Below, piece after piece: positions 1 through 64,000 of a DNA stretch of 64,000 nucleotides (the first letter of the stretch is position 1; every line of letters starts with the position of its first letter). The stretch is taken from assembly GCA_023213235.1 (NCBI GenBank), contig CP096137.1, positions 1,627,047 through 1,691,046 of the forward strand. The letters run 5' to 3'. Both the position numbers and the translations under genes were made by a program. The stretch is from Elusimicrobiota bacterium. Lineage in GTDB: Bacteria > Elusimicrobiota > Elusimicrobia > UBA1565 > UBA9628. The notes under the pieces were generated by a model. That model was not told the origin of the DNA. It made no database searches and worked only from the letters and a program-made list of their open reading frames with translations.

Positions 1-605
1 GGCGGCCTCGGAGTAGCGCACCGCGTGCTTGGGGCCGTTGAGCTCCATCATGCCGCGGTGATGCAGGAAGATCACGTCGAAGTCGCGGATGCCCAGATCC
101 TTGACGCAGAAGCGGAAGAACGCCGGGAGCTCCTTGTAGTTGCGCGCGGTGACGACGAAGTTGAGCCCGACGTAGACGCCGAGCTTGCGCAGATGCCCGA
201 TCGCCGCGACGGCGGCGTCGAAGGCGCCGGGCAGGACGAGCAGCTCGTCGTGCAGCGGGGCCGAGGCGGCGTGCAGAGAGACGCGCGCGTAGTTGAGGCC
301 CGAGTCCTTGAGGCGGCGCGCGTACGTGAGATCGGCCAGGCGCACGGCGTTCGTCCCGATCTGGATGCGCTCGAAGCCGAGCTTGCGCGCGAGCAGGAGC
401 AGCTTCGGCAGGTCCTTGTGCACGGTCGGGTCGCCGCCCGTGAACCAGACGCCGTCGAAGCCGTCCGCGCGCGCCTTCGTCATGAGCCCCGCGGCGCGCC
501 GCAGCTCGATCTCCTGCGCGAGCACGTCGGGCGTCAGCGGGGGTTGTAGCAGAAGCCGCACTTGGCGTTGCAGGCGTAGCCGAGCAGGAGCTCGTAGGTC
601 TTCAC
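1..605 (-). CDS. Radical SAM peptide-maturase-like enzyme (PqqE/SPASM-type), N-terminal ~200 aa; continues beyond window start
   Basis: GTG start at 605 overlaps the halogenase stop (GTGA). Residues 9-22 read GYACNAKCGFCYNP, a CX3CX2C radical-SAM cluster motif in PqqE-like context, followed by a GGDP block. A 1-nt frameshift about 8 codons after the motif (near 538) is why the track ORF 534..1706 ends there. There is no stop within the window. Confidence 0.7.
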
Positions 606-2332
606 GCGCGCTCCGCGACCGCGGGGCCGAGCACTCCCTGCACCGCGAGCTCCTCGACGAACCGCCGGCCGGGGCCCTCCCACCACCACGCGGGGATGTC
701 CTTCCCGGCGAGCAGCGCGCCGAGCTCTCCCATCGTCCGCGAGCCGTCGAGCGCGGCGAGCAGGACCTCGTGCCACCGCGTGACGAAGCGCCTCGGGTTC
801 AGCGCGTCGCGCACCGAGTCGCCCGGATCCTCCTTCAGGAACCGCGCGCGCTTGACGGGCTTCAGGCGCCCGCCGGCGCCCGCGGGGAGGAACGAGATCG
901 AGACGTCGAACGGCGTCAGCAGGCGCGGCGCGTCGCCGTCGCCGAAGCGGCAGACGGGCGCCCCTCCGGGCGCGTTCTTGAGCACCTCGACGTAGAACGG
1001 GTAGTCCTCGGGCCGGGTCGGGGTCTCGTCGAGCAGGCTGCTCGCGGAGAACAGGCGGTCGTAGTGCTGCGTCAGGCCCGCGGACACCGTCACGAACGCG
1101 GCCTTGTCGCTCTGCACGACCGGCAGCCACGCGCGCTGGATGCGCCCGGCCTCGGCCCACCACTTGGACGCGTCCTTGTCGTGGCCGTACCAGAACAGCG
1201 CCATCACGAAGTACTGCGCGGCCGACTCCCGGCAGAAAGCGCCGTAGTCCTTCCAGAGCAGTTCGCGCTCCGCGGCGCCGGCCGCCCACTGGCTGATCAA
1301 GGTGTACGCCGCGCGGTGCGCGCCGACGTGCGCGAGCGTGACGCCCGTGGACAGGATCGGGTCGACGAAGATCGCGGCGTCGCCGGCGGCGAGCCACCCC
1401 GGCCCCGCCGCGGCGCGGTTGAGGTAGGACCAGTCGCTGTGGCTGAAGAAGCTCTGTCCCGAGCCGTCGAAGTTCTCGACCCGCTCGGCCTCCGTCATCA
1501 GGGGAGCGAGCTCGTCGCACGCCGCGAGCTCGCGCGCGAACAGCGCCTCGAGCTCCAGCCCCGACTTCTTGAGGTTCTCGACGGTCGTCACGAGGCCGAC
1601 GGAGACGACGCCGTCGTCGATCGGGATGTACCAGAACCAGCCCGGCCCGACCGAGCACACGAAGATCTTCGTCTTGTCGGGATGGCCGGAGTAGGTGTAC
1701 TTCCACTTCGCGCCGCGGTAGTACGCGTAGCCCGCGACGTTGCGCAGGGACGCGTGGTAGCCGCGGATCTCGCGGTACTTCGACAGGAACCCCGCCTGTC
1801 CGCTGCAGTCGGCGACGAACTCCGCCTCGCGGCGGCGCGGGCCTCCGGGCTCGAGCGTCTCGAGGCCCGCGATCGCGCCGTCCTTCTCGATGATGCCGGT
1901 CGCCTTGGCGCCGCGGACCACCTCGACGCCGGACTCCTCGGCGTGCTTGAGCAGGATCTCGTCGTAGCGCGACCGCCGCACCTGCCAGGCGTACTCGATG
2001 CGTTCCGGGATCTTCCCGAAGCGGCGGATCATCTCGGTGACGTTGACTTCGTTGAAATCGTTCTCCCAGACCTTCCGGCCCGCGCCCCAGACGTAGTTGG
2101 CGCCGATCTTCTTCGGGAAGCCGGCTCCGTCGACCTTCTCGAAGACGCCCATCTCCTTGAGCACGGGCACGATCCCGGGCAGGAGGGACTCTCCGATGTG
2201 GTGGCGCGGGCCCGCCTCCTTCTCGAGGAGCAGGACGCGGCGCTCGGGCGCGTATTTCTTGACGAGCGTCGCCAGCGTGCAGCCGGCGGGGCCGGCGCCG
2301 ATGACGATCAGGTCGTGGGGTCGGTTGTTCAC
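602..2332 (-). CDS. FAD-dependent halogenase (tryptophan-halogenase family) with C-terminal PqqD-like RRE domain
   Basis: Lies in track ORF 602..3010; GTG start at 2332 overlaps the upstream gene's stop. N-terminal DLIVIGAGPAGC Rossmann FAD motif, a GWFWYIP (WxWxIP) halogenase signature, and an HIGESLLPG segment. The last ~80 aa (RFVTRWHEVLLAALDGSRTMGELGALLAGK...RFVEELAVQGVL) resemble the PqqD/RRE winged helix. Confidence 0.75.
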   Translation of the reverse strand: MNNRPHDLIVIGAGPAGCTLATLVKKYAPERRVLLLEKEAGPRHHIGESLLPGIVPVLKEMGVFEKVDGAGFPKKIGANYVWGAGRKVWENDFNEVNVTEMIRRFGKIPERIEYAWQVRRSRYDEILLKHAEESGVEVVRGAKATGIIEKDGAIAGLETLEPGGPRRREAEFVADCSGQAGFLSKYREIRGYHASLRNVAGYAYYRGAKWKYTYSGHPDKTKIFVCSVGPGWFWYIPIDDGVVSVGLVTTVENLKKSGLELEALFARELAACDELAPLMTEAERVENFDGSGQSFFSHSDWSYLNRAAAGPGWLAAGDAAIFVDPILSTGVTLAHVGAHRAAYTLISQWAAGAAERELLWKDYGAFCRESAAQYFVMALFWYGHDKDASKWWAEAGRIQRAWLPVVQSDKAAFVTVSAGLTQHYDRLFSASSLLDETPTRPEDYPFYVEVLKNAPGGAPVCRFGDGDAPRLLTPFDVSISFLPAGAGGRLKPVKRARFLKEDPGDSVRDALNPRRFVTRWHEVLLAALDGSRTMGELGALLAGKDIPAWWWEGPGRRFVEELAVQGVLGPAVAERA

Positions 2333-3176
2333 GGGGAGGCTTTGGCGAACTCGGGCCACGAGAAGCGGCCGCAGTACCAGTCCTCGAGCTGCTTGGCGTA
2401 CACGCCGCAGCTCTCCGGCTTGTTCGTCATGAAGAAGCGGCACAAGCCGGACTCGCCGCACAGCTCGGCGTCGCCGGCCTTGCTCGCCTTGAGGAACGCG
2501 CCGTAGTCCGTGCACTCCTGCTTGTCGTTGCACTCCTCGGGGTTCGCGGGGTCGTTGTTCATCGTGAACCCCTTGAACTCCTTGCAGTAGGAGTCCTCGC
2601 CGTAGAAGGACGCGAGCGTCTCCGGGCAGTGCTTGACCCACTTCTCCTGCTTCTCGGCGTAGGCCATGCCGGGGACGGTGAGCGCGGCGCAGGCGGCCTT
2701 GGAGTCCTCCCAGTGGGCGAGCCACGCGTCGCAGGCGCGTTCGCGGGACTCCGGGGCGAAGGTGTCGTTGCCGGACTTCAGGAACTGGAGGCACAGCTTG
2801 CGGGCCTTCGGCTTCTTCTGCGCCGCGGCGTAGAAGAAGCGGTCCTTGTGCAGGTTGTCGGAGCAGATCTTGGCCGTGTTGCCGATGAGGCCGATCTCGG
2901 GCTCGTGGAAGTTCTCGAGCGCGCCGCAGCGCGGCTTGCCGTCGGCGTGGGACCGGCACTGGTAGTAGCGCACGAAGTGCATCGCGAAAAGGTCGAGTTG
3001 CGCCTTCCACTTGTTCGTCCCGAGCTGGCCGCGGATCTCCTTGACCATCTTGTCCGGAGAGAAATTCGCGCGGCAGGAGGCGGCGTCGGCGCTCGCCGCG
3101 GGGCGGGGGCGGTCTCGGTTTCGCAGCGCGCGGAGGACGCCAAAGACGCGGTCAATACGATGAGCGCGATTCGCAT
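2329..3176 (-). CDS. Cysteine-rich secreted protein (about 14 Cys); signal peptide encoded in a shifted frame
   Basis: ORF 2329..3048 (MVKEIRG..., many Cys) has an upstream in-frame extension without a start codon. ORF 2778..3212 encodes MRIALIVLTASLASSA (signal peptide, ATG 3176) in the +1 frame. A 1-nt slip in the CCCCCGCCCCG run near 3100 would fuse the signal peptide to the mature protein. Alternative start at 3212. Confidence 0.5.
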
Positions 3177-3179
3177 CGG

Positions 3180-3284
3180 TTTTCTCCCGTAAAACCCTTT
3201 AATTATCGTCATTATTTGAACGGCACGCGCCGTTCACGCCGATGTTACCTTATTAGGGAAAGTGTAGCCCCCGAAATCAATAAA
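3180..3284 (-). promoter_or_regulatory. AT-rich intergenic region with inverted repeat GAACGGC-N4-GCCGTTC upstream of the Cys-protein/halogenase/rSAM operon
   Basis: Locally low GC (taaaaccctttaattatcgtcattatttgaa), a 7-bp inverted repeat around 3219-3236, and GATAAT and TTCAAA hexamers on the minus strand. The promoter assignment is tentative. Confidence 0.25.
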
Positions 3285-3806
3285 TCAAGCCACTTTTGCC
3301 TTCAGAAACAATGCCGGCGGCAGAAACATGGCCAGCAGCATGGCGATGCGTTTACCCCGCGTGAAGTAGCCGATGGCTCCGCCGAGAAGCTCGAGCCGCG
3401 CGGGAAAATGCCACAACAGGGCGAGAACGATCGCGTTCTCGATGAAGTCGAGGGCCAGGTAGGCGGCGGGCATGGCCCCCAGCGCCTTTCGGAGCGCCGG
3501 GCTCATGCTCAGCCTGTCCGTGGTGAAGCGCGCGAGCACCGTGAAGAAGGCGAAGACGGTGAGGGGAAAGACGAGGTCGATCGTCAGCACGGTGCGCAGG
3601 TACATGCGGCGGCCGTGCTCGCCCATCGCCTCGAGCCGCCGATAGGTCTCGTCGCTCGAGAACGAGGCCTGCATGTCGAGAATCTTCTGTCCGCCCGTCG
3701 CCTCCATCAGATGCGCCAGGCTTCCCGGAAACTTCAGGGCGTGGGTGATCACGAAAACGACGAGGACCGCGGCGAACGCGATCAGCAGCGACTTGGGACG
3801 GGTCAT
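3285..3806 (-). CDS. Integral membrane protein, unknown function (5-6 predicted TM helices)
   Basis: Track ORF of 173 aa, hydrophobic throughout. Its start overlaps the tetR stop (3803/3806), so it is probably co-transcribed with the TetR regulator. Confidence 0.5.
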   Translation of the reverse strand: MTRPKSLLIAFAAVLVVFVITHALKFPGSLAHLMEATGGQKILDMQASFSSDETYRRLEAMGEHGRRMYLRTVLTIDLVFPLTVFAFFTVLARFTTDRLSMSPALRKALGAMPAAYLALDFIENAIVLALLWHFPARLELLGGAIGYFTRGKRIAMLLAMFLPPALFLKAKVA

Positions 3807-4462
3807 GGCTTCCTCCTGCGTCTGGGCGCCGAATCCGGCTTCAGCATCGCGGCCAGGATTTCGGCTCCGCCCTGGATCGTCGATTCCTTCCTGCGCGCGT
3901 CGAGCTCCTCGAGCTTGATCATCAGCGCGAACTGGTGGAAGAATCCGCTGACGGCGGCGATCTGGAGTTCGAGGGGGACCGCGGTTCCGATCCGGCCCTC
4001 AGCGCGCCCTTTGACGAGCCAGGCGCGCAGCACGCCGAAAAGAGTCCTGTTCCCGAAGCGCGAGGCGACCTTCGGCCAAAACAGGGACAGGTGATCGTGA
4101 ACGAAGAGCACGGACTCGAGATCGTCCGACAGCAGCTCGACGTAGGTTCGCATCCACTGCAGCAGGACCGCCTTCGTCGGCCCCTCCTTCTCGAAGTCGG
4201 TCTCGAACTTCGTCAGCAGCTCCCGGTAGGCGCGCTCGAACAGGTAGACGCCGAGCGCCTCCTTCGAATCAAAATACTTGAAGAGGGCCGGATTCGTGTA
4301 GCGCGCCTCGGCGGCGATGTCGCGGATCGTGGTCGCGTCGTAGCCGTTGGAGACGAACAGCTTGAGCGCGGCGTTGAGGATGGCGCGTTTGGAGGGGGGT
4401 CTCCTTCGCTGAGGATCGTCCTGTCCCTGCGGGTGCCGTCGGCCATGACCGAAGGTTAGCAT
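3803..4462 (-). CDS. TetR/AcrR family transcriptional regulator
   Basis: N-terminal HTH segment AILNAALKLFVSNGYDATTIRDIAAEARYTNPALFKYF is a typical TetR DNA-binding domain, with a C-terminal ligand-binding region. Its ATG lies at the centre of an 18-bp palindrome. Confidence 0.75.
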   Translation of the reverse strand: MLTFGHGRRHPQGQDDPQRRRPPSKRAILNAALKLFVSNGYDATTIRDIAAEARYTNPALFKYFDSKEALGVYLFERAYRELLTKFETDFEKEGPTKAVLLQWMRTYVELLSDDLESVLFVHDHLSLFWPKVASRFGNRTLFGVLRAWLVKGRAEGRIGTAVPLELQIAAVSGFFHQFALMIKLEELDARRKESTIQGGAEILAAMLKPDSAPRRRRKP

Positions 4463-4471
4463 ATGCTAACC
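4454..4471. promoter_or_regulatory. Perfect 18-bp palindrome GGTTAGCATATGCTAACC, candidate TetR operator
   Basis: Read directly from the sequence. The palindrome is centred on the tetR start codon (CATATG) between the multicopper-oxidase stop (4494) and tetR. TetR operators are typically 15-20 bp palindromes. Confidence 0.6.
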
Positions 4472-4493
4472 ACGGCGTCAAGGGAGGAGGACT

Positions 4494-5849
4494 CTAGTGG
4501 TGATCCCGTTCAGGAACCAGGTCCATCCCGCATTTCGGGCAGCGTCCGGGCTTATCCGACCTCACCTCGGGGTGCATCGGGCAGGCGTAAACCCCTTTTT
4601 CGGTCGTCGCCGGCTCGGGCGCTTTTTTCTTGGCGTTGATGGAAGAAGCGACCGTGCCCGGCGGGTTCTTGAACCAGCCGAGATCGCCCGGCAGCTTGAC
4701 CCTCTTCATGTAGTCCTCGGCGCTCGCGAAGGCCGGCAGATCGGAGTGAACCTTCATCACCGTGAACATTCCGCCCATCTCGAGCGAGCCGAACGGCCCG
4801 TCGCCGCCCATCATCGGCAAGGTGTTCTCCGGTCCCTCCATGTGCTTGGCGTGCTGGGAGTGCTCGCCCATCCCCGTCTCGCCCATCGCCATGTAGCCCG
4901 GGACGAGCTTCTTGATCTTGTCTTCGACGCCCTTCTGGTCGACGCCCAGCATGTTGGGCACGTCGTGGCCCATGGGGTTCATCGGATGGTGGCGCTTGTG
5001 GCAGTGAAGCGCCCAGTCGCCGGCGATCGCGGTGAACTCGAAGTCGCGCGTCTGTCCGGGGCAGACGACGACCGTCGTCTCCGGCCACTGCGCGGATTCC
5101 GGGATGTCGCCGCCGTCGGTGGCGACGACCTTGAACGTGTGGCCGTGGATGTGGATCGGGTGGCAGTCCTGCGAGACGTTGCCGATGCGCACGCGCACGC
5201 GCTCTCCGGGCTTGGCGCCGAGCGGCGCCGTGCCGGGGAACGAACGGCTGTTGAACGTGAACAGGTTGAAGTCCGTCATCTCGCTCGGGTTCGGCCGCGC
5301 GGCGCCCGGGGCGACGTCCCATTCGTTGAGGAACAGCGCGTAGTCGCGGTCGATCGCGCGCTTGCGCTCCTTCGGGTGGATGATGAAAAAGCCCATCGTG
5401 CCGAGGCCGATCTGGACCATCTCGTCGGCGTGCGAGTGGTACATCTGGGTCCCGTGCTGCTTGAGCGTGAACTCGTAGGCGAAGGTGTCGCCCGGGGGGA
5501 TGGCGGGTTGGGAGAGCCCGGCCACGCCGTCCATGCCGCTCGGCAGCAGCAGGCCGTGCCAATGGACGGCGGTCGCCTCGCGGAGCTTGTTCTCGACGAG
5601 GATGCGGACGCGGTCGCCCTCGACGGCCTCGATCGTGGGGCCGGGCGTCTGCCCGTTGTAGCACCAGGCCTTGATCGTCGAGCCCGGCGCCAGTTCGTGA
5701 TCGCACGGCTCCACCGTGAGGCGGAAGACCTTCACTCCGTCCTTCATCTCCCACTTGAGCGTCGAACCGTTGGGCGTGATCACGGGGGTGTACGCATGGG
5801 CGGCATGAGCCATGCCCAGGGCCAAAGCCGTCATCAAAGTGCGCATCAT
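4494..5849 (-). CDS. Multicopper oxidase (CopA/CueO-like) with C-terminal YHS/TRASH metal-binding domain
   Basis: Signal peptide MMRTLMTALALGMAHAAHA preceded by the RBS GGAGGA. Cupredoxin copper motifs HWHG, HSH, HPIHIHGH and HCH are present. The C-terminus reads YACPMHPEV...GRCPKCGMDL, a CPxH...CPxCGM YHS/TRASH motif. Confidence 0.8.
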   Translation of the reverse strand: MMRTLMTALALGMAHAAHAYTPVITPNGSTLKWEMKDGVKVFRLTVEPCDHELAPGSTIKAWCYNGQTPGPTIEAVEGDRVRILVENKLREATAVHWHGLLLPSGMDGVAGLSQPAIPPGDTFAYEFTLKQHGTQMYHSHADEMVQIGLGTMGFFIIHPKERKRAIDRDYALFLNEWDVAPGAARPNPSEMTDFNLFTFNSRSFPGTAPLGAKPGERVRVRIGNVSQDCHPIHIHGHTFKVVATDGGDIPESAQWPETTVVVCPGQTRDFEFTAIAGDWALHCHKRHHPMNPMGHDVPNMLGVDQKGVEDKIKKLVPGYMAMGETGMGEHSQHAKHMEGPENTLPMMGGDGPFGSLEMGGMFTVMKVHSDLPAFASAEDYMKRVKLPGDLGWFKNPPGTVASSINAKKKAPEPATTEKGVYACPMHPEVRSDKPGRCPKCGMDLVPERDHH

Positions 5850-5851
5850 GT

Positions 5852-7332
5852 TTACTGTCCTCCGTCCGGAAGCTTGCCGCCGGCCACGCGCTCGAGTTCG
5901 GCGCGTTGGCTCCAATAGTCCTTCAAGGCGTCGACGTAGGCCGACGACGCGTCGAGCTCCAGGCGCTTGGCCTCGAGCAGGCCGTAGACGCCCTTGAGCA
6001 TGTAGTTGTAGTTTTTGAGCGTCTCCGCGATGCCTTCCTTGCGGTCGGCCAAGGCCTTCGCGTACGCGGCGACCGCCTCGCGGGCGGCCGCCAACTCCGC
6101 GCTCGTCACGCGCGCCTCGTAGCGGATCGCGGTCTCGAGCGACTCGACCGAGGCCAGGCTTTGCCGGCGCTGCGCGGCGAGACGGGCGCGGGACGCCTGC
6201 CGCCGCTCGAAGATCGGAATACCGATCTCGAACTCCGGGCCGAATTTCGACTCGCCGGAATACTCGCGCTCGGTGTCGACTCCGACCTCGAGCGGACCGA
6301 AGAAGCGCAGGCGCTCGACGGCGAGCGCGTCCTTGAGCACCTGAGGATCCCGGCGGGCCGCCGCGAGGTCCCAGCGCTGCGAGAGCGCGGCCTGCTCCAC
6401 CGCCGCGGAGGACGGGTCCACCGCGGGCGGCGCGGGGAGCTCGTCGGGGACCGTCCAGTCCGCCCGGTCCTGGATCGCGAGAAGCATCGCCAGGCGCTCG
6501 CGGGCGGCCGCGGCCCGGGAGCGCTCGTGCGCGAGCTCCGCCGCCGCCGTCTGCCTCGAGGCGCGCTCGTTGGCCAGGTCCAAGGCGCTGATGTTGCCCG
6601 CCGCGCGCTGCCGCTCGGCGAGCTCCACCGCCGCGTCGAGGCTCTCGACCGCCTGCTCACGCAAGGCCAGCCGCCGGCGAGCCGCGACGTGCGCATAGAA
6701 GGCGCTCCGGGCCTCGGCCTCCAAGCCGAGGACCTCGTGGCCGAGGCGGGACTTCGCCTGCTCGAGCCGCTGCGACGCCACGCGCTTGCGCAGCGGGCGC
6801 TCGACGAAGTCGAGCAGGTTCACCTTCACGCCGAACTCGTGGCCCGCGGCTCCCGAGCCGCCGGCGAAACGCATCTGCCCGTGCACGCGCGGATTCTCCA
6901 GGATGCCCGCTTGGGAGAGATCGGCCTGAGCCAGGCCCACCTCCTCGAGCTTCACTTTGAACGCGGGATTGCGGGCCAGCGCGATGCGCGCGGCCGCGTC
7001 GGCGGTCAGCGTCTCGGCGAGCAGGGCCGACGGGTCCGGCGCGGGCGCGGCGGCGCTCGCCAGCGCGGACAGCAGCTCAGGACCGTCCCCGCCGCCGCGG
7101 GAGCCGCCGACGCCGGCGCCAGGACGACGTCGAGGGCGTCGAATTGAGGCGCGACGGACGGGGCCGCCGCCGGGACGGCGGCGCGCATGCAGCAATCGGC
7201 GCTCTTCTCCGCCTTCGGAGCCCGCTGACAGCAGGAGTGGTCCTGCGCGGCGTCCGCGGCCGCGGCCAAGGGCATCAGGCAGGTGCAGGACCCGAGAAAC
7301 ACCGCGAGCGCGGCCGCGACGATCGACTTCAT
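5852..7332 (-). CDS. Outer-membrane efflux lipoprotein, TolC/CusC/NodT family; N-terminus frameshifted
   Basis: ORF 5852..7195 matches an OMF alpha/beta-barrel protein (PELLSALA...NPAFKVKLEEV...). ORF 7006..7332 encodes MKSIVAAALAVFLGSCTC (lipobox LGSC) plus a Cys-rich linker (SCCQ, DCCM) in another frame. A 1-nt slip in the GGCGGCGGGG run near 7100 joins them. Confidence 0.7.
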
Positions 7333-7344
7333 GTCCAGAGTATA

Positions 7345-7373
7345 GAACCTAACGTCTACAGCCGCAAGGCGGA
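7345..7373 (-). promoter_or_regulatory. Putative sigma70 promoter TTGCGG-N17-TATACT for the OMF/MCO transcription unit
   Basis: Minus-strand reading cTTGCGGctgtagacgttaggttcTATACTctggacATG. The -10 element is only about 7 nt from the ATG, implying a leaderless or near-leaderless transcript. Confidence 0.3.
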
Positions 7374-7403
7374 CGGCGGACGAGAAATTGGTATTCTGAG
7401 GGT

Positions 7404-7955
7404 ATGAAACGGGCGCGCGACGAAGCGGCGGCGCAGCTGGCGCGGGAACGCGGGCGGTTCCTCGCGTTTCTCGAGGCTCGTCTGGGGTCGCGCGAGGAAG
7501 CCGAGGAGCTTCTTCAGGCGGCCTACGTCAAAGGACTCAAGTCCTCGGAGACTATAAAGGATCGTGAAAAGGTCACCGCCTGGTTCTTTCAGCTGCTGCG
7601 CAACGCGTTGACCGACCATTGGCGCAAAAAGGCCGCCGAGGGCCGCGCCGTGAACGCGTTCGGCGCCGAGACGGCGCGGCAAGAGAAGCTGGACTCCGCC
7701 AAGCTCGACCGCGAGGTCTGCAAGTGCGTGAGCGCGCTCGTCGGGACCATCAAGCCCGAGTACGCGGACGCGATCAGGAAGGTCGATCTCGAGGACGCGA
7801 GCGTGAAGGACCTGGCCAAGACCGCGGGCGTGAGCGCGAACTCCGCGGCCGTCCGGCTGCACCGGGCGCGCAAGACGCTCAAGAAGCGGCTCATTCAGAC
7901 CTGCGGCAAGTGCGCCGAGCACGGCTGCCGCGACTGCGACTGCGGCAAGGTGTAA
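7404..7955 (+). CDS. ECF sigma-70 factor with C-terminal Cys-rich extension (CorE-like copper-responsive type)
   Basis: Sigma region 2 (TAWFFQLLRNALTDHWRKK) and region 4 (VKDLAKTAGVSANSAAVRLHRARKTLKKRL) are both present. The C-terminal tail CGKCAEHGCRDCDCGKV is Cys-rich. It sits between the copper efflux genes and copA. Confidence 0.75.
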   Translation: MKRARDEAAAQLARERGRFLAFLEARLGSREEAEELLQAAYVKGLKSSETIKDREKVTAWFFQLLRNALTDHWRKKAAEGRAVNAFGAETARQEKLDSAKLDREVCKCVSALVGTIKPEYADAIRKVDLEDASVKDLAKTAGVSANSAAVRLHRARKTLKKRLIQTCGKCAEHGCRDCDCGKV

Positions 7956-8017
7956 TGCTTCCGGGGCTCGTCCGTCTCCTTGGGTGAGAGCCGCTCAAGG
8001 CTCGAAGGAGAACGACG

Positions 8018-10296
8018 ATGAACACGCCACTGAAGGATCCGGTCTGCGGGATGGAGGTCGACGAGGAGGGCCTCGCGCACGAGCACGACGGGCATACCTA
8101 CCGCTTCTGCAACCCGAAGTGCCGCGAGAAGTTCAAGGCCGATCCGCGCCGCTACCTCGGCGAGAAGCACGAAGACGCGCCGCCGGCGCCGGCCGGGACG
8201 AAGCACACCTGCCCTATGCACCCGGAGATAGTGCAGGACGGACCCGGCTCCTGCCCTCTCTGCGGCATGGCGCTCGAGCCGATGATGCCCTCGGCCGACG
8301 AGCCCGAGGACGCGGAGCTGTCCGACATGACGCGCCGACTCGCGATCAGCGCCGCGCTGACCTTGCCGGTCTTTACGGCGGAGATGGCGGGAATGAAGTT
8401 CGGCCACTTTCTCGAGCCTGAGACGATGGCCTGGGCGCAGTTCGCGCTGGCGACGCCGGTCGTGGTCTGGGGCGGGCTGCCGTTCTTTCAGCGCGGCTGG
8501 CAGTCGCTCAAGCGGCGGGCGCTCAACATGTTCACCTTGATCGCGCTGGGGACCGGCGCCGCCTACGGGTACAGCGTGATCGCCGCGGTCGCTCCCGGGC
8601 TTTTCCCGGAGGCGTTCCGCGACGCGCACGGGGCGCTGCCGCTTTACTTCGAGGCGGCGGCCGTGATCACGACCCTCGTCCTGGTCGGGCAGGTGCTGGA
8701 GCTGCGCGCGCGCGGAAAGACCGGCGAGGCGATCCGTTCCCTTCTGAGGCTCGCGCCGAAGACGGCCCGGAGGATCCGGGGAGGCGTCGAGGAGGACGTC
8801 CCGCTCGAGCGGGTCCATGCCGGCGACCTGCTCCGCGTCCGGCCCGGCGAGAGCGTCCCCGTCGACGGCGTCGTCGTCGAAGGCCGCAGCTCGGTGGATG
8901 AATCGATGATGACGGGCGAGCCGATCCCGGTGGAAAAGGCCGCCGGAGCGGCCGTCGTCGGCGGCACGGTCAACGGAACCGGCGGGTTCGTCCTGCGCGC
9001 GGAGAAGGTCGGGTCGGACACCATGCTCGCGAGGATCGTGCGCATGGTCGCCGACGCGCAGCGTAGCCGCGCGCCGATCCAGCGGCTGGCCGACACGGTC
9101 GCCGCCTGGTTCGTGCCCCTCGTCGTCGCCGTCTCCCTGCTCACGTTCGCGGCCTGGGCCTGGCTCGGCCCCGAGCCGCGCTTCGCGCACGCTCTCGTCA
9201 ACGCCGTCGCCGTGCTCATCATCGCGTGCCCCTGCGCGCTGGGACTGGCCACGCCGATGTCCATCATGGTCGGCATGGGCCGAGGGGCGAAGGCGGGGTC
9301 CTCTTCCGCGACGCGGCCGCGCTCGAGACGCTCGAGAAGGTGGACACGCTCGTCTTCGACAAGACCGGGACGCTCACGAAGGGACGGCCCGCGCTCACGG
9401 CGGTGATCGCCGCGGACGGCTTTGCCGAAGACGAGGTGCTGGCGCTGGCGGCCTCGGTGGAGAAGGGCAGCGAGCATCCGCTCGCGGCGGCCGTCGTCTC
9501 CTCCGCGGATGGGCGAGGACTTCCGGTCGCCGCGGCGTCGGAGTTCCGGTCGTTCACGGGGAAGGGCGTGTCGGGAGTCGTCGCCGGCCGGCGCGCGGCC
9601 TTCGGCAACGCGCGGCTCATGGAGGACCTCGGCGTTTCCCTGGACTCCCTCGCGGCGAAGGCCGAGGCGCTGCGCGCGGACGGCGGCACCGCGATGTTCC
9701 TCTCCGTCGACGGCCGGGCGGCGGGCATCCTCGCGGTGTCCGATGAGATCCGCCCGGACGCCAAGGCGGCGCTCGACATGCTGCGCTCCGACGGACTGCG
9801 CCTGGTCATGCTTTCGGGCGACAACCGCACGACCGCCGAGGCCGTGGCCCGGCGCCTCGGCATCCCGGAGGTGATCGCGGAGGTCCTGCCGGACCGCAAG
9901 CGCGCGCACATCGAGGCCCTGCAGCGCGAAGGCCGCAAGGTGGCGATGGCGGGAGACGGCGTCAACGACGCGCCGGCGCTGGCTCAGGCGGACGTCGGCA
10001 TCGCCATGGGCACGGGCGCCGACGTCGCGGTCCAGAGCGCCGGAGTGACGCTCGTGAAGGGGGAACTGGCGGCCGTCGTCCGGGCGCGGCGGCTGAGCGC
10101 GCAGGTCATGGGCAACATCCGTCAGAATCTCTTCTTCGCCTTCGCCTACAACGTCCTCGGAGTGCCGGTCGCGGCGGGCGTCCTCTATCCCGCCTTCGGC
10201 GTCCTGCTCAGCCCGATGATGGCGAGCGCGGCGATGAGCCTGAGCTCCGTCTCCGTGATCGCCAACGCCCTGCGCCTTCGCCGGGCGGCTCTTTAG
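8018..10296 (+). CDS. copA: Copper-translocating P1B-type ATPase with two N-terminal TRASH/YHS domains; frameshifted near 9288
   Basis: N-terminus has CGMEV...CNPKC and CPMHP...CPLCGM motifs. The transmembrane CPC motif ([14 protein letters not shown]), DKTGTLT phosphorylation site, [10 protein letters not shown] hinge and MLSGD are all present. ORF 8018..9406 and ORF 9226..10296 join if one G is restored in the GGGG run after GAKAG. Confidence 0.85.
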
Positions 10297-10338
10297 CGCC
10301 GCGAGCCGGCGACGGCTCAATAACTTATAATCCTGCGA

Positions 10339-11252
10339 ATGGTCCGTTCCTCGGAAGCGACGTTCGGCCTGGACGCGCGCGTCGAGGTTCTGTCGGTCCT
10401 GCAGCGGCTGGCGCGGCCGCCGGGCGCCGCGCCTCGCGGCGCCCGGGCCTACGCGGGCGCGATCCGCGCCCGCTTCGCCGCGTTCGCGGCTCATCCCGCC
10501 GTCGCCGCGCTGCGCGCGCTGCTGAGCGCGGGGAAGTCCGAGCCGCTGCTGACCGAGGTCGCGCTGCTTCTGCCCGACGCCGGCGGCCTGGCCGACGCCG
10601 AGACCTCGGCCTTTTCGCGCACGCGGCGGACTTCGCGAGCGCCTCGGGCGCCCGGAAGTTCTTCGACTCGCGGAAAAGGGATCGGACGGCCTTTCTCCGG
10701 CTCGCCGAGCGGGAGGCGGGGCGCGGCCAGAAGCCCGCCGAGGTCGAGGCGTACCTGCGGACTCCCTTTCCCGGCCGATGCCGCGTGATCCTCGCCCCGC
10801 TCCTGCCGCGGGAGTTCGCGGTGAACGTCTCGCGCGGCGGCGTCGAGACGCGCGTGCGCTGCGGCTCTTCCGGGTACGGGGGCAAGCTGACCTTCGAGCT
10901 CGACGCGTTCGACGCGTGCGTCGCCCATGAGCGCGTCCACACCGTCGTCGGGCCGCTCGTCGCCGCCTCGCGGGCGGCGTTCGAGGCTCTGCCCGGCCGG
11001 CCGCCCGCGACGTGCCGCGACCGGAGCTCCTGGGAGGGCTGCTACGAGGAGCACCTCGTGCGCGCGATCACGCTGCGCGCGCGCGGCGCGGCGCGCTCCC
11101 GCGCCGTTCTCGCGAGCTGGAGCCGTTCCGGCTATCCGTACCTGAGGCGGCTCTGCGCGGAGCTGGAAGGCTTCGAGGGCGCCGGGGGGACGACCCTCGC
11201 CGAGTTCCATCCCCGGTTGCTCGCGGCGTTTTTGTTAGAATCCCAGGCGTGA
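10339..11252 (+). CDS. DUF4932-like protein with HExxH motif (putative metallo-enzyme); frameshifted near 10610
   Basis: ORFs 10339..10788 and 10785..11252 are one gene split by a 1-nt frameshift. It contains CVAHERVHTVVGP (HExxH). It is homologous to two further copies in this window, at about 29597..30699 and 33640..35005. Confidence 0.5.
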
Positions 11253-12553
11253 AGCGGGACAAGAACCCGGCCTCCCTCGAGCGCGCCCAGGCCCTCTCCG
11301 ACGCGGGCGCGGTCGTCGAGGCCATCGAGGAGCTCGACCGCCTGATCGAGCTCGAGCCGAGCGCGGCGCTGCGCCTGCGCAAGACGCGCTTCCTGCTTCA
11401 GCGCAGGAACTACGTCGAGGCGGAGAAGGAACTCGAGCTCGTCGCGTCTTCGTCCCCGCGCGAGGCGGACCTTCCCCGGCTGCGCGCGGAGCTCTTCGTG
11501 ATGACCGACCGCCTTCCCGAGGCGCAGACGGCGCTCGAGGCGGCGCTGAAGGCCTCGCCCGCCGACGAGGACCTGCGCCTGCGCCGCCTGCGCGTGCTCG
11601 TCCAGCGCGGCTTCGAGAAGGAGGCGGCGGCCGAGAGCGCCTCGCTCGCGAAGGACGCAACGCCGCGCGGCCGGCTCGAGGCGCGGCTGTCCGGCGCCCA
11701 GCTCGCGCTCAAGAGCGGCGACCACCGCGGCGCCGAGAACGGCTTCAAGGCCCTGATGAAGGAGCTGCCGCAAGACGATCCCGTCTCGATGAAGGCGCGC
11801 CTGTACTGGGCGGCCTCGCGCGCCGTCGATCCCGAATTCCGCAGGAGGCATGGCATGGACGCGAACGCCCGCAAGCCGAGCAGGCTGTACCTGTGCGGCC
11901 TCGGCATCTTCCCGCCGTACACGGCCTCCCTTGAGGTGCTGCACGCGATCTCGACGTGCGACGTGATCTTCAACAACGTCGCCGGCCCGGAGACGCGCGA
12001 GGTGCTCGCCGAGTTCTGCGGCGACATCCGCCCGGCCTCCTACCAGGCGTGGCAGGACGAGCCGAAGTGGGCCGACCGCATCTTCGCGGAGCTCGACAAG
12101 GGGCGCACGGTCGGCTTCGTCACTCGCGGGCACCCGCTCGTCTTCGGGGGCCTCGCCGTCGAGCTCGTGCGCCGCTGCCACGCGAACAAGATCGACCACC
12201 GGACCTTCGGCGCGGTCTCCTCGATCGACCACCTCCTCGCCTACACGGGCAAGGGGCTCGGAGACGACTTCGGCGGCATCCAGGCGCTCGACCGCCCCGC
12301 GATCGAGAAGTCGAAGACCATGAACACGGCCGTGCCGCTGCTCGCGTGCTTCTACTCGGGCATGGAGGAGAAGGGCGAGGTCGCGAAGTTCCAGAAGAGC
12401 CTCGAGCGCTTCTACCCGAAGGAGCACCTGTGCTGGATGTTCGGACCGAAATACGACGACGCGCCCGCGACCGTGGCCGTCGGCGCGCTCGCCAAGACTT
12501 TTCCGACCGCGCACGCGAGCCTGATGCTGTACGTTCCGCCCCTGGGAAAATGA
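11249..12553 (+). CDS. TPR-repeat protein with C-terminal tetrapyrrole-methylase-fold (TP_methylase/diphthine-synthase-like) domain, paralog 1
   Basis: GTG start overlaps the upstream stop (GTGA). The N-terminal half has TPR-like helices. The C-terminal domain shows RLYLCGLGIFPPYTASLEVLHAISTCDVIFNN...GFVTRGHPLVFGG...FGAVSSIDHLLAYTG, which matches the TP_methylase beta-alpha-beta start motif (GLG in place of GPG, as in Dph5) and the GxPxxFG block. Confidence 0.6.
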   Translation: MKRDKNPASLERAQALSDAGAVVEAIEELDRLIELEPSAALRLRKTRFLLQRRNYVEAEKELELVASSSPREADLPRLRAELFVMTDRLPEAQTALEAALKASPADEDLRLRRLRVLVQRGFEKEAAAESASLAKDATPRGRLEARLSGAQLALKSGDHRGAENGFKALMKELPQDDPVSMKARLYWAASRAVDPEFRRRHGMDANARKPSRLYLCGLGIFPPYTASLEVLHAISTCDVIFNNVAGPETREVLAEFCGDIRPASYQAWQDEPKWADRIFAELDKGRTVGFVTRGHPLVFGGLAVELVRRCHANKIDHRTFGAVSSIDHLLAYTGKGLGDDFGGIQALDRPAIEKSKTMNTAVPLLACFYSGMEEKGEVAKFQKSLERFYPKEHLCWMFGPKYDDAPATVAVGALAKTFPTAHASLMLYVPPLGK

Positions 12554-14384
12554 AAGAGCTCGACTCCGACGGTCGCAGCTACCTGACCTGCCTGATCGGC
12601 CTGCCTCCGGGCGGGCGCGAGCGTTGGGAGAAGGCGCTGGCCGGGGCGAAGGGAAGCGCGCTCGCCGGGCGCGCGCTCGCGATGCTCGGCCGCGACGCCG
12701 AGGCTCTCGCCGTCCTCGACAAGGCCGTCGCGCGCGACGCGAAGGACGCCGAGGCCTGGGCCTGGCGCGGCGAGGCGCACCTGCTCGCCGGCCGGCTCGA
12801 TCCGGCGCGCCGCGACCTCGACCGCGCGGCCGAACTCGCGACGTCGTGGCCGTGGGCGCGCATCCTGCGCGCGGTCACGATGCTGTCGGTGGGGGACGTC
12901 GCCGGCGCCTCGGCCGAATTGGCGAAGACGGACGCGCCCGAGGCCGCCGTCGTCGCGGCCCTCGTCGAAGGCCAGCGCGGTCAAGCCGCGCAGGGCGTCG
13001 CGACCCTCGCGAAGGCCGACAGCGGCCCCGCCTACGCCGTGCGCGCGTTGCTCAAGCTCGGCCTGGGCGACCTGCCGGGCGGCCTCGCCGATATTCAAGA
13101 GGCGGCCAAGCTCGAGCCGTCGGCGTGGGTGCTCATGCGCCGGGCCGACGCGCTCAACCGCTCCGGCTTCTACCGCGACGCGCTCAAGGACGCCTTCAAG
13201 GCCGCCGAGCTTCTGCCCGGCGTGCCCGAGCCGCGCCTGCAGGCCGCGAACATCTACTTCGACCAGGCCTTTTACCCGGAGGCCCTCGAGCACATGGAGG
13301 CCGCGCTCGCCTGCTCGCCCGACGACGCGGCCCTGCTCGCGCGCCGCGCGCGCTTTCATCTCCTTCTCGGGAGGCTGGAGGAGGCCGAGGCCGGCCTCGA
13401 CCGCGCGCTGAAGTCCGCTCCCGGCGACGGCCAGCTCGTTTACGAGCGCCTCAACGTGATCGCCCTGCGCGGACGCTACGACGAGGTGCTCAAGGCCATC
13501 AAAAGGGCGCGTTGTCGGCGCCGTTCGACTCCTATCTGACCGCCTACGTGCTGTGCCGCAAGGGCGAGCGCGCCAAGGCCGTGAAGCCGTTTCTCGCCGC
13601 GGCCGCCGCGTCCGAGGGCGGGTTCGCCGAGCGCTGCCGCTTCTACGCGCTCGTCTGCCGCGTGCTGTCGGAGAAGCCGTCGGGCAAGCCCGTCAAGCAC
13701 CCGCAGTTCTACCTGTGCGGCGTCGGCATCCATCATCCCTACCAGATCACGACGGAGATCCTGCGCGCGCTCGACGCCTGCGAGGTCCTCTACAACAATC
13801 TCGGAGACCCGCAGGTCTCGGAGTTCCTCGGCCTCTTCGGCGCCGAGATCCGCGCGGTGACCCGCGTCGACAACGAGCCGGCGATGGGCCGCGTGCAGCG
13901 CATCATCGCGGGCCTGCAGAGGGGAAAGACCTCCGGGTTCGTCACGCGCATCCACCCGTTCATCTACCGCCGCATCGCCAACGACCTCGTCGTCGTCTGC
14001 GACGAGAAGAAGATCGACTTCAAGGCCTTCGGCGCCGTCTCGCTGACCGAGGTCGCCTGGGGCCTCGGCACCGCCGAGCCCGACCACGGCCCGGCGCGCG
14101 GCCCGTTCGGCCTGCGCGTCTTCGACCTCGTCCATCTGGTGAAGAACCCGTCCCAGCTCGATCACCGCCTCGCGACGATCGTCTACGCGATCGCCAACGA
14201 CGAGGACCGGCGGAGCTTCTGTCAATTGGTGCGGGAGAAGTACGACCCGGCGCGCACCGTCTACTTCCTGGCCGGCTCCGGCGACCGCGAGCAGCAGGTC
14301 GTGTCGGCGCCCGTGAGCCGGATCGAGGAGAAGCTCCTCTCGCTCGACCTCGGCACCGTGACCTATCTGCCCCCGGACCTTTGA
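12550..14384 (+). CDS. TPR + TP_methylase-fold protein, paralog 2; frameshifted near 13500
   Basis: ATG overlaps the previous stop (ATGA). TPR-like N-terminus in ORF 11956..13539. After a frame break at an AAAA run, ORF 12624..14384 continues: PQFYLCGVGIHHPYQITTEILRALDACEVLYNN...GFVTRIHPFIYRRI...FGAVSLTEVAWGLG. Confidence 0.55.
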
Positions 14385-14391
14385 GGAAAAC

Positions 14392-15042
14392 ATGGAACAG
14401 CTGATCATCTGCGGCCTCGGCGTGCGCGTGCCCGAGGAGACGACGCTCGAGACCATCCAGGCGCTGGCGGACTGCCGCGTCGTGTACTCCGACCTCGACG
14501 ACGAGAAGGCCCGGAAGTGGCTGTCGGGCTACGTCGCCAAGCTCGTGCGGCCGAAGTCGGCCGACGAGGTGCTCAAGGACGCGCCGAAGGGGGGCGTCGG
14601 CCTCGCGGTGTGGGGGCACCCGCAGTCGTCGAGCCGGCTCGCGCGCGACGTCGAGCTCGGCGCCCAGAAGGCCAAGCTCGGCTACCGCGTGTACGGCGCG
14701 ATCTCGCCGATCGGCTCGTCGTTCGCGCGCTCGGTCTCCTTCCTCGGCGGCGACTACGGCTACCAGGGCATCCAGTCCTACGACGTGAGCGCCGTGCTCG
14801 ACGACCCCAAGGGCGCGACGGCCGACCTGCCGCTCGTGCTCTACGCGGAGCGCGCCTCGGCCGCCGACTGGAAGAAGGCGCTGGCCCTGCTGGCCCCGTC
14901 CTACCCGAAGGGGCACAAGGCCCGGCTGTTCGCGCCCGGCGGCGAGAGCGAGACGGAGCTGGCCGCCGCCGCGCCCGGCGACCGCTGCGTGCTCCTGATC
15001 CCGCCGGCCAAGCCGCTCGAGGTCCGCAAGTTCAAATGGTGA
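14392..15042 (+). CDS. Standalone TP_methylase-fold protein (216 aa), paralog 4
   Basis: Reads MEQLIICGLGVRVPEETTLETIQALADCRVVYSD...GLAVWGHPQSS...YGAISPIGSSFAR, the same domain family as the fusion paralogs but without a TPR region. Confidence 0.55.
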   Translation: MEQLIICGLGVRVPEETTLETIQALADCRVVYSDLDDEKARKWLSGYVAKLVRPKSADEVLKDAPKGGVGLAVWGHPQSSSRLARDVELGAQKAKLGYRVYGAISPIGSSFARSVSFLGGDYGYQGIQSYDVSAVLDDPKGATADLPLVLYAERASAADWKKALALLAPSYPKGHKARLFAPGGESETELAAAAPGDRCVLLIPPAKPLEVRKFKW

Positions 15043-15875
15043 GCTGGCGCGGCCGGCGCGTCCTCGTCACCGGGGGCACCGGCTTCATCGGCTCCGCGCT
15101 CGTCAAGCGACTCGTCCGCGAAGGGGCCGAGGTTCATCTGCTGGTGCGCGCCTCGTCCACGGGCGCCAAGCTCGGCTCCGCGTGGGACAAGGCGAAGAGG
15201 CACGTCGGGAATCTCTCGGACGAGGCGTCCCTGCGCGCCGCCGTCGCGGCCGCGGCGCCCGAGGCCGTCTTCCACCTCGCGAAGGACCGCGGCGCCTCGA
15301 CGTTCGCGCGCGAGGCCGAGGCCACGCGGCTCCTCGGACGGGTCCTCAAGGGCGCGCCCGGCCTGCGCCGGCTCGTGCGCACCGTCCACGACGCGCCGCG
15401 GCGCGCCGACGACGAGGCCCTGACCGCGGAGCTCGCCGCGGCCGGCCTGCCCGTCGTCGCGCTCGAGCTGTTCCTCGTCTACGGGCCGGGCATGCCGGCC
15501 GGCGACTTCCCGCTCTCGATGGTCCGCGGCGCGCGCCCCGCGGAGCTTTCCGCGGCGGCGAAGGACTGGGTGTGGATCGACGACGTCGTCGAGGCCTACC
15601 TGCTCGCCTCCCACGCCTCGGGAGTCGAGGGCGCGACGATCCCGGTCGGCACCGGCCGGGGCGTGACCGAGGCGGACGCCGCCGCGCTGCTGCTGCGCCT
15701 GGCCGGAGACGCCTCGCGGCCGCCGCGCGCGGCGGGCGAGGCGGGCGGGCATCCGGCCGATCCCGCGCCGGGGCGCCGCTTCCTGCGCTGGAGCCCGCGC
15801 GTGCAGCTCGAGCAGGGGCTCGGCCGCCTGCTCGGAGCGGACGCCTCGCGCCCGGACCTCGCCGCCGAGCGCCGA
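15036..15875 (+). CDS. NAD-dependent epimerase/dehydratase (extended SDR); no stop before the next domain
   Basis: ATG overlaps the upstream stop (ATGGTGA). RVLVTGGTGFIGSALVKRL is a Rossmann GxxGxxG motif. No stop separates it from the downstream TPR/TP_methylase coding region in ORF 14517..16298, so the 3' boundary is uncertain. Confidence 0.45.
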
Positions 15876-15877
15876 CG

Positions 15878-17473
15878 CATGACGCCGTGGCTCGGCGAGC
15901 CCGGCGGCCGCGCGGGGCGCGCCGCGCGCGGCGCCGCGTGGGCGCACGTCGACCGGGCCGCCGCGCTGTACGCGAAGGGCGACCTCGAGGGCGCCGGCCG
16001 CGAGGCCGACCTGTTCATCGGCAAGCTGCCCGGCGCCGCCGCCGGCCCCGCGATGAAGGCCCTGCTCGCCGCCCAGGCCGGAGACCGCGCCGGCGCCGAG
16101 CGCTGGCTCGAGGCCGCCGGCCCCGCGGGGCCCGTGGGCTGGACGCGCGCGTTGCGCGGACTGCTGCGCTCGCGCTGGGGGAGCTCGAGCTGGCGCGCGA
16201 GGACCTCGCCGCGACGCGCCTCGTCGAGCGCTCGGCGTGGGCGTGCGCGGAGCGCGCCGAGGCCTTCAACCGGTCGGGGCTGTACTGGAGCGCTCTGACC
16301 GAGCTCGACCACATGCGCCGCACGATGCCCGGCAGCCCGGAGCCGGACCTGCGCGCCTCGGCGATCCACCTCGAGCAGGCGCAGTACGAGGAGGCCGCGG
16401 CGCGCCTGGCGCGCGCCGCGAAGGCCGCGCCGCGCGACGCCGCGGTGCCGCGCCAGCTCTCGCGCGTGCGCTTCGTCGAGGGCGACCTTCCCGGCGCGCG
16501 CGCCGCGATCGAGCGCGCCGCGCGCCTGGCGCCCGGCGACGAGTCGATCCGCCGCGAGCTCCTGCGCCTGTGCGTCCTGCAGGACGACGCGAAGGCCGCG
16601 GAAAAGCTCCTCGCCGGAGCCTGGGGCCCCGGCGTGCGCGAGTTCTGGCGCGCCTACATGGCCTGCCGCGCGAAGCGCTTCGACGAGAGCGTCCGCCTCT
16701 TCAAGGAGGCGGCCGCGTCCGCCGATCCGTCGCTGTCCGCGACGGCCCGCTTCTATATCGTCGTCGTGCGGACCATCGCCGAGACCCCGCCCGCCCCGCC
16801 GCCGCCGCCGGGCCGGGAACTCCTCGTCATGGGCCTCGGCTTCCGGCACCCGTACCAGTCGAGCGTCGAGGTGATCCGCGCGCTCGTGTCCGCCGAGGAG
16901 TTCTTCAGCAACCTCTCCGACACCACGGTCGCCGACATGCTCGGCCTCTTCGGCTCGCCGATGCGCACGATCGTCTTCCGCCGCTCCGACGGGCAGTCGA
17001 CGGCCTGCGCGCGCATCGTCCTGCGCGGCATGAAGACGCTCAAGCGCGGCGCGGTCGTCACGCGCGGCATGCCGAGCTACTACGGCCGCCTGGCGTATCG
17101 CCTCGTCAAGGACTGCGCCAGGCTCGGCATCGCCTGCCGCATCCCGCCGTCGGTGGCGATCGCCGACTTCCTGCCCGCGCTCGCCGGCCGCAGCACCGGC
17201 ACGGCGCTCGGCTTCGAGGTGCGCGACACCAACGGGCTCGACGGCATGGACCCGCGCCTGCCCGCGATCGTCTACAACTTCTCCACCGACGGGCGCGCCG
17301 CGCAGGCGCGCCGCATCGCGGGGCTGTTCGCGCCCGAGGATCCGTGCTGGCTGATGGCCGGCTCCGGCTACTCCGAGTACGAGCCCGTCGAGACGACGAT
17401 CGCCGCGCTCGAGCGCGGGCTCATGGCCGCCGACTCGGCCGTGACCTTGCTGCTTCCCTCGAGAAAAGCGTGA
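15878..17473 (+). CDS. TPR + TP_methylase-fold protein, paralog 3; frameshifted near 16165
   Basis: ORF 15182..17473 carries TPR-like text followed by GRELLVMGLGFRHPYQSSVEVIRALVSAEEFFSN...VVTRGMPSYYGRL...IPPSVAIADFLPALAG. The upstream part (MTPWLGE...) is in the frame of ORF 14517..16298. Confidence 0.5.
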   Translation, partial: HDAVARRARRPRGARRARRRVGARRPGRRAVREGRPRGRRPRGRPVHRQAARRRRRPRDEGPARRPGRRPRRRRALARGRRPRGARGLDARVARTAALALGELELAREDLAATRLVERSAWACAERAEAFNRSGLYWSALTELDHMRRTMPGSPEPDLRASAIHLEQAQYEEAAARLARAAKAAPRDAAVPRQLSRVRFVEGDLPGARAAIERAARLAPGDESIRRELLRLCVLQDDAKAAEKLLAGAWGPGVREFWRAYMACRAKRFDESVRLFKEAAASADPSLSATARFYIVVVRTIAETPPAPPPPPGRELLVMGLGFRHPYQSSVEVIRALVSAEEFFSNLSDTTVADMLGLFGSPMRTIVFRRSDGQSTACARIVLRGMKTLKRGAVVTRGMPSYYGRLAYRLVKDCARLGIACRIPPSVAIADFLPALAGRSTGTALGFEVRDTNGLDGMDPRLPAIVYNFSTDGRAAQARRIAGLFAPEDPCWLMAGSGYSEYEPVETTIAALERGLMAADSAVTLLLPSRKA

Positions 17474-20400
17474 GCCGCGGGCGGGCCTGGGCGGCGGCGG
17501 CGCTCGCCTTGGGCGCCTTCTTCGCCGTCGCGGCGGCGACCTCGGTCCCGTTCGACGACAACTGGGGGCACGCGGAGGTCGAGAGCGGCGAGCTGCTGCT
17601 GCACGGCCGGACCGCGCCGCGCTTCAACGTGTCGTTCTCGATGCCGCTGACCTCCGTGGCCGCGGCGTGCCTGTTCGGCCATTGGGGCCTCGAGGGAGGG
17701 CGCCTGCTCTGGGCCGCCCTGCTCGCCGGCGTGCACGTCCTGGCCGCGTCCTTGGCGCTGGCGGCCGGCGGCTGGGCCGCGGCGGCCGCCGCGCTCGCGC
17801 TCGTCGCGCGCCTGTCCTGGGCCTGGGACATGTATCCGATGAACACGCTTTACGCGGCGGGCTTTCTGCTCGCGGCCGGCCTGCTCGTCCGGCGCGAGCG
17901 GGAGCCGGACGTCTCCAACGGGCTGCTGCTCGGCCTCGGCGTGGCCCTCAGCGTCCTGCTGCGCTCGCCGCTCGTGTTCTTCCCGTTCGTCCTGCTCGCC
18001 GCCGACCTCGCGCGCCCCCGCTCCTCTCGTCCCGGCGCGGCGGCCGCGCTCGCGCCCTGCTCGCGCCCGCCCTCCTGCTGCTGCCGTGGATCTGGATGAA
18101 TTGGCGGCTCCACGGGAAGTTCATGCCGCTCGAGGAGGGGCGCATCGAGGGGCTGCTCGCGGCGTCGATCGCCGGGGTCGAGAAGCCGAGCCACGTCAGC
18201 GGGTTCACGGGCTTCGGGGCCGGCCTCGTTCCCGGCCTCGCGGCGTGGGCCCGGGCGGCCGCCGCCTCGCCCTGGACCTACGCGGCCTCCTGCGCGGCGC
18301 GCGCCCGCTGGATGCTCGAGGGCCAGCCCCTGCTCTTCGCGGCGGCCGCCGCGGGCGCGTGGCTCGGCCGCGCGCGCGCCGAGGTCCGGGGCCTGGCCTT
18401 GCTCGCCGTCTACTACGCCGGCGTCCACTGCCTGATCGCGATCTCCGAGGCCTATCTCGTGCCGCTGTGGCCGCTGCTCGCCGCGCTCGGCGGCGCGGGC
18501 GCGGCGGAACTGCTGCGCCGGGTTCGCCCGGGAGCCTGCGCGCCGAGGCCGGAGCCGGCCCGGGCCGTCGTCCTCGCGCTCCTGGCGCCGGCGCTCGCGG
18601 CTGCGGCGTGGAGCCTGACGCTCGTCGTCCGCTATCCGGCGCGCGCCGCGGCGGCGGCCGAGACCGACGCGGCGGAGGAGGAGGCCTGGCCTCTTCTCGA
18701 CGAGGCGCGCCGGCTCCTGGCGCGCGGCGACGCTCGCGGCGCCGGCGAGCGCTACCGGCGCGCGGCGGCCCTGCGCCCGGGCGAGCGCCGCGTCGCGGTC
18801 GGCCTGGCCTGGACCCAGGCGCTCGCGGGCGCGCCCGCGCCCTGCTCCGGCTCAAGCCGCAGCCGCCGCGCGACGGCTTCGTGCCGCCCGCGTCGCTGTC
18901 CCTGCTGAAGGGCTCGGAGCTTCTCGCGCGCGGCCGGCGCCCGCAGGCTCTCGCGGAGATCCGGGCCGCGCTCGCCGCGTCGACCGGCAGACCGGCCCTG
19001 GACCCCATCGCGGAGTACCTGCCCTCGATGCCGCGCGGGCGGCGGGAGCTTCTCCTCTCCGCCCTGGCCGCCGAAGGCGCCGGGGGCGGCGGGGCTTCCG
19101 ACGCGGCGCTGGGCGCCGCGCGGGCGGCCCTGGAGCGCGGAGACCGCGCGGCCGCGCGCGCCGCCGCGCGCGCCCTCGAGAGCAGGCCCCTGCCCGTCGC
19201 GCTGGCCAAGGAGCTGTCCGACGTCCTGCTCGAGCTCGGGGACCGGGAGCGCGCCCTCTCCGTGCTTCTCGCGAGCGCGCGCCGGGATTCCGGCGACGCG
19301 CGCCCTTGGCTGCGCGCCGCGGAGCTCGCCGCCGAGCTCGGACGCCGCGCCGAGGCGCGCGAGGCCCTGGCCTCGGCGGCACGCGCGGCGCGGGGCGAGG
19401 ACGAGCGCATGCAGCTGGCCTTCGCCCTCGGCCGCGCCGGCGATCCGGCCGCCGCGCTGGACCTTCTCGACTCGCTCTCTCGGCGGCCGCCGCCGCAGCT
19501 CCTCGTCGAACGCGCGGCCTTCGAAGCCGAGGCCGGCCGCGCGGAGGCCGCTCTGCGCACGCTCGCCTCCGCCGGGCGCGTCGAAGACGGCCCGCACGCG
19601 CGCCGCGCGGGATTCCTGTACGCGCGCCTGGGCCGCTTCGACGAGGCGGCCGCGGTCCTCGACGCCGCGGGGGAGGCGTCCGCCGACCGCGCGGCGCTGG
19701 GGAATCTGCTGCTCGCGCAGGCCGAGAAGGCCGCTCGGGAGGGACGCCCGGCCGAGGCCCGCCGCCTGCTCGCCTCGAAAGCCGCCGCCCGCGGGCTCGA
19801 CGCGCGCCGCGCCGAGGTCCTTCTCGCGGGGCTCGACGCGCCGCCGCCGGCGCCGGTCCCGGCGGCCGTGCCGCCGCGCCCGCCGCCGCGCGACGAGGAC
19901 GCCGAGACCCGGCGGGAGTCGGCGCGCCTGGCGCGCGAGGGCCGGGTCGAGCCCGCGGCCGCCGCCCTCGAGGCTCTGCTGCGCCGGTCTCCCGCGGACG
20001 CCGCCGCCCGCGTCGAGCTCGCCGAGCTCCGCCGCCGTCAGGGACGCGCGGCGGACGCGCTCGCCGTCCTCGAGGCCGCGGCCAAGCCGCGCCCGGCTCC
20101 CGTCCTGGCCGCCCGGGCCTCGGCGCTGCAGGCGCTCGGCCGCCGCGCGGAAGCCGCGGCGGCTCTCGCCGAGGCCGAGCGCGCGGCGGGGGAGGACCGC
20201 GAGTCGCTTTTCTCGGTCGCGCACGGCTGGCAGTCGCTGGCGGAGTACGGCCGCGCCGACGCGGTCCTCACGCGCCTGGCCGCCCTGGCGCCGGGCTCGG
20301 CCGCGCCGCTGTCCGACCGCGGCCTCGTGCGGCATCTCGCCGGGCGCGAGGCGGAGGCCGCGGCCGACCTCGAGCGCGCGATCGCGCTCGAGCCGGACTT

Positions 20401-20557
20401 CCTGCCTCCGTACCTGACGCTCGGCGCGCTGCGCTCGGCCCAGGGGCGCGCGGCGGACGCCGCCCGCCTTTACGACGCGGCGCTCGCGCGGCCCTCGGCC
20501 GCCCGCGAGCCGGCGCTCAAGGCCCTGCTCGAGGGCGCGCGCCGGGCCGCCCGCTAG
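17470..20557 (+). CDS. Polytopic membrane protein fused to a long C-terminal TPR domain (glycosyltransferase-like topology); two frameshifts
   Basis: GTG overlaps the upstream stop. The N-terminal ~450 aa are hydrophobic (ORFs 16237..18099 tail and 17667..18908). The C-terminal ~570 aa are TPR-like (ORF 18086..20557). Frame breaks occur near 18050 and 18840. Confidence 0.45.
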
Positions 20558-20563
20558 CGCGCC

Positions 20564-22974
20564 TCAGTCCATCCAGATCGCCTGGCCGTACTCCTCGCGG
20601 CGGAAGCCGCGCGCGAGTTCGAGGGCCGCTTCCAGGATCGGGACCTCCTCTCCGGGGCCGAGGCCGCGCTTGGCGCGCACGTGCTCGACGACGCGGGCGG
20701 GCAGCGCGCGGAAGTCGGCGGAGGCGCCGGCGTGGTCGCCGAGGGCGCGCCTGCAGAGCGCGCGGTTGATCAGCGCCCACAGCCAGGCGGGCGCGCCGGG
20801 CGCGGCGTCGGGCAGCGCGATCGCGCCGAGGTCGGCGAGCGCGGCCTCGTGCCGGCCGAGCGCGCGCTTGGCCTCGCCGCGCCAGATGTAGGCCTCGAAG
20901 TCGAGCGGGTAGCGGCGCAGCGCGTCGTCGAGGACGGCGAGGGCCTCCTCGGCGCGCCCGAGCTTGAGGAGCGCCCCGCCCTTCCAGCACGGCGCGCACA
21001 TCGCGCCGAGGCGGTCCGCCTCTTCGAGACGGGCCAAGGCCGACTCGTAGCGGCCCGTCCAGAGGTCGAAGGCGCCGAGCCACGCGAGCGCCTGGGCGGA
21101 CTCGGTCGGCGGGGCCTCGGCGCGCGCCCGCTCGAGCTCCGCGTAGGCCTCCTCGACCCGGTGCAGGCAGAGCAGCGTCTCCGCGCGGAAGGCGCGCGCG
21201 CGCCAGTCCGCCGGTCCGCCGGAGAGCGCGCGCTCGAACCAGTCCGCGGCGAGGGCGAACTCGCCGTTCCAGAGGGCGGTCGTCGCCGCCTTGCCCAGCA
21301 TCCAGGCCCAACGCCGCGCGGGCAAGCGGGCCAGCCTCCTGAAGTCGGCGAGCGCCGACGGGCCGGCGAGCGCGCCGCGGTAGTAGAGGGTCCACGGCGA
21401 GGCGGGTCCCGCGGCCTTCTCCAGCGAGAGGATTTCGGCCTCGCGCTCGGCGCGGGGGACGCGCTCGTCCCACTCCCACGGGTCCCAGAACGCGCGCAGG
21501 TCCTGCAGCTGCGGTCCGTCGTCGAGGATGCGCCCGGCCAGCGCGAGCGCCCTCCTCCAGTCGCGGAGCTTCACGCAGGCCTTGAACCGCTCGGCGCGCG
21601 TGAGCACGCCGCGGTCCCGGCGCAGGGCGGCCGAGAGCGAGCGCCGCGCGCCCTCCCGGTCGCCGGAGACGAACAGCACCTCTCCTTCGATGAGCAGCGC
21701 GCGCGGGTCTCCCGGGGAAAGCCTAAGGGCCCTGCGCGCCAGCGCGCGCGCCGCGCTCCTCTTCCCGCGCCGCGCGTCTCGCGCGCGGCGAGTGCGAGCA
21801 CCTCGAGCAGCGCGCCGCGCGTCGCCGGGTCGCCGGGCAGCACGGCGTCCGCGCGCAGGAACTCGCGCTCGGCGCCGCGCAGGTCGCCGCGGGCCAGCGC
21901 GGCGGCGCCGAGCCGGCGCACGACGTCGGCCAGCAGCGCGCGCGCGCGCGTCGCGCGGGCGCAGGACGAGCACGCGCCGCAGGGCCTTCTCGATCTCGGG
22001 CAGGCGGTCGGGGAGAGCGCCAGGCCGCGGCGGCGGAGCGCCTCGGCCAGATGCTCGCGCGCCTCGCGGGGGCCGGCGCCGGCGGAGCGCGCGGCGGCGA
22101 GGAGCTTCGCGTCGGAGTCGACCCGGCCCTCCTCGAGCCGCTCGAGCGAGCGGCGCAGGAGCAGGTCGAGCAGGCGCCGGCGCAGGTCGGGGTCCTTGGG
22201 CGCCAGCTCGCGCGCCTTGCGCAGCTCGCGTTCGGCCAGCTCGAGGCTGCCGCGCCGCTCGCCGGCGGCGCGCAGGACCCCGGAAAGCTGGGCGCGCGCC
22301 CGCTCGTCGCGCGGGTCGAAGGCGAGCGCGCGCCTCAGGGCGGAGCGCGCCTCGCCGAGCCGGCCGGCGTCCGCGGCGGCCTTCGCGCGCGCGCGCAGCG
22401 CGTCGAGATAGCGCGCGCGGACCTCCGCGTCCCCGGGCGCCAGGTCGAGCAGGCGGCGCAGCGAGCGCTCGGCCGCGTCGGCCTCCGCCGACGCCGAGGC
22501 CTGGGCCAGGTAGGCCTGCTCGCGCGCCTGGTGCAGCTCGAGCAGCCGGGCGCGGGCCTCCTTCGCGCGGCCGGCGCCGCGCGCGGCCTTGAGCAGGGCG
22601 CGCTCGGCGGAGTCGAGGTCGCCGGCGGATTTCCAGGCCTGGGCGCACAGCAGGAGCGTCCGCGCCAGCCCGGGCGCGGGGCGGCGGGAGAGGACGGGAG
22701 CCAGCGCCGCGGCCGCGGCGGCGGGCGCCGCGCCGCGCAGGACGAGCCCCGCCAGCCCCTCGTAGGCGGGGAGGAAGGACGGAACCGAGGCGATCGCGCC
22801 GGAGAACTCGGCGACGGCGCCCGCGGCGTCGCCGGAGGCGGCCAGCGCGTGGGCGAGGAAGGCGCGCGCGCCGGGGCCCGCGCCGCCGGCCAGCGCGCGG
22901 CGGAACAGCCCAGCGGCCTCCTCGAGGCGGCCGGAGTTGAACGCGTCGACGCCGGCGCGCGTCAGGTCATCCAT
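20564..22974 (-). CDS. TPR-repeat protein, paralog A, with conserved C-terminal tail ...RAFWDPWEWD...ARGFRREEYGQAIWMD; frameshifted
   Basis: ATG at 22974 (MDDLTRAGVDAFNSGRLEEA) in ORF 21571..23868. The C-terminal half lies in ORF 20564..22648. At least two frame breaks between about 21750 and 21960. Confidence 0.5.
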
Positions 22975-25198
22975 ATCGCCTGCCGGTACTCCTCGCGGCG
23001 GTAGCCGCGCGCCAGTTCGAGCGCGGCCAGGAGCCGGTCCCTCGGCCCGCCGGGTCCGGCCTTCTCCTCGAGGTGCTCGCGCACCGCGCGGGGCAGGAGC
23101 GCGTAGTCCGCCTCGAGGCCGGCCGCGTCGCCGAGCTCGCCCTTGGCGAGCGCGCGGTTGACGAGCGCCCACAGCCAGACCGGCGTCTCTCGCCCGCGCC
23201 CCGCGAGCCCTGGCTCGGCGAGGTCGGACAGCGCCTCGCGCGGGAGGCCGAGCGCGCGCTTGGTCTCCGCCCGCCAGACGTAGGCCTCGAGGTCGAGGGG
23301 CCATTTGGCGAGCGCGGCGTCGAGCTGGGCCAGGGCCTCCTTCGGCCTGCCGAGCTTGAGCAGCGCGGCGCCGCGCCAGGCGGCGGCGTACGGCGCGCCG
23401 AGCGTGAGCGCCTCCTCGAAGAGGCGCAGGGCCTCGGCGTATTCGCCGCGCCACAGGCGCAGAAGCCCGCGCCACGCGTGGACCTGGCCTTTCTCCTCGG
23501 CGGGCGCCTCCGGCAGGGCGCGGTCGAGCTCGGCGTAGGCCGCGCGCGTCCTGCCCAGGCACAGCAGGGCCTCGGCGAGCAGGCCGCGCGTGCGCCAGTC
23601 GCGCGCGCGATGAGCCAGGCCCGCGCGCAGGCGCGCCGCCGCGCGCGCGAAGCGCCCGGCGATCAGGTCGGAGAGCCCGGCCTTGGCGAGCATCCAGCCG
23701 TAGCGCGCGCGCGGCAGGGCGGCGACCCGCAGGAGGACCGACTCCTCGTCGGGGTCGTGCAGGTCGGCGCGGTAGTACAGCGCCCACGGGTTCGCCGCGC
23801 CGCGCGGCAGCGCGCGCTCGAGCCGCGCGAGCTCTCTGCGCCGCTCCTGCGTCCGCGCCGGATCCCACTCCCAGGGATCCCAGAACGCGCGCAGATCGTC
23901 CACCGACGGCCCCGGGCCTCTCAATATCCGCTCCGCCTCGGCGACGGCCGCGCGGTGGCGTCCGAGGCGCATCAAGGCGGTGAAGCGCTCTCCGCCGCCG
24001 AGCGCCCCCGCGCCGGCGGCGAGCGCGCGCCGCAGCAGCCGGCGGCCCTCGGCGGCCGCGCCGTTGGCCGCGAGGATGCCGCCGGCGATCAGCAGGGCGC
24101 GCGCGTGGCCGGGCTCGACGGCGAGCGCGCGCTTGAGGAAGCGCCGCGCCTCGCGCGTGCGCTCGGCCGGCGAGTACGCCTGGGCGGAGTTCTTCATCGC
24201 CTCGAGCAGGCCGCGCAGCGCCTCCGCCTTGCGCAGGGCCGCCGCGCGCTCGCGCGCGCCGCGGGCCTGTTCGCGCATCGCGATCACCTCGGACAGCTGG
24301 CGCCAGGACTCGCGGTCCCCGGGGCCGGCCTTCAGCGCGCGCCGCAGGCGGTCCTCGGCCCGCGCCAGGTTTCCGGAGACGACGCTGGCCAGGCCGCCGG
24401 CGCGCAGGCGGCGGACCTTCTGCGACTTCGCGCGCTTCTCCTCGGCGCGGCGCGCCGCGGCGGAGAGGCGGCCGATGCGCGCGACGTCGGCGAGCCCGCG
24501 CCGGGCGCCGGAGTCGCGCGGCGCCAGCGCGAGCGCGCGGCGCAGGGACTTCTCGGCGGCGGCCAGGCGGCCGGCCGAGACGTGGGCCAGGCCCTTGCGG
24601 CGCAGGACCGCGGCGAGCGCCCTCCGCGCCGACGCGTCGCCGGGCAGCACGGCGAGGAGCCGCTCGAGCTCGTGCCGGGCGCCGTCGAGGCGGCCGGCGG
24701 CGAGCTCGGCCTCGGCGCGCGCCCTCAGGACCGAGGCCAAGCGGCGCCGGTCGCCGGCGCCGCCGGCCAGCGCCAGCGCGCGCATGTGCGCGCGCTCCGC
24801 GGCGGGCAGGTCCCCGGCGGCGGCGAGCGCGCGGCCCGCCGCGCGCAGGGCCGCGGCGAGGGCGGGCTTGGCCGCCGCGCCGCCGGGCGGCAGCGACGCC
24901 AGGCCGCGCAGCGCGCGCTCGCCCTCGGCGTGCCGCTCGGGCAGGCGCCGCAGGAGGCTTCCCGCCAGGCCCTCGTAGGCGGGCAGGTGGCGGGGGAATT
25001 GCGCGATCGCCGCGGCGAAGGCCGCGACGGCCTCGGCGGGACGTCCGGCGGAATCGAGGACGTGGGCGAGGAAGACGCGAGTCGAAGGGCGGCGGTCGCC
25101 GTTCTCGATCGCGCCGCGGAACGCGGCCAGCGCCTCGTCGAAGCGCCCGGCGTTGAAGTGCTCGACGCCGCGCGCGCTCAGGTCTTCCAGGGCGTCAC
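22962..25198 (-). CDS. TPR-repeat protein, paralog B, tandem duplicate of A (C-terminus ...ARGYRREEYRQAIWMT)
   Basis: ORF 22962..24785 plus an upstream extension to a GTG at 25198 that overlaps the PhyH stop (GTGA). The N-terminus (LEDLSARGVEHFNAGRFDEA) parallels paralog A. The extension is not in frame with ORF 22962..24785, so a frame break lies somewhere in 24800..25190. Confidence 0.45.
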
Positions 25199-25962
25199 CT
25201 CTTCTTCTTCGCCTTGCCGAGCGCCGCGACCGCCGGCCACTCCATCCAGATGTCGGTCAGGCCCGGCGCGCGGCGATCCTCCCGCTCCGCGTCGACGTGC
25301 CAGAGGCGCCAGTACGCCATGTAGCGGATCAGGTGCGAGAGGTTCTGCTCCTTGTCGTGGGCGAGCTGGTAGTGCAGCAGCACGGCGTCGCCGGCCTTGC
25401 CCGTGATCTGCACGGCCGGCGGCATCGCGATCTCGGCGTTGAGCCCGGCGCGGAGCTTGGAGGAGCCGTTCTTGGCGATGTACTCGGCGATCACGCGGTG
25501 CGTGCCGGGGTAGACCGCGAGGTTGCCCATGTAGCCCGAGGGCTGGTCGCTGAGGAGGACGCCGGCGAGCATCGTGAAGCGCGAGATCGTCTTGTTCGCG
25601 TTCGGCGAGTAGAATCCGTCGATGTGCGAGGCCGGGCCGCCGTGCGAGTTGTTGACCGACGGGAAGCGCAGGGCGATCTGCCCGGTCGACGGGCGCCGCA
25701 GAGCCCCGCGCCCGATCGGCGACTCGGCGAGCTCCCACAGCGGGCTCTTGAACAGCAGGTCCATGATCGCCGGCGCGTCGGTGTCGTCCGACCAGTAGTC
25801 GCGCGCGTCGGCGTATTTGTCCATCTCCTGCGTGCGGCCGCGGCCGAGGCGGTGGTTGATCTCCCTGAGCGCCTCTTCGACGAGCGCCCGCGGCACGAGG
25901 CCGGGCAGGACGACGTAGCCGTCGTCGCGCATCTTCTCCAGCTGGTTTCGGTCAAGTTCCAT
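25195..25962 (-). CDS. PhyH-family Fe(II)/2-oxoglutarate dioxygenase, copy 1
   Basis: Track ORF of 255 aa with a double-stranded beta-helix HxD...H facial triad (HIDGF ... HYQLAHD). Two paralogs follow head-to-tail. Confidence 0.65.
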   Translation of the reverse strand: MELDRNQLEKMRDDGYVVLPGLVPRALVEEALREINHRLGRGRTQEMDKYADARDYWSDDTDAPAIMDLLFKSPLWELAESPIGRGALRRPSTGQIALRFPSVNNSHGGPASHIDGFYSPNANKTISRFTMLAGVLLSDQPSGYMGNLAVYPGTHRVIAEYIAKNGSSKLRAGLNAEIAMPPAVQITGKAGDAVLLHYQLAHDKEQNLSHLIRYMAYWRLWHVDAEREDRRAPGLTDIWMEWPAVAALGKAKKKR

Positions 25963-26719
25963 GGACGCCTCTCATCGCCGGCCATTCGAGCCAGGGGTTC
26001 GCCAAAGCTTTCGCCATGTACTCGCGGCTCTTGTCCCGCCAGGCGTCGACGTGATAGAAGCGGAAGTACGCCATGTAGCGGATCTCGGGCGAGTCGTTGC
26101 GCGCCTTGTCGTGCGCGGTCTGAAAGTGGAAAAGCACCACGTCGCCGGCCTTCCCCGTCACCTGCACGGGCTTGGGCAGGGGAAGGATCTTCTCCAGCCC
26201 GCCTTTCAGCGCGCCGAGGCCGTCGCGGCGGAAGCGTTCGGCGATCAGGCGGTGCGTGCCGGGATAGGGAGTGAAGTTCCCCTGGTTCGGGCCGGTCACG
26301 TCGCTGAGGAACACGCCGGCGCAGAACGAGTAGCGGACCACGGGGACGTCGGACTCGTCGTCGTAGAGGCCGTCGACGTGCACGCTGCGCGCGGCGGGAG
26401 CGTCGTCGGACGGCGCCGGGAACCTGAGCGCCACCTGGGCCTGGGAGACCGGCTCGACGCGCCCGGGCCCGAGCAGGTGTTCGGCCAGCTTCGACAGCGG
26501 CGAACGCGTCAGGAGATTCATGACGGCCGGGGAGGTCACGTACTCCGAGAGATAGTCGCGGGAGTCCGCGTAGGCGTCCTTGCCCGGGTGCTCTCCCGTG
26601 CCGAGGCGATGGTTGACGTCGCGCAGGGCGGCGTCGACCAGAGGACGCGGCACGAGCCGCGGCAGCACGACGAAGCCGTCGCGCGCGAGCGCCTTCTTCC
26701 GGGCCGCGGTCATGATCAT
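25952..26719 (-). CDS. PhyH-family Fe(II)/2OG dioxygenase, copy 2
   Basis: ORF 25952..26800 with HVDGLYDD and HFQTAHD. The likely start is MIMTAARKK at 26719; the first in-frame ATG is at 26800. Confidence 0.6.
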   Translation of the reverse strand: MIMTAARKKALARDGFVVLPRLVPRPLVDAALRDVNHRLGTGEHPGKDAYADSRDYLSEYVTSPAVMNLLTRSPLSKLAEHLLGPGRVEPVSQAQVALRFPAPSDDAPAARSVHVDGLYDDESDVPVVRYSFCAGVFLSDVTGPNQGNFTPYPGTHRLIAERFRRDGLGALKGGLEKILPLPKPVQVTGKAGDVVLFHFQTAHDKARNDSPEIRYMAYFRFYHVDAWRDKSREYMAKALANPWLEWPAMRGVHGT

Positions 26720-27494
26720 CGGCGCGTCCTCATTCCGGGCCACTCGAGCCACGGGTCCTCCATCGCGCGGCGAAGGTATTCCGGCGAGCGGTCGTGCCAC
26801 GAGTCGACGTGCCAGAAGCGGAAGTACGCGGTGCGCCGGATGTGGGGAGAGAAGTTCGGCCCCTTGTCGTGCGCGGTCTGGAAATGGAAGAGCACGACGT
26901 CGCCCGCGCGGCCGGTGACCTCGGCCGGGGAGGAAGGCGCAGGGACTTCTCGAGGTCTCCGGCGAGCGCGGCGACGCCCTTCTCCGCGACCTTCTTCGCG
27001 ATCGCCAGGTGCGTGCCGGGGTACGCCGTGAAGTTGCCCATGCCCGGCTTCGGGACGTCGCTGAGGAAGACGCCCGCGCACAGCGAGTAGCGCAACGGCT
27101 TGCCGGCGCCGGTGCCGAGTCCGTCGAGGTTCGAGTACAGGCCGTCGACGTGGACGAGGCGCCGGTACTCGACGCCGTCGTGCGCGGCCGGGAAGCGCAG
27201 GACGATCTGCGCCTGGGACAGGGGCTCGACCTTGCCGCGCCCGAGCAGGGACTCGGCGAGCGCGCTCACGGGGCCCTTCGCGAGGTCCATGATCGCGGGC
27301 GAGGAGACGTACTCCGAGAGATAGTCGAGCTTGTCGGCGTAGCCGTCCCTGCCGGGGTGCGAGCCGGAGCCGAGGCGGTGATTGATCTCCCGGACGGCGC
27401 GGTCGACGCGCTCGCGCGGCACGAGGCCGGGCACCACGACGAAGCCGTCGCGGCGCAGGCGCGCGCGCCGGTCGGGGCTAAGCGCCGCGGCCAT
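26716..27494 (-). CDS. PhyH-family Fe(II)/2OG dioxygenase, copy 3; frameshifted near 26940
   Basis: N-terminal part lies in ORF 26730..27767 (MAAALSPDRRARLRRDGFVVVPGLVP...HVDGLYSN). The C-terminal part lies in ORF 26716..27081 (VVLFHFQTAHDKGPN...). The start overlaps paralog F's stop. Confidence 0.55.
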
Positions 27495-28962
27495 GTCCCA
27501 TCCATACGGGGAAGAGGTGCTCGTTGGAGGCGCGCACGCCGCGCCCGAGCGCCAGGCCCGCCTCGAGCACGGCGCGCAGGGCCTCCTGGTCGGCGGAGTC
27601 CGCGGGCGCCTTCCCGGCCCGCTTCTCGAAGAAGTCCAGCACGTCGCGGCGAATCGTCGCGTAATCGCTCCACGCGCCGGCGGCGTCCCCGGACGCCGAG
27701 CGAGCGAGCGCGCGGTTGGCCAGCGCCCAGAAGGAGTTGGAGCCGTCCTGCCGGATCGCGGCGCCAAGGTCCTCGATCGCGCCGGCGAAGTCGCCGCGGC
27801 GGCGGCGCAGCTCGCCGCGCCAGGTCAGGGCCTCGGCGTCGGGGCCGGAGCGCAGCGCCTCGTCGAGGTCGGCCGCGGCCTCGTCGAGCCGGCCGGACAG
27901 CAGCAGGGCGGCGCCGCGCGGCCGCAAGGTCTGCGGGATGCCCGCGCCGACGGCGGCGTCGAGGTCGGAGAGCGCCCCGGCGGCGTCGCCGGCCCACAGG
28001 CGCAGGCGTCCGCGCACGGCGAGCGCGGCCGGGCGCTTTCGCTCCGGCATCGAGGCGACGAGCTCGTCGGCGCGCGCGGCGGCGGCCTTCTCGTCGCCGC
28101 GGCACAGCGCGATCTCGGCGAGCGCCGCGCGCGCCTTCCAGAAGCCGGGGACGGAGGCCAGCGCCGCCTTGTACTCGCGCTCGGCGCCCTCGTGATCGCG
28201 CCGGTTGGTCAGCAGCAGCTCGCCGTGCTTGTGGCGCATCCACTGGTGCTTCTTCGGCGCCTTGGCCAGGCGCTCGGTCTCGAGGATGGCCTCCTCGCCG
28301 CGGCCCATGTTGCTGAGCACCGAGGCCAGGAAGTAGCGCGGCCACGGGTCGGCGGGCTTGGCCGCGGCGCGGGCCTTGAGCCCCTCGAGCGTCGGGAGGA
28401 GTTCGGCCCGGTCGGGCGTGATGAAGAAGGAGTCGATGCACTCCTGCGTGCCCTGGTCGGCGAGCAGGGAGTCGGCGTGCTTGAACGCGGCGGCCCAGTC
28501 GCGCAGGCGCACGAGCGCCTGGAAGCGCGTCACCCCGGAGGCGAGGCGAGCGTGCGCGCCGCCGGACGCGGCCCGGCCGGAGCTCGCGGCCGCCGCCGGG
28601 TCGCCGGCGCGCAGCCGCAGGCTCGCGAGGCTGTCGCGCAGGGAGGCGTCCTTCGGCTTCAGCGCGAGAGCGGCCTCGTAGGCGGCGATCGCCTCGGAGA
28701 CGCGGCCCTGCAGTCCGAGGATCTCGCCGAGTCCGGCCTGGGCGGCGGCGTCCTTCGGCCGGCGCTTCGCGCAGTCGAGCGCGGAGGCGAGCGCGCCCTC
28801 CGGGTCTCCGGAGAACTGCTTGGCGTGCGCGAGCCAGACCGCGGCCCGGGAGGAGGCGGGGTCTTTCGCGAGCGCCGCCTCGAACTGCGCGCGGGCCTCG
28901 GCGTAGCGGCCGGCGTTGAAGTGCTCCAGGCCGAGCTCGAGCGGCTTGGCGGCCTTGGTCAC
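27478..28962 (-). CDS. TPR-repeat protein, paralog F (C-terminus ...LALGRGVRASNEHLFPVWMGHGRGA)
   Basis: 3' end of ORF 27478..31674. GTG at 28962 (VTKAAKPLELGLEHFNAGRY) overlaps the stop of the upstream gene (GTGA). Confidence 0.5.
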   Translation of the reverse strand: MTKAAKPLELGLEHFNAGRYAEARAQFEAALAKDPASSRAAVWLAHAKQFSGDPEGALASALDCAKRRPKDAAAQAGLGEILGLQGRVSEAIAAYEAALALKPKDASLRDSLASLRLRAGDPAAAASSGRAASGGAHARLASGVTRFQALVRLRDWAAAFKHADSLLADQGTQECIDSFFITPDRAELLPTLEGLKARAAAKPADPWPRYFLASVLSNMGRGEEAILETERLAKAPKKHQWMRHKHGELLLTNRRDHEGAEREYKAALASVPGFWKARAALAEIALCRGDEKAAAARADELVASMPERKRPAALAVRGRLRLWAGDAAGALSDLDAAVGAGIPQTLRPRGAALLLSGRLDEAAADLDEALRSGPDAEALTWRGELRRRRGDFAGAIEDLGAAIRQDGSNSFWALANRALARSASGDAAGAWSDYATIRRDVLDFFEKRAGKAPADSADQEALRAVLEAGLALGRGVRASNEHLFPVWMGHGRGA

Positions 28963-29599
28963 GGCGCGGGCTCCCGGGGCGCGGCCTCGACGGCGCGCAG
29001 GTCCTTCTCGAGGTCGGCGGCGCGCGAGCGCCCGGCGGCGTCGAGGCCGCTCTCGCGGGCGGCGGACAGCGCCGCGCGCGCCTCGTCCGCGCGGCCGGCG
29101 CGCAGGGCGGCGGCCGCCTCCGCGAGGCTGTCGCGCAGAAGCGGCCTCGAGGCGTGGCCCGAATTCCTTCAGGCCGCGCGGGCCGCGCTCGTATTCCTTG
29201 AGGCGCTCGGCGACGGCGGCCAGGCGCGGCACCCGCGAAAGCTCGGGGTCCTGCAGGGCGCGCTCGTACGCGCGCTCGCCGAGATCGAGGGCCAGCGCGC
29301 GCAGGACGACGGCCAGCGCGAGCGTCCGGCGCGCGGAGGCCGCCCGCGGGCTCAGCCAGCCGAGAGACTCCTCCGTCAGCGTCACGGCCGGCGACCGCGG
29401 CAGGCGCTCGAGCGCGGGCTCGCCGGCGGGCACGACGACGCGGCGCGTCCCGCCGAAGGAGACGCCCATGTAGGCGGCGGCGGCCTCGGGCGGGGGTCCG
29501 CGGCGCGCGCGCGCGGCGGCCTCGGCGAGGACGGCGTCGCCGCCGGGTGCTCCCGGCGCCAGCGCGAAGACGAGGACGACGGCCGCGGGAGCGCTCATC
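28959..29599 (-). CDS. Secreted hypothetical protein (signal peptide MSAPAAVVLVFALAPGAP); frameshifted
   Basis: ATG overlaps the DUF4932-D stop (ATGA). It ends ...LRAVEAAPREPAP* in a third frame, overlapping paralog F's GTG. Confidence 0.35.
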
Positions 29600-30699
29600 G
29601 GGAGAGCCTCGCCGCGAGCGCCGGATCGAAGAAGTCGGCGACGCGTCTGACGCGCGGCTCGGAGGGGACGGAGGCCTGCGCCGCGCGGCCGCCGTGAGCG
29701 AGCTCGTGGAACACGGAGAGCAGGCGCGGCATGAAGGTCCAGAGGTCCGGCCAGCGGCGGCGGTCGCGCTCGTACTCGCCGAGGCGCGCGTCGAGCGCCT
29801 CGAGCGTCCGGCGTTCGCGTTCGGCGGCGGGCGGCCCGCTCGGGCCGGCGCCGCGCGCCTTCTCGAGCCGGGCGGCGAGCGCGAGGGCGACGAGGTGCTT
29901 GGCGCAGTCGACGCCCGCCTCCGCGCGGCGGCAGGCGGCGATCTCCGCGCCGTAGAAGTCCGCGGGCGCGCGCGTTGCGCGCGTCGAAGTAATGGAACGC
30001 GGGGTCGAGGAATACGTACAGCGGCTCGTGCCAGACGGCGACGGGCGCCATCGCCTCCGCGGGGCCGGCGGGCAGCGTGTAGGCGTCGAAAGCGGAGACG
30101 CCCATCGCCGCCGGCGGGAGAGGATAGGGCAGGATGAAGGCCCGCGTCTGCCGCGCGAGAAGCGGCAGGAGGACGCGCGACCGAGCCGACAAGCCCAGGC
30201 CGAGATAGGCTTCGAGCTCCGCGACCGGATCGGCGCCGAGCCGGCGCCGCGCGGCCTCCTCGGCCTCGCGGTAGCGGGAGGCGTTGGCCGCGAAGAAGGA
30301 CGCGAAATCCGAGACGCGGGCGAAGTCGCGCAGCTCCCACAGGAAGCGCTGCGTCTCCTCGGCGCGCCCGGGACCGTTGATGTAATGGATGTCGGCGTCG
30401 GGGGACAGCAGTGGCAGCTCCGGCGGCGGCCCGTAGTAGAGCAACAGGACGGCCGCGGCCTCCTCGCGCTCCGGGTCGGCCGCGAAGCCCTTGTACAGCT
30501 CGACGGCGGGATGGGAGCGAAGTCGCGAGAAGCGCTTCTCGATCGCGGCGCGGTACGGAGCGACGTCGTCGCCGTCGCGCGCGGCGCCCGCGAGCAGGCG
30601 CACGACGCCGAGCAGCTCCAGGCGGGGATCGACCGAGACGTCGAGCGGCGCGGCGAGGCTCGGCGCGGCCAGGAGCAAAGCCAGCGCGGCGGCGATCAC
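29597..30699 (-). CDS. DUF4932-like secreted protein, copy D (HExxH degenerate); frameshifted near 30020
   Basis: GTG gives a signal peptide (V/M)IAAALALLLAAPSLAAP. Reads LDVSVDPRLELLGVVRLLAG...IEKRFSRLRSHPAVELY, which parallels 10339..11252. The C-terminus is recovered in the +1 frame (FYGAEIAACRRAEAG...ALAARLSR*). Confidence 0.4.
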
Positions 30700-31835
30700 C
30701 GGGGGCTCCCGCCGCGGCGCGCGCCTGCTCCTCCGTGATCGCGCGCGGGTCGGACGACTCGACGGGGGAGGGAGGCCCATCGCCCGCGCCCACGGCAGAA
30801 GCTTCGCCCCGCCGTCCGGCCGCGCGGGGACCGCGTAGCCGGCGGCGCGCATCCACCCGGCGTTGAGGTGGGGATCGGAGCGGCGGCAGCCGCGCCCGGC
30901 CTTCAGCGCGGCCTCGCACAGCTCGCGTATGCGCTCCGCGGCGAGCGGCGACGCCGAGGCGGACTCGATCTCGGAGGTGTTCAGGTACAGGCAGGCGAAA
31001 TCCTTCCACGCGCCGAGAAGGTCCTTCTCCTCGAGCCGGAGCAGCGCGCGGTTGACGCGCGCCCACGGCTTGTTGCCGCTGATCGCGATGACGTCGGCCA
31101 GGTCCTTGAGCGCCCCGTCGCGGTCGCCGAGCAAGCGGCGCAGCTCTCCGCGCCAGACCAGGCCCTCGGGGTCGTGCGGGTCGATCTCGAGCAGGCGGTC
31201 GAGGTCGCGCTTGGACTCCTGGAGCCGGCCGAGGCGGCACAGCGCCCCGCCGCGCCAGCACAGCGCGTCGGGGTTGTCCATCGCGGCGGCCATGTCGAGG
31301 TCCTTGACCGCGGGCTCGTACTCGCCCCACCAGAGCTGCAGCGCGCCGCGCCAGGCGAGGAACGCCGACTTGCCGCTCTCGGGGACGGAGACCGCGCCGC
31401 GCACGGTCTTGAGCGGATCGGCGTGGCCGACGGCCATGAGGTTCTCGGCCCACAGGCAGCGGGCCTCCCACAGCCACGGGCATTTGGCGGCCACGGCCTG
31501 GATCTCGCGCGCGCGAGCTCGTAGAGGTCGAGGCGGCGCAGGAGAATCTCGGCGATGTAGTAGCGCATCCAGTAGAAACGCGGCGACGTCCGGCTTCCCT
31601 CGCCGAGCAGGCGCAGGGCCTCGAGGTCTCGGCCCGCGCCCCATTCGAGCGAGGCGAGGCAGAACTGGCGCCACGGGGCGGGAAGCGCCTCGGCCTCGCC
31701 GCGGCGGAAGTCGGACTTCAGGAACAGGTCGCGCAGCTTGCGGTAGGTCGCCGTCGGCTCGGAGTCGAACGACGCGTCCCAGCGCGCGAAGGCGTCCTTG
31801 TACGTCGACGACCCGAAGTGGTCCTGGACGGGCAT
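30696..31835 (-). CDS. TPR-repeat protein, paralog C (shorter; carries ...NKPWARVNRALLRLEEKDLLGAWKDFACLY... tail); frameshifted
   Basis: ATG at 31835 (MPVQDHFGSSTYKD) in ORF 30981..31907, then the frame of ORF 27478..31674. The terminal TGA overlaps DUF4932-D's GTG. Confidence 0.4.
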
Positions 31836-31839
31836 GGGC

Positions 31840-33580
31840 TCAGCGCTTCTCCGGGATGAAGAACGTCGACGCGGGATCCAAATCCTTCTCTTTGGACCGC
31901 AGGTCACCGACGGTCAGGCGCACGCGCGTCTCCTCGCGGTAGCCGTCGCCGCACTTGAGCGCGTGGACGGGATGCGCCGCTCCGTAGGTCTTCGCGAGCG
32001 CGTCGGCGAAGGCCGCGTAGCGGTTCTCCTCCATGACGCGGTTGACGCCGAGGACGATCGCGCCGCGGCGCGGGTCGAGCGCTCCGGCGTCCTCGACGAC
32101 GGAGCGCGCGTTCTGCACCGTGAAGCCGCGCTCGCACAGCTCGAGGTCGTCCTGCAGCATCGTCAGGATCCCGTCGATCGAGGAGGGGCGGTCACGACGC
32201 GGTACTCGTAGCCCGCTTCCTTGCAGCGCTTGGCCATCATGTTGCCTTCACCGAAGAGCATCGGGTGGCCGTAGGTGACGTAGGCGGTCTGAAGGCCCTT
32301 GTCGAGATCGGCGCGCACGGCCTTCCACGTCGCGCCCTGCGGATCGGCGCCGCGGCCGGAGGCGGTCGGGATCGTCTTGAGGCCCGGGTACACCGCCTCG
32401 AGGAGCTCTCGCACCTCGCGCGTGTCGTTCTGCGTGTACGCGGAGCCGCAGCGGCGCAGGGCCATGATCGTGTTCAGCGTGATCTCGTACGGGCGCTCGA
32501 TGCCGACGCCGAGAAGCCACAGGCGTCCGGCTCCGGCCTTGGGCGCGGCCGTCTTTTTCGTCTTGGGTTCCTTCATGATCTGGTCTCCGGCGGCGGCGGC
32601 CTCGAAGGCCTCGAACAGCTTGGCGCGCTCGGGTCGCCCCGCCGACTCCTTGCGCGCCGCGACGAAGCGCGCGAGCGCCTCCTTCGGGCGTCCCGCGGCG
32701 AGCTCGGCGCGGCCGAGCTGATACTCGAGCTCGGGGCCCTTGAAGCCGGCGGCCGCCGCGGCCTCGAGTTCGGCCCGAGCCTTCGCGGCCTCGCCGAGCG
32801 AGAGAAGGACGAGCGCGCGCTCGAAGCGCAGGGACGCGGCGCCGTTGGCCAGCGGCAGCGCGCGGTCGAGGTCGGCCAGCGCGCCCGCCCAGTCGCCGAG
32901 GCGCGTGCGCAGATAGGCTCGGTCGGTCAGCGGCTTCGGCGAGCGCGGCGCGAGCGCGGCCGCGCGCTCGAAGTCCTTTTCGGCGGCGGCGAAGTCGCTG
33001 CGGCCGGCCAGCACGACGCCGCGCAGGCAGAGCAGCTCCCAGTCGGAGGGGAGCACGGAGATCGCCTTGCCGAGAGCGGAGTCGATCTCGGCGTCGGGAC
33101 GGGAGGAGGGCCCGCCGCCGCCGTGCGAGACGCGGTCGACGGCCTCCTTGAGCCGCGGCAGCCAGGCCGCCGCGGTGGCCGCGTCCATCTCGCGCTCCAG
33201 CGCCCGGAGGCGCTCGGCCTCGGTCAACCGAGCCCCTTGAGGCGCTTCTCGACGGCGGCGCGCTGGTCCCACTCGGGCGGCGCCAGCTGCAGCGCGCGGG
33301 CGAGGTCCTCCTTGGCCTCCTTCGTCTTCTTGGCCTTCTCGTGCAGGCTCGCGCGCGAGGAGAGCGCGGCCGCCGCGGCCGCGCGCGTCTGCGGGGAGGG
33401 GATTTCGAGCGAACGCGCGATCGCCTTCTCGTAGGCGGCCAAGGCCTTGGCGTCCTTGCCCGTCGCCGACCACGCGGCCGCGGCGTTGATCAGGGACTCG
33501 ACGTCGTCCGGCGCTTCGGCGAGCGCGGCCTCGAACTTCTTGAGGGAGCCGGCCTTGTCGCCCTTGAGAAAGGCCTTCAT
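31840..33580 (-). CDS. TPR + TP_methylase-fold protein, paralog 5; about three frameshifts
   Basis: ORF 33224..33580 (MKAFLKGD..., TPR-like) joins ORF 32163..33725 (...GRLWLLGVGIERPYEITLNTIMALRRCGSAYTQN...YVTYGHPMLFGEG), which joins ORF 31840..32160 (the C-terminal subdomain). Confidence 0.5.
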
Positions 33581-33639
33581 GCCCTCCTCGTTGAGCTTCT
33601 TGAGGGAGGCCGGCCGCTCGTAGGCGTTCTCGCGCCCGG

Positions 33640-35005
33640 GCGGCGCCTTTCGACGGGCCCGGAGGGCCCGGGCGACGGCGAGGACGCGGCCGGCGCGGCG
33701 AGCACCTTCCGGGCGCCCTCGTCATTCGGGCGCAGCGCGAGCACGGCCTTGGCGTCGGCGACGGCCTCGTCGCGGCGGCCGAGGAGGTGGCGCAGGCACG
33801 CGCGCTTGAGTAGGAGGCCCGGGTTCTTCGAGCGCTCGAGCATCAGGTCGAGGTACCACAGCGCGCGCTTGCGCTGGGCGTCGGTGTAGAAAGGCATCGC
33901 GTTCTCGACGATCCAGTCCCGGTACGGGTCGCCCTCGCGGTCGAGCGGCCGGGACGGGCCCTTCGGCGCGGGCAGCACGTCGAGCAGGCGCGGGTAGAAG
34001 TCGGCGAAGGTCGGGTACTTTTTGCGGTCCTTCTCGTACTCGGCGACGCGTTCCTTGAACGCGGCCAGGTGCGGAAGCCCGCACTCCGTCTCGTGGCGCA
34101 GCTCCTCGTCGGAGTAGGCCTGGCTGACCTCGTGCCAGACCATGCGCAGCATCGCGGTGCGCACCATGTGCTCGCGCACGTGGTGCATCCAGTTCTGGTA
34201 CTCGCGCGAGGGCTCGCGCGCCGCGGGCTGCTTGCGCGCGATGTCCTCGCCATAGAGCTCGGTCACGTTGTCGAGCACGCCGTGCGCGGCCTCGTGCCAG
34301 ATGCGCGGGTGCAGGCGCTTGTAGGTGCACTTGATCGGCCCGCCCGGCGGGGAGCTCGATGGGCCCGAGCACCGAGATGATGTCGGCCAGGCCGTCCTCG
34401 CCGCGCTGAACGATGTTGGCGCCCGTGTCGGACTGGACGAACGGGGTGAGCACGAACGCGTAGCGGCCCTCGAACGGCAGGCCGCAGTACTTCTCGATCT
34501 TGCCGATGTGGTCGTTTTCCTCGAGCTCCTCGCGCAGGGCGGCGAGGTCGGCGTCGAGCAGCTTGACGTTCTTGTCGAAGAACTCCTGGAACCGCGCGTC
34601 GCGCGCGAAGTCGCGCATGTCCTGGAGGAAGGCCGCGAGGTGCTCCTCGCCGCCGACGTAGTGCGCGAGGAAGGAGATCGAGATCTGCGTGGAGGGGGCG
34701 AGTTCCGGCAGCGGCGAGAGGCGCATGAGCCCCTGGCCGCGCTGGCCGAGGTCGAAGGCGCGGAAGCGGGCCTCGGCGCGGCGCTTGATCGCCGGGTGCT
34801 TGGCGTGCGGCGCGAAGTACTTCCGCGCCTCGCGCACGTAGGGGATGTCCGGGCACATGAAGTCGGTCGCGTGCGCCTTTCCCTCGGACCCCTTCGTCAG
34901 GTCGTAGGCGAGGAGCTCCATGACGCCGTCGAGCTCGAGCCGGGGGTCGACGAAGAACTCGAGCTTGCTCGCGGCTTTGGGTTTGGGCTTGGTCGCGGGC
35001 GCCAC
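33640..35005 (-). CDS. DUF4932-like protein with intact HExxH (IWHEAAHGV), copy 2; frameshifted near 34330; possibly fused to paralog 5
   Basis: ORF 33722..35005 (FFVDPRLELDGVMELLAYDL...) continues in ORF 33577..34278 (PIKCTYKRLHPRIWHEAAHGVLDNV...). No stop separates it from the MKAFLKGD start at 33580. Confidence 0.45.
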
Positions 35006-35009
35006 GGAG

Positions 35010-35574
35010 TTACTGCCCCGCTTCGGCGTCCTTCGGGGCGGCGGCCTTCTTCGCGCCCGCGCGAGGGTTCTCCCTCTCGACGGCGGCGATCAGCCTCTTG
35101 TTGAGCTCGACGACGGACGCGCGCTGGGTCTTCATGTTCGGGCTCGGCGGCTCCAGGGTCCGGAAGAGCTGCATGATCCCGTCGAGCTGGCCGCCGACCG
35201 CGGCGCTGCGGTCGACGCAGCGCTGCTTGGCCTTGGTCAGGCGCGCGGTCTTGCCCGCGAGCAGCGGGGTGAAGGCCTCGGGCACCTTGCCCTTGAACTC
35301 CGTCGAGAGCTGCTGCTTCTTGGCGGCCAGCGACGAGCGCAGCCCGCCGATCGCGCCGAAGCAGGCCTCGACCTCGGCGACGGCGACGGCGCCGTCGGCG
35401 AGTTCCTTGTCGATGCGCTTGGAATTCTCGGCGGCGAGGCCCTTCGGCGAGACCGGCTTGGCCGAGGTGGGGGAAGTCGGCGTGGGCGTCGGAGTCGGAG
35501 GAATGGGGGAGTCTGGGCGCGCAAAACGGGGGACGCGGCCGTCAAAACGAGCAGGATTGCGAGCTTGAGCATGG
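35010..35574 (-). CDS. Secreted protein with Pro/Thr-rich linker, unknown function; frameshift in CCCCC run near 35490
   Basis: Signal peptide MLKLAILLVLTAASPVLRAQTPP (ORF 35237..35941), then after a +1 slip PIPPTPTPTPTSPTSAKP...GKVPEAFTPLLAGK (ORF 35010..35285). Confidence 0.45.
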
Positions 35575-35628
35575 TCTTTCGCTCCTCCTTATATGATTCC
35601 GCAGTATAACAGATAAGCCCGGCGCGGG

Positions 35629-38600
35629 CTAGGCCCCGCGGTTTTCGAACAAAGCGGGGGCCAGTTCGCGCGCCCGGGCCAGGGCGGCCGCGGCCTCTCG
35701 CGCGCGCCCGGCCTTCTCGAGGCACACGCCGCGCCCGATCAGAGCCCAGACCTCGTTGGGCTCGACGGCCAGCGCGGCGTCGTAGGCCGCGAGCGCCCCG
35801 GCCTCGTCGCCGCTCTCGGCGCGGGCGCGACCGGTCCATGTCCAGGCCTGCGCCCAGCGCGGATGGCCGGCGAGCGCGCGCTCGAGATCGGCCAGGCCGC
35901 CTTTCGCGTCGCCGCGCGCGGCCTTCAATTCGCCGCGCCACCCCAGGATCCAGAAGCAGGACGGCGACAGCGACGCCGCGCGCTCGAGGTCGGCCGCCGC
36001 GGCGTCGAGCTCGCCGCGGCCGCGACGCACGCCCCGCGCAGACCCCAGACCCAGTCGAGCGCCGCGTCCGCCCGGATCGCGGGCCCTTCGGCGCCGAGGA
36101 AGTCGTAGTCGCAGGACAGCCGCGGGTCGAGGCGCAGCGAGCGCTGCAGTTCGGCCAGACCCTGCTCGCGCCGGCCGAGGTCGCAGAGGATCTGCCCGCG
36201 CAACGCGATGAACCAGGCGTTTTGCGGCTGCAGGGCGCTCGCGCGCTCGACGTCGGCGAGCGACTCCTCGAGCCGCCCGGCCTTGCGCAGGAACTCGGCG
36301 CGCCAGCCGCGCGCGTAGGCGTCGACGCCGCCGCGCTCGGCTTCGAGCGTGTCGGCGATCGCGCCCTCGACGTCGCCGCCCTGCCGCCGCGCCTTCGCGC
36401 GAACCACGAGAGCCCACGTCCAGGCGCGGTCGCGCTCGACGGCGTTCGTCGCGGCGGCGACGGCCTCGTCGTAGCGGCCGAGGCTGCGCAGACACTCGGA
36501 GCGCTGGACCCACGCCGAGGCCGAGGCCGGCGCGAGCGCGATCGCCGCGTCGGCGTCGGCCAGGCCGCCCGCGAAGTCCCCGAGATGGCGCTTGATCTCG
36601 ACGCGCCGCGCGATCGCGGCGGCGTCGCCGGGCTTGAGCGCCGCGGCCGCGTCGAGGTCGGCGAGGGAGAGGTCGTAGCGGGCCAGGCAGCGCCAGGCTT
36701 CCGCGCGGGCCTCGAGGAGGTCCGGATCGCGGCGGCGGCGCGCGAGCAGCCGGCCGAGCAGCTCCGCGGCCTCCTCGTGGCGGCCCTCCTTCTGCAGGGC
36801 GCGCGCGGCCGCGATCCCTTCGGTCGCCGGATCGCGGGAGTCCTTGCGGCGAAGCAGGGCGCGCAGGGCGCGCCGCTCCGCGGGCGACAGGAGCCCGGGA
36901 TCGGCGAGGGCTCGCTCCGCGTCGGCGCGCGCTTCGCCGGGGCGGCCCTGCGCCGCGAGCAGCGAGGCGCGGTGGAAGGACGCCAGGCCGTCGCCGGGCT
37001 TGAGCTCGAGGGCCCGCGCGAGGTCGGCGTGCGCGCCCTCGCGGTCGCCCCGGCGCGCGCGCGCGACGCCGCGCCACAGGTGGGCGTCGGCGAACTTGAC
37101 GTGGACCTCGATGGCCCGGGTCAGCGAGGCCTCGGCGGCGGCCCAGCGCTTGAGCCGGATCTCGGCCTCGCCCTTCCAGCACAGCAGCCAGGCGGAGTTC
37201 TTCGCGCGCTCGAGCGCGGCGTCGAAGTCGGCGAGGGCCCCCGCGGCGGAGCCGGCGAGGAGCTTCACGCGCCCGCGCCAGGCCCAGCCGTCGGGGGAGC
37301 CGGGCGCCTTCTTGATCGCGGCGCTCAGGTCGGCGAGGGCGGACTTGCCGCGCCCGAGCTCGGAGCGCGCGCGCCCGCGCAGCACGAGCGCCTCGTGGGG
37401 GCAGTCCGGGAGCGCGAGCGCGCGCGTGAGCTCCTTCTCCGCCGCCTTGAAGTCGCGCAGGCGCATGAGCACGTCGCCGCGCCACAGCCGCGCCAACGCG
37501 GAGCGCGGGTCGCGCTTGAGCTCCGCGTCGAGCTCGGCCAAGCCCGCGCCGAAGCGCGCGGGTTCGGCCTCCCAGACGTACTTCGCGTTCAGGCGCGAGG
37601 CGGCCTGGATGTCGGCGAGCGCCGCGGCGGTCTCGCCCATCGCGCGGTGGGTCTGCATGCGCTCGAAGAGGCACAGGTCGAGCGTGTGGGGCTTGAGCGC
37701 GATCGCGACGTCGAGATCGGCGAGCGCGGCCTTCGACTTGCCTTGGAGGCGCCGCGCGCTGCCGCGCCAGGCGTAGGCGAGCTCGTAGTCGGGGAACAGC
37801 GCGATCGCGCGGTCGAGCGTCTTCTCCGCGGTCTTGGCGTCGCCGCCGCGGCGCTGGAACTCGCCCTGCCAGGCGCGGATCCAGCCCGTCTCCGGCTCGA
37901 GCTCGACGGCTTTCTGAAGGGATCTGCCGGCCTCTTTAAAGTCGCCGCTCGTGACCTGGCACCGCGACAGGTACGCCCAGACGAAGCCGCGGTCCGGGGC
38001 GAGCTCCGCGGCGCGGCGCAGGTCCTGGACGGCGCCGAGGTTCTCGCCGATCTGCGGCGTGCGCCGGTTGTCGGCGCGGAACACGTACGCCCACCAGTCT
38101 TCGGGATTGCTCTCGATGCGGCGGGTCGCCGCGTCGACGCTGCGCCGCGGGTCGGTCTTGAGCTCGTGGATGCCGAGCATCACGAACAGAAGACCGGAGT
38201 TCTCGTCGAGCCTCATCGCGCGTTCGCAGTCCGCGAGGCAGCCGGCGGCGTCGCCCGCGTCATGCTTGGCGATGCCGCGCAGGCGCCAGCCCCACTCGAG
38301 CGAGGGGTCGAGCGCCAGCGCGGCGTCGAGCGCGGCGACGGCCTCCTCGTGGCGCTTGAGCAGGCTCAGGAAGATCCCGCGCGCCGCGTGAGGCAGGGCG
38401 TCCGCGGGCATCAGCCCGGCGGCGGCGGAGGCCTCCTCGAGCGCGGCCTCGCGGCTTCCGGCGCCGGCGCGCGCGAGCGCCCGCCAGAGCCTCCACCAGC
38501 CGTTCTTCGGCTCGAGGGCGATCGCCCGGTCGAGGTCGGCGGCGTCCGCGCGCCCGGCGGCGTCGTCGGCCTCCCAGCGCCAGGCGAACGCGGCGGCCGA

Positions 38601-38828
38601 GCCTTCCTTGCGCGCGGCCGCGTCGAGCTCCGCCCGGGCCGACGGATCGCCGAGCAGTCGCAGAAGCCGCCCGCGTTCCGCGCGGACTTTCGTCTTCGCG
38701 AGCGCCGCGCGCAGCGCGGCGGCGTGGAGCACGGCGTGGCGGCCCGGAACGTAAGAGGAAGAGCGGCCCAGGAAGAAGTGCCGCCCGAGGGCCTCGACCA
38801 GCGCGTTGCTCCGCGGATTCAGGCTCAT
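35629..38828 (-). CDS. Giant TPR-repeat protein (about 1066 aa), cytoplasmic; frameshifted near 36030
   Basis: ORF 35925..38828 (967 aa, about 25 TPR-like units with recurring W-x-W-R-G/WAY motifs) plus its C-terminal continuation in ORF 35629..37674. Confidence 0.6.
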
Positions 38829-38844
38829 CCCCGAAATCGAACCA

Positions 38845-38894
38845 TTTTTAGCGAGGCTTGACGCTCTCCGCGTTTTGACTTATCCTTTCGGGAC
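38845..38894 (+). promoter_or_regulatory. Putative promoter TTGACG-N17-TATCCT for the 38895 gene
   Basis: Reads cTTGACGctctccgcgttttgactTATCCTttcgggacATG. The -10 match is weak and the call is low confidence. Confidence 0.2.
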
Positions 38895-40986
38895 ATGAGC
38901 AATTCCGCCGCCGCCCGCGTCCTGCTCGCGGCGACGCTGGCCCTTTTCGCGACGTCCGCGCGGGCCGATTCCAGGGCTCAGAAATACTACTACGAGGACA
39001 TCGCGTCGCCGTTCTTCGCGCCCGATCCCGCCCGTCCCGGCTGGATGAAGGCCCAGCGGCCGGGGTCGAAGGACGGCTCCTTCCGCAAGGAGAAGCCCCC
39101 GGGCGTCTTCCGCGTGTTCGTGCTCGGCGGCTCGATCGCCGGCCTGCTGCAGTACGAGGGGGCCCCGGCGACCTCGGGCCGGTCCTGCGCAAGGCGCTGC
39201 CGGGGCGCCAGGTCGAGGTGCTCAACTGCGGCATGGCCGGCTACGAGAGCTACCGGGAGGCGCTCGTCGAGCAGGAGGTCCTCGAGTACGAGCCGGACCT
39301 GCTGGTCTTCCTGACCGGCCACAACGAGGGCATCGCCTCCGCGCCGATTCCGCTGTGGGTGATGCGCGCGCAGGAGCGCCTGAGCCGGTTCGAGGCGTAC
39401 CGCGCCTGGGTCCGGAAGGTGCGGCCGTCGGGCGACGGCGTCTCCGGCGGAGGCGCGAAGGCCGACGCGCGCGACGCCGCGTTCCGGCGGAACCTCGCGG
39501 AGAACCTCCGGCACGCGCGCGCGCGCGGCGTGCCCGCGGCGGTCGTGATCCCGCCGCGCAACTACCGGGCGCCCGCGGAGGCGGCCCGGACGCCGTACGA
39601 CGCCGGGCTCGTCGCGGGCTGGATCCGCTATCTGCGCGGCGATTGGAAGGGAGCGCGCGATGCCTGGGCGGCGGCCCTGGACTCGCCGGCCGCGGCCCTG
39701 CCCGAGAACGCGGACCTCCACGCCTTCGCGTGGGTCTTCATCGGAAGGGCGGAAGAGAGGCTCGGCCGCTGGTCGCGGGCGCTCGAGGCCTACGACCGGA
39801 GCTCCGAGCACGATCGCTCCTCGATCTGCGCCTCGGCCTGCCAGAAGATCCTGCGCGAGACCTCCGCCGCCGAGGGCGCCTTCCTCGTCGAGGCCGACGC
39901 GCTCTTCCGCGGGCTGACCGCGCCGCGGGCGCCCGGCCTCGAGACCTTCAACGACCGCATGCATTGGAAGCCGCGATTCAACTGCCTGGTCTCCTCCGAG
40001 ATCGCGGCGGCGGCCGCCGTGAGCCTGCCGGCGCTGCCGTGGGACGCCGCGGCGCTGCGGGGCGTGCGCGCCTCCTGCGAACTCCCCAAGGAGGGCGCCG
40101 CGGGCGACGAGGCCGACGACAGGCGCGTCCTCGGCTACGTGCGCATGGGGCTGTCGTGGCCGGATTTCGAGTACCTGTCCATGGTGTCGGTGTTCTACCT
40201 CGCGTTCGCGCGGCACGCGCGACCGTCGTGGTTCGCGGACCTCGACGAGCTGGCCGCGCGCACGGCGAATCCCCAGACCCAGGTCTACGGCATCGAGATG
40301 GCCGACGCCGCCGTCTTCGGGCCCCGGCTGCGCTGGCACGTCGGCGAGTCGCGCCTGCTCGACGGGGACTGGAAGCGCGCGCGCGCCGACATCGCGCGGG
40401 CCGTCGCCGCCGATCCCGCGCTCGCGTGGGCGCGCGTGAGCCTGGGCGTGGCCGCGGCGCTCGCGGGAGACCGCAAGGCCGGGGCTCGACTTCTCTCCGA
40501 GGCCGTCGAGCGCGCCTCCGGGCACCCGCACCGCCGCCGGATCGCCGCTTCCGCGGCGGCCGCGGCCGTCGAGCTCGGCCTCGACGCCTCCGCCGCGGCG
40601 GACGCCGATCCCGAGCGCTGGGTCGCGGCCGCCGAGGCCGCCGTCGACGCGGGGCGTCCCGCGCAGGCGCGCGACGCGCTCAAGCGGGCCGCCGCGGCCA
40701 AGCCCGAGGATCAGCATCTGCGCCGCATGGGCCAGTGCTGGACGCGCCTGCGCGACGACGAAGGCTTTCTGTCGGTCTCCGGCGCGCTCGTCGCCAGCTA
40801 TCCGAAGGACGCGGACGTGCGCATCTCCTTGGCGTCGAGCCTGCTGGTTCTCGGACGCCGGGCGGAGGGGAGGCCGCTCTCGCCGAGGCGGAGACGCTCT
40901 CCCCGTCGCAGTCGCAGCGCCTTCAAATCGCGAACTGGCGGCGCTGGCTGGCCGACGGCGCTCCGCCGGCGAGGATACCGCGATGA
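38895..40986 (+). CDS. Secreted SGNH/GDSL-like hydrolase fused to a TPR-like C-terminal region; two frameshifts
   Basis: Signal peptide MSNSAAARVLLAATLALFATSARA. Shows FRVFVLGGSIAG (block I Ser), NCGMAGYES and LVFLTGHNEG. Frame breaks occur near 39200 and 40860. Confidence 0.45.
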
Positions 40987-42560
40987 ACGCGGCCGCGCCC
41001 CTGCCGATCGCCGCCGTCCAGCTCTACGCCTGCGGCCTGTTCCTCGCCGCCTGGGCGCAGATGGGCTGGGTCGACTGGAAGGAGCAGAAGATCCGCAACC
41101 AGTACCTCTGGTTCTGGGCCAAGCTCGCGCTCGCCGGCTGGCTGGCTCTGGCCCTCCACTCGGCGGCCGGAGAGCTCGGCTGGACCCGCGTCTACATCGT
41201 GCCCTCCTACTACCCGGCGCTCCTCGGCCACGCGGCGTTCTCGGCGGCGGCGGCCTACGCGCTGTGGTGGCTGCGCATCTGGCCCGCCGGCGACGTCAAG
41301 CTCTTCGCGCTCCTCGCGCTCGTCCTGCCGTTGACGCGCGTGCCCGCCCAGTTCCGCTCGGGGACGATGTTTCTCGAGGTGCTGATCAACGTCTTCGTGC
41401 CCGCGGCGGCCTTCCTGTTCCTGACGGCCGGCGCCTACCTGTGGCGCACGCGCTTCTCCGGCTGGTCGGACCGCGCGGCGGCCTGGGCGCGGGCGCGGAC
41501 GGCGGGGCTGTCCCTGCCGAAGGCCAAGGCGCCCTCGCTTCCCTCGGTCCCGGCGGAATGGCTGCGCGCCCCCGACGCGGCCCGCCTGCGCGCCGCCGTC
41601 GAGCCGGTGCGAGAGGTGCTGCTCGGCTGGTACGACCAGTACCGCGCCGAGCCGTTCATGCTCGTCAAGGACATCCTCTCGTGGCTGGCGATGATGGCGA
41701 CGATGTCGCTGATCTCCTACTACCTCAACGACGTGATCTCCTCCAACGTGCTCAAGACCCTGTTCTGCTTCGCCCTCATGTTCGGGTGGAGCCGCGTCTG
41801 CCAGTTGATCGGCACGGTGCAGGCGATGGGCCTGCTGATCGCCGCCCTGGCCTTCATGCTCCACCGCCACCCGAACGTTGATGTCCCGGCGCTGGCCGTG
41901 ATCTTCGGCCACATCACGGTCTTCTCGCTCTGCATCTTCCTCGGCATCCAGATCGCCTTCCGCATCCTCGCCGGCAAAACGGGCTGGGCGTTCCTGCCCG
42001 TGCTCATGATGTTCGTCGGCCTGATCCCGTGGAGCATGATGATCGGCTGGGTCTGGAGCGTCTTCGTGGAGGGCCTGCGCTCCGCGGCGCGGCTGCTCGG
42101 AACGGTCGAGGCCCCGGCGGTCTCCATCCCGCGCCTGCCGCCCGTCCCCGCGCTCGAGGCGCCCGGCGTTCCGGCTTGGCTGACCGCCCTCGAGGGCTCC
42201 GGTCTCGGCACGTGGGCCGCGATGGGCCTCTTCTTCGGCCTCGCGCTGGTTTTTGTTAAGATTTGGGACGCTGAGTCCTACAACTCCGTGCCCGTCGACC
42301 ACATCGAACCCTTCATGAACCTCGGGCCCTCCCTCGTCGAGCGCATCGAGGCCGACGAGGACTTCCGCGACGAGCACTTCCCGACCTTCTACGCCGACGG
42401 CCTGACGCGCGACCAGGTCGAGGCCCTCAAGGTCTGGTGCCGCGACGAGGGCATCGAGACCGTGCCGCTCGCGCCGACGATCTCCTTCGCGAACTGGATC
42501 TTTCTCGGCTACTTCCTGACCCGCGTCCTCGACGGCCACGTGCTGAGGTCCCTCTACTGA
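40983..42560 (+). CDS. Polytopic membrane protein with A24 prepilin-peptidase-like motif (IWPAGDVKLFALLALVLP) and large extra domains
   Basis: Track ORF of 525 aa with about 10 TM helices. It has a GDVKL aspartyl-peptidase-like motif and a soluble C-terminal roughly 100 aa. ATGA overlap with the upstream gene. Confidence 0.45.
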   Translation: MNAAAPLPIAAVQLYACGLFLAAWAQMGWVDWKEQKIRNQYLWFWAKLALAGWLALALHSAAGELGWTRVYIVPSYYPALLGHAAFSAAAAYALWWLRIWPAGDVKLFALLALVLPLTRVPAQFRSGTMFLEVLINVFVPAAAFLFLTAGAYLWRTRFSGWSDRAAAWARARTAGLSLPKAKAPSLPSVPAEWLRAPDAARLRAAVEPVREVLLGWYDQYRAEPFMLVKDILSWLAMMATMSLISYYLNDVISSNVLKTLFCFALMFGWSRVCQLIGTVQAMGLLIAALAFMLHRHPNVDVPALAVIFGHITVFSLCIFLGIQIAFRILAGKTGWAFLPVLMMFVGLIPWSMMIGWVWSVFVEGLRSAARLLGTVEAPAVSIPRLPPVPALEAPGVPAWLTALEGSGLGTWAAMGLFFGLALVFVKIWDAESYNSVPVDHIEPFMNLGPSLVERIEADEDFRDEHFPTFYADGLTRDQVEALKVWCRDEGIETVPLAPTISFANWIFLGYFLTRVLDGHVLRSLY

Positions 42561-43906
42561 TGAAGACCCTCGACGAGTTCCGCTGGATCTACGGCGGCGG
42601 CCTGAGCCCCGAGTGGGAGTGGGTCGTCCGCCGCCGCAGGGAGATCGCGCTGGCCGACCTCGCGCGCGTCGAGAAGGAGTACCTCGCGTCCGCGCCGCCC
42701 GGCGTGCGCAAGCGCCGCTACGCCGCGGGCCTGCGCTACTTCCTGCGCACCAAGGGGCCGGAGCGCGACCGCCTCGCCGTGCACCCGTGCTTCGACTACT
42801 GGCTCGACCTGCACGCCAAGCACTTCAAGAACCCGGCGGCGGACAGCGACTGGCACCTGCAGTTCGGCCTGTTCCAGGGCTTCGCGGCCTCGCTGGCTCT
42901 CGCGCGCGGCGACCGCCTCGAGCTCGACGCGACGGCCGACCCCGACGGGCGCTTCTTCCTGTACGGCTCGCCCAAGTTCGTCGCCTCGAAGCCGACCGCG
43001 GAGCTCACGATGAAGGCCGAAGGCGGACGCCTCGTCGCCTGCGGCAAGCCCGTGAAGCTCGAGCCGCTCGTCGAGGCCGTGCCCGGCATCACCGCCGACG
43101 ACCGCGGCTGGCTGCTCGTCCACGGCGTCACGATGCACGGGCTCGTCTCCCTCGAGGCGGCGGAGCGCGAGCGCTTCGCCGCGGTGCTCAAGCAGGCCTT
43201 CTCCGACCTCGCCGAGCGCGACCCCGGCCTGCACGCCGAGATGACCGACATGGTCTTCGCTCTCGTCCCGCTCAAGAACCCCGTCGAGCACGGCAGCGTC
43301 AGCTCCTCGTACGTGAACCTGCGCGGCGCGATCGCGCTCTCCCACGCCGAGGACCCGATCCTCCAGGCTGAGACCCTGATCCACGAGTTCTGCCACCAGA
43401 AGATGAACCAGCTGCTCGTCGTCGACCCGGTGCTGCTCCCCGGGCAAAGCGGCCAGGTGTTCTACTCGCCGTGGCGCGCCGACGCGCGCCGCCTGCGCGG
43501 CCTGCTGCTCGGCGCGCACGCGTTCCTCAACGTCGCGCGCTACCTCGCCACCTCGCTCGAGCGCGAGTCCCTGCCCGACCTCCAGAAGATCGAGCTGATG
43601 GTCAACGTCTCCCTGCGCCTCAACCAGGTCGAGGCGGCGATGAAGGCCCTGACCGGCTACGGCTCCTTCACCGAATTCGGCCGCCGCTTCGTGATGGGCA
43701 TGTGGCGCGAGGTCGAGCTCCTGCGCCACGCGACCTTGTGGTACCCGCCGGCCCTGCGCGCCGAGCAGGCCAAGGTCTCCGCCGCTCATCGCAAGAAGTA
43801 CGCGCTCGGCGAAACCGGCTTCCACAAGAGCGCGGCCCACGTCGACAAGATCCGCCGCACGCCGTTCCTCGGTCCGCAGGACGAGGAGCCCAAGGAGGCC
43901 GCGTGA
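42560..43906 (+). CDS. HEXXH-motif domain protein (LIHEFCHQKMNQLL ... YSPWRAD), putative peptide/protein-modifying metallo-enzyme
   Basis: ATG overlaps the upstream stop (TGATG). A single HExxH motif is followed by SPWR and LLGAHAF blocks, features recalled from TIGR04267-type proteins. There is no signal peptide. Confidence 0.5.
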   Translation: MKTLDEFRWIYGGGLSPEWEWVVRRRREIALADLARVEKEYLASAPPGVRKRRYAAGLRYFLRTKGPERDRLAVHPCFDYWLDLHAKHFKNPAADSDWHLQFGLFQGFAASLALARGDRLELDATADPDGRFFLYGSPKFVASKPTAELTMKAEGGRLVACGKPVKLEPLVEAVPGITADDRGWLLVHGVTMHGLVSLEAAERERFAAVLKQAFSDLAERDPGLHAEMTDMVFALVPLKNPVEHGSVSSSYVNLRGAIALSHAEDPILQAETLIHEFCHQKMNQLLVVDPVLLPGQSGQVFYSPWRADARRLRGLLLGAHAFLNVARYLATSLERESLPDLQKIELMVNVSLRLNQVEAAMKALTGYGSFTEFGRRFVMGMWREVELLRHATLWYPPALRAEQAKVSAAHRKKYALGETGFHKSAAHVDKIRRTPFLGPQDEEPKEAA

Positions 43907-44502
43907 ACGCCAAGGAGCGGGGAGAATTCCTGAAAGCCGTGCGCTCCTGCTTCCCGGAGCTCGACACGAAGCCGCTCGCCGCGGCCGCCGAGGCCTGCGA
44001 GGCGCCGGGACGCTGGGAGGTCTCCGTGCGCGGCGGCGGCCTGGAGAGGATCGGCCTGCGCTTTTTCGGCGAGGGGGACTACGGCGCCTGGTCGAAGAAG
44101 GCCGCCGAGGCCTTCGCCGCGAAGGCCGGCGCCGCGCCGCGGCCGGGCTCTCCGTGGCTCGTCGTCGACTGGGACCTCAAGGCGGGCAAGGCCGCCGCGG
44201 TCAAGATCGGCGGGGCCTCGCCCAAGCCGGGCCGCTTCAAGCCCGGTTTCTTCGGCGAGCCCGCGCTCGACTCGGCTTTGGCCGACTTCGCCGCGCTGTG
44301 CCCGGTGTCCGGCTTCGCGCACGACGGCGCCTCGTGGTCCCTGACTCTCGAGAAGCCGCCGCGCTGGCCGCTGTTCGCGCGCACCGACGTCTCGGCGGCC
44401 TTCACGCCGCTCTCGTCGCAGCTGGCGCTTCTGCTCATCGACCGCAAGGTGACCGAGCTCTCGTTCGACGGGGAGGCGCTGTGGGCGCATTGCGCGGGAT
44501 GA
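43903..44502 (+). CDS. Hypothetical protein (about 200 aa)
   Basis: GTG overlaps the upstream stop. It is in the frame of ORF 43471..44502 and has no recognisable motifs. Confidence 0.35.
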   Translation: MNAKERGEFLKAVRSCFPELDTKPLAAAAEACEAPGRWEVSVRGGGLERIGLRFFGEGDYGAWSKKAAEAFAAKAGAAPRPGSPWLVVDWDLKAGKAAAVKIGGASPKPGRFKPGFFGEPALDSALADFAALCPVSGFAHDGASWSLTLEKPPRWPLFARTDVSAAFTPLSSQLALLLIDRKVTELSFDGEALWAHCAG

Positions 44503-45121
44503 AGAAGGTCTGCGTGCTCGCCAGCGGCGGCTTCGACAGCTCCGCGCTGATCGCCGACTACCTCGACCGCGGCTGGGAGGTGCACCCGTTCTACGCGCGC
44601 TCCGGCTTCTACTGGGAGAAGGCCGAGCTGTTCTGGCTGCGCAAGTTCCTGCTTCGCCTCAAGTCGAAGAAGCTCAAGCCTCTGACGGTCGCCGACGTGC
44701 CGATGAAGTGGATCATGAAGGACCACTGGAGCATGAACGGCAAGGGCTCGCCGTCCTCGCGCGCGGCCTGGGACTCGGTGTACCTGCCCGGGCGCAACTT
44801 GATCCTGCTCAGCCAGGCCGGCGTCTACGCGGCCACGCACGGCGTGCCCGTCGTGGCCCTCGGCGTCCTCAAGGGAAACCCGTTCGCCGACTCGCGCCCG
44901 AAGTTCCTCGCCGACATGCAGTCGGCGATCAACGACGCCCTGCGCGCGCGCCTGAAGGTCGTCGCTCCCTACACGAAGCGGAGCAAGCACCAGGTGGGCG
45001 CGATCGTCGCGAAGCTCGCCAAGCGCTTTCCGCTCGAGCTGACCTTCTCCTGCCTGCACCCGCGCGGCGTGAAGCCCTGCGGCAAGTGCAGCAAGTGCGG
45101 GAGACCCGCACCAAGCTCTAG
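44499..45121 (+). CDS. queC: QueC-like PP-loop ATPase (7-cyano-7-deazaguanine synthase family); frameshifted near 45100
   Basis: Reads MKKVCVLASGGFDSSALIADYL (SGGxDS PP-loop), then LPGRNLILLSQAGVYA, then TFSCLHPRGVKPCGKCSKC. One extra G redirects the frame to ...CAETRTKL*, a QueC-like Zn-Cys4 C-terminus ending at 45121. Confidence 0.55.
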
Positions 45122-45596
45122 CGTCCTGTCTTCTTCCACATCCGCGGATCGAAGAGATATGGAATGGGGTCGGAAATGATCAGTTTTGAAAAATCGGCGT
45201 GCGCGGGATTGATCAGGATGTTGGTTTCCACCGGCGTTATGGCCGAGGGGAGGACGAGGATCGCGGATTCGCCCGATGAGATCCACTCGTCCCCTCGAGC
45301 TTGAGTCGCCTCGGGAGTCGGATTATCCTTCCAGCCCGGGGGAGATCTATTTCCGTCCATTCCCGGATCGCGATCCCGTCCGGGATGTCGATCGAATAGC
45401 TGGCATGACGGATGAGCATTCCGTCCTCCCCCAGATGCACGAATTTCTCGAGGGCGGCGAGGGAGAGGCTCGACGCCGCGTAGACCACCCGCCGGGAGGG
45501 AGTGTTCCAGCGTCCGGCATAGATGCGGGAGCCTTCTCCGGAGAACGCGTCCGCTTTCGCGCGGCTGGCTTTGTCGATGCGCCAGGCGCGGATCAA
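45118..45596 (-). CDS. RES-domain toxin (type II TA); frameshifted near 45300
   Basis: ORF 45237..45596 shows RIYAGRWNTPSRRVVYAASSLSLAALE (the R..E..S signature). The C-terminus lies in ORF 45118..45360. The locus has locally lower GC. Confidence 0.6.
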
Positions 45597-46027
45597 GGCA
45601 GGACGCCGTATTCGAGCTGGCCGAGCAAGGTCTCGACGGCCCGGGAACCCGGGTCGGTGTCGAGCATGTCCATCGGGACCTTCCCTCCGAGCCCGGGCTG
45701 AGGGCGCTGCAGCCAGCGCACGGCCGGAGGCACGTCCTCGAAGAGATCGACGGCCATCTTCAGGACCCGAAGGGCGCGATAGAGCCGGTCGCTGGCGACG
45801 GGATCAAGGCTTGCCTTGTCGCGCTTGGTGCGCGTCAGAGTGCGGTCGCTCACTCCGATGATGCGGGCGAAAGCCTTGTCCTTTATCTGGAAGGCCTCCT
45901 GGGCTCGGCGGACGTTGGCCCATTTGAAGCCGTCGTGGATGGTCTGGGACGCGGCGGCCCCCGCTTGCGGCCGGTCGGCCAGCAGGGAGAACAGGAGGCT
46001 CAGCGACGGAGCGAGAGTTGTAGCCAT
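45593..46027 (-). CDS. Xre-type antitoxin partner of the RES toxin (MbcA/ParS-like)
   Basis: Track ORF of 144 aa. A C-terminal toxin-binding region (GKVPMDMLDTDPGSRAVETLLGQLEYGV) is preceded by an HTH-like region. Its stop overlaps the RES start. Confidence 0.55.
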   Translation of the reverse strand: MATTLAPSLSLLFSLLADRPQAGAAASQTIHDGFKWANVRRAQEAFQIKDKAFARIIGVSDRTLTRTKRDKASLDPVASDRLYRALRVLKMAVDLFEDVPPAVRWLQRPQPGLGGKVPMDMLDTDPGSRAVETLLGQLEYGVLP

Positions 46028-46068
46028 TTGTCCATATTATACAGGACAAATGTCCAAACGTCAAGGCG
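46028..46068 (-). promoter_or_regulatory. Sigma70 promoter TTGACG-N17-TATAAT with overlapping inverted repeats (TA operator)
   Basis: Minus-strand reading ccTTGACGtttggacatttgtcctgTATAATatggacaaATG. CATTTGTCC and GGACAAATG form an inverted repeat flanking the -10 element. Confidence 0.55.
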
Positions 46069-46989
46069 TCAGGCCAGTTCGGCGGTGGGAACGGCGATGC
46101 CCGCGTACGAGCCGGCCTCGAGCTGATCTCCGAGCCAGGTCACCGGCTGAGGCTTGAACGACGCCTCGACGAAGGTCCGGCAGCCGGCGGCGTGCGCGGC
46201 GCGGACCGCCTCGAGGTGCTTCTCGCAGGCGACGGTCTGCTCCGCCAGGAGTTCCTTGATGCGCGCGGGGTCGGTCTCGGCCTTGCCGGACGTGCCCATG
46301 AATACGGGCACCTTGGGCGCCTTGAGGTCGAGCGACTTAACGACCTCTTGGAGGGCGAGCTTCGCGGGCGCGAACGCGGCGGTGTGGTACGGGCCCTCCA
46401 CCTTGAGGACCTTCACCTTCACGGGCCAGTCCTCGGCGACGGCCTTCGCGGCGTAGGCCTCAAGCGCGGCGGCGGTTCCGCCGAGCGTGCCCTTCGTGAT
46501 CGTGTTCCACAGCGCGACGGAGACGCCGGGGACCTCGGAGGCGGAATCGGCGACGTCCTGGAAATCGTCGGACGCCGCGGCCGCGAGTCCCATCGGCTCG
46601 GAGAAGCCTTTGCAGCAGTCGGAGAACGCCTTGGCGCGCGCGGCGATGAAGCGGCCGCTGTCCTCGACGGTGAGCGCCTCGGCCGCGACGAGCGCGGCGA
46701 CGACGCCCATCGAGTGGCCGACGGCGCCGTTGAGTTCCGTGCCGGGATTCTTGGCGAGATAGGCGAACCAGTGGCCGAGATGCGAGGCGTGGATCGCGCG
46801 CTGCGCGTTGAAGGTGAGCGCGAGCTCCGGATCGGGCATCGTCGTCAGCAAGGTCTCGAGGTCGGCGCCGAGGGAGGGCTTGAGCCGGTCGATCACGGCC
46901 TTGGCGGCGGGGATCTTCAGCAGTTCCTTGCCCATGCCGGCTTCCTGAACCGACTGCCCGGCGAACAGCGCGCAGACTTTCTCGCTCAT
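46069..46989 (-). CDS. fabD: Malonyl-CoA:ACP transacylase (acyltransferase domain)
   Basis: FAGQSVQEAGMG N-terminus, GHSMGVVAALVAAEAL (GHSxG active-site Ser) and a conserved His region near the C-terminus. Confidence 0.65.
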   Translation of the reverse strand: MSEKVCALFAGQSVQEAGMGKELLKIPAAKAVIDRLKPSLGADLETLLTTMPDPELALTFNAQRAIHASHLGHWFAYLAKNPGTELNGAVGHSMGVVAALVAAEALTVEDSGRFIAARAKAFSDCCKGFSEPMGLAAAASDDFQDVADSASEVPGVSVALWNTITKGTLGGTAAALEAYAAKAVAEDWPVKVKVLKVEGPYHTAAFAPAKLALQEVVKSLDLKAPKVPVFMGTSGKAETDPARIKELLAEQTVACEKHLEAVRAAHAAGCRTFVEASFKPQPVTWLGDQLEAGSYAGIAVPTAELA

Positions 46990-47018
46990 GCGGCTATTTT
47001 ATCTTTTCGTCGACGCGG

Positions 47019-49398
47019 TCAGACCACGGTGCGCGGCATCGAGGCGTCCCAGCAGCCCTCGAGCGCCTTGCGGAAGGCGAGCGCGTCCGCCGGGCGGCGG
47101 GACGGGTCGGGGGACAGCGCCATGGAGAAGAAGGCGTCGAGCTGGGCGGGCAGGGCCGGGCGCTGGCGCGTGATCGGCACGAACTCCCCGCGCATCTTGG
47201 GGCCGAGGTAGTCCGGGCCGATGAACGGGCGCTTGCCGCACAGCAGCTCGTAGGTCATCACCGCGAGCGCGTACAGGTCGGAGGCCGGGAGCACGGAGCC
47301 CATCGCCTGCTCGGGCGCCATGTAGGGGGCGTGCCGCTCGCGGAGGTCTGCGTCGCGGCCGCGCCGCTGCGGGACTGGTGCGCGATGCCGAAATCCATGA
47401 TCTTCGCCGCGCCGTCGGCGGCGAGCATGACGTTCGAGGGCTTGAGGTCGCGGTGGATGATGCGGCGCGAATGCGCGGCCGCGAGCGCCGAGCACAACTC
47501 GGAGACGATGCGGCGCGCGGCGTCGGGGTCCAGCGGGCCGTCGTCGAGCGCCTTGTCGAGCGGCTTGCCTTCGATCAGCTCGAAGACGAGGAACAGCCCG
47601 CCGTCGTCGACCGCGGCGTAGATCTCGGCGACGTTCGGGTGCTTGAGCTGGGCGACGAGGCGCGCCTCCTGCAGGAAGCGCGCGGCGTCCTCCGGCGAGG
47701 CGCGGAAGTCCGACTGCATCTGCTTGAGCGCGACGGGACGCTTGAGGCGCTCGTCGAGCGCCTCGAAGACGACGCCCATGCCGCCGCGGCCGAGCTCGCG
47801 CGTGATCGTGTACTGCCCGGCGACGGTGTCGCCGCGGCCGACGGTGCGGTCCGGGCCGTCGCTCGCGGCGGAGGCCGTCGCCGCTCGCGCGCGGCGGGTG
47901 GCGACGCGCGCGCCGCCGACGAGCCCCGCGAGCACGAGCAGCAGCGACAGCGCGATCGCGCCGCCGCGCACGAGCCTGCGGCGGACGGCCTCGCTGGGGC
48001 CGGACGGCGCGGGGCCGCGGCCGAGGCGGCGCAGGGCCTCGTCGGCGACGGGAGTCAGAGCGGGGTCCAGGCGCGCGGCCTCACGGTACTCGGCGACCGC
48101 GTCGTCCACGCGGGCCAGCTTTTCCAGGATTTGGGCGCGCAGCAGATGTCCGGCCGCGCTGCCGGCGTCGAGAGCCAGCGCGCGGTCGGCGGCGGAAAGC
48201 GCCTCCTCGAGGCGGCCGAGCTGCATCAGCGCGTCGGCCTTCGCCCGCCACCCGCGCGCGTCGTTGGGATTGCGGGCGAGCACGCGCTCGGCGTCGGCGA
48301 GGCCGGCCGCCGGATTTTTCATCGCGTTCGAGATCTCGGCGCGCAGAGTGCGGGCCGCGTCGTCGTCGGGGTTCTGATCGAGAGCCAGGGTCAGGTCCGC
48401 GAGCGCGCCCGCGTAGTCGCCGAGGACCGCCTTGCGGTGGGCGAGCTTGAGGTGCGGCGGCCCGGCGAGCGGCTCCGGAGCGGGTCCGCCGGAGCCCGAC
48501 GGCGCGGCGCCGAGCGGGGGACGGAACCCGCGGGAACGCGCGCCACGCCTCCGGCCGCGCCGGTATCGGGGGCTTCTTTTTCCTCGAAGCCGGGCCTGGC
48601 GCCGGGCCCTTTGAGCCTGGATTTCGCGAGCACCGCCTCGGCGAAGGCGAGCGCGTCCTTGGCCCGCTTGTTGGTCGGGTCCAGCGCCAGCGCGCGCTTC
48701 GCCCAGCGCGCGGCTTCCGACGGGTCGTCGCGCGTCAGCGCGGTCTCGGCGAGGACCGCCGGGCCCCGGGCGTCGTCGGGCTTGCGCTCGACGGCGAGCT
48801 TGGCGACGCGTTCGGCGTCGGCCGGGCTGCCGGCGGCCAGGTGCTGCTCGGCCACCTTGCCGGCCTTGGCGAAGTCGGGCTTGGGCCCGCCGAGGGCGGT
48901 CTTCTCGACGAGGTCGACCGCCTTCTGCGGCGGCGTCACCGCCCCCGGCGTGCCGGCGGGAGACGGCGGGTTGAATTCGAGCTCGTTGAGCGGCTTGATC
49001 TTCTGGAGAGCGACGAAGCCCGGAGCGGTTTCATTGTACTCGCGGTAGGCGTCGTACTCGGGGCCCGTCGCTGATTGGCCCCGCATCTGGGCGTCCATGA
49101 AGACGCTCCAGGAGATGTCGTACCTCGTGGACGCCTCTTGATAGGTTTTCTCTTCGTCGGGAGATCGCTTCTTGCCGACCAATGGCTTCATCACGGCCGA
49201 GGCCTCGTCGGCCAGCGCGCGGCAGGCGGAGATGACGGCGTCCTGATAGGCCCCGCAGCGGGCGACGCCGTCGGAGGACGCCGTTGCGCATTCCGCTTTG
49301 ACGCCCGCGGGCGAGAACGCGTTCAGCGAGCATTCCGCCGCGGCGGCCGGCGAGGTCAAGGTGAGCGCGGCCAACAGCGCCGCGAGGGGTCGGCTCAT
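47019..49398 (-). CDS. Receptor-type Ser/Thr protein kinase: signal peptide, periplasmic TPR-rich domain, TM helix, Hanks kinase; two frameshifts
   Basis: ORF 48391..49398 (signal peptide MSRPLAALLAALTLTSPAAAA, TPR-like) joins ORF 47258..48322 (TPR, TM helix AIALSLLLVLAGLVGG, GRGGMGVV...HRDLKPSNV...DFG), which joins ORF 47019..47495 (APE...). Confidence 0.6.
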
Positions 49399-49451
49399 CC
49401 CCGGAGTGTAGCCTCCTCCAGGAGCGGCGTCAAGGCGACAAAAGTCGCCGA

Positions 49452-50695
<1,244 letters not shown>

Positions 50696-50699
<4 letters not shown>

Positions 50700-51826
50700 T
50701 TGGGCTCCAGGGCCTTGTCGAAGGCGGCGCGGAATTCGGCGGCGTCGGAGAAGCGGGCGGCGGGGTCGGGCGCGAGAGCCTTCTTGAAGAAAAGATCGAT
50801 CGACAGAGGCAGGGTCGTGCGGCGGTTGCTCGCGGAGACGAACTCGCCGTCGGCCTTGGCCTTCGAGTCGTCGAAGGGCGTCCGGCCGACGAGCAGGAAG
50901 TAGGCGGTCGCGCCGAGGGAGAACACGTCGCCGCGCGGGCTCGCGACGCCCTCGGGCGCGGCGCAGCCGTCGAACGACGTCGGCGGGCCCGGAGGCAGCA
51001 GGGAGAGCACGGCGTCCTTGTCGAAGACGAGCGAGTCGGGCGAGACGCCGCCGTGGCCGTGCCCGGAGGCGTGGACGGCGCCCACGAGCGCGCAGGCCTG
51101 GGCCATCACGCGGCGCACGAACGCGGGCTCGAAGGGCCCGCGCTTGGAATACGCCTCGACCAAGGTCTCGACGCCTTTCAGCCGCTCGGGCCGCGCCCCG
51201 CGCTTGGAGACGGGCACGTACGCCAGGCCCTGCGCGGCGGCCAGCGGCGAGGACGCCTCCTCCTCCTGCTTGCCGCGGGCGAACAGGAAGGCGGCGCCGC
51301 CGAAGACGGCGACGAGCCCGGCGAGATAGGGGACGGCCGACGGGCGGCGGCGCTTGGCGGGGGCTCGGAGGCCGGCCCGCCGAGGGGATCCGCCGCGCGA
51401 GCCGAGACAGGAGGGACGGGCGCCGGGCCCGGCGCGGGGTGCGGAGCAGGACGGCGGCGAGCTCGTTCTTGCGCGCCAGGTGGAGGTAGTCGCGAATCGG
51501 CGTCTCGGAGAGGCCGCTGACGAACGGAGGATTGCGCGCGCCGGCGTCCATCAAGGCGCGCGCGTTGTCGAGGACGCCCTCGAGCTCGGCGACGGGCGCG
51601 CCGCCGAGGCGGACGCTCCGGACGGCCTGCTCGTACACGCTCGCGCAGGCCTGGCTGAAGACTCCGAGCGCGTGGGCGCACTGCTCCTGCGTCCTTCCCT
51701 TCCCGCAGACCGCGGGCTCCCGCGCGGCGACGAGGCCCGGACGGCAGTACTGGGCGCCGGAGATCCGCGTTTCTCCGGCGGAGCCGGGGGCGGCGAGGAC
51801 GGCGAGAAGGAGCAGGGCCCTCACGA
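50696..51826 (-). CDS. Membrane-anchored protein with extracytoplasmic N-domain and C-terminal degenerate (pseudo)kinase-like domain; boundaries uncertain
   Basis: ORF 50696..51217 shows HGGVSPDSLVF (HRDLKPxN replaced) and DVFSLGATAYFLLVGRTPF. Upstream are the TM helix AVPYLAGLVAVFGGAAF and a signal-peptide-like VRALLLLAVLAAPGSA near 51826. At least one frame break. Confidence 0.35.
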
Positions 51827-53230
51827 GATCATGAACGACGCCGCGGCGAAGCGTCCCGAATGGGACAGCGACAGGCTCCAGTCCTGGGGCTTGCCCTTCC
51901 ACAGCACGCCGGGCAGGCCGGCCTGGTCCGTCAAGGCGAGCTTGGCGGAACTGCCGATCTCGTCGTTGACGCCCGCGATGAAGTCGAGCGCGAGTTCGCG
52001 CACGAAGCCGCCCGGGGAGGTTCCCGCCGGCACTTCGGCGACGGTCCACAGCACGTCGCCCTCGGTGTCCGCGTCGCCGATGAAGCCGCCGCGCAGGACC
52101 GCCACGCAGTGGAGCTTGTCCTCGTCGTCGTCGGTGAAGCGGGTGTCGAGCTGCAGTCCGGTCGGGATGTGGACGGCCTTGTTGCGGAACAGGTCGATCT
52201 CGATTTCGTGGAACGCGCCGTTGGGGACCGTGATCACCGCGCGGCCGAGCGCCTTGTGGCAGGCCTCCTTCGCGCAGAAGAACTTCCAGAACGTGCGAAA
52301 CAGCTTCGCCGGCCCCTGCTCCGCGAGGTAGGAGAGCTCCTTCTTCGTCAGGTGCCGCTCGAGCCACTCCTGATCGGCCTCGGTCAGGTCGTCGGAAAAA
52401 TTCTCGCGCAGCAGCGGCCCTTTGAGGTCGACGACGTCGTTGCCGCCGCAGTTGCGCGCCATGTCGGAGCCGTCCCACCAGACGCGCTGGAGCTCGGCCA
52501 GCCGGTCGAAGAGTCGCTGACTAATGGCGCGTGGGTTCGTATCGCCGGGTCGCGCGCCTTCCACTAGGTCAGCGACCACGCGGATGCGGTCCCCGTACGG
52601 CGGACAGGCGGTCGTCGAGATCTGCCTCTCGGAGCGGAGGTAGACGACGAGGAACTTCGCGTCCGGCGCCTCGAGCGCGAGGCGGCCGAGGAAGTCCTTC
52701 GGGCGCTTCGGCTCGAGCCAGCCCGAGCGCGACCGGCCGGCCTCGGGGTAGACGAAGACGGCGCCGCCCTGCTTGAGCACCCACGCGCACTTCTCGAAGG
52801 CCTTTTGACGGAAAGTTTCCGCGGCGGCGTCTTCGCCGCCGCGGAGAAACGGGATGCAGCGGCACAGATAAAGGAGGCCGCGCAGAAACGCGCTCTGCAC
52901 CGGGCCGCCGAGCTTGTAGTAGTTCGTGTACTCCGGCGTCGACCACGGGATGCGCCGGTCCTCGAGCACGCGCGAGGTGGGGAACACCGCCCAGTAGACG
53001 AGGAAGCTGTCGATGAGGGTGAGGTGGTTCGCGGCCCAGATCACGGGGCCGGGGTGGGCGTCGAGCTTGGCCCAGATCTCGCGTCTGAGGCGCCGGACGT
53101 CTTCGTGAAGCTCGTAGCCGAAGTAGAAACGGGAGATGGCCGCGACGAGCAGAGACACGGGCGCGACCAGCGCCCGGCTGACGGCCCACTGGACGCGGAG
53201 GGCTTTGACGTCCTCCGCGTCCAGGGCCAT
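51821..53230 (-). CDS. Fusion: lysophospholipid/glycerolipid acyltransferase (PlsC-like, NHxxxxD) plus 4'-phosphopantetheinyl transferase
   Basis: The N-terminal domain has AANHLTLIDS (HX4D motif) and YPEAGRS. The C-terminal domain has FWKFFCAKEACHKALG and WSLSLSHSGRFAAASF, matching Sfp/AcpS-type PPTase motifs. Confidence 0.55.
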   Translation of the reverse strand: MALDAEDVKALRVQWAVSRALVAPVSLLVAAISRFYFGYELHEDVRRLRREIWAKLDAHPGPVIWAANHLTLIDSFLVYWAVFPTSRVLEDRRIPWSTPEYTNYYKLGGPVQSAFLRGLLYLCRCIPFLRGGEDAAAETFRQKAFEKCAWVLKQGGAVFVYPEAGRSRSGWLEPKRPKDFLGRLALEAPDAKFLVVYLRSERQISTTACPPYGDRIRVVADLVEGARPGDTNPRAISQRLFDRLAELQRVWWDGSDMARNCGGNDVVDLKGPLLRENFSDDLTEADQEWLERHLTKKELSYLAEQGPAKLFRTFWKFFCAKEACHKALGRAVITVPNGAFHEIEIDLFRNKAVHIPTGLQLDTRFTDDDEDKLHCVAVLRGGFIGDADTEGDVLWTVAEVPAGTSPGGFVRELALDFIAGVNDEIGSSAKLALTDQAGLPGVLWKGKPQDWSLSLSHSGRFAAASFMIS

Positions 53231-53234
53231 TACG

Positions 53235-54137
53235 TTAGTTGATCTTCTCCGCGGCGGAGACGGCGTCCTGCAGCGCCTTGCGGACGGCGGCGACCTTCGT
53301 CTCCTCGATCGCGCGGCGCTTGCCCGCGGCCTCGGCGACTTCCTGCGAGACGCGCAGCTTGGCCGAGCTCATCTTCAGGCGGGTGCGGATCTCGGCTTCC
53401 TCGCCGCGCAGCTTGGCGAGCGCGGCCGCGTCGCCGCCGGCCGAGACGCCCTTGATCTTGTCGAGCGTGAGGTTCAGCTCGGAGGTCAACGCGTCGTAGC
53501 CCGCCTTGTCGTTCTGGTAGGCCTTCGACTTCGACGCCGCGAGCTTCGCCGCGTCGGCGAGGAGGCCGTCGTACTCCTTCGCCTGGCCCGCGAGGGCCTT
53601 GAGGTTGGCGACCGCCTCGGAGCGCTCCGCGCCCGCGAGCTTCTCGGCCTTGGCGGCCATCTTCTTGAGGGCGTCGGACATCTTCCAGCCGTCGCCGCAG
53701 GCCATCACGTAGGCGAAGGAGACGACCTTCTCGAGGTAGGCGTCGTTCTTCGCCATATGCCCGTTGTCCATGAGCATCTTCACCGACAGGCCCGGGGTCG
53801 CGGCGAGCGCGTCCTGGCCGTCGAGGATGCGCAGCTTGCCGAGCTCGCCCGCCGTCAGCTTGAACTCCGCGGAGCCCTCGGCGACCGGCGTCTTCGTCGT
53901 CATCTTGGTCAGGAACTGGCGTTCGATCGACATCGTGATGTCGGCGAGGTTCGACGACTCGATGCCCATGCCCACGATGTGGCCGAGATAGGGGGTGTTG
54001 CCGTCGGCGGCGGCGAAGTTGGCCTCGTTCGTGGCGTACTTCTTGACGCCCGCGATGATCCGCTTCTCCGCTTCCTCCGGCGAGATCGTGTTGAGATCGG
54101 TCGCCTCGACGGTCGCCTGCTTGCGCATGAATGCCAT
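53235..54137 (-). CDS. Hypothetical Ala/Lys-rich protein (300 aa)
   Basis: Track ORF within the fab-like operon with no recognisable motifs. Confidence 0.35.
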   Translation of the reverse strand: MAFMRKQATVEATDLNTISPEEAEKRIIAGVKKYATNEANFAAADGNTPYLGHIVGMGIESSNLADITMSIERQFLTKMTTKTPVAEGSAEFKLTAGELGKLRILDGQDALAATPGLSVKMLMDNGHMAKNDAYLEKVVSFAYVMACGDGWKMSDALKKMAAKAEKLAGAERSEAVANLKALAGQAKEYDGLLADAAKLAASKSKAYQNDKAGYDALTSELNLTLDKIKGVSAGGDAAALAKLRGEEAEIRTRLKMSSAKLRVSQEVAEAAGKRRAIEETKVAAVRKALQDAVSAAEKIN

Positions 54138-54173
54138 GGTTATCCTTCCTCCTGAGATCCTACGACGATTCTA

Positions 54174-55490
54174 TTACTTTCCGTCCCAGCGTTTGAACAG
54201 CACGCAGCCGTTCACGTCGCCGAACCCGAACGAGGCCTTGATGACGTACTCGAGCTCCTTCTTGACCATCGTCTGCGGAATGCTGGCGCCGACCGGGATG
54301 CCGGGGTGCACCTCGGAGGCGTTGATCGACGGGTGCACGTAGCCGTGGACGAGCTGGTCGACGACGGCCGCGCACTCGAGCGCGCCGGCGGCGCCGAGCG
54401 TGTGGCCGATCATCGACTTCGTCGACTGGATCAGCGGGAATTGGTCTAGCGGAAGCCCGAGCGCCTTGATCCAGGACCCCGCTTCCCGCGGATCCGCGGT
54501 CGTGGAGGTCAAATGGCCGTTTATTAATGAAATACGGCGGGGTTCGGCTCCTCCGTCCTGGAGGACCTGCCGGATGCACTTCATCACGCCGTCCGCGTTC
54601 GGGAACGTCATCGTGCCGCCGTCGCGCTGGCCGCCGGAGTTGCAGTAGGCGGAGACGACCTCGGCCAGGATCTTGGCGCCGCGCTTCTGCGCGCGCTCGA
54701 GCGTCTCCAGGCGCAGGACGCCCGCGCCGCCGGCCGGGACGAAGCCGCAGGCGCCGGCGCCCATCGGCTGGGAGCCCTTCTCCGGGCGGTCGTTGAATTT
54801 CGAGCACAGCACGTCGCGCATCGCGTCGAAGCCCGCCCACGTGCCGTAGTGCGTGCCCTCGGCGCCGCCGGCGTACATCGAGTCGGCGTAGCCGAGCTGA
54901 ATATGTTTGAAGGCCTCGAAGATCGCCTCGGTGCCGGTGTTGCACGCGGAGGAGTTCGTCGTCGTCTGGCCGCCCAGGCCGAGGAACTTGCCGACGGTGA
55001 CCGAGACGGAGGATTCCATGATCTTGGGGACGATGTCGGTGCCCATGCCGCGGCAGCCCATGCCGGGATCTTGAGTCTCGGATTCGCTCATCGTGGGGCC
55101 GAGCTCCTCGAACATCGTGTCCATGCCGCCGATGCCGCAGCCGACGATCGCGCCCGTGTCCCACTGGACCGGCGTGTCCTGGTAGCCCTTCTTGAGGTCG
55201 ACCGTCTCGCCGGACATCTTCGCGGCCTCGACGGCGGCGAGCGCGGCGTAGACCATCGCCTCGTTGAGCTTGTTGAGGTCGGCGCCGGGGATCACGGACT
55301 CGACGAAGTCCATGTCGATCGGCGGCTTGCCGCCGATCTGGCAGGCGAAGTTGAGCTTCTTGAGCTCCTCGTGCCAGGTGATGCCGGACTTGCCGGCCTG
55401 CAGCGCGGCGCGGTACGCTTCGACGCCGACGCCGTTGGGGGCGACGGCCCCGTACCCGGTGATCACGACGCGCTTGGGGAAGCGGCTCAT
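54174..55490 (-). CDS. fabF: Beta-ketoacyl-ACP synthase I/II (elongating KAS)
   Basis: ATG at 55490 (MSRFPKRVVITGYGAVAP) overlaps the FabZ stop. Shows active-site Cys context (TTNSSACNTG), the His-His pair (...INGHLTST / MIGHTLGAAG) and the GFGDVNGC end. Confidence 0.7.
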   Translation of the reverse strand: MSRFPKRVVITGYGAVAPNGVGVEAYRAALQAGKSGITWHEELKKLNFACQIGGKPPIDMDFVESVIPGADLNKLNEAMVYAALAAVEAAKMSGETVDLKKGYQDTPVQWDTGAIVGCGIGGMDTMFEELGPTMSESETQDPGMGCRGMGTDIVPKIMESSVSVTVGKFLGLGGQTTTNSSACNTGTEAIFEAFKHIQLGYADSMYAGGAEGTHYGTWAGFDAMRDVLCSKFNDRPEKGSQPMGAGACGFVPAGGAGVLRLETLERAQKRGAKILAEVVSAYCNSGGQRDGGTMTFPNADGVMKCIRQVLQDGGAEPRRISLINGHLTSTTADPREAGSWIKALGLPLDQFPLIQSTKSMIGHTLGAAGALECAAVVDQLVHGYVHPSINASEVHPGIPVGASIPQTMVKKELEYVIKASFGFGDVNGCVLFKRWDGK

Positions 55491-55978
55491 TTCAGTTTCT
55501 CCGACTCCTTGGGGATCCACAGCCCGGACACCAGGCCCGTGAACGTCGTCTCGCCGTCCTTGGGGCCGCCGGCGAACTTGAGCTCCACCTCGGCCGCCAT
55601 CTTGCCGTCGCGGAAAAAGCCACTCGCGCCGAAGGCGGCGCGGCAAACTAAGATGTCGCCGGGGCGCACCATCTTCTTGAACGAGCCCTTGTCGACGTGC
55701 GTGAAGAGGTTGACCATCGAGGCCAGGCGCTCGGGACCGGCCTTGGCGCCCATCAGGTAGATGCCCCAGGCGACGACGGCGGTCTGCACGCACATCTCCA
55801 CCTGCTTGACGCCCGGCACGACGGGGTTCCCGGGGAAGTGGCCGGCGCAGTCCTCGTCCTTCCAGGTGTAGCGCGAGACGATGTGCTCGCGGTCGACCTC
55901 GAGGATGGCGTCGAGGAAGCGCATGGGCGGGCGCTGGGGGACGAGCTTGAGGACTTCGGCGGCGGTGAGATCGCTCAA
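55487..55978 (-). CDS. fabZ: 3-hydroxyacyl-ACP dehydratase (FabZ/FabA hotdog)
   Basis: Track ORF of 163 aa with the HFPGNPVVPGV motif. Confidence 0.7.
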   Translation of the reverse strand: MSDLTAAEVLKLVPQRPPMRFLDAILEVDREHIVSRYTWKDEDCAGHFPGNPVVPGVKQVEMCVQTAVVAWGIYLMGAKAGPERLASMVNLFTHVDKGSFKKMVRPGDILVCRAAFGASGFFRDGKMAAEVELKFAGGPKDGETTFTGLVSGLWIPKESEKLK

Positions 55979-56697
55979 AGCGCCATGCCTCCGTCGACGG
56001 CGATGACGGCGCCGTTCAGGTACTGGTTCTCGATCGCGTGCCAGACGGTCTCGGCGATCGCCTCGGGCGCGCCGAAGGCGCCGAGAGCCACGTCCTTTTT
56101 GATGCCGGCGCGCTGCTCCTCGGGGATGTCCTTGGTCATCGCGGTCTCGATGAAGCCGGGGGCGACGGCGACGACGCGAACGCCCTTGGGGCCGATCTCG
56201 GAGGCGAATTGCTGGGTCAGCGCCTCGAGCGCGGCCTTCGTCGCGCGGTAGACGGCGGAGCCGACGACGGCTTTGCGCGCGAGGACGGAGGAGATGTTCA
56301 CGATGACGCCGCTTTCGTTGCGGGCCATCTCTTTGGCGAAGTCGCGCATGAGGAACAACGGCGCTTTGAGATTCGTGGCGACGAGCTTGTCGAAGCCCTC
56401 TTCGGAGATCATGAGGGCGGGTTCGTGGGGCTTGTCGATGCCGGCGTTGTTGATCAAGGCGAACGGAGTCCCTTTCGCGAGCACGGCGTCACGGAGAGCC
56501 TGACGGCCTTCGGCCGTCGCCAAATCGGCTTTAACGATAAACGAATTGGGAATCGAATCGGAAAGCGCCTGAGCGGCAACGGCATTGCCGTTGTAATGGA
56601 GGCACAGCGTCAGCTGCCCCTCGGACCTCTCATGGATCAATTTTGCTATCGCCGCGCCGATCCCGCCGGACGCGCCCGTCACGATCGCGATATCCAT
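55975..56697 (-). CDS. fabG: 3-oxoacyl-ACP reductase (SDR)
   Basis: MDIAIVTGASGGIGAAIA; NNAG; and the S...YxxxK context (SSVLARKAVVGSAVYRATKAAL). Confidence 0.65.
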   Translation of the reverse strand: MDIAIVTGASGGIGAAIAKLIHERSEGQLTLCLHYNGNAVAAQALSDSIPNSFIVKADLATAEGRQALRDAVLAKGTPFALINNAGIDKPHEPALMISEEGFDKLVATNLKAPLFLMRDFAKEMARNESGVIVNISSVLARKAVVGSAVYRATKAALEALTQQFASEIGPKGVRVVAVAPGFIETAMTKDIPEEQRAGIKKDVALGAFGAPEAIAETVWHAIENQYLNGAVIAVDGGMAL

Positions 56698-57713
56698 TAC
56701 TGAACCTCCATGAGCCCGCCGCCCCACGCGAGTCCCGCGCCGAGGACCGCGTACACGATCTTGTCGCCCTTGTGCAGCGTGTCGAGGCGCTGGGCGACGG
56801 CCGAGGGCATGCCGCCGGCGGCGATGTTGCCCTGCGTCTCGACGTTGTGGATGTGGCGCTCCTCGGGCAGGCCCAAGTGGCCGATGATCGAGTCCATCAT
56901 GACCTTGTTGGCCTGGTGCGTGACGGTGTAAACCTCGTCGGCGTAGAGCTTCTTGGCGGCGGCGACGGCCTCGAAGGTCTCGACGGTCTTGCGGATCGAG
57001 AACTCGCGCACCTTCGCGCCGTCCTGCCAGAAGTGCTTCGTGCCGTCGACGAGGACGTCGGTGGCGCCCTCGGAGGCGCTCTCGAAGACCATCGGCTCTA
57101 TTTTCAAGCGGCCGGGGTGCTTCATCGAGCACAGCTGCGCGGCGGCGCCGTCGCCCCAGATGTAGCCGTCGATGGAGCCCTCGGAGTAGTCGGTGCGCGT
57201 GGTGTAGCAGGCGGTCTGGATCGTCAGCGCGAACTCGGGCCAGGCGTCGTCGCGCAGGTCGGAGAGATGCTTCATGTGGCGCGCGAAGGACGAGCACGCG
57301 GTGTTGAGGTCGGCGTGGGGGCCGGACCCGACGCCGAGCGCCTTGGCGACGTAGTTCGCGCAGGAGGGGACGGGATCGAAGGGGATGTCGGAGTTGCAGA
57401 GGACGAGCCCGATCTGAGAGGGCTTCACTCCCGTGCGCGCCAACGCCTGCTGGGCCGCGCGCACCGCGAGCGTCACCGGCGTCTCGCCGCGCGACTTCGC
57501 GTGCGTGATCGCCGCGAGGAAGTCCCTGTTCTTCGTCGACTTGATGTACTCGCGCGAGAGCACCGAGCGGCGCTCGTGGATGCCGAGGCGCGAGAGGCAC
57601 CAGTCGGGACCCTTCTTCAGGCCGACTTCCTCGTGGAGGAACTTGTTGTCGATGACGGTCTCGGGAAGGGCCCAGCCCATCCCGAGGACGTTGACGGGGG
57701 GACGCTGGCTCAC
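56697..57713 (-). CDS. fabH: 3-oxoacyl-ACP synthase III (FabH-like initiating KAS)
   Basis: GTG at 57713 overlaps the upstream stop. Shows LNTACSSF (active-site Cys), THQANKVM (His) and GNIAAGGMPSA (Asn). Confidence 0.65.
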   Translation of the reverse strand: MSQRPPVNVLGMGWALPETVIDNKFLHEEVGLKKGPDWCLSRLGIHERRSVLSREYIKSTKNRDFLAAITHAKSRGETPVTLAVRAAQQALARTGVKPSQIGLVLCNSDIPFDPVPSCANYVAKALGVGSGPHADLNTACSSFARHMKHLSDLRDDAWPEFALTIQTACYTTRTDYSEGSIDGYIWGDGAAAQLCSMKHPGRLKIEPMVFESASEGATDVLVDGTKHFWQDGAKVREFSIRKTVETFEAVAAAKKLYADEVYTVTHQANKVMMDSIIGHLGLPEERHIHNVETQGNIAAGGMPSAVAQRLDTLHKGDKIVYAVLGAGLAWGGGLMEVQ

Positions 57714-58677
57714 GCCAGCCCCGAGATCGCCTCGCCGCCGTCGACTCGCAGGATCGAGCCGTTGGCCCAGCGCAAGGTCGGCCCGCACAGGCCGAGGATC
57801 GTCTCGGCCACGTCCTCCGGCGTGGTGAGCCGGTGGAACGGGTTGCGGATGCGCGCCGAGGCCTTCATCAGGTCGAAGTTCGGGATCGCGTTGCCGGCCG
57901 GCGTGTCGGTGATGCCGGCCTGGACGATGTAGGAGGACACGCCGTAGGGCGCCAGCTCGACGGCCATCGCGCGGCAGGACGCCTCGAGCGCGGTCTTGGC
58001 GGCGGAGACGGCCGCGTAGCCCTTCCACGCGATCTCGTTGCCCTCGGAGGTCATCGCGACCGTGCTCGCGTTCTTCGCGAACATGCCTTCCTTGGTCAGC
58101 TCGCGGGTCCAGAGCAGGTAGTCGTAGCCCATCATGAAGATCGTCTTCTTGAGATCGTCTTCCGTGAGAAGCTCCTCGCGGTACGGGATGCGGGAGTCGG
58201 CGAGCGTGTGGAGGGCGTCGCAGCCCTTGTCGTGGAACGCGGTGTTGATCGCGGCCTTGACCTTGTCGGCGGGCAGGCCGAGGGCCTCCGCCAGCCCCTT
58301 GATCGCGATGCCGCGGAAGTCGGGGTCTTGTCCTCGATCATGAGGCGGCAGGAGCCGGCCGCGATCGACTGCATGAACAGCCGGACCTTGCCGGCGCCGC
58401 AGTTCTGCGCGATGGACTCGAACACCTCGCCGCGGCCCTCGTCGTCGAAAAGGTTGACGTTGTGGGTGACCAGCTTCACGCCGTAGGAGCGGATCTCGTC
58501 GAAATGGGGCTTGATCACCGTCTCGACGGTGCCTTCTTTGTCTTTGTGGCCGATGAGAATGTTCAGGCCGGCGCGTGCCAGTCTTTTAGACGTCGCCAGG
58601 CCGAACCCCGACGAGCCGCCGAGCACGACCGCCCACTCGCCCGAACCGTGAAAATCCAACGGGTTTTTCTGATCCAT
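57710..58677 (-). CDS. Enoyl reductase, FabV/TER-like (motif VLGGSSGFGLA); frameshifted near 58340
   Basis: ORF 58132..58677 (N-terminal part) joins ORF 57710..58135 (C-terminal part). The GxSSGxGLA signature resembles FabV/trans-2-enoyl-CoA reductases. The reconstructed protein is shorter than typical FabV. Confidence 0.45.
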
Positions 58678-58751
58678 TCTCTTATTTTACCTCGCCCGCC
58701 CGGATCGCGTCATTGACCGTAGTCAAACGTCCGGTGCCGGGCTTTAAGTCG

Positions 58752-59255
58752 TTAAGGGCGGCGGTCGAACAGCTCGTCTTTGAGGGGGGAACTGCTCCGG
58801 GGGAACTCCCGGGACGTCAGGAGCATGCCGTCGATTCCGTACACCGACTCGGTGCAGGCGGCGGCGGCCGGCTCGTAGCGGCGCTCGCACATCACGAGCG
58901 GCTTGGCGCCGCCGTCCAGGAAGGCGTAGATGCCGATGTCGGCGTCGGGGCCGGCGCACAGCTCGGGATTCTTCTTGGCCGTCTTGGGGTCGCAGGGCTT
59001 GTAGTGGTACTCGATGGAGGCCAGGCAGCGCTCCTTCTTGCGATCCCACGCGTAATCGACGATGCCCTCGAAGATGCGGGGAGAGCTGTCGCGAACCGTC
59101 TTGTCGAGAGCCTCGGACAGAGCCTTGCAGGCGGCGACCTTCTTGTTCAGGCGCGAGGAGCGGACCTGGAGCAGGACGGCGCCGAGCAGGGCCGCGGCGC
59201 CGACGGCGCCGAATGTCCAGGTGCGCCGGTTGTCCTCGATCGCCACGGACCGCAT
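58752..59255 (-). CDS. Small membrane-anchored hypothetical protein with four Cys
   Basis: Track ORF of 167 aa with one N-terminal TM helix. Confidence 0.35.
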   Translation of the reverse strand: MRSVAIEDNRRTWTFGAVGAAALLGAVLLQVRSSRLNKKVAACKALSEALDKTVRDSSPRIFEGIVDYAWDRKKERCLASIEYHYKPCDPKTAKKNPELCAGPDADIGIYAFLDGGAKPLVMCERRYEPAAAACTESVYGIDGMLLTSREFPRSSSPLKDELFDRRP

Positions 59256-59327
59256 TATACGACAAATTTCGAAGGCCGCATCCCGGCCCGTTGACGAAAC
59301 GGGATTGCGGGCCTACACTGGGGCCAT

Positions 59328-60427
59328 GCGACCCCTCCTCGCCGCGCTGGCCTGCGTCCTGCCGTTTTCCGCCTCCGCCCAGATCGTCGGCGAGTCCGCG
59401 AACGCCGCCTCCGCGTCGCGCGCGGGCGGCTCGGCGGCCGTCGGAGCCGTTCCGGGCGGGCTTTCTTCTCCTTTATTGACCCCGTCCGCGCTGACGCCGT
59501 CGCTGACCTCGTCGCTGGCGCCGGCGGCCGCGCCCGCGCCGGGCGCGCCGATCCCGGCGCTCGCCCCGTCGGCGCTCATCCCGATCGACCCGGCGGCCAT
59601 GAAGCCGAAGAGCCGCGACTATTCTCCTTCGGAATGGGAGAAGCTCACGGCCGACGCGAAGGACGAGGGCACGCGCGCCGTCCTGCGCTCCAAGCCCGGC
59701 GACGCGCCGACCGACCCCGAGCTCTCCGTCACGTTGGCCGGCGGCGAAAACTGCGCGGCAATTTCCGCGGCCTGGCCGACGGCAAGATGATCTTCGAGAC
59801 GGGCGGCAAGCTCGTCGGCCTCAAGATGGACGGGGGAACATCGCCGAGGTGCGCCGCACGGTCGACGTGATGTTCGACGGCGCGAACCTGCGGCCCGCCG
59901 AGGTCGTCGTGCACGACCGCGCGCCCGTCGCCGATCCGTTCAAGGATCTCGCCAAATACAAAGGCCGCGTGCTCGACGTCGACACGCGCGACCTCGACGA
60001 CCTCAAGTGGTCGGCCCAGACCGTCTCCGGCCGCCTCGTGAAGCTCGACGCCGACGGGCTCGTGCTCGAGGGACCGAAAGGCGAGTACCACGTGCAGCGC
60101 GAGTTCCACCGCATCGACAAGGCGGTCCTGCGCTCCGAGCATTACTCCTCGCGCGGGCAGATCTCCTCGATCTCGGCCGTGGACGGAAAGGTCGCGATCG
60201 GCCAGCCCGTCGAGGTCTCTTTGCTCGGCGACAAGACGGTCAAGGGCCGCTATTTCGGCGTGCGCAAAGACGCGGAGGGCGACTACGTGCTCATCGAGGT
60301 CGCGTCCGCGGGCGGCACCCGCTTCCGCGCCCTCCGCGACTTCGTCGACCTGCGCACGCCGGGCTTCAAGAAGGCGGGCGAGCTCATCGACGGCGGCGAG
60401 CTGATCTACTCCGCCCCCGACCGGTAG
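59328..60427 (+). CDS. Secreted hypothetical protein; two frameshifts
   Basis: Signal peptide MRPLLAALACVLPFSASA (ORF 59062..59790) joins ORF 59634..59870, which joins ORF 59849..60427. Confidence 0.4.
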
Positions 60428-60506
60428 GGGTCAGACCTTACACGTTTCACTTTTCCCTCGGATCGGATTAATCGGAAAAGTGAAACGTGTAAGGTCTGAC
60501 CCTTTT
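60427..60506. terminator. Bidirectional rho-independent terminator: 29-bp perfect stem, 17-nt loop, followed by TTTT
   Basis: Reads GGGTCAGACCTTACACGTTTCACTTTTCC ... GGAAAAGTGAAACGTGTAAGGTCTGACCC TTTT, lying between convergent genes that end at 60427 (+) and 60520 (-). Confidence 0.7.
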
Positions 60507-60519
60507 CGCCCGGCCTGGA

Positions 60520-61767
60520 TCAGCGCAGCTTGGAGGCGTCGATCATCCCGGCGCCCTGCAGCGTGGCGCCGAGGCCGGGGAGGGGCGACGCGGCGCCGCG
60601 CAGAGAGGAGCGGATCGCCGCGGGAGTCCGCGCGCCGCGCGCCCAGGCGATCGCGGCGAGGCCGGCGGCGTGCGGCGCCGCCATCGAGGTGCCCGAGAGC
60701 TCGGTCCAGCCGCCGCCGAAGTCGACCGACTTCACGTCGACGCCCGGGGCGATGAAGTCGACCTCGGACCCGCGGCTCGAGAACTCGGCGACGCCGTCCT
60801 TGATGTCGGAGGCGGCGATCGCGACGGTCTCGGGATAAGCGGCGGGGTAGCCGACGGAGCCGCCGGAGTTGCCCGCGGCGGCGACGATGAGCAGGCCCGC
60901 CTTCGTCGCGGCGGCGACGGCGCGCTTGAGCGCCTCGCTGCCCTCCTCGGCGCCGAGGCTCATATTGGCGACGGGAATCTTGTTTTTGACGACCCACTCG
61001 ATGCCGGCGATCACGTCGGAGTAGCCGCCGTTGCCGTCGGCGTCGAGGACCTTGACCGCGTAGAGCTTGGCCAGCGGCGCGACGCCGGCCACGCCCTTGC
61101 CGTCGCGCTTGCCGGCGATCGTGCCGGCGACGTGCGAGCCGTGGCCCTGGTCGTCGTCCCACTTCCCGGGGTTGGCGGCGTCGAGCGCGTTGAAGCCGCC
61201 GAGGATCTGCCCGGCGAGGTCGGGGTGGGAGCGCGAGATGCCCGTGTCGATGACGGCGACCGCGGCGCCCGCGCCCTGGCCGCGCGGGGTCTCCCACGAG
61301 GACGCGGCGTTGACGCGGCGGATGCCCCAGGGCTGCTCGGCGTCCGGGGGCGCGGGGGCGCGGCGGGCTGGAGCCGGCGCATGCGCTCGAGCAGTTCGCG
61401 GGCCGCGTCGCCGAGATCGAACTGCGCGGCCGGCGGGGCGGGCATGGCGGCCGGGCCGGCCTTGAGCCAGTTGACGACCTTGTCGGTCTCCACGAGCTCG
61501 ACCTGGACCGAGGCGCGCAGCTTGGTCTCGGCGGCCTCGGAACGGAACGCGGGCAGCTCGATGACGATCGCGTTGATCGAGGGCAGCTCGCGCACGACCG
61601 AGCAGCCGACGCTCTGCGCCAGCTTGCGGCAGGCCTCGGTCCCGACCCCGGGCCTGCACGCGACGATCTTGCGGATCGTGTCGCCGGCGTCGAGCGGGCA
61701 GACCTGCGCGCTCGAGGCGGACGCGAGCAGGACGAGGGTCACGGCGAGGAGGGGGGCAGGGGGCTCA
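60520..61767 (-). CDS. Subtilisin-like serine protease (S8) with I9 propeptide; two frameshifts
   Basis: Shows DTGI (Asp), HGSHVAGTIAG (His) and GTSMAAPH (Ser). The propeptide is in ORF 61011..61742. The signal peptide MSPLPPLLAVTLVLLASASSA is restored by one C in the CCCCCC run at about 61755. Confidence 0.7.
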
Positions 61768-61866
61768 TGGACCTAAGAGTATGCGGGCCGAAGGGCCTAG
61801 ATCAGGGCCGATGGTCCTATGTGCGCATAGGACCAAGGACCTATGATGTCCCGAGGGGGCCTAGGA
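61768..61866. promoter_or_regulatory. Cluster of six GGNCCTANG repeats (two 17-bp direct repeats plus a 22-bp palindrome GGTCCTATGTGCGCATAGGACC), candidate transcription-factor binding array
   Basis: Read directly: ggacctaaga, gggcctaga, ggtcctatg/cataggacc, ggacctatga, ggcctagga. Direct repeat 1 is GGGCCGAAGGGCCTAGA and direct repeat 2 is GGGCCGATGGTCCTATG. Confidence 0.45.
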
Positions 61867-61920
61867 CGAATGCCTCCGGGGCCTTCCCCGCAGGGCCCAG
61901 GCCGGGCGGGGCGGGGAGCC

Positions 61921-61926
61921 CTATAA
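61921..61926 (+). promoter_or_regulatory. -10 hexamer TATAAT with SD AGGGAG upstream of the 61967 gene
   Basis: A perfect TATAAT lies 40 nt upstream of the ATG, and AGGGAGAAA lies 8 nt before the ATG. There is no good -35 element, which fits an activator-dependent promoter served by the upstream repeats. Confidence 0.4.
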
Positions 61927-61966
61927 TGTTGAAGACGCCGAACCAGACGCAGGGAGAAAACCTGAC

Positions 61967-64000
61967 ATGGCCCGACGCCTCAACCGAATCCTCTCGTCCA
62001 TCCTTTCCGCCGCGATCGTCGTCCTTTCGCTCGGGCTCGACGCGCAGCAAGCCGTCGCCCAGACCTTCACGGGACGTTCCGCTCCCGTCTCGCCCGCGCC
62101 CCAGCTGGGCCTCGGGTCCTCGATCTCTCCCGCGCCGGCCCTCTCTCCGGCCGCCCTGTCGCTGACGGCGCCGAGCCTCCTCGCTCCCTCGCTCGCCTCG
62201 CCCCTGGCGTCGCCGGTCGCCGCCGCGCAGGCGGCGCCCATCGCGCTCAAGCCCGCGACGCCGGCGGCCGCGATCGCCGAGAAGCTCGCCGCCGCGAGCC
62301 CGATCTTGCAGGCCGTCGCCAAGCCCGAGACCGGCGGCGCCTCCGCCGCCACCGCGGGCCGCGCGCTCGAGGACGTCCTCACCGGCGGCCGCTCGGCCGC
62401 CTCGAAGGGCGACGCCGAAGCCGTCGCGGGCGTGACCTCGGCGCTTTCGCCGGTCCTGTCCGCCGCGTCCGCGCCCGAGGCTCCGAAGGCCGGCGCCGCC
62501 GTCCCCGCGGCCGCCCCGGCGCCCGCGGTCCCGCTCACCGCCAAGAACGCTACCTCTTATAAGTGGCGCAAGGCCGCCCTCAAGGCCGTCGCCGCTCTGA
62601 CCGGCGCGGTGTTCTCCGCGCCGCAGATGAGCGCCGCCCACACCGCCCAGGTCATCGCCTCGGCGGCCGACAAGCAGCTCGTCATCTCCGACTTCGACGA
62701 CACCTTGGCCGCCTACAACGCGGTCCTGCCCGAGGAGAAGATCGCCGCGATCCGCGCGATCCGCGCCGCCGGCAAGCACTTCGCGGTCGTCAGCGACCGC
62801 GGCGACGAGAAGCGCAAGGGCTCCACCCAGCTCACCGTCTTCGAGTCGCTCGCGAGCCTCCCCAAGGACGTCACCGAGGGCATGTATGTCGCCGCCAACA
62901 GCGGCGGCCGCCTCTACCAGTATCGCGACGGCGTCCCGGTCAAGGTCTGGGAGGCCGAGCCTCTCGAAGCCGCCAAGCTCGAGACGGTCAAGGAAGCCGC
63001 CGCCGCGACGAAGGCCCGCCTCTCCGAGGCCGGCGTCGAGCAGCACCCCGGCGATTCCCTCAATCCCGCGGAGTCCTTCAACACCTACGGCTACGCGATG
63101 ATGATCAAGGTCGGCGCCGACTCGGCGCAGATGAAGCAGGTCGCGGAGATCATGCGCGAGGAGCTGCTCAAGCGCGGCATCGACGTCGAGGTGTCCGGCC
63201 GCCTGCCCAAGGACCTCGCCAACCCCGGCTACGCGACGTTCTCGATCATCACGAAGACCCCGGCCACCGCGAAGATCGCGGAGCTCCTGAAGATCGCGCC
63301 GTCCGACGCCATCGGCATCGGCGACATGATGTTCGTGCCGCGCAAGCCCAAGAAGGAGTCGTGGCTGACCAAGCTCGGCCTGCGCCTCTCCGGCCTGCCG
63401 CTGGCCGACGTCGGCAACGAGACCGACCGCAACCTCTCGAAGGGCATCCCCGGCGGCCTGATCCTCGGCGTCGGCAACAAGATGGACCCGCGCATCCCCA
63501 ACGGCTGGAACCTGGCCGGCCACGGGCCGTCCGTCACGCAGAAGGTCCTCGAGTCCGTCGCGTCGAAGCCGGCGCGCCTGAAGACCGCTTCCGCCGACGA
63601 CGACAAGGTCGGGACCGGGATCCAGCTCGGCATTCTGGCGCTGATCGTCGGCATGGGCGCGCTCGGCTGGTACACGCTGGCCTCCGTCATCGGCGACCTG
63701 ATCTCGATGGGCGAGCGCGCCCTGCGCGAGGGCATGGAGTTCGGCCCCGACATGGGCTTCTTCCTGGGCGCCACCACGCTCGGCATGGTCGGCATGCTCG
63801 GGCACACGCACCGCCTGCTGACCGACCCCAACGACACCTTCTCTCAGGCCCTCAAGTCCGCGACCGAGGCCGCCGCCGGCTTCGGCGCGAAGGCCGCGGA
63901 CGTGCGCTTCGTCGAGGCGACGGCCTCGACGCCCGTCCATCAGGGGTCGCAGTGGAAGTACACGTTCTCCGCGCCGAATGAAAAGGGCGGAACGAACCTC
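61967..64000 (+). CDS. Secreted HAD-superfamily hydrolase-like protein with Ala/Pro/Ser-rich N-terminal region and C-terminal hydrophobic segment; partial (no stop in window)
   Basis: This ORF is absent from the track because it has no stop in the window; I translated frame 2 by hand and found no stops. Signal/TM segment ILSSILSAAIVVLSLGL. HAD motif I in LVISDFDDTLAAY, with later GIGDMMF. Confidence 0.5.
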   Translation, partial: MARRLNRILSSILSAAIVVLSLGLDAQQAVAQTFTGRSAPVSPAPQLGLGSSISPAPALSPAALSLTAPSLLAPSLASPLASPVAAAQAAPIALKPATPAAAIAEKLAAASPILQAVAKPETGGASAATAGRALEDVLTGGRSAASKGDAEAVAGVTSALSPVLSAASAPEAPKAGAAVPAAAPAPAVPLTAKNATSYKWRKAALKAVAALTGAVFSAPQMSAAHTAQVIASAADKQLVISDFDDTLAAYNAVLPEEKIAAIRAIRAAGKHFAVVSDRGDEKRKGSTQLTVFESLASLPKDVTEGMYVAANSGGRLYQYRDGVPVKVWEAEPLEAAKLETVKEAAAATKARLSEAGVEQHPGDSLNPAESFNTYGYAMMIKVGADSAQMKQVAEIMREELLKRGIDVEVSGRLPKDLANPGYATFSIITKTPATAKIAELLKIAPSDAIGIGDMMFVPRKPKKESWLTKLGLRLSGLPLADVGNETDRNLSKGIPGGLILGVGNKMDPRIPNGWNLAGHGPSVTQKVLESVASKPARLKTASADDDKVGTGIQLGILALIVGMGALGWYTLASVIGDLISMGERALREGMEFGPDMGFFLGATTLGMVGMLGHTHRLLTDPNDTFSQALKSATEAAAGFGAKAADVRFVEATASTPVHQGSQWKYTFSAPNEKGGTNL

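Follow-up and report, generated by a model that had tools for sequence, protein, structure and literature searches.

What does an Elusimicrobiota genome make with a dense array of TPR proteins joined to TP_methylase-like domains, and on what would the products act? We analyzed this question in a 64,000-nucleotide stretch of DNA (the window), which matches an Elusimicrobiota MAG: protein B of the window has a match at 100% identity among the proteins of such a MAG, encoded on a contig of 3.80 Mb. The whole analysis was based on uncultured MAGs, with sequence and models only. The initial annotation had ended the array at 35005. Its inventory proved largely real, although some of the numbers needed correction, and the locus is longer than described, since conserved partner genes continue past that position as far as ~45179. 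We consider it reasonably probable that the region, together with this continuation, is an intact, conserved Elusimicrobiota multi-enzyme locus for the tailoring of a peptide or protein. At its core are repeat-scaffold proteins to which relatives of peptide-backbone methylating enzymes are fused, and the gene set as a whole probably modifies proteins or peptides.

GC3 frame analysis placed the genes on the plus strand at 7988-20557 and on the minus strand at 20564-38879. The junctions overlap as GTGA, ATGA or ATGGTGA, confirming the chained stops and starts described earlier; GTGA joins the first two genes below. The genes with TP_methylase-like (NMT) domains, and the DUF4932 gene at the head of the array, are as follows.

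10339..11252, plus strand: DUF4932a, gluzincin-like HExxH protein (PF16286), with HERVH at 10926-10940
11249..12553, plus strand: TPR-NMT class B, 434 aa, intact; TPR over the N-terminal ~200 aa, and at the C-terminal end a borosin-like TP_methylase domain (11867-12544)
12550..14384, plus strand: TPR-NMT class C, ~611 aa (Pfam, HMM; orthologs)
14392..15042, plus strand: standalone NMT-like class D, 216 aa (Pfam, HMM)
15036..17473, plus strand: class E, a fusion of an atypical SDR ("epimerase") domain, TPR and NMT, ~812 aa (Pfam)
31840..33251, minus strand: TPR-NMT G (PF00590, 39.5 bits)

Pfam and local HMMs located five TP_methylase-like domains (11867-12544, 13689-14378, 14389-15015, 16802-17467 and 32534-31843), which are 23-28% identical in pairs. 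Four are fused to TPR, one of these also to SDR, and one stands alone. Five fused copies and one standalone copy had been counted before, but a six-frame hmmsearch found no sixth domain in the window. These C-terminal domains have the TP_methylase fold, with motif positions shared with OphMA; G16, G18, G99-H100-P101, S129 and D132 (OphMA numbering) are kept across 228 domains. The domain profile matched dbOphMA (1.7e-13, over the full length), OphMA (1e-11), MroMA (6e-11) and SonM (2e-9) in the PDB, whereas diphthine synthase and SUMT reached just 2e-6 to 1e-4, within the N-terminal half. Thus, the proposed TP_methylase/diphthine-synthase hallmarks stood as to fold and motifs, but the nearest relatives in both sequence and structure are the borosin peptide alpha-N-methyltransferases, not diphthine synthase or the tetrapyrrole methylases. 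Diphthine synthase, CobA/SUMT, CobJ and RsmI have the fold and general SAM-binding motifs in common with the locus domains. JGI labels some members of the family "precorrin-3B methylase".

The borosin enzymes OphMA/dbOphMA, MroMA and SonM have the same TP_methylase (class III) fold, and borosins (split and fused RiPP systems, types 0-XI) share with the locus domains the G-x-G loop, "..GHP.VF" and "VS..D". In types 0 and XI, as here, the NMT forms the C-terminal part of a larger protein, and type X (TPR-TM-GGDEF-NMT) likewise has a TPR region. Type X is the only TPR-NMT arrangement that we found reported; our literature search returned no paper describing the tandem TPR and TP_methylase architecture, in line with the initial annotation. 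Unlike borosins, the locus co-encodes four fixed paralog classes in one operon, with one NMT class fused to the atypical SDR and others to DUF4932; neither a borosin-binding domain nor a core peptide was recognised at the locus. The family, which comprises 172 clusters at E<1e-30, is so far restricted to Elusimicrobia MAGs, to which all 17 of its 17 genome matches belong.

Each class has a fixed signature, and orthologs of B, C, D and E occur in other genomes. Class D is the most divergent (W precedes GHP, and D132 is replaced by G); its orthologs have 216-225 aa, with an SDR gene or domain always adjoining. Orthologs of C (611-622 aa) and E (807-816 aa) are intact. Protein G is the sole copy in the window with a Tyr before GHP, like OphMA Y98. 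The core order DUF4932, TPR-NMT(B), TPR-NMT(C), NMT(D), SDR-TPR-NMT(E) is intact in other MAGs, and syntenic operons with intact genes were found at L001, L002, L004, L006, L011, L015 and L017. B, C, D and E are old classes, not a family freely diversifying by duplication as had been suggested, and they look more like distinct subunits or sequential steps.

Further genes of the minus strand encode DUF4932, TPR and dioxygenase proteins.

20564..22989, minus strand: WM-tail TPR protein T1, with RAFWDPWEWD, ending in RGFRREEYGQAIWMD and a stop
22962..25214, minus strand: WM-tail TPR protein T2, ~750 aa, with RAFWDPWEWD, ending in RGYRREEYRQAIWMT and a stop
25195-25962, 25952-26695 and 26716-27510, minus strand: three tandem PhyH-like Fe(II)/2OG dioxygenases
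27478..29577, minus strand: T3, a DUF4932 C-terminal remnant, TPR and WM-tail module, ending in VWMGHGRGA and a stop
29595..30700, minus strand: DUF4932b, degenerate, with HEPLY in place of HExxH and the EEH lost
30757..31868, minus strand: T4, a short TPR protein with the WM-tail module (BLASTP, translation)
33224..35068, minus strand: DUF4932c with a C-terminal TPR region (PF16286, 46.7 and 37.0 bits)

The four TPR paralogs T1-T4 have a homologous C-terminal module of 300-345 aa (BLASTP identity 35-50%, E 1e-22 to 4e-83). The common tail attributed to them held for this module but not for RAFWDPWEWD, which is present in two proteins only, at 21470 and 23865. In three of the four, WM is followed by 1-8 residues and the stop, and this tail is shared by the T2 orthologs of L002, L006 and L011; in T4, WM lacks a directly following stop. 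The three PhyH copies were as first counted, with HxD...H kept in all (read from translations), and the two copies scanned scored 32.6 and 34.8 bits against PF05721 (cutoff 22). In L002, a PhyH ortholog (37-40% identity) sits immediately upstream of a pair of genes that match the WM-tail module.

Modelling gives DUF4932 a gluzincin-type HExxH fold. The earlier count of three copies, two with HExxH, was also correct, plus one remnant (29140-29337, HMM positions 238-305, within T3). In DUF4932a the alignment shows HExxH and then EEH downstream, and its orthologs in L001 and L006 are 50-57% identical. DUF4932c, whose domain spans 33964-35068, has HEAAH at 34282-34296 and an ortholog in L001; the N-terminus of DUF4932b appears signal-peptide-like by eye. 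Elsewhere, TPR, NMT and DUF4932 are fused in single chains (P0090, P0192).

The conserved partners lie beyond these genes.

35629..38843, minus strand: giant W-rich TPR protein, ~1070 aa, a conserved member of the system
40983..42560, plus strand: polytopic membrane protein, 525 aa, with an A24-like N-terminal domain
42560..43906, plus strand: aKG-HExxH-type peptide beta-hydroxylase (HEFCH; TIGR04267 E 1.4e-31, 109.8 bits, cutoff 40)
43930..44502, plus strand: X190, a conserved ~190-aa protein with homologs in L005, L019 and L026
44496..45179, plus strand: QueC-like PP-loop ATPase (SGGFDSS; PF06508)

The giant TPR protein is collinear with a 1096-aa protein of L026 (38.7% identity over 870 aa; 52.6% over the last 114 aa). 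L026 holds, on one strand within 12 kb, a D-type NMT, a TPR-NMT-DUF4932 fusion, the giant TPR and A24-like proteins, aKG-HExxH, X190, the QueC-like ATPase and a WM-tail TPR protein; L005, L019, L021, L023 and L025 have partners as in L026. The aKG-HExxH gene, 55% identical to the L005 copy, adjoins NMT genes in L019, L021, L023, L025 and L026. The QueC-like ATPase, which scores 69.8 bits with TIGR00364, under the QueC equivalog cutoff of 150.3, recurs in L005, L021, L023, L025 and L026. Co-occurrence of NMT genes with aKG-HExxH, QueC-like, A24-like, giant TPR and WM-tail TPR genes was thus seen in several Elusimicrobia loci, and in one it persists at an NMT identity near 30%. The synteny across MAGs and the single-chain TPR-NMT-DUF4932 fusions support the view that the locus enzymes are functionally coupled.

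The A24-like protein has co-located homologs in L005, L021, L025 and L026, and its motifs DWKEQKI.N and WPAGD.KLF resemble those of prepilin-peptidase-type aspartic proteases such as PilD. PilD couples leader cleavage to N-methylation of the new N-terminus, and it may offer a functional parallel to a system that pairs a protease with N-methyltransferases. Unlike PilD, the locus protein stays under the Pfam threshold (all three family members match Peptidase_A24, best E 3e-4, below the gathering score) and has an extra C-terminal region of ~350 aa; the window contains no pilin-like substrate motif.

Characterised members of the TIGR04267 family hydroxylate RiPP precursors (PMC12636437, PMC13060819), and in the locus a protein above the family cutoff is a conserved partner, a feature in common with the known aKG-HExxH RiPP pathways (ChlH, BpmH, PflC/PosC, nitrilobacillin pes). 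In nitrilobacillins, an aKG-HExxH hydroxylase acts with an ATP-dependent asparagine-synthetase-like enzyme that converts the C-terminal carboxylate to a nitrile (PMC13060819), whereas the locus ATPase is QueC-like. For PflC and PosC the recognition element is ARMD, a conserved tetrapeptide at the C-terminus (PMC12636437), to which the conserved tandem TPR ends QAIWM[D/T/A] bear a likeness that is only suggestive. Unlike these pathways, the window encodes no radical SAM or MNIO partner, and a short precursor was not found at the locus; searches near the genes likewise returned no precursor peptide, borosin-binding domain or transporter.

Peptide or protein modification is the best homology-based reading, supported by the facts that the nearest relatives are borosin NMTs and that the conserved neighbourhood also contains an aKG-HExxH RiPP hydroxylase. 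The TPR domains would provide docking sites for the substrate or keep the enzymes together, and the four fixed NMT classes may be distinct, possibly heteromeric, subunits that methylate it with SAM; B and G would be the most canonical, with C, D and E partly degenerate. The aKG-HExxH and PhyH enzymes would hydroxylate the substrate, DUF4932 and the A24-like protein could process it proteolytically, and the QueC-like enzyme may activate a carboxylate. The best reading is hence a multi-enzyme, lineage-restricted, peptide- or protein-directed tailoring system. The modifying modules proposed in the initial annotation gain from the borosin kinship and the conserved aKG-HExxH partner.

The borosin catalytic residues OphMA Y63/Y66, R72 and Y76 (SonM Y58, R67 and Y71) are not conserved. 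The loop carrying SonM R67/Y71 (OphMA R72/Y76) is deleted; Y63 and Y98 are aligned with Arg in 176 and 181 of 228 sequences. SonM loses its activity with R67A or with Y58F and Y71F combined (PMC8429565). The PF00590 scores of C, D and E are under the gathering cutoff. It is possible, though rather unlikely, that the domains are active SAM methyltransferases acting away from the backbone nitrogen, with side chains, terminal amines or carboxylates, or small anionic molecules other than peptides as their targets. The two family-specific arginines would suit an anionic group, a carboxylate-activating QueC-like enzyme is a conserved partner, and the RODEO borosin paper states that precursor-less clusters may be "homologous non-borosin TP methylases". 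However, peptide N-methyltransferases are nearest by sequence and fold, the partners are of peptide-directed types (aKG-HExxH, gluzincin-like, A24-like), and the scanned window segments contained no QueD, QueE, TGT, tetrapyrrole or 7-deazapurine genes.

A TPR-based structural or regulatory assembly, in which many "enzyme" domains are pseudoenzymes retained for binding and there is no pathway of covalent modification, appears improbable. Much of the coding capacity is TPR, one of the DUF4932 copies is degenerate, a substrate gene was not found, and C, D and E have substitutions within conserved motif positions. The SDR domain at the N-terminus of E, absent from the initial annotation, lacks YxxxK in 8 of 8 orthologs while keeping the NAD(P)-binding motif. 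Nevertheless, B and G retain every conserved motif position, two DUF4932 copies retain HExxH plus E, the PhyH motif is kept, and aKG-HExxH lies far over its curated cutoff. Catalysis is argued because motifs persist across ~30%-identical lineages.

Two further genes bear on a third alternative.

17470..20557, plus strand: polytopic membrane protein with a C-terminal TPR region (translation, TPR matches)
39134..40924, plus strand: SGNH/GDSL-like domain with TPR, accessory (weak PF13472 match)

The membrane part of the former had no significant Pfam or NCBIfam match. Against a 1205-aa gene 3' of the L001 operon it showed just two short matching stretches (48% over ~105 aa at the C-terminal end; ~30% over ~130 aa), and the latter is ~32% identical to a GDSL gene of L001. 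Together with the epimerase/GDP-mannose dehydratase family domain (a separate SDR gene in L004, L024 and L025) and a GT2 gene nearby in L025, these genes could suggest that the locus modifies glycans or lipids of the cell envelope, not a peptide, and that its methyltransferases act on sugars. This is very improbable: the SDR lacks catalytic residues, the GDSL, GT2 and membrane-TPR genes lie outside the compact L026 core, the conserved partners are peptide-directed families, and we know of no sugar-methylating enzyme of the TP_methylase fold.

The frameshifts described earlier exist, with about 14 frame changes from 9300 to 36050. Seven of the 14 sites inspected coincide with runs of at least four G, A or T, in the P-type ATPase gene, DUF4932a (a single break near 10615, TTTT), C (~13500-13504, AAAAGGG), E (~16176-16181, GGGGG), the third PhyH (~26925, GGGG), G (near 32190, GGGG, leaving the domain halves in two frames) and DUF4932c (which is broken near 34340 and 33700). 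The remaining seven have no long run; breaks also occur near 18050 and 18830 (membrane-TPR), 21775 (T1), 30010 (DUF4932b), 31500 (T4) and 36000 (giant TPR). Decaying pseudogene debris of an expanded paralog family would account for this number of breaks, but we give it almost no weight and regard it as refuted, because intact syntenic operons exist in other MAGs, the giant TPR, the DUF4932 genes, C and E all have unbroken orthologs, the ATPase gene, unrelated to the system, is split likewise, and GC3 holds at 0.9-1.0 throughout, breaks included. Single-base homopolymer errors in a long-contig MAG assembly account for the frame breaks, a reading supported by the seven sites at runs and by the two breaks tested, in C and E, where one inserted base (a G in E) restored ORFs collinear with their orthologs.

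The window has a G+C content of 65-80%, which makes ORF lists uninformative, so GC3 frame plots were used in their place. These plots located genes on the + strand at 7988-20557 and on the - strand at 20564-38879, with a coding frame that shifts repeatedly along the genes, even within domains. G+C rises to ~0.79-0.81 in the TPR-rich genes (18000-24000) against ~0.65-0.72 at the window ends, and the same 18000-24000 region is dominated by repeats rich in Ala, Arg, Leu and Gly, with long spurious ORFs in all six frames. The order of Pfam domains was as follows.

Order of Pfam domains along the locus
1: P-type ATPase, 7988-10296, + strand, in two frames
2: DUF4932
3: TPR + TP_methylase
4: TPR and TP_methylase, frame break between them
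5: standalone TP_methylase
6: epimerase, then TPR + TP_methylase, frame break after the epimerase
7: membrane + TPR protein
8: two long TPR proteins
9: three PhyH genes
10: TPR and DUF4932 genes
11: another TPR + TP_methylase stretch, - strand
12: DUF4932 + TPR
13: giant TPR protein

Searching the six-frame translation with a family HMM gave exactly five methylase-like domains, so that there are four TPR-fused copies (B, C, E and G) and one standalone copy (D). The initial annotation was right about the standalone copy but had counted five fused ones; the same search ruled out a sixth domain. The four TPR paralogs said to share a C-terminal tail do have a homologous C-terminal module of 300-345 aa, but the RAFWDPWEWD motif ascribed to all of them occurs only twice. 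The three tandem PhyH dioxygenases were recovered, with a local PhyH-like HMM matching 3/3 and HIDG or HVDG plus AHDK present in all three translations. Similarly, three DUF4932 proteins were found, and the HExxH motif is kept in two of them, copies a (10339-11252) and c (33224-35068), and not in copy b (29595-30700). The described chaining of genes by overlapping stops and starts was also borne out, the junctions being GTGA, ATGA or ATGGTGA. The limits originally drawn for the locus were too narrow, as the genes at 40983-45179 are also conserved in L005, a related locus from a distant lineage.

The earlier concern that the frameshifts are genuine and lack intact homologs in relatives does not hold, because related contigs carry intact operons. 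The core operon there encodes a TPR-NMT protein of 430-468 aa (NMT denoting the borosin-like TP_methylase domain), a TPR-NMT protein of 611-637 aa, an NMT of 216-225 aa and an SDR-TPR-NMT protein of 807-816 aa, except in locus L004, where the SDR is its own 286-aa gene. Using tblastn with the intact orthologs, each break in the window mapped to one point. Homopolymer runs of at least 4 (GGGG, GGGGG, AAAA/GGG, TTTT) coincide with seven of the 14 inspected break sites, and the other seven have no long homopolymer run. Adding one base at 13504 or at 16176 gave ORFs collinear with the orthologs. Near 9300, a GGGG run likewise breaks the frame of an unrelated copper/heavy-metal P-type ATPase (YHS, HMBD, E1-E2_ATPase, HAD), and this gives independent support for indel errors of the assembly along the contig. 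The intact orthologs, the homopolymer breaks and the repair of ORFs by one base rule out pseudogenisation. Therefore, from the one-point breaks, the homopolymer sites, the one-base repair and the similarly broken ATPase, the frame breaks are assembly errors and the apparent pseudogenes are not real. Protein B (11249-12553) is 100% identical to the NCBI entry 'MAG: SAM-dependent methyltransferase [Elusimicrobiota bacterium]'. The locus is a real, intact and conserved system.

Against the PF00590 gathering cutoff of 27.8 bits, B (48.1) and G (39.5) scored above and C (22.6), D (22.8) and E (26.6 bits) below, and the latter three are homologous to B through the family HMM (E 1e-75 to 1e-97). The C-terminal domains have the two-subdomain alpha/beta fold of TP_methylases, as had been proposed from the sequence. 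A search of PDB sequences with the full-length TPR-NMT alignment was swamped by TPR matches, and a profile of the NMT domain only was used instead. The top matches, over the full domain length, were borosin peptide alpha-N-methyltransferases: dbOphMA (E 1.7e-13), OphMA (~1e-11), MroMA (6e-11) and SonM (2e-9). Diphthine synthase, SUMT and CbiF followed at E 2e-6 to 1e-4, in most cases over the N-terminal half only. Among TP methylases, the domains are thus nearest to the characterised borosin NMTs. The borosin field sorts NMTs by a BorosinMT HMM against PF00590; in NCBIfam, no specific model was found for the NMT, PhyH or DUF4932 proteins or for X190, a conserved protein of the window. The database label 'Precorrin-3B methylase' is probably wrong, and the labels 'TadD' and generic 'SAM-dependent methyltransferase' are uninformative.

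The G-x-G loop, G-H-P loop and S..D motif are each conserved across 228 domains (in OphMA numbering, G16 in 221, G18 in 225, G99 in 204, H100 in 180, P101 in 194, S129 in 208 and D132 in 165), the G-H-P loop reading 'TRGHPLVFGG' here versus 'FYGHPGVF' in OphMA. The domains carry conserved cofactor-binding motifs and are predicted to bind SAM. The borosin catalytic residues (SonM Y58, R67 and Y71; OphMA Y63/Y66, R72 and Y76) are not conserved in this alignment. The loop with OphMA R72/Y76 is a gap in 219-227 of the 228 sequences, in a loop whose alignment is uncertain, and an Arg aligns to Y63 in 176 and to Y98 in 181 of them. In contrast to borosin NMTs, the Elusimicrobia family thus has two arginines for tyrosines and lacks the R/Y loop. 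In SonM, the R67A mutant and the Y58F/Y71F double mutant are inactive and Y93F is only mildly impaired (PMC8429565). The profile ranking against PDB sequences places the NMT domain in the borosin-like branch of the TP_methylase fold, yet without the R/Y loop it does not have the catalytic residues of that branch.

Signatures read from orthologs in related loci separated four paralog classes.

Class signatures of the NMT domain (OphMA numbering)
Class B: R before GHP; loop G-H-P; F at 104; S at 129; D at 132
Class C: R before GHP; loop I-H-P; Y at 104; S at 129; E at 132
Class D: W before GHP; loop G-[H/N/Q]-P; S at 104; S at 129; G at 132
Class E: R before GHP; loop G-[Q/H/M]-P; Y at 104; S at 129; D at 132

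The initial annotation saw a family that diversifies by duplication; the fixed signatures instead mark old, separately maintained genes rather than recent diversifying duplicates. In several loci (e.g. L001, L005 and L025), the D-class standalone NMT comes next after a long TPR-NMT gene, and wherever a locus carries an SDR, the SDR comes after the D gene. Because the borosin NMT structures solved so far are mostly dimers, pairing of the classes as heteromers is a reasonable inference by analogy. The SDR domain (PF01370, extended SDR epimerase/dehydratase, 73.7 bits) keeps TGxxGFIGS; 8/8 orthologs lack some 40 residues from its centre, YxxxK among them, so the catalytic Ser...YxxxK set is incomplete.

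The link between DUF4932 and the NMT genes is genuine. DUF4932 lies immediately upstream of the operon in the window and in L006, four copies follow the operon in L015, and single chains of TPR-NMT-DUF4932 occur in two homologous proteins, P0090 (994 aa) and P0192 (819 aa). Copy c scored 46.7 and 37.0 bits in its two halves against the PF16286 cutoff of 28.7, and HExxH with a downstream EEH is invariant in 14 homologs. DUF4932 is a putative gluzincin-like metallopeptidase; a search of PDB sequences gave no match, and a relationship to aKG-HExxH enzymes was rejected, as hhalign found nothing in common beyond the HExxH motif. The two PhyH copies scanned scored 32.6 and 34.8 bits (PF05721 cutoff 22) with the HxD...H triad present, their best PDB sequence match being SnoK only, at E 0.87. 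An ortholog of the PhyH trio stands directly upstream of two genes for the homologous C-terminal module (hereafter WM-tail genes) in L002.

The genes at 40983-45179 share, in order, 30%, 55%, 34% and 51% identity with those of L005.

Proteins encoded at 40983-45179
525-aa membrane protein with A24-like N-terminal domain; conserved in L005
aKG-HExxH-type peptide beta-hydroxylase (TIGR04267 / IPR026337)
conserved 190-aa protein (X190, 43930-44502); conserved in L005
QueC-like PP-loop ATPase, SGGFDSS present

The A24-like domain reached at best 21.6 bits (E 3e-4) for PF01478, below its cutoff of 26.5, and 3/3 homologs match; D31 and G103-D104-x-K106-L107 are invariant, and PDB sequences gave no match. 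The aKG-HExxH protein scored 109.8 bits (E 1.4e-31) for TIGR04267 against a curated cutoff of 40, with HEFCH present. At 69.8 bits, below the equivalog cutoff of 150.3, the ATPase is a QueC-family paralog and not QueC.

Local HMM scans placed partner genes of this type next to NMT genes in L019, L021, L023 and L025. In L026, the entire set is on one strand within 12 kb: a D-class NMT, a TPR-NMT-DUF4932 fusion, a 1096-aa TPR protein (collinear with window 35629-38843), the A24-like membrane protein, aKG-HExxH, X190, the QueC-like ATPase and a WM-tail TPR protein. The operon in L024 and L014 is interleaved with gene pairs, and at L024 14523-19691 (the same in L014) two pairs of an FGE-sulfatase-domain gene and a di-haem CCP_MauG gene lie inside it; these may be another protein-oxidising accessory module. 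CCP_MauG genes are also present upstream in L004. Radical SAM genes occur near TPR-NMT/DUF4932 genes in L001 (1149-2501, with a B12-binding domain) and L025 (6217-7128), and none was found in the window. Among GTDB species genomes, 17/17 matches were Elusimicrobia MAGs; the scan covered two B-class peptide patterns only and is therefore biased to close relatives. An exhaustive profile search gave 172 clusters at E<1e-30 and 799 at E<1e-10, most with a long N-terminal extension, which was TPR in 10/10 scanned.

Borosin types run from 0 to XI, and a TPR region has been reported in type X only (TPR-TM-GGDEF-NMT). Unlike borosin NMTs, the Elusimicrobia family shows no recognisable borosin-binding domain (BBD, a five-helix bundle) and has four co-evolving paralog classes, and it is hard-wired to the putative metallopeptidase DUF4932, an aKG-HExxH hydroxylase and a QueC-like ATPase. 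The search for a BBD was made without a BBD HMM and found none, the TPR region filling the NMT N-terminus. The window and related loci yielded neither a short conserved ORF nor a repeat-rich precursor, and no transporter was found near their NMT genes. X190, conserved end to end, does not resemble a precursor. Overlapping ORFs of 93 and 97 aa at L024 21320-21891 (identical in L014) separate the SDR gene from the TPR-NMT gene that comes next; on visual inspection they resemble an antitoxin/toxin pair, and they were not retained as precursor candidates. The window has no prepilin-like motif; the sole one among the related loci examined is in L019, where a type IV pilin-like gene (5211-5255, KKSGFTLIELMIVVAIIG) lies ~5 kb upstream of the NMT genes.

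The tandem WM-tail proteins are, speculatively, candidate substrates. Those of the window, L002, L006 and L011 share the conserved ending ...RG[FY]RREEYxQAIWM[D/T/A], and the L005 ending is ...ALWMR. The tail is no better conserved than the remainder of its module, in some loci no WM-tail gene was found within 10 kb, and a large sequence database gave no match to the tail.

The idea of TPR-coupled modifying enzymes in the initial annotation stood and could be sharpened to borosin-like NMTs, gluzincin-like DUF4932 and aKG-HExxH/PhyH oxygenases. We infer a multi-enzyme peptide or protein tailoring system, in which TPR domains would recruit the substrate or assemble the enzymes; what is established is the homology and fold, the retained motifs, the synteny and the fusions. 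All aKG-HExxH enzymes characterised so far act on RiPP precursors (PMC12636437, PMC13060819), some recognising a conserved C-terminal tetrapeptide (PMC12636437), and in the nitrilobacillins such an enzyme works beside an ATP-dependent enzyme responsible for converting a C-terminal carboxylate to a nitrile (PMC13060819). It is a long shot that the substrates are whole WM-tail TPR proteins, not short peptides, which a TPR-scaffolded assembly oxidises, converts by the ATPase and N-methylates at the C-terminus. Under this scheme, the enzyme fusions would capture the WM tail with their TPR domains, and aKG-HExxH and PhyH would oxidise it, possibly with cleavage at Ala to a C-terminal amide, like PflC/PosC at ARMD. 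The QueC-like ATPase might convert the carboxylate or amide further, e.g. to a nitrile, and an Arg-lined borosin-like NMT heteromer would N-methylate the tail. If true, this would be a hitherto unknown family of protein C-terminal modifications by a TPR-scaffolded enzyme assembly.

Our literature search found no paper connecting borosins with Elusimicrobia and none describing DUF4932; with this family, the borosin-type clade reaches into a phylum that has been little studied. The borosin literature describes borosin-type enzymes as the only ribosomal route known to lead to peptides with N-methylated backbones, and backbone N-methylation is prized in peptide drugs. If active, the family could reveal a new recognition logic, with TPR replacing the BBD, or a new methylation chemistry or target, and could give DUF4932 its first function.

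Other genes were observed around the locus. On the - strand at 35010-35513, between DUF4932 copy c and the giant TPR gene, lies a 167-aa protein whose N-terminal region is rich in Pro and Thr and whose body is helical and Lys-rich; no family match or ortholog was found for it. A TolC-like outer membrane efflux protein (OEP, two repeats) is encoded at 5855-7348 on the - strand, upstream of the P-type ATPase. A lipid or polyketide-like gene group, in which frame changes appear present, occupies 46069-55520 on the - strand.

Genes of the lipid or polyketide-like group
46069-46998, - strand: FabD-like acyltransferase
47315-48121, - strand: Ser/Thr kinase, within the group
49452-50732, - strand: class I/II aminotransferase
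51821-53287, - strand: acyltransferase + 4'-phosphopantetheinyl transferase fusion
54174-55520, - strand: ketoacyl synthase

Follow-up and report, generated by a model that had tools for sequence, protein, structure and literature searches.

The aKG-HExxH peptide beta-hydroxylase family (TIGR04267 / IPR026337; ChlBH/ChlH, BpmH, PflC/PosC and PesO) serves RiPP maturation (PMC12636437), and the HExxH motif for which it is named binds iron (PMC13060819); its function is described in both of these works. In the pes (nitrilobacillin) RiPP cluster, the aKG-HExxH enzyme PesO is encoded together with an ATP-dependent C-terminal nitrile synthetase, PesC (PMC13060819). Protein modification is also known for enzymes of the QueC family (PMC13329287), and the deazaguanylation ligases Cap9 and QatC (of type IV CBASS and QatABCD, respectively) act on protein N-termini. 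A third group of relevance here are the A24 aspartyl peptidases (PilD/GspO/TadV, FlaK), of the prepilin/preflagellin peptidase type.

We have analysed a 64-kb stretch of an Elusimicrobiota genome (hereafter, the window) that carries four co-directional genes, G1 to G4, in which elements of all three groups are found side by side. The likeness to pes lies in the combination of an aKG-HExxH hydroxylase with an ATP-using enzyme, the latter in pes converting a carboxylate to an amide and then a nitrile (PMC13060819), which is the chemistry that an earlier note on this DNA had envisaged. However, PesC is asparagine-synthetase-like and G4 is QueC-like, and the precursor peptides, MNIO, M16 peptidases and transporter of pes are all absent from the G1-G4 locus, no other classical RiPP gene being found near G2 either.

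Organization of the Locus

The run begins with a gene for a TPR protein (38895..40986, + strand) and every gene in it overlaps the next. The successive overlaps, read from the raw sequence, are ATGA (TPR gene stop at 40986, G1 ATG start at 40983), TGATG (G1 TGA stop at 42558-42560, G2 ATG start at 42560), GTGA (G2 stop at 43906, G3 GTG start at 43903) and ATGA (G3 stop at 44502, G4 ATG start at 44499), so that the overlapping four-gene run described in the earlier note is borne out. The end that it gave for the run, 45121, is correct as the stop of G4 once a 1-nt frameshift in a run of G (at about 45100-45103) has been corrected; as the sequence is written, the open reading frame reaches 45179, and GenBank keeps this uncorrected version (UPT75784.1, 226 aa). 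The relatives of G4, one of them a homologue with 90% identity or more, terminate in ...CSKCGETRTKL at 207 aa. Just 5' of the first gene of the run there is a sigma-70-like match (TTGACG-17-TATCCT, 38858..38886, + strand, 9 of 12 consensus positions), a possible promoter of the operon, and the + strand from 38895 to 45121 gave no further promoter-like match. The G1-G4 arrangement recurs in dozens of related contigs and is therefore not a product of chance.

A Peptide Beta-Hydroxylase Family Member and an A24-Like Membrane Protein

G2 (42560..43906, + strand, 448 aa) is clearly a member of the aKG-HExxH family. It scores 109.8 bits against TIGR04267, far above the cut-off of 40, and its family profile aligns nearly full-length with a solved HExxH domain (PDB 22nu_A, E 3.5e-18, positions 21-400) and also matches ChlH (8s5f, E 0.0048). 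Its single HEFCH motif (His275-Glu276-x-x-His279; 43382..43396, + strand), which corresponds to the metal-binding HExxH, is invariant at H275, E276 and H279 among 18 homologues, as are H320 and the SPWR and LLGAHAF blocks. All the motifs that had been read here beforehand, WPAGDVKL in G1 among them, are thus present, and the association of HExxH proteins of this kind with peptide maturation systems, to which the earlier note had pointed, agrees with the TIGR04267 membership. Hydroxylase activity is what this membership would predict. G2 departs from the described family members in its partners, an orphan protein of 200-230 aa and an A24-like membrane protein, and its clade occurs only in Elusimicrobiota within the data examined.

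The membrane protein is G1 (40983..42560, + strand), a polytopic protein of 525 aa. The earlier note had pointed out its GDVKL motif and large extensions, and we can now describe it as a very divergent homologue of the A24-type peptidases. We found 748 representative relatives, and 49 of 96 distant ones matched Peptidase_A24 (PF01478; best E-value 2.4e-8), one relative, P0368, exceeding the gathering cut-off (28.1 bits against 26.5); a few also matched archaeal A24 C-terminal domains. G1 itself lies below PF01478 detection and had no match in Pfam or NCBIfam, its hhalign comparison with E. coli GspO was not significant, and its AF2 model (pLDDT 79) found no match in the PDB by Foldseek. Five residues are invariant across the 96 distant relatives, D31, W100, D104, K106 and F502. 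The first putative catalytic aspartate, Asp31 (codon 41073..41075, + strand), stands in the motif VDWxEQKIRN, which we take to resemble the D-x5-IPN of A24 peptidases. The second, Asp104 (codon 41292..41294, + strand), stands together with W100 and K106 in the GxGD-type WPAGDxKL block (in which P101 is conserved but not among the invariant residues); two invariant aspartates, the second in a GD(V/A)KL motif, are a trait that G1 shares with A24. F502 belongs to the PLAPTxSFA block of the G1 family, and the C-terminal P-x-x-x-S-F-A helix resembles the FGP helix of A24. On the other hand, G1 is about twice as large, with some 250 aa of additional helices in the membrane (roughly six, inserted) and a small soluble domain ahead of the last helix, and it has no methyltransferase domain. 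Instead of pilin, secretin or ATPase genes or class III signal peptides, none of which are found near G1, genes of this type are coupled with those for TPR, HExxH or radical SAM proteins; one distant relative is located among six radical SAM genes.

We found no conserved small ORF or precursor peptide, and no prepilin-like N-terminus, near any of the loci, and a RiPP cluster as such is therefore not demonstrated.

The Orphan Protein G3

Nearly always directly after G2 comes G3 (43903..44502, + strand, GTG start), which encodes 199 aa in the window and had no match in Pfam, NCBIfam, PADLOC or, by sequence, the PDB. Its AF2 model (pLDDT 89) consists of repeated alpha-beta-beta units, and every one of its six best Foldseek matches is an ABBA (PT-barrel) prenyltransferase, among them FamD1, CloQ, PatF and DMATS1, all at a marginal level (E 0.011, TM about 0.35). 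The predicted fold thus weakly resembles these aromatic prenyltransferases, from which G3 differs in its length (180-230 aa vs. about 300), in having no sequence similarity to them and in that entire segments are dispensable, as seen in the alignment of homologues. The G3 of the window itself is without a stretch of about 28 aa, probably a beta-hairpin, that most homologues have.

It could be argued that G3 is itself the substrate, i.e., a folded precursor hydroxylated by G2 in analogy to PflA and PosA with their nitrile-hydratase-like leaders, since large folded leaders are possible in substrates of HExxH enzymes (PMC12636437). G3 is a near-constant neighbour of G2, no other candidate was found nearby, and both its N-terminal MNxKERxEW and its C-terminal FDGEALWA block are strongly conserved. 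However, G3 is predicted to be a single compact fold throughout, C-terminal strands included (pLDDT 87-96), and to have no disordered tail resembling a core peptide, the last 4-5 residues differ between clades, and as we read the sequence there is no hydrophobic segment on which an A24-type peptidase could act. We consider a substrate role for G3 very improbable.

Linkage of the Genes Across Loci

The linkage was counted over 38 distinct G2 loci, with G2 identities of 44-80%. G2 has G3 as its immediate neighbour in 32 of the 34 informative loci, and in 27 of 32 it has G1 in front of it. G4 is found in 16 of the 24 G2-seeded loci, a figure that becomes 4/10 where G2 is less than 60% identical. 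The adjacency of G1 and G2 is kept down to 44% G2 identity, with differing flanks (L002, L025, L029, L117). Some genomes also carry G2 and G3 as a separate pair at a second site (L001 vs. L118, L022 vs. L023), and such pairs occur at independent sites with other neighbours (L001/L017, L022, L026, L027).

The explanation that we favour, to which we would give a probability of about one half, is that G1, G2 and G3 are a conserved cassette, so far restricted to Elusimicrobiota, that modifies and processes a peptide or protein encoded elsewhere, and that G4 is a mere neighbour. G2 would act in the cytoplasm as an Fe(II)/alpha-ketoglutarate-dependent oxygenase, hydroxylating the beta-carbons of substrate side chains, and G3, with its prenyltransferase-like barrel, may be a non-catalytic or substrate-presenting partner. 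G1 would be the intramembrane aspartyl endopeptidase that cuts the substrate at the membrane by means of Asp31 and Asp104, its extra helices possibly aiding hand-over or export. The upstream TPR protein, often translationally coupled to G1, may recruit the substrate.

There is an alternative in which the four genes are functionally unrelated and share an operon between the TPR gene and fabD as a gene order inherited within one lineage. All the cassette loci come from Elusimicrobiota, and inherited synteny therefore inflates the co-occurrence counts; besides, conservation is about as strong in the flanking TPR gene and in fabD, and our search found no shared substrate. Such a scenario is, however, hard to reconcile with the G2-G3 pairs at independent sites, with a G1-G2 adjacency that persists at such low identities despite the differing flanks, or with the association of G1-type proteins with radical SAM proteins, which are also peptide-modifying. 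Inheritance of gene order as the whole explanation seems to us quite unlikely.

A Non-Canonical QueC, Probably Only a Neighbour

G4 (44499..45121, + strand, 207 aa after frameshift correction) belongs to a non-canonical QueC subfamily. The Pfam QueC match (80.5 bits) spans the entire protein, and the score against TIGR00364, 69.9 bits, is below the cut-off of 150.3. Features retained in common with QueC, the 7-cyano-7-deazaguanine synthase (TIGR00364; PF06508 cluster 1, Libby et al., 2026), are the PP-loop SGGxDS, the (V/L)PGRN and Cys4 zinc motifs, an aromatic and an Asp residue where QueC has YPDC, and a similar length, but YxQxHxxE has become YxRxGxxWE, YPDC has become FADS and there is an additional HWSxTGxGVP insertion. 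Among the residues essential in E. coli QueC (Y35, Y189, Q37 and H39; PMC13329287), Y35 has become S, Y189 has become L, and Q37 and H39 are missing, which weighs against the reading of G4 that we give below. Like Cap9 and QatC, it is compact and has the PF06508 fold. Nevertheless, it lacks the Y/FxQ(x)5E and H(x)4YxDC motifs of Cap9 (PMC13329287), no CD-NTase, Cap10 or QatA/B/D genes are present, and PADLOC gave only a generic QueC match.

The earlier note saw in this locus a trio of leader peptidase, modifier and ATP-dependent tailoring enzyme. The first two components find support, and the third does not. In its full form this would be a single four-gene maturation pathway, in which G1 removes the leader, G2 hydroxylates, and G4 amidates, nitrilates or conjugates the peptide carboxylate with ATP or, in a variant, acylates the N-terminus newly exposed by the G1 cut, in the way of Cap9 and QatC on protein N-termini. 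The stop codon of G3 overlaps the start codon of G4 in the window and in most close relatives, and G4 directly follows G1 in L016 and L118, so that a functional tie is conceivable; moreover, in 22 of 30 informative loci no more than 3.2 kb separate G4 from G2. The loss of the canonical QueC substrate motifs, the known protein modification by QueC-family enzymes, the precedent of the pes cluster, and the fact that Cap9 is the best PDB match when G4 is used as a single-sequence query, would all fit such a pathway. However, the subfamily profile puts Cap9 and QueC equally near (both at about E 3e-17), and most loci keep fabD next to G4, so that synteny alone is able to explain the adjacency. G4 in fact stays beside fabD where G2 and G3 lie elsewhere (L016, L118).

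The distribution of G4 also speaks against its participation. We detected 219 relatives of the subfamily in metagenomes, and in about 30 of 80 fetched metagenomic loci the gene is directly downstream of queD (whose product has 60-66% identity with E. coli QueD), the two genes overlapping in L104 and L077. Other relatives adjoin housekeeping genes (gyrB, phoU or panE). All of them keep the same motifs and score like G4 against TIGR00364 (57-97 bits). Neither queD, queE nor queF is found within the 64-kb window, immediately downstream of G4 or elsewhere, and the HExxH protein does not belong to an unrelated peptidase family, so that the combination which the earlier note had named as refuting its proposal (such genes immediately downstream, and an HExxH protein of an unrelated peptidase family) does not occur here. 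The earlier note's suggestion that this QueC homologue is not of the queuosine type fits poorly with so widespread a subfamily and its frequent position after queD. As for the tailoring step, G4 is missing from 8 of the 24 G2-seeded loci, its absences including L002, L024, L025, L029 and every stand-alone G2-G3 pair, and a queF-II gene adjoins G3 in the related Elusimicrobia locus L016. The clade of L003, L019 and L023, furthermore, has a shorter PP-loop, SGADS or SGGDS, and the search for a precursor peptide gave no trace of one. A four-gene pathway is thus unlikely. Considering the queD linkage and the absence from several G1-G2-G3 loci, G4 is probably an enzyme of the 7-deazaguanine pathway and not of peptide tailoring. 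As a neighbour of the cassette, G4 would be co-transcribed here and most likely stand outside the cassette chemistry, probably acting on a 7-deazaguanine or pterin-derived carboxylate. Its syntenic position, with the cassette on one side and fabD on the other, is conserved.

Flanking Genes

The upstream TPR protein matched only TPR families in Pfam and has a signal-like segment at its N-terminus; we also read in it blocks (GGS...GHNE) that appear SGNH-hydrolase-like. Its gene is split over three reading frames in the window (ORFs 38895-39314, 39218-... and ...-40986), and by comparison of coordinates both tblastn segments of the protein share one frame in the relative L010. TPR genes overlap the start of a G1-type gene in the window, in L118 and in L120. 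Divergent from the operon there is another conserved neighbour (35925..38828, - strand), coding for a 967-aa protein made up entirely of TPR families in Pfam, with 44-63% identity over about 930 aa in at least 11 related loci.

At the other end, convergent with G4, a fabD-like acyltransferase gene (46069..46989, - strand; Pfam Acyl_transf_1) is 67-87% identical in relatives and adjoins G4 in most of the loci that extend far enough, and is a conserved synteny anchor across the Elusimicrobiota loci. Between G4 and fabD the window has a RES toxin and Xre/MbcA/ParS antitoxin pair (45118..46027, - strand), with the toxin split over two frames (Pfam RES at 45237-45596 and 45118-45360) and the antitoxin matching Xre_MbcA_ParS_C at 45593-46027. 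This pair is an insertion that does not belong to the cassette and, in this genome, delimits it on the 3' side. In L006 and the relatives closest to it, fabD comes directly after G4, leaving no room for the pair, and the gaps between G4 and fabD are larger in other relatives.

Organization and conservation of the cassette

We read five co-directional genes joined by stop/start overlaps on the forward strand of the window, namely the gene of a TPR protein (stop at 40986), the gene of an A24-like membrane protein (G1, 40983-42560), that of an aKG-HExxH enzyme (G2, 42560-43906), that of an orphan protein (G3, 43903-44502, with a GTG start) and a QueC-like gene (G4, starting at 44499). The sole sigma-70-like match on this strand lies right before the TPR gene (38858-38886), and this lone promoter match is consistent with, and hints at, a single operon. 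In the literature searched we found no description of G1, G2 and G3 together.

The comparison of neighbourhoods covered 38 distinct G2 loci (44-80% G2 identity), made up of 27 genome loci seeded with G2, several contig look-ups and metagenome loci seeded with G4. The orphan gene was found directly 3' of G2 in 32 of the 34 informative loci, and G1 directly 5' of it in 27 out of 32. A G4 gene was present no more than 3.2 kb downstream of G2 in 22 of 30 informative loci, a proportion that is inflated by the inclusion of the G4-seeded loci; among G2-seeded loci it was 16 of 24, and where G2 identity fell below 60% it was 4 of 10. There are also G2-G3 pairs that stand alone at second sites, as in L001, which shares a contig with a G1 copy (L118) ca. 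15 kb away; one MAG supplied both L022 and L023, and L026 and L027 are further stand-alone pairs. In L016 and L118, G1 is followed by G4 and fabD, and the G2-G3 pair lies apart from G1, the full order at L016 being G1-G4-fabD-G2-G3. The adjacency counts and the stand-alone pairs make G2-G3 the tightest unit, with G1 as a frequent third member, and the counts for G4, together with the order at L016 and L118, indicate that this gene follows fabD and the local synteny and not the cassette. The four-gene arrangement to which the earlier note had drawn attention was correctly observed and is non-random. On a short contig (L053, 3-1258) a HExxH gene with 40% G2 identity divergently adjoins a G4-like gene with 52% identity, so these two families also occur in another arrangement.

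Sequence quality of the region

The window belongs to an Elusimicrobiota metagenome-assembled genome, and the proteins of G1, G2 and G3 have 100% identical counterparts in GenBank, on a 3.8-Mb contig. The GC content of the window is ca. 72%, and at least five frameshifts with respect to homologues were found within ca. 10 kb. The TPR gene (38895-40986) is out of frame at two places, the tail of G4 at 45100-45103 (leaving its last seven codons out of frame), and the genes of a RES toxin (45118-45596) and of a Ser/Thr kinase (47019-48322) are also affected, whereas the reading frames of G1, G2 and G3 are intact. The frameshift in the G4 tail, the one site inspected among the at least five, falls in a homopolymer G run. 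This accumulation in a single 3.8-Mb contig suggests uncorrected long-read indels rather than biology or pseudogenes.

The RES gene, which is read in two frames (45237-45596 and 45118-45360), forms with an Xre-MbcA-ParS antitoxin gene a pair on the reverse strand (45118-46064) between G4 and fabD, and its stop overlaps the corrected stop of G4 (45121). The pair has a strong promoter-like site of its own (46064-46036, reverse strand, 11 of 12 positions), and there is no room for it between G4 and fabD in L006 and its closest relatives. Another stretch of the window, 18001-24000, has a GC content of 0.79-0.81 (vs. ca. 0.72 elsewhere in the window) and very long overlapping ORFs on both strands.

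An aKG-HExxH enzyme with no precursor beside it

G2 matched the NCBIfam model TIGR04267 ("aKG-HExxH-type peptide beta-hydroxylase") with 109.8 bits over residues 211-381, the cut-off being 40, which bears out the earlier suspicion that this HExxH protein is tied to peptide maturation. The metal-binding HExxH motif (H275, E276 and H279) and, in the SPWR and GAHAF blocks downstream of it, S303-R306 and H320 are invariant across 18 homologues (48-80% identity), and the profile made from these homologues retrieved PDB entry 22nu_A (E 3.5e-18) over positions 21-400, that is, nearly the whole protein, as well as the ChlH structure 8s5f (E 0.0048). Oxygenases of the aKG-HExxH type have been recognized only recently. 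They are Fe/alpha-ketoglutarate oxygenases with a zincin-like fold; in RiPP precursors they hydroxylate the beta position of Asp, His, Phe, Gln or Pro, and they are also able to cleave backbones (PMC12636437, PMC13060819).

We found no precursor peptide among 270 small ORFs from the loci bearing G1, G2 or G3, the clusters of which turned out to be antisense shadows of unrelated genes only, and the operon has no intergenic room for a precursor gene. A search for prepilin-type N-termini ([KR]G[FMLIVY][TS]L..E, six frames, window and L001-L034) gave a single match that we read as spurious. The interpretation given in the earlier note holds for the modifier (G2) and the peptidase-like protein (G1), but a RiPP cluster is no more than putative here, as no precursor gene was found in or next to it. 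To our knowledge, all the characterized aKG-HExxH oxygenases act on a RiPP precursor encoded beside them. The conserved clade of G2 has no local precursor and is instead accompanied by an A24-like membrane protein and, as a fixed partner, an orphan protein, which hints that its substrates are chosen in another way; the substrate could be a protein or a distantly encoded peptide.

A divergent A24-type membrane protein

G1 itself had no match in Pfam or NCBIfam (for Peptidase_A24, PF01478, none at E<=1), and the 77 proteins of its close family are all annotated as "hypothetical"; PF01478 was matched by only 3 of 24 close homologues (best E 5.5e-4). An exhaustive profile search provided 748 cluster representatives, many of them 380-430 aa long and matching G1 at both ends. 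Among 96 distant relatives, 49 matched PF01478 (E<=0.01, best E 2.4e-8) and no other family was recurrent. One relative, P0368, exceeded the gathering cut-off (28.1 vs. 26.5 bits), and a few touched archaeal A24 C-terminal domains. The 96 sequences share 18-33% identity with G1, and Asp31, Trp100, Asp104 and Lys106 (the last three in WPAGDxKL) and Phe502 are invariant throughout. Asp104 belongs to a GxGD-type motif (AGD-x-KL) and makes a putative catalytic pair with Asp31; in the AF2 model (pLDDT 79) Asp31 lies where helix 1 ends and Asp104 where helix 4 begins, and a poorly conserved helix block, a small alpha/beta domain and a last helix come after them. PDB sequences searched with the G1 profile gave nothing, and when the G1 family was compared with E. 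coli GspO by hhalign, the alignment covered the C-terminal helix alone (E 0.15). From transitive homology and motifs, rather than from a direct match, we conclude that G1 is a divergent A24-type homologue, and catalysis has probably been kept. The description of this GDVKL membrane protein as peptidase-like has in this way been upheld by the distant relatives and the invariant aspartates. A24-type aspartyl peptidases may serve purposes other than pilus and flagellum biogenesis. The G1 superfamily is sizeable and otherwise unannotated.

A distant G1-type protein of 430 aa (P0340) was found in L033 (1-8911) amid six radical SAM genes and a TP_methylase gene, in what looks like a further peptide-modification cluster using this membrane protein family. 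The same locus has two paralogous proteins of 292 and 299 aa with no assigned family, which were considered as G3 homologues and dropped, as hhalign against G3 gave no relation.

The orphan partner

Searches of Pfam, NCBIfam, PADLOC and the PDB (by profile) gave no sequence relative of G3 beyond its own 77-member family. Its confident model (pLDDT 89) is composed of repeated helix-hairpin units, with four beta-hairpins in the window copy, and the best six Foldseek matches were all ABBA aromatic prenyltransferases, at a marginal level (E 0.011, TM 0.35). The ABBA or PT-barrel is a ten-stranded antiparallel barrel of five alpha-alpha-beta-beta units and ca. 300 aa. With 199 aa, the window G3 is devoid of an in-frame stretch of ca. 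28 aa found in most homologues (ca. 227 aa), which we infer would be a (fifth) hairpin in these longer proteins, and a different segment is absent from three other homologues (176-179 aa). It might be supposed that G3 is the missing precursor, with a free core peptide; however, the C-terminal strands lie within the fold in the model and clades differ in the last few residues, which argues against it.

A QueC-like gene that tracks fabD

G4 belongs to Pfam QueC (80.5 bits) and its protein, UPT75784.1, is named 7-cyano-7-deazaguanine synthase in GenBank. Its scores against the QueC equivalog TIGR00364 (69.9 bits, cut-off 150.3) and NF008317 (37 bits vs. 378) are below those required. The protein keeps the SGGxDS PP-loop (as SGGFDS), the RN of VPxRN (as LPGRN), the zinc site SC-x8-C-x2-C-x2-C and the aromatic residue and Asp at the YPDC position (FADS). 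In E. coli QueC, Y35 and Y189 are essential, and a substrate-side signature (YxQxHxxE, YPDC and Y189) has been defined experimentally (PMC13329287). G4 does not have this signature: it carries S in place of Y35, F in place of Q37, E in place of H39, FADS instead of YPDC, and L in place of Y189. These replacements are common to the entire subfamily; C134 is lost in G4 as well. One Elusimicrobiota clade shows SGADS or SGGDS in place of SGGxDS (L003, 10001-10678; L023, 5787-6443; L019, 9440-10084), and ATP binding could have been lost there; this clade also has a DUF4932-like gene of 388 aa between G3 and G4, and a G3 that is ca. 150 aa long or absent.

The subfamily motifs WDSVYLPGRN and GNPFxD retrieved 219 metagenome relatives, of which 80 loci were fetched, and neighbour-joining ordered the subfamily in three groups. 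The first is that of the Elusimicrobiota, with fabD and G1-G3. In the second (ca. 30 of the 80 loci, spanning L073-L114 and common in soil metagenomes) the G4-type gene is directly downstream of a queD whose product shares 60-66% identity with E. coli QueD, and the codons of the two genes overlap in L104 (6985-8024) and L077 (7-1181); for these queD-linked genes the QueC equivalog, with its cut-off of 150, gives only 63-70 bits. The third appears in assorted housekeeping contexts, e.g., gyrB, phoU and panE. Since relatives in all three groups score 57-97 bits against TIGR00364, they make up one subfamily. In L016 a queF-II gene (preQ1 synthase, 153 bits vs. a cut-off of 87) comes immediately after G3 in convergent orientation (12007-12483). 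Using tblastn, no queD or queF was detected in the 64-kb window with the E. coli proteins, and no queE in the window or any locus with E. coli QueE, an insensitive probe that is too divergent.

The idea put forward in the earlier note, that the QueC homologue is a peptide-tailoring enzyme, is probably wrong, given the position of the subfamily after queD in ca. 30 of 80 loci and the association of G4 with fabD. We take G4 to be a non-canonical enzyme of the QueC type, working in deazapurine or pterin metabolism; a part in the cassette is possible, as the less likely option. A role in defence was rejected, as PADLOC yielded merely a generic QueC match for G4 and nothing for G1-G3. The QatC model NF041925 gave no more than 29 bits in G4 relatives (cut-off 280), and neither the partner genes of Cap9 and QatC (CD-NTase and Cap10, or QatA/B/D) nor their motif sets are present. 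A special kinship of G4 with Cap9, apparent in a single-sequence search, was also discarded, because the subfamily profile places Cap9 and QueC at equal distance. We are left with a widespread, queD-operonic subfamily without residues essential in E. coli QueC, which would be either an unrecognized isofunctional type of QueC or a different enzyme, dependent on queD, that makes another deazapurine or pterin derivative. This affects the calling of the queuosine pathway in many uncultured phyla.

TPR neighbours and a possible maturation machine

Proteins with TPR repeats, TP_methylase-family proteins and DUF4932 proteins are recurrent around G1, G2 and G3. In three lineages a TPR gene runs into the start of a G1-type gene, which suggests that the TPR proteins may bring in the substrate or may be what is modified. 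One reading would unite the cassette, its TPR neighbours and the G4-type enzyme in a novel maturation machine anchored in the membrane. An A24-type intramembrane leader peptidase would act on a hydroxylated peptide or protein, and an ATP-driven modification by the QueC-family enzyme would follow at the terminus that cleavage exposes (an amide or a nitrile could be formed there, or a nucleobase conjugated in the manner of Cap9/QatC). We consider this doubtful and would give it roughly one chance in eight; if true, chemistry of the 7-deazaguanine type would have a place in peptide maturation beyond phage defence.

The window also contains an island of ca. 25 kb (11012-35005) with putative modifying enzymes fused or adjacent to TPR proteins. 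It includes two TPR+TP_methylase genes (11012-12553 and 32163-33725), two TP_methylase genes (12624-14384 and 14392-15042), a PhyH-type dioxygenase gene (25195-25962) and a DUF4932 gene (33722-35005), this last domain being found as well within a TPR protein of 1398 aa (27478-31674). Families of this island recur beside G1, G2 or G3 in L001, L002, L022, L024, L029, L033 and L117.
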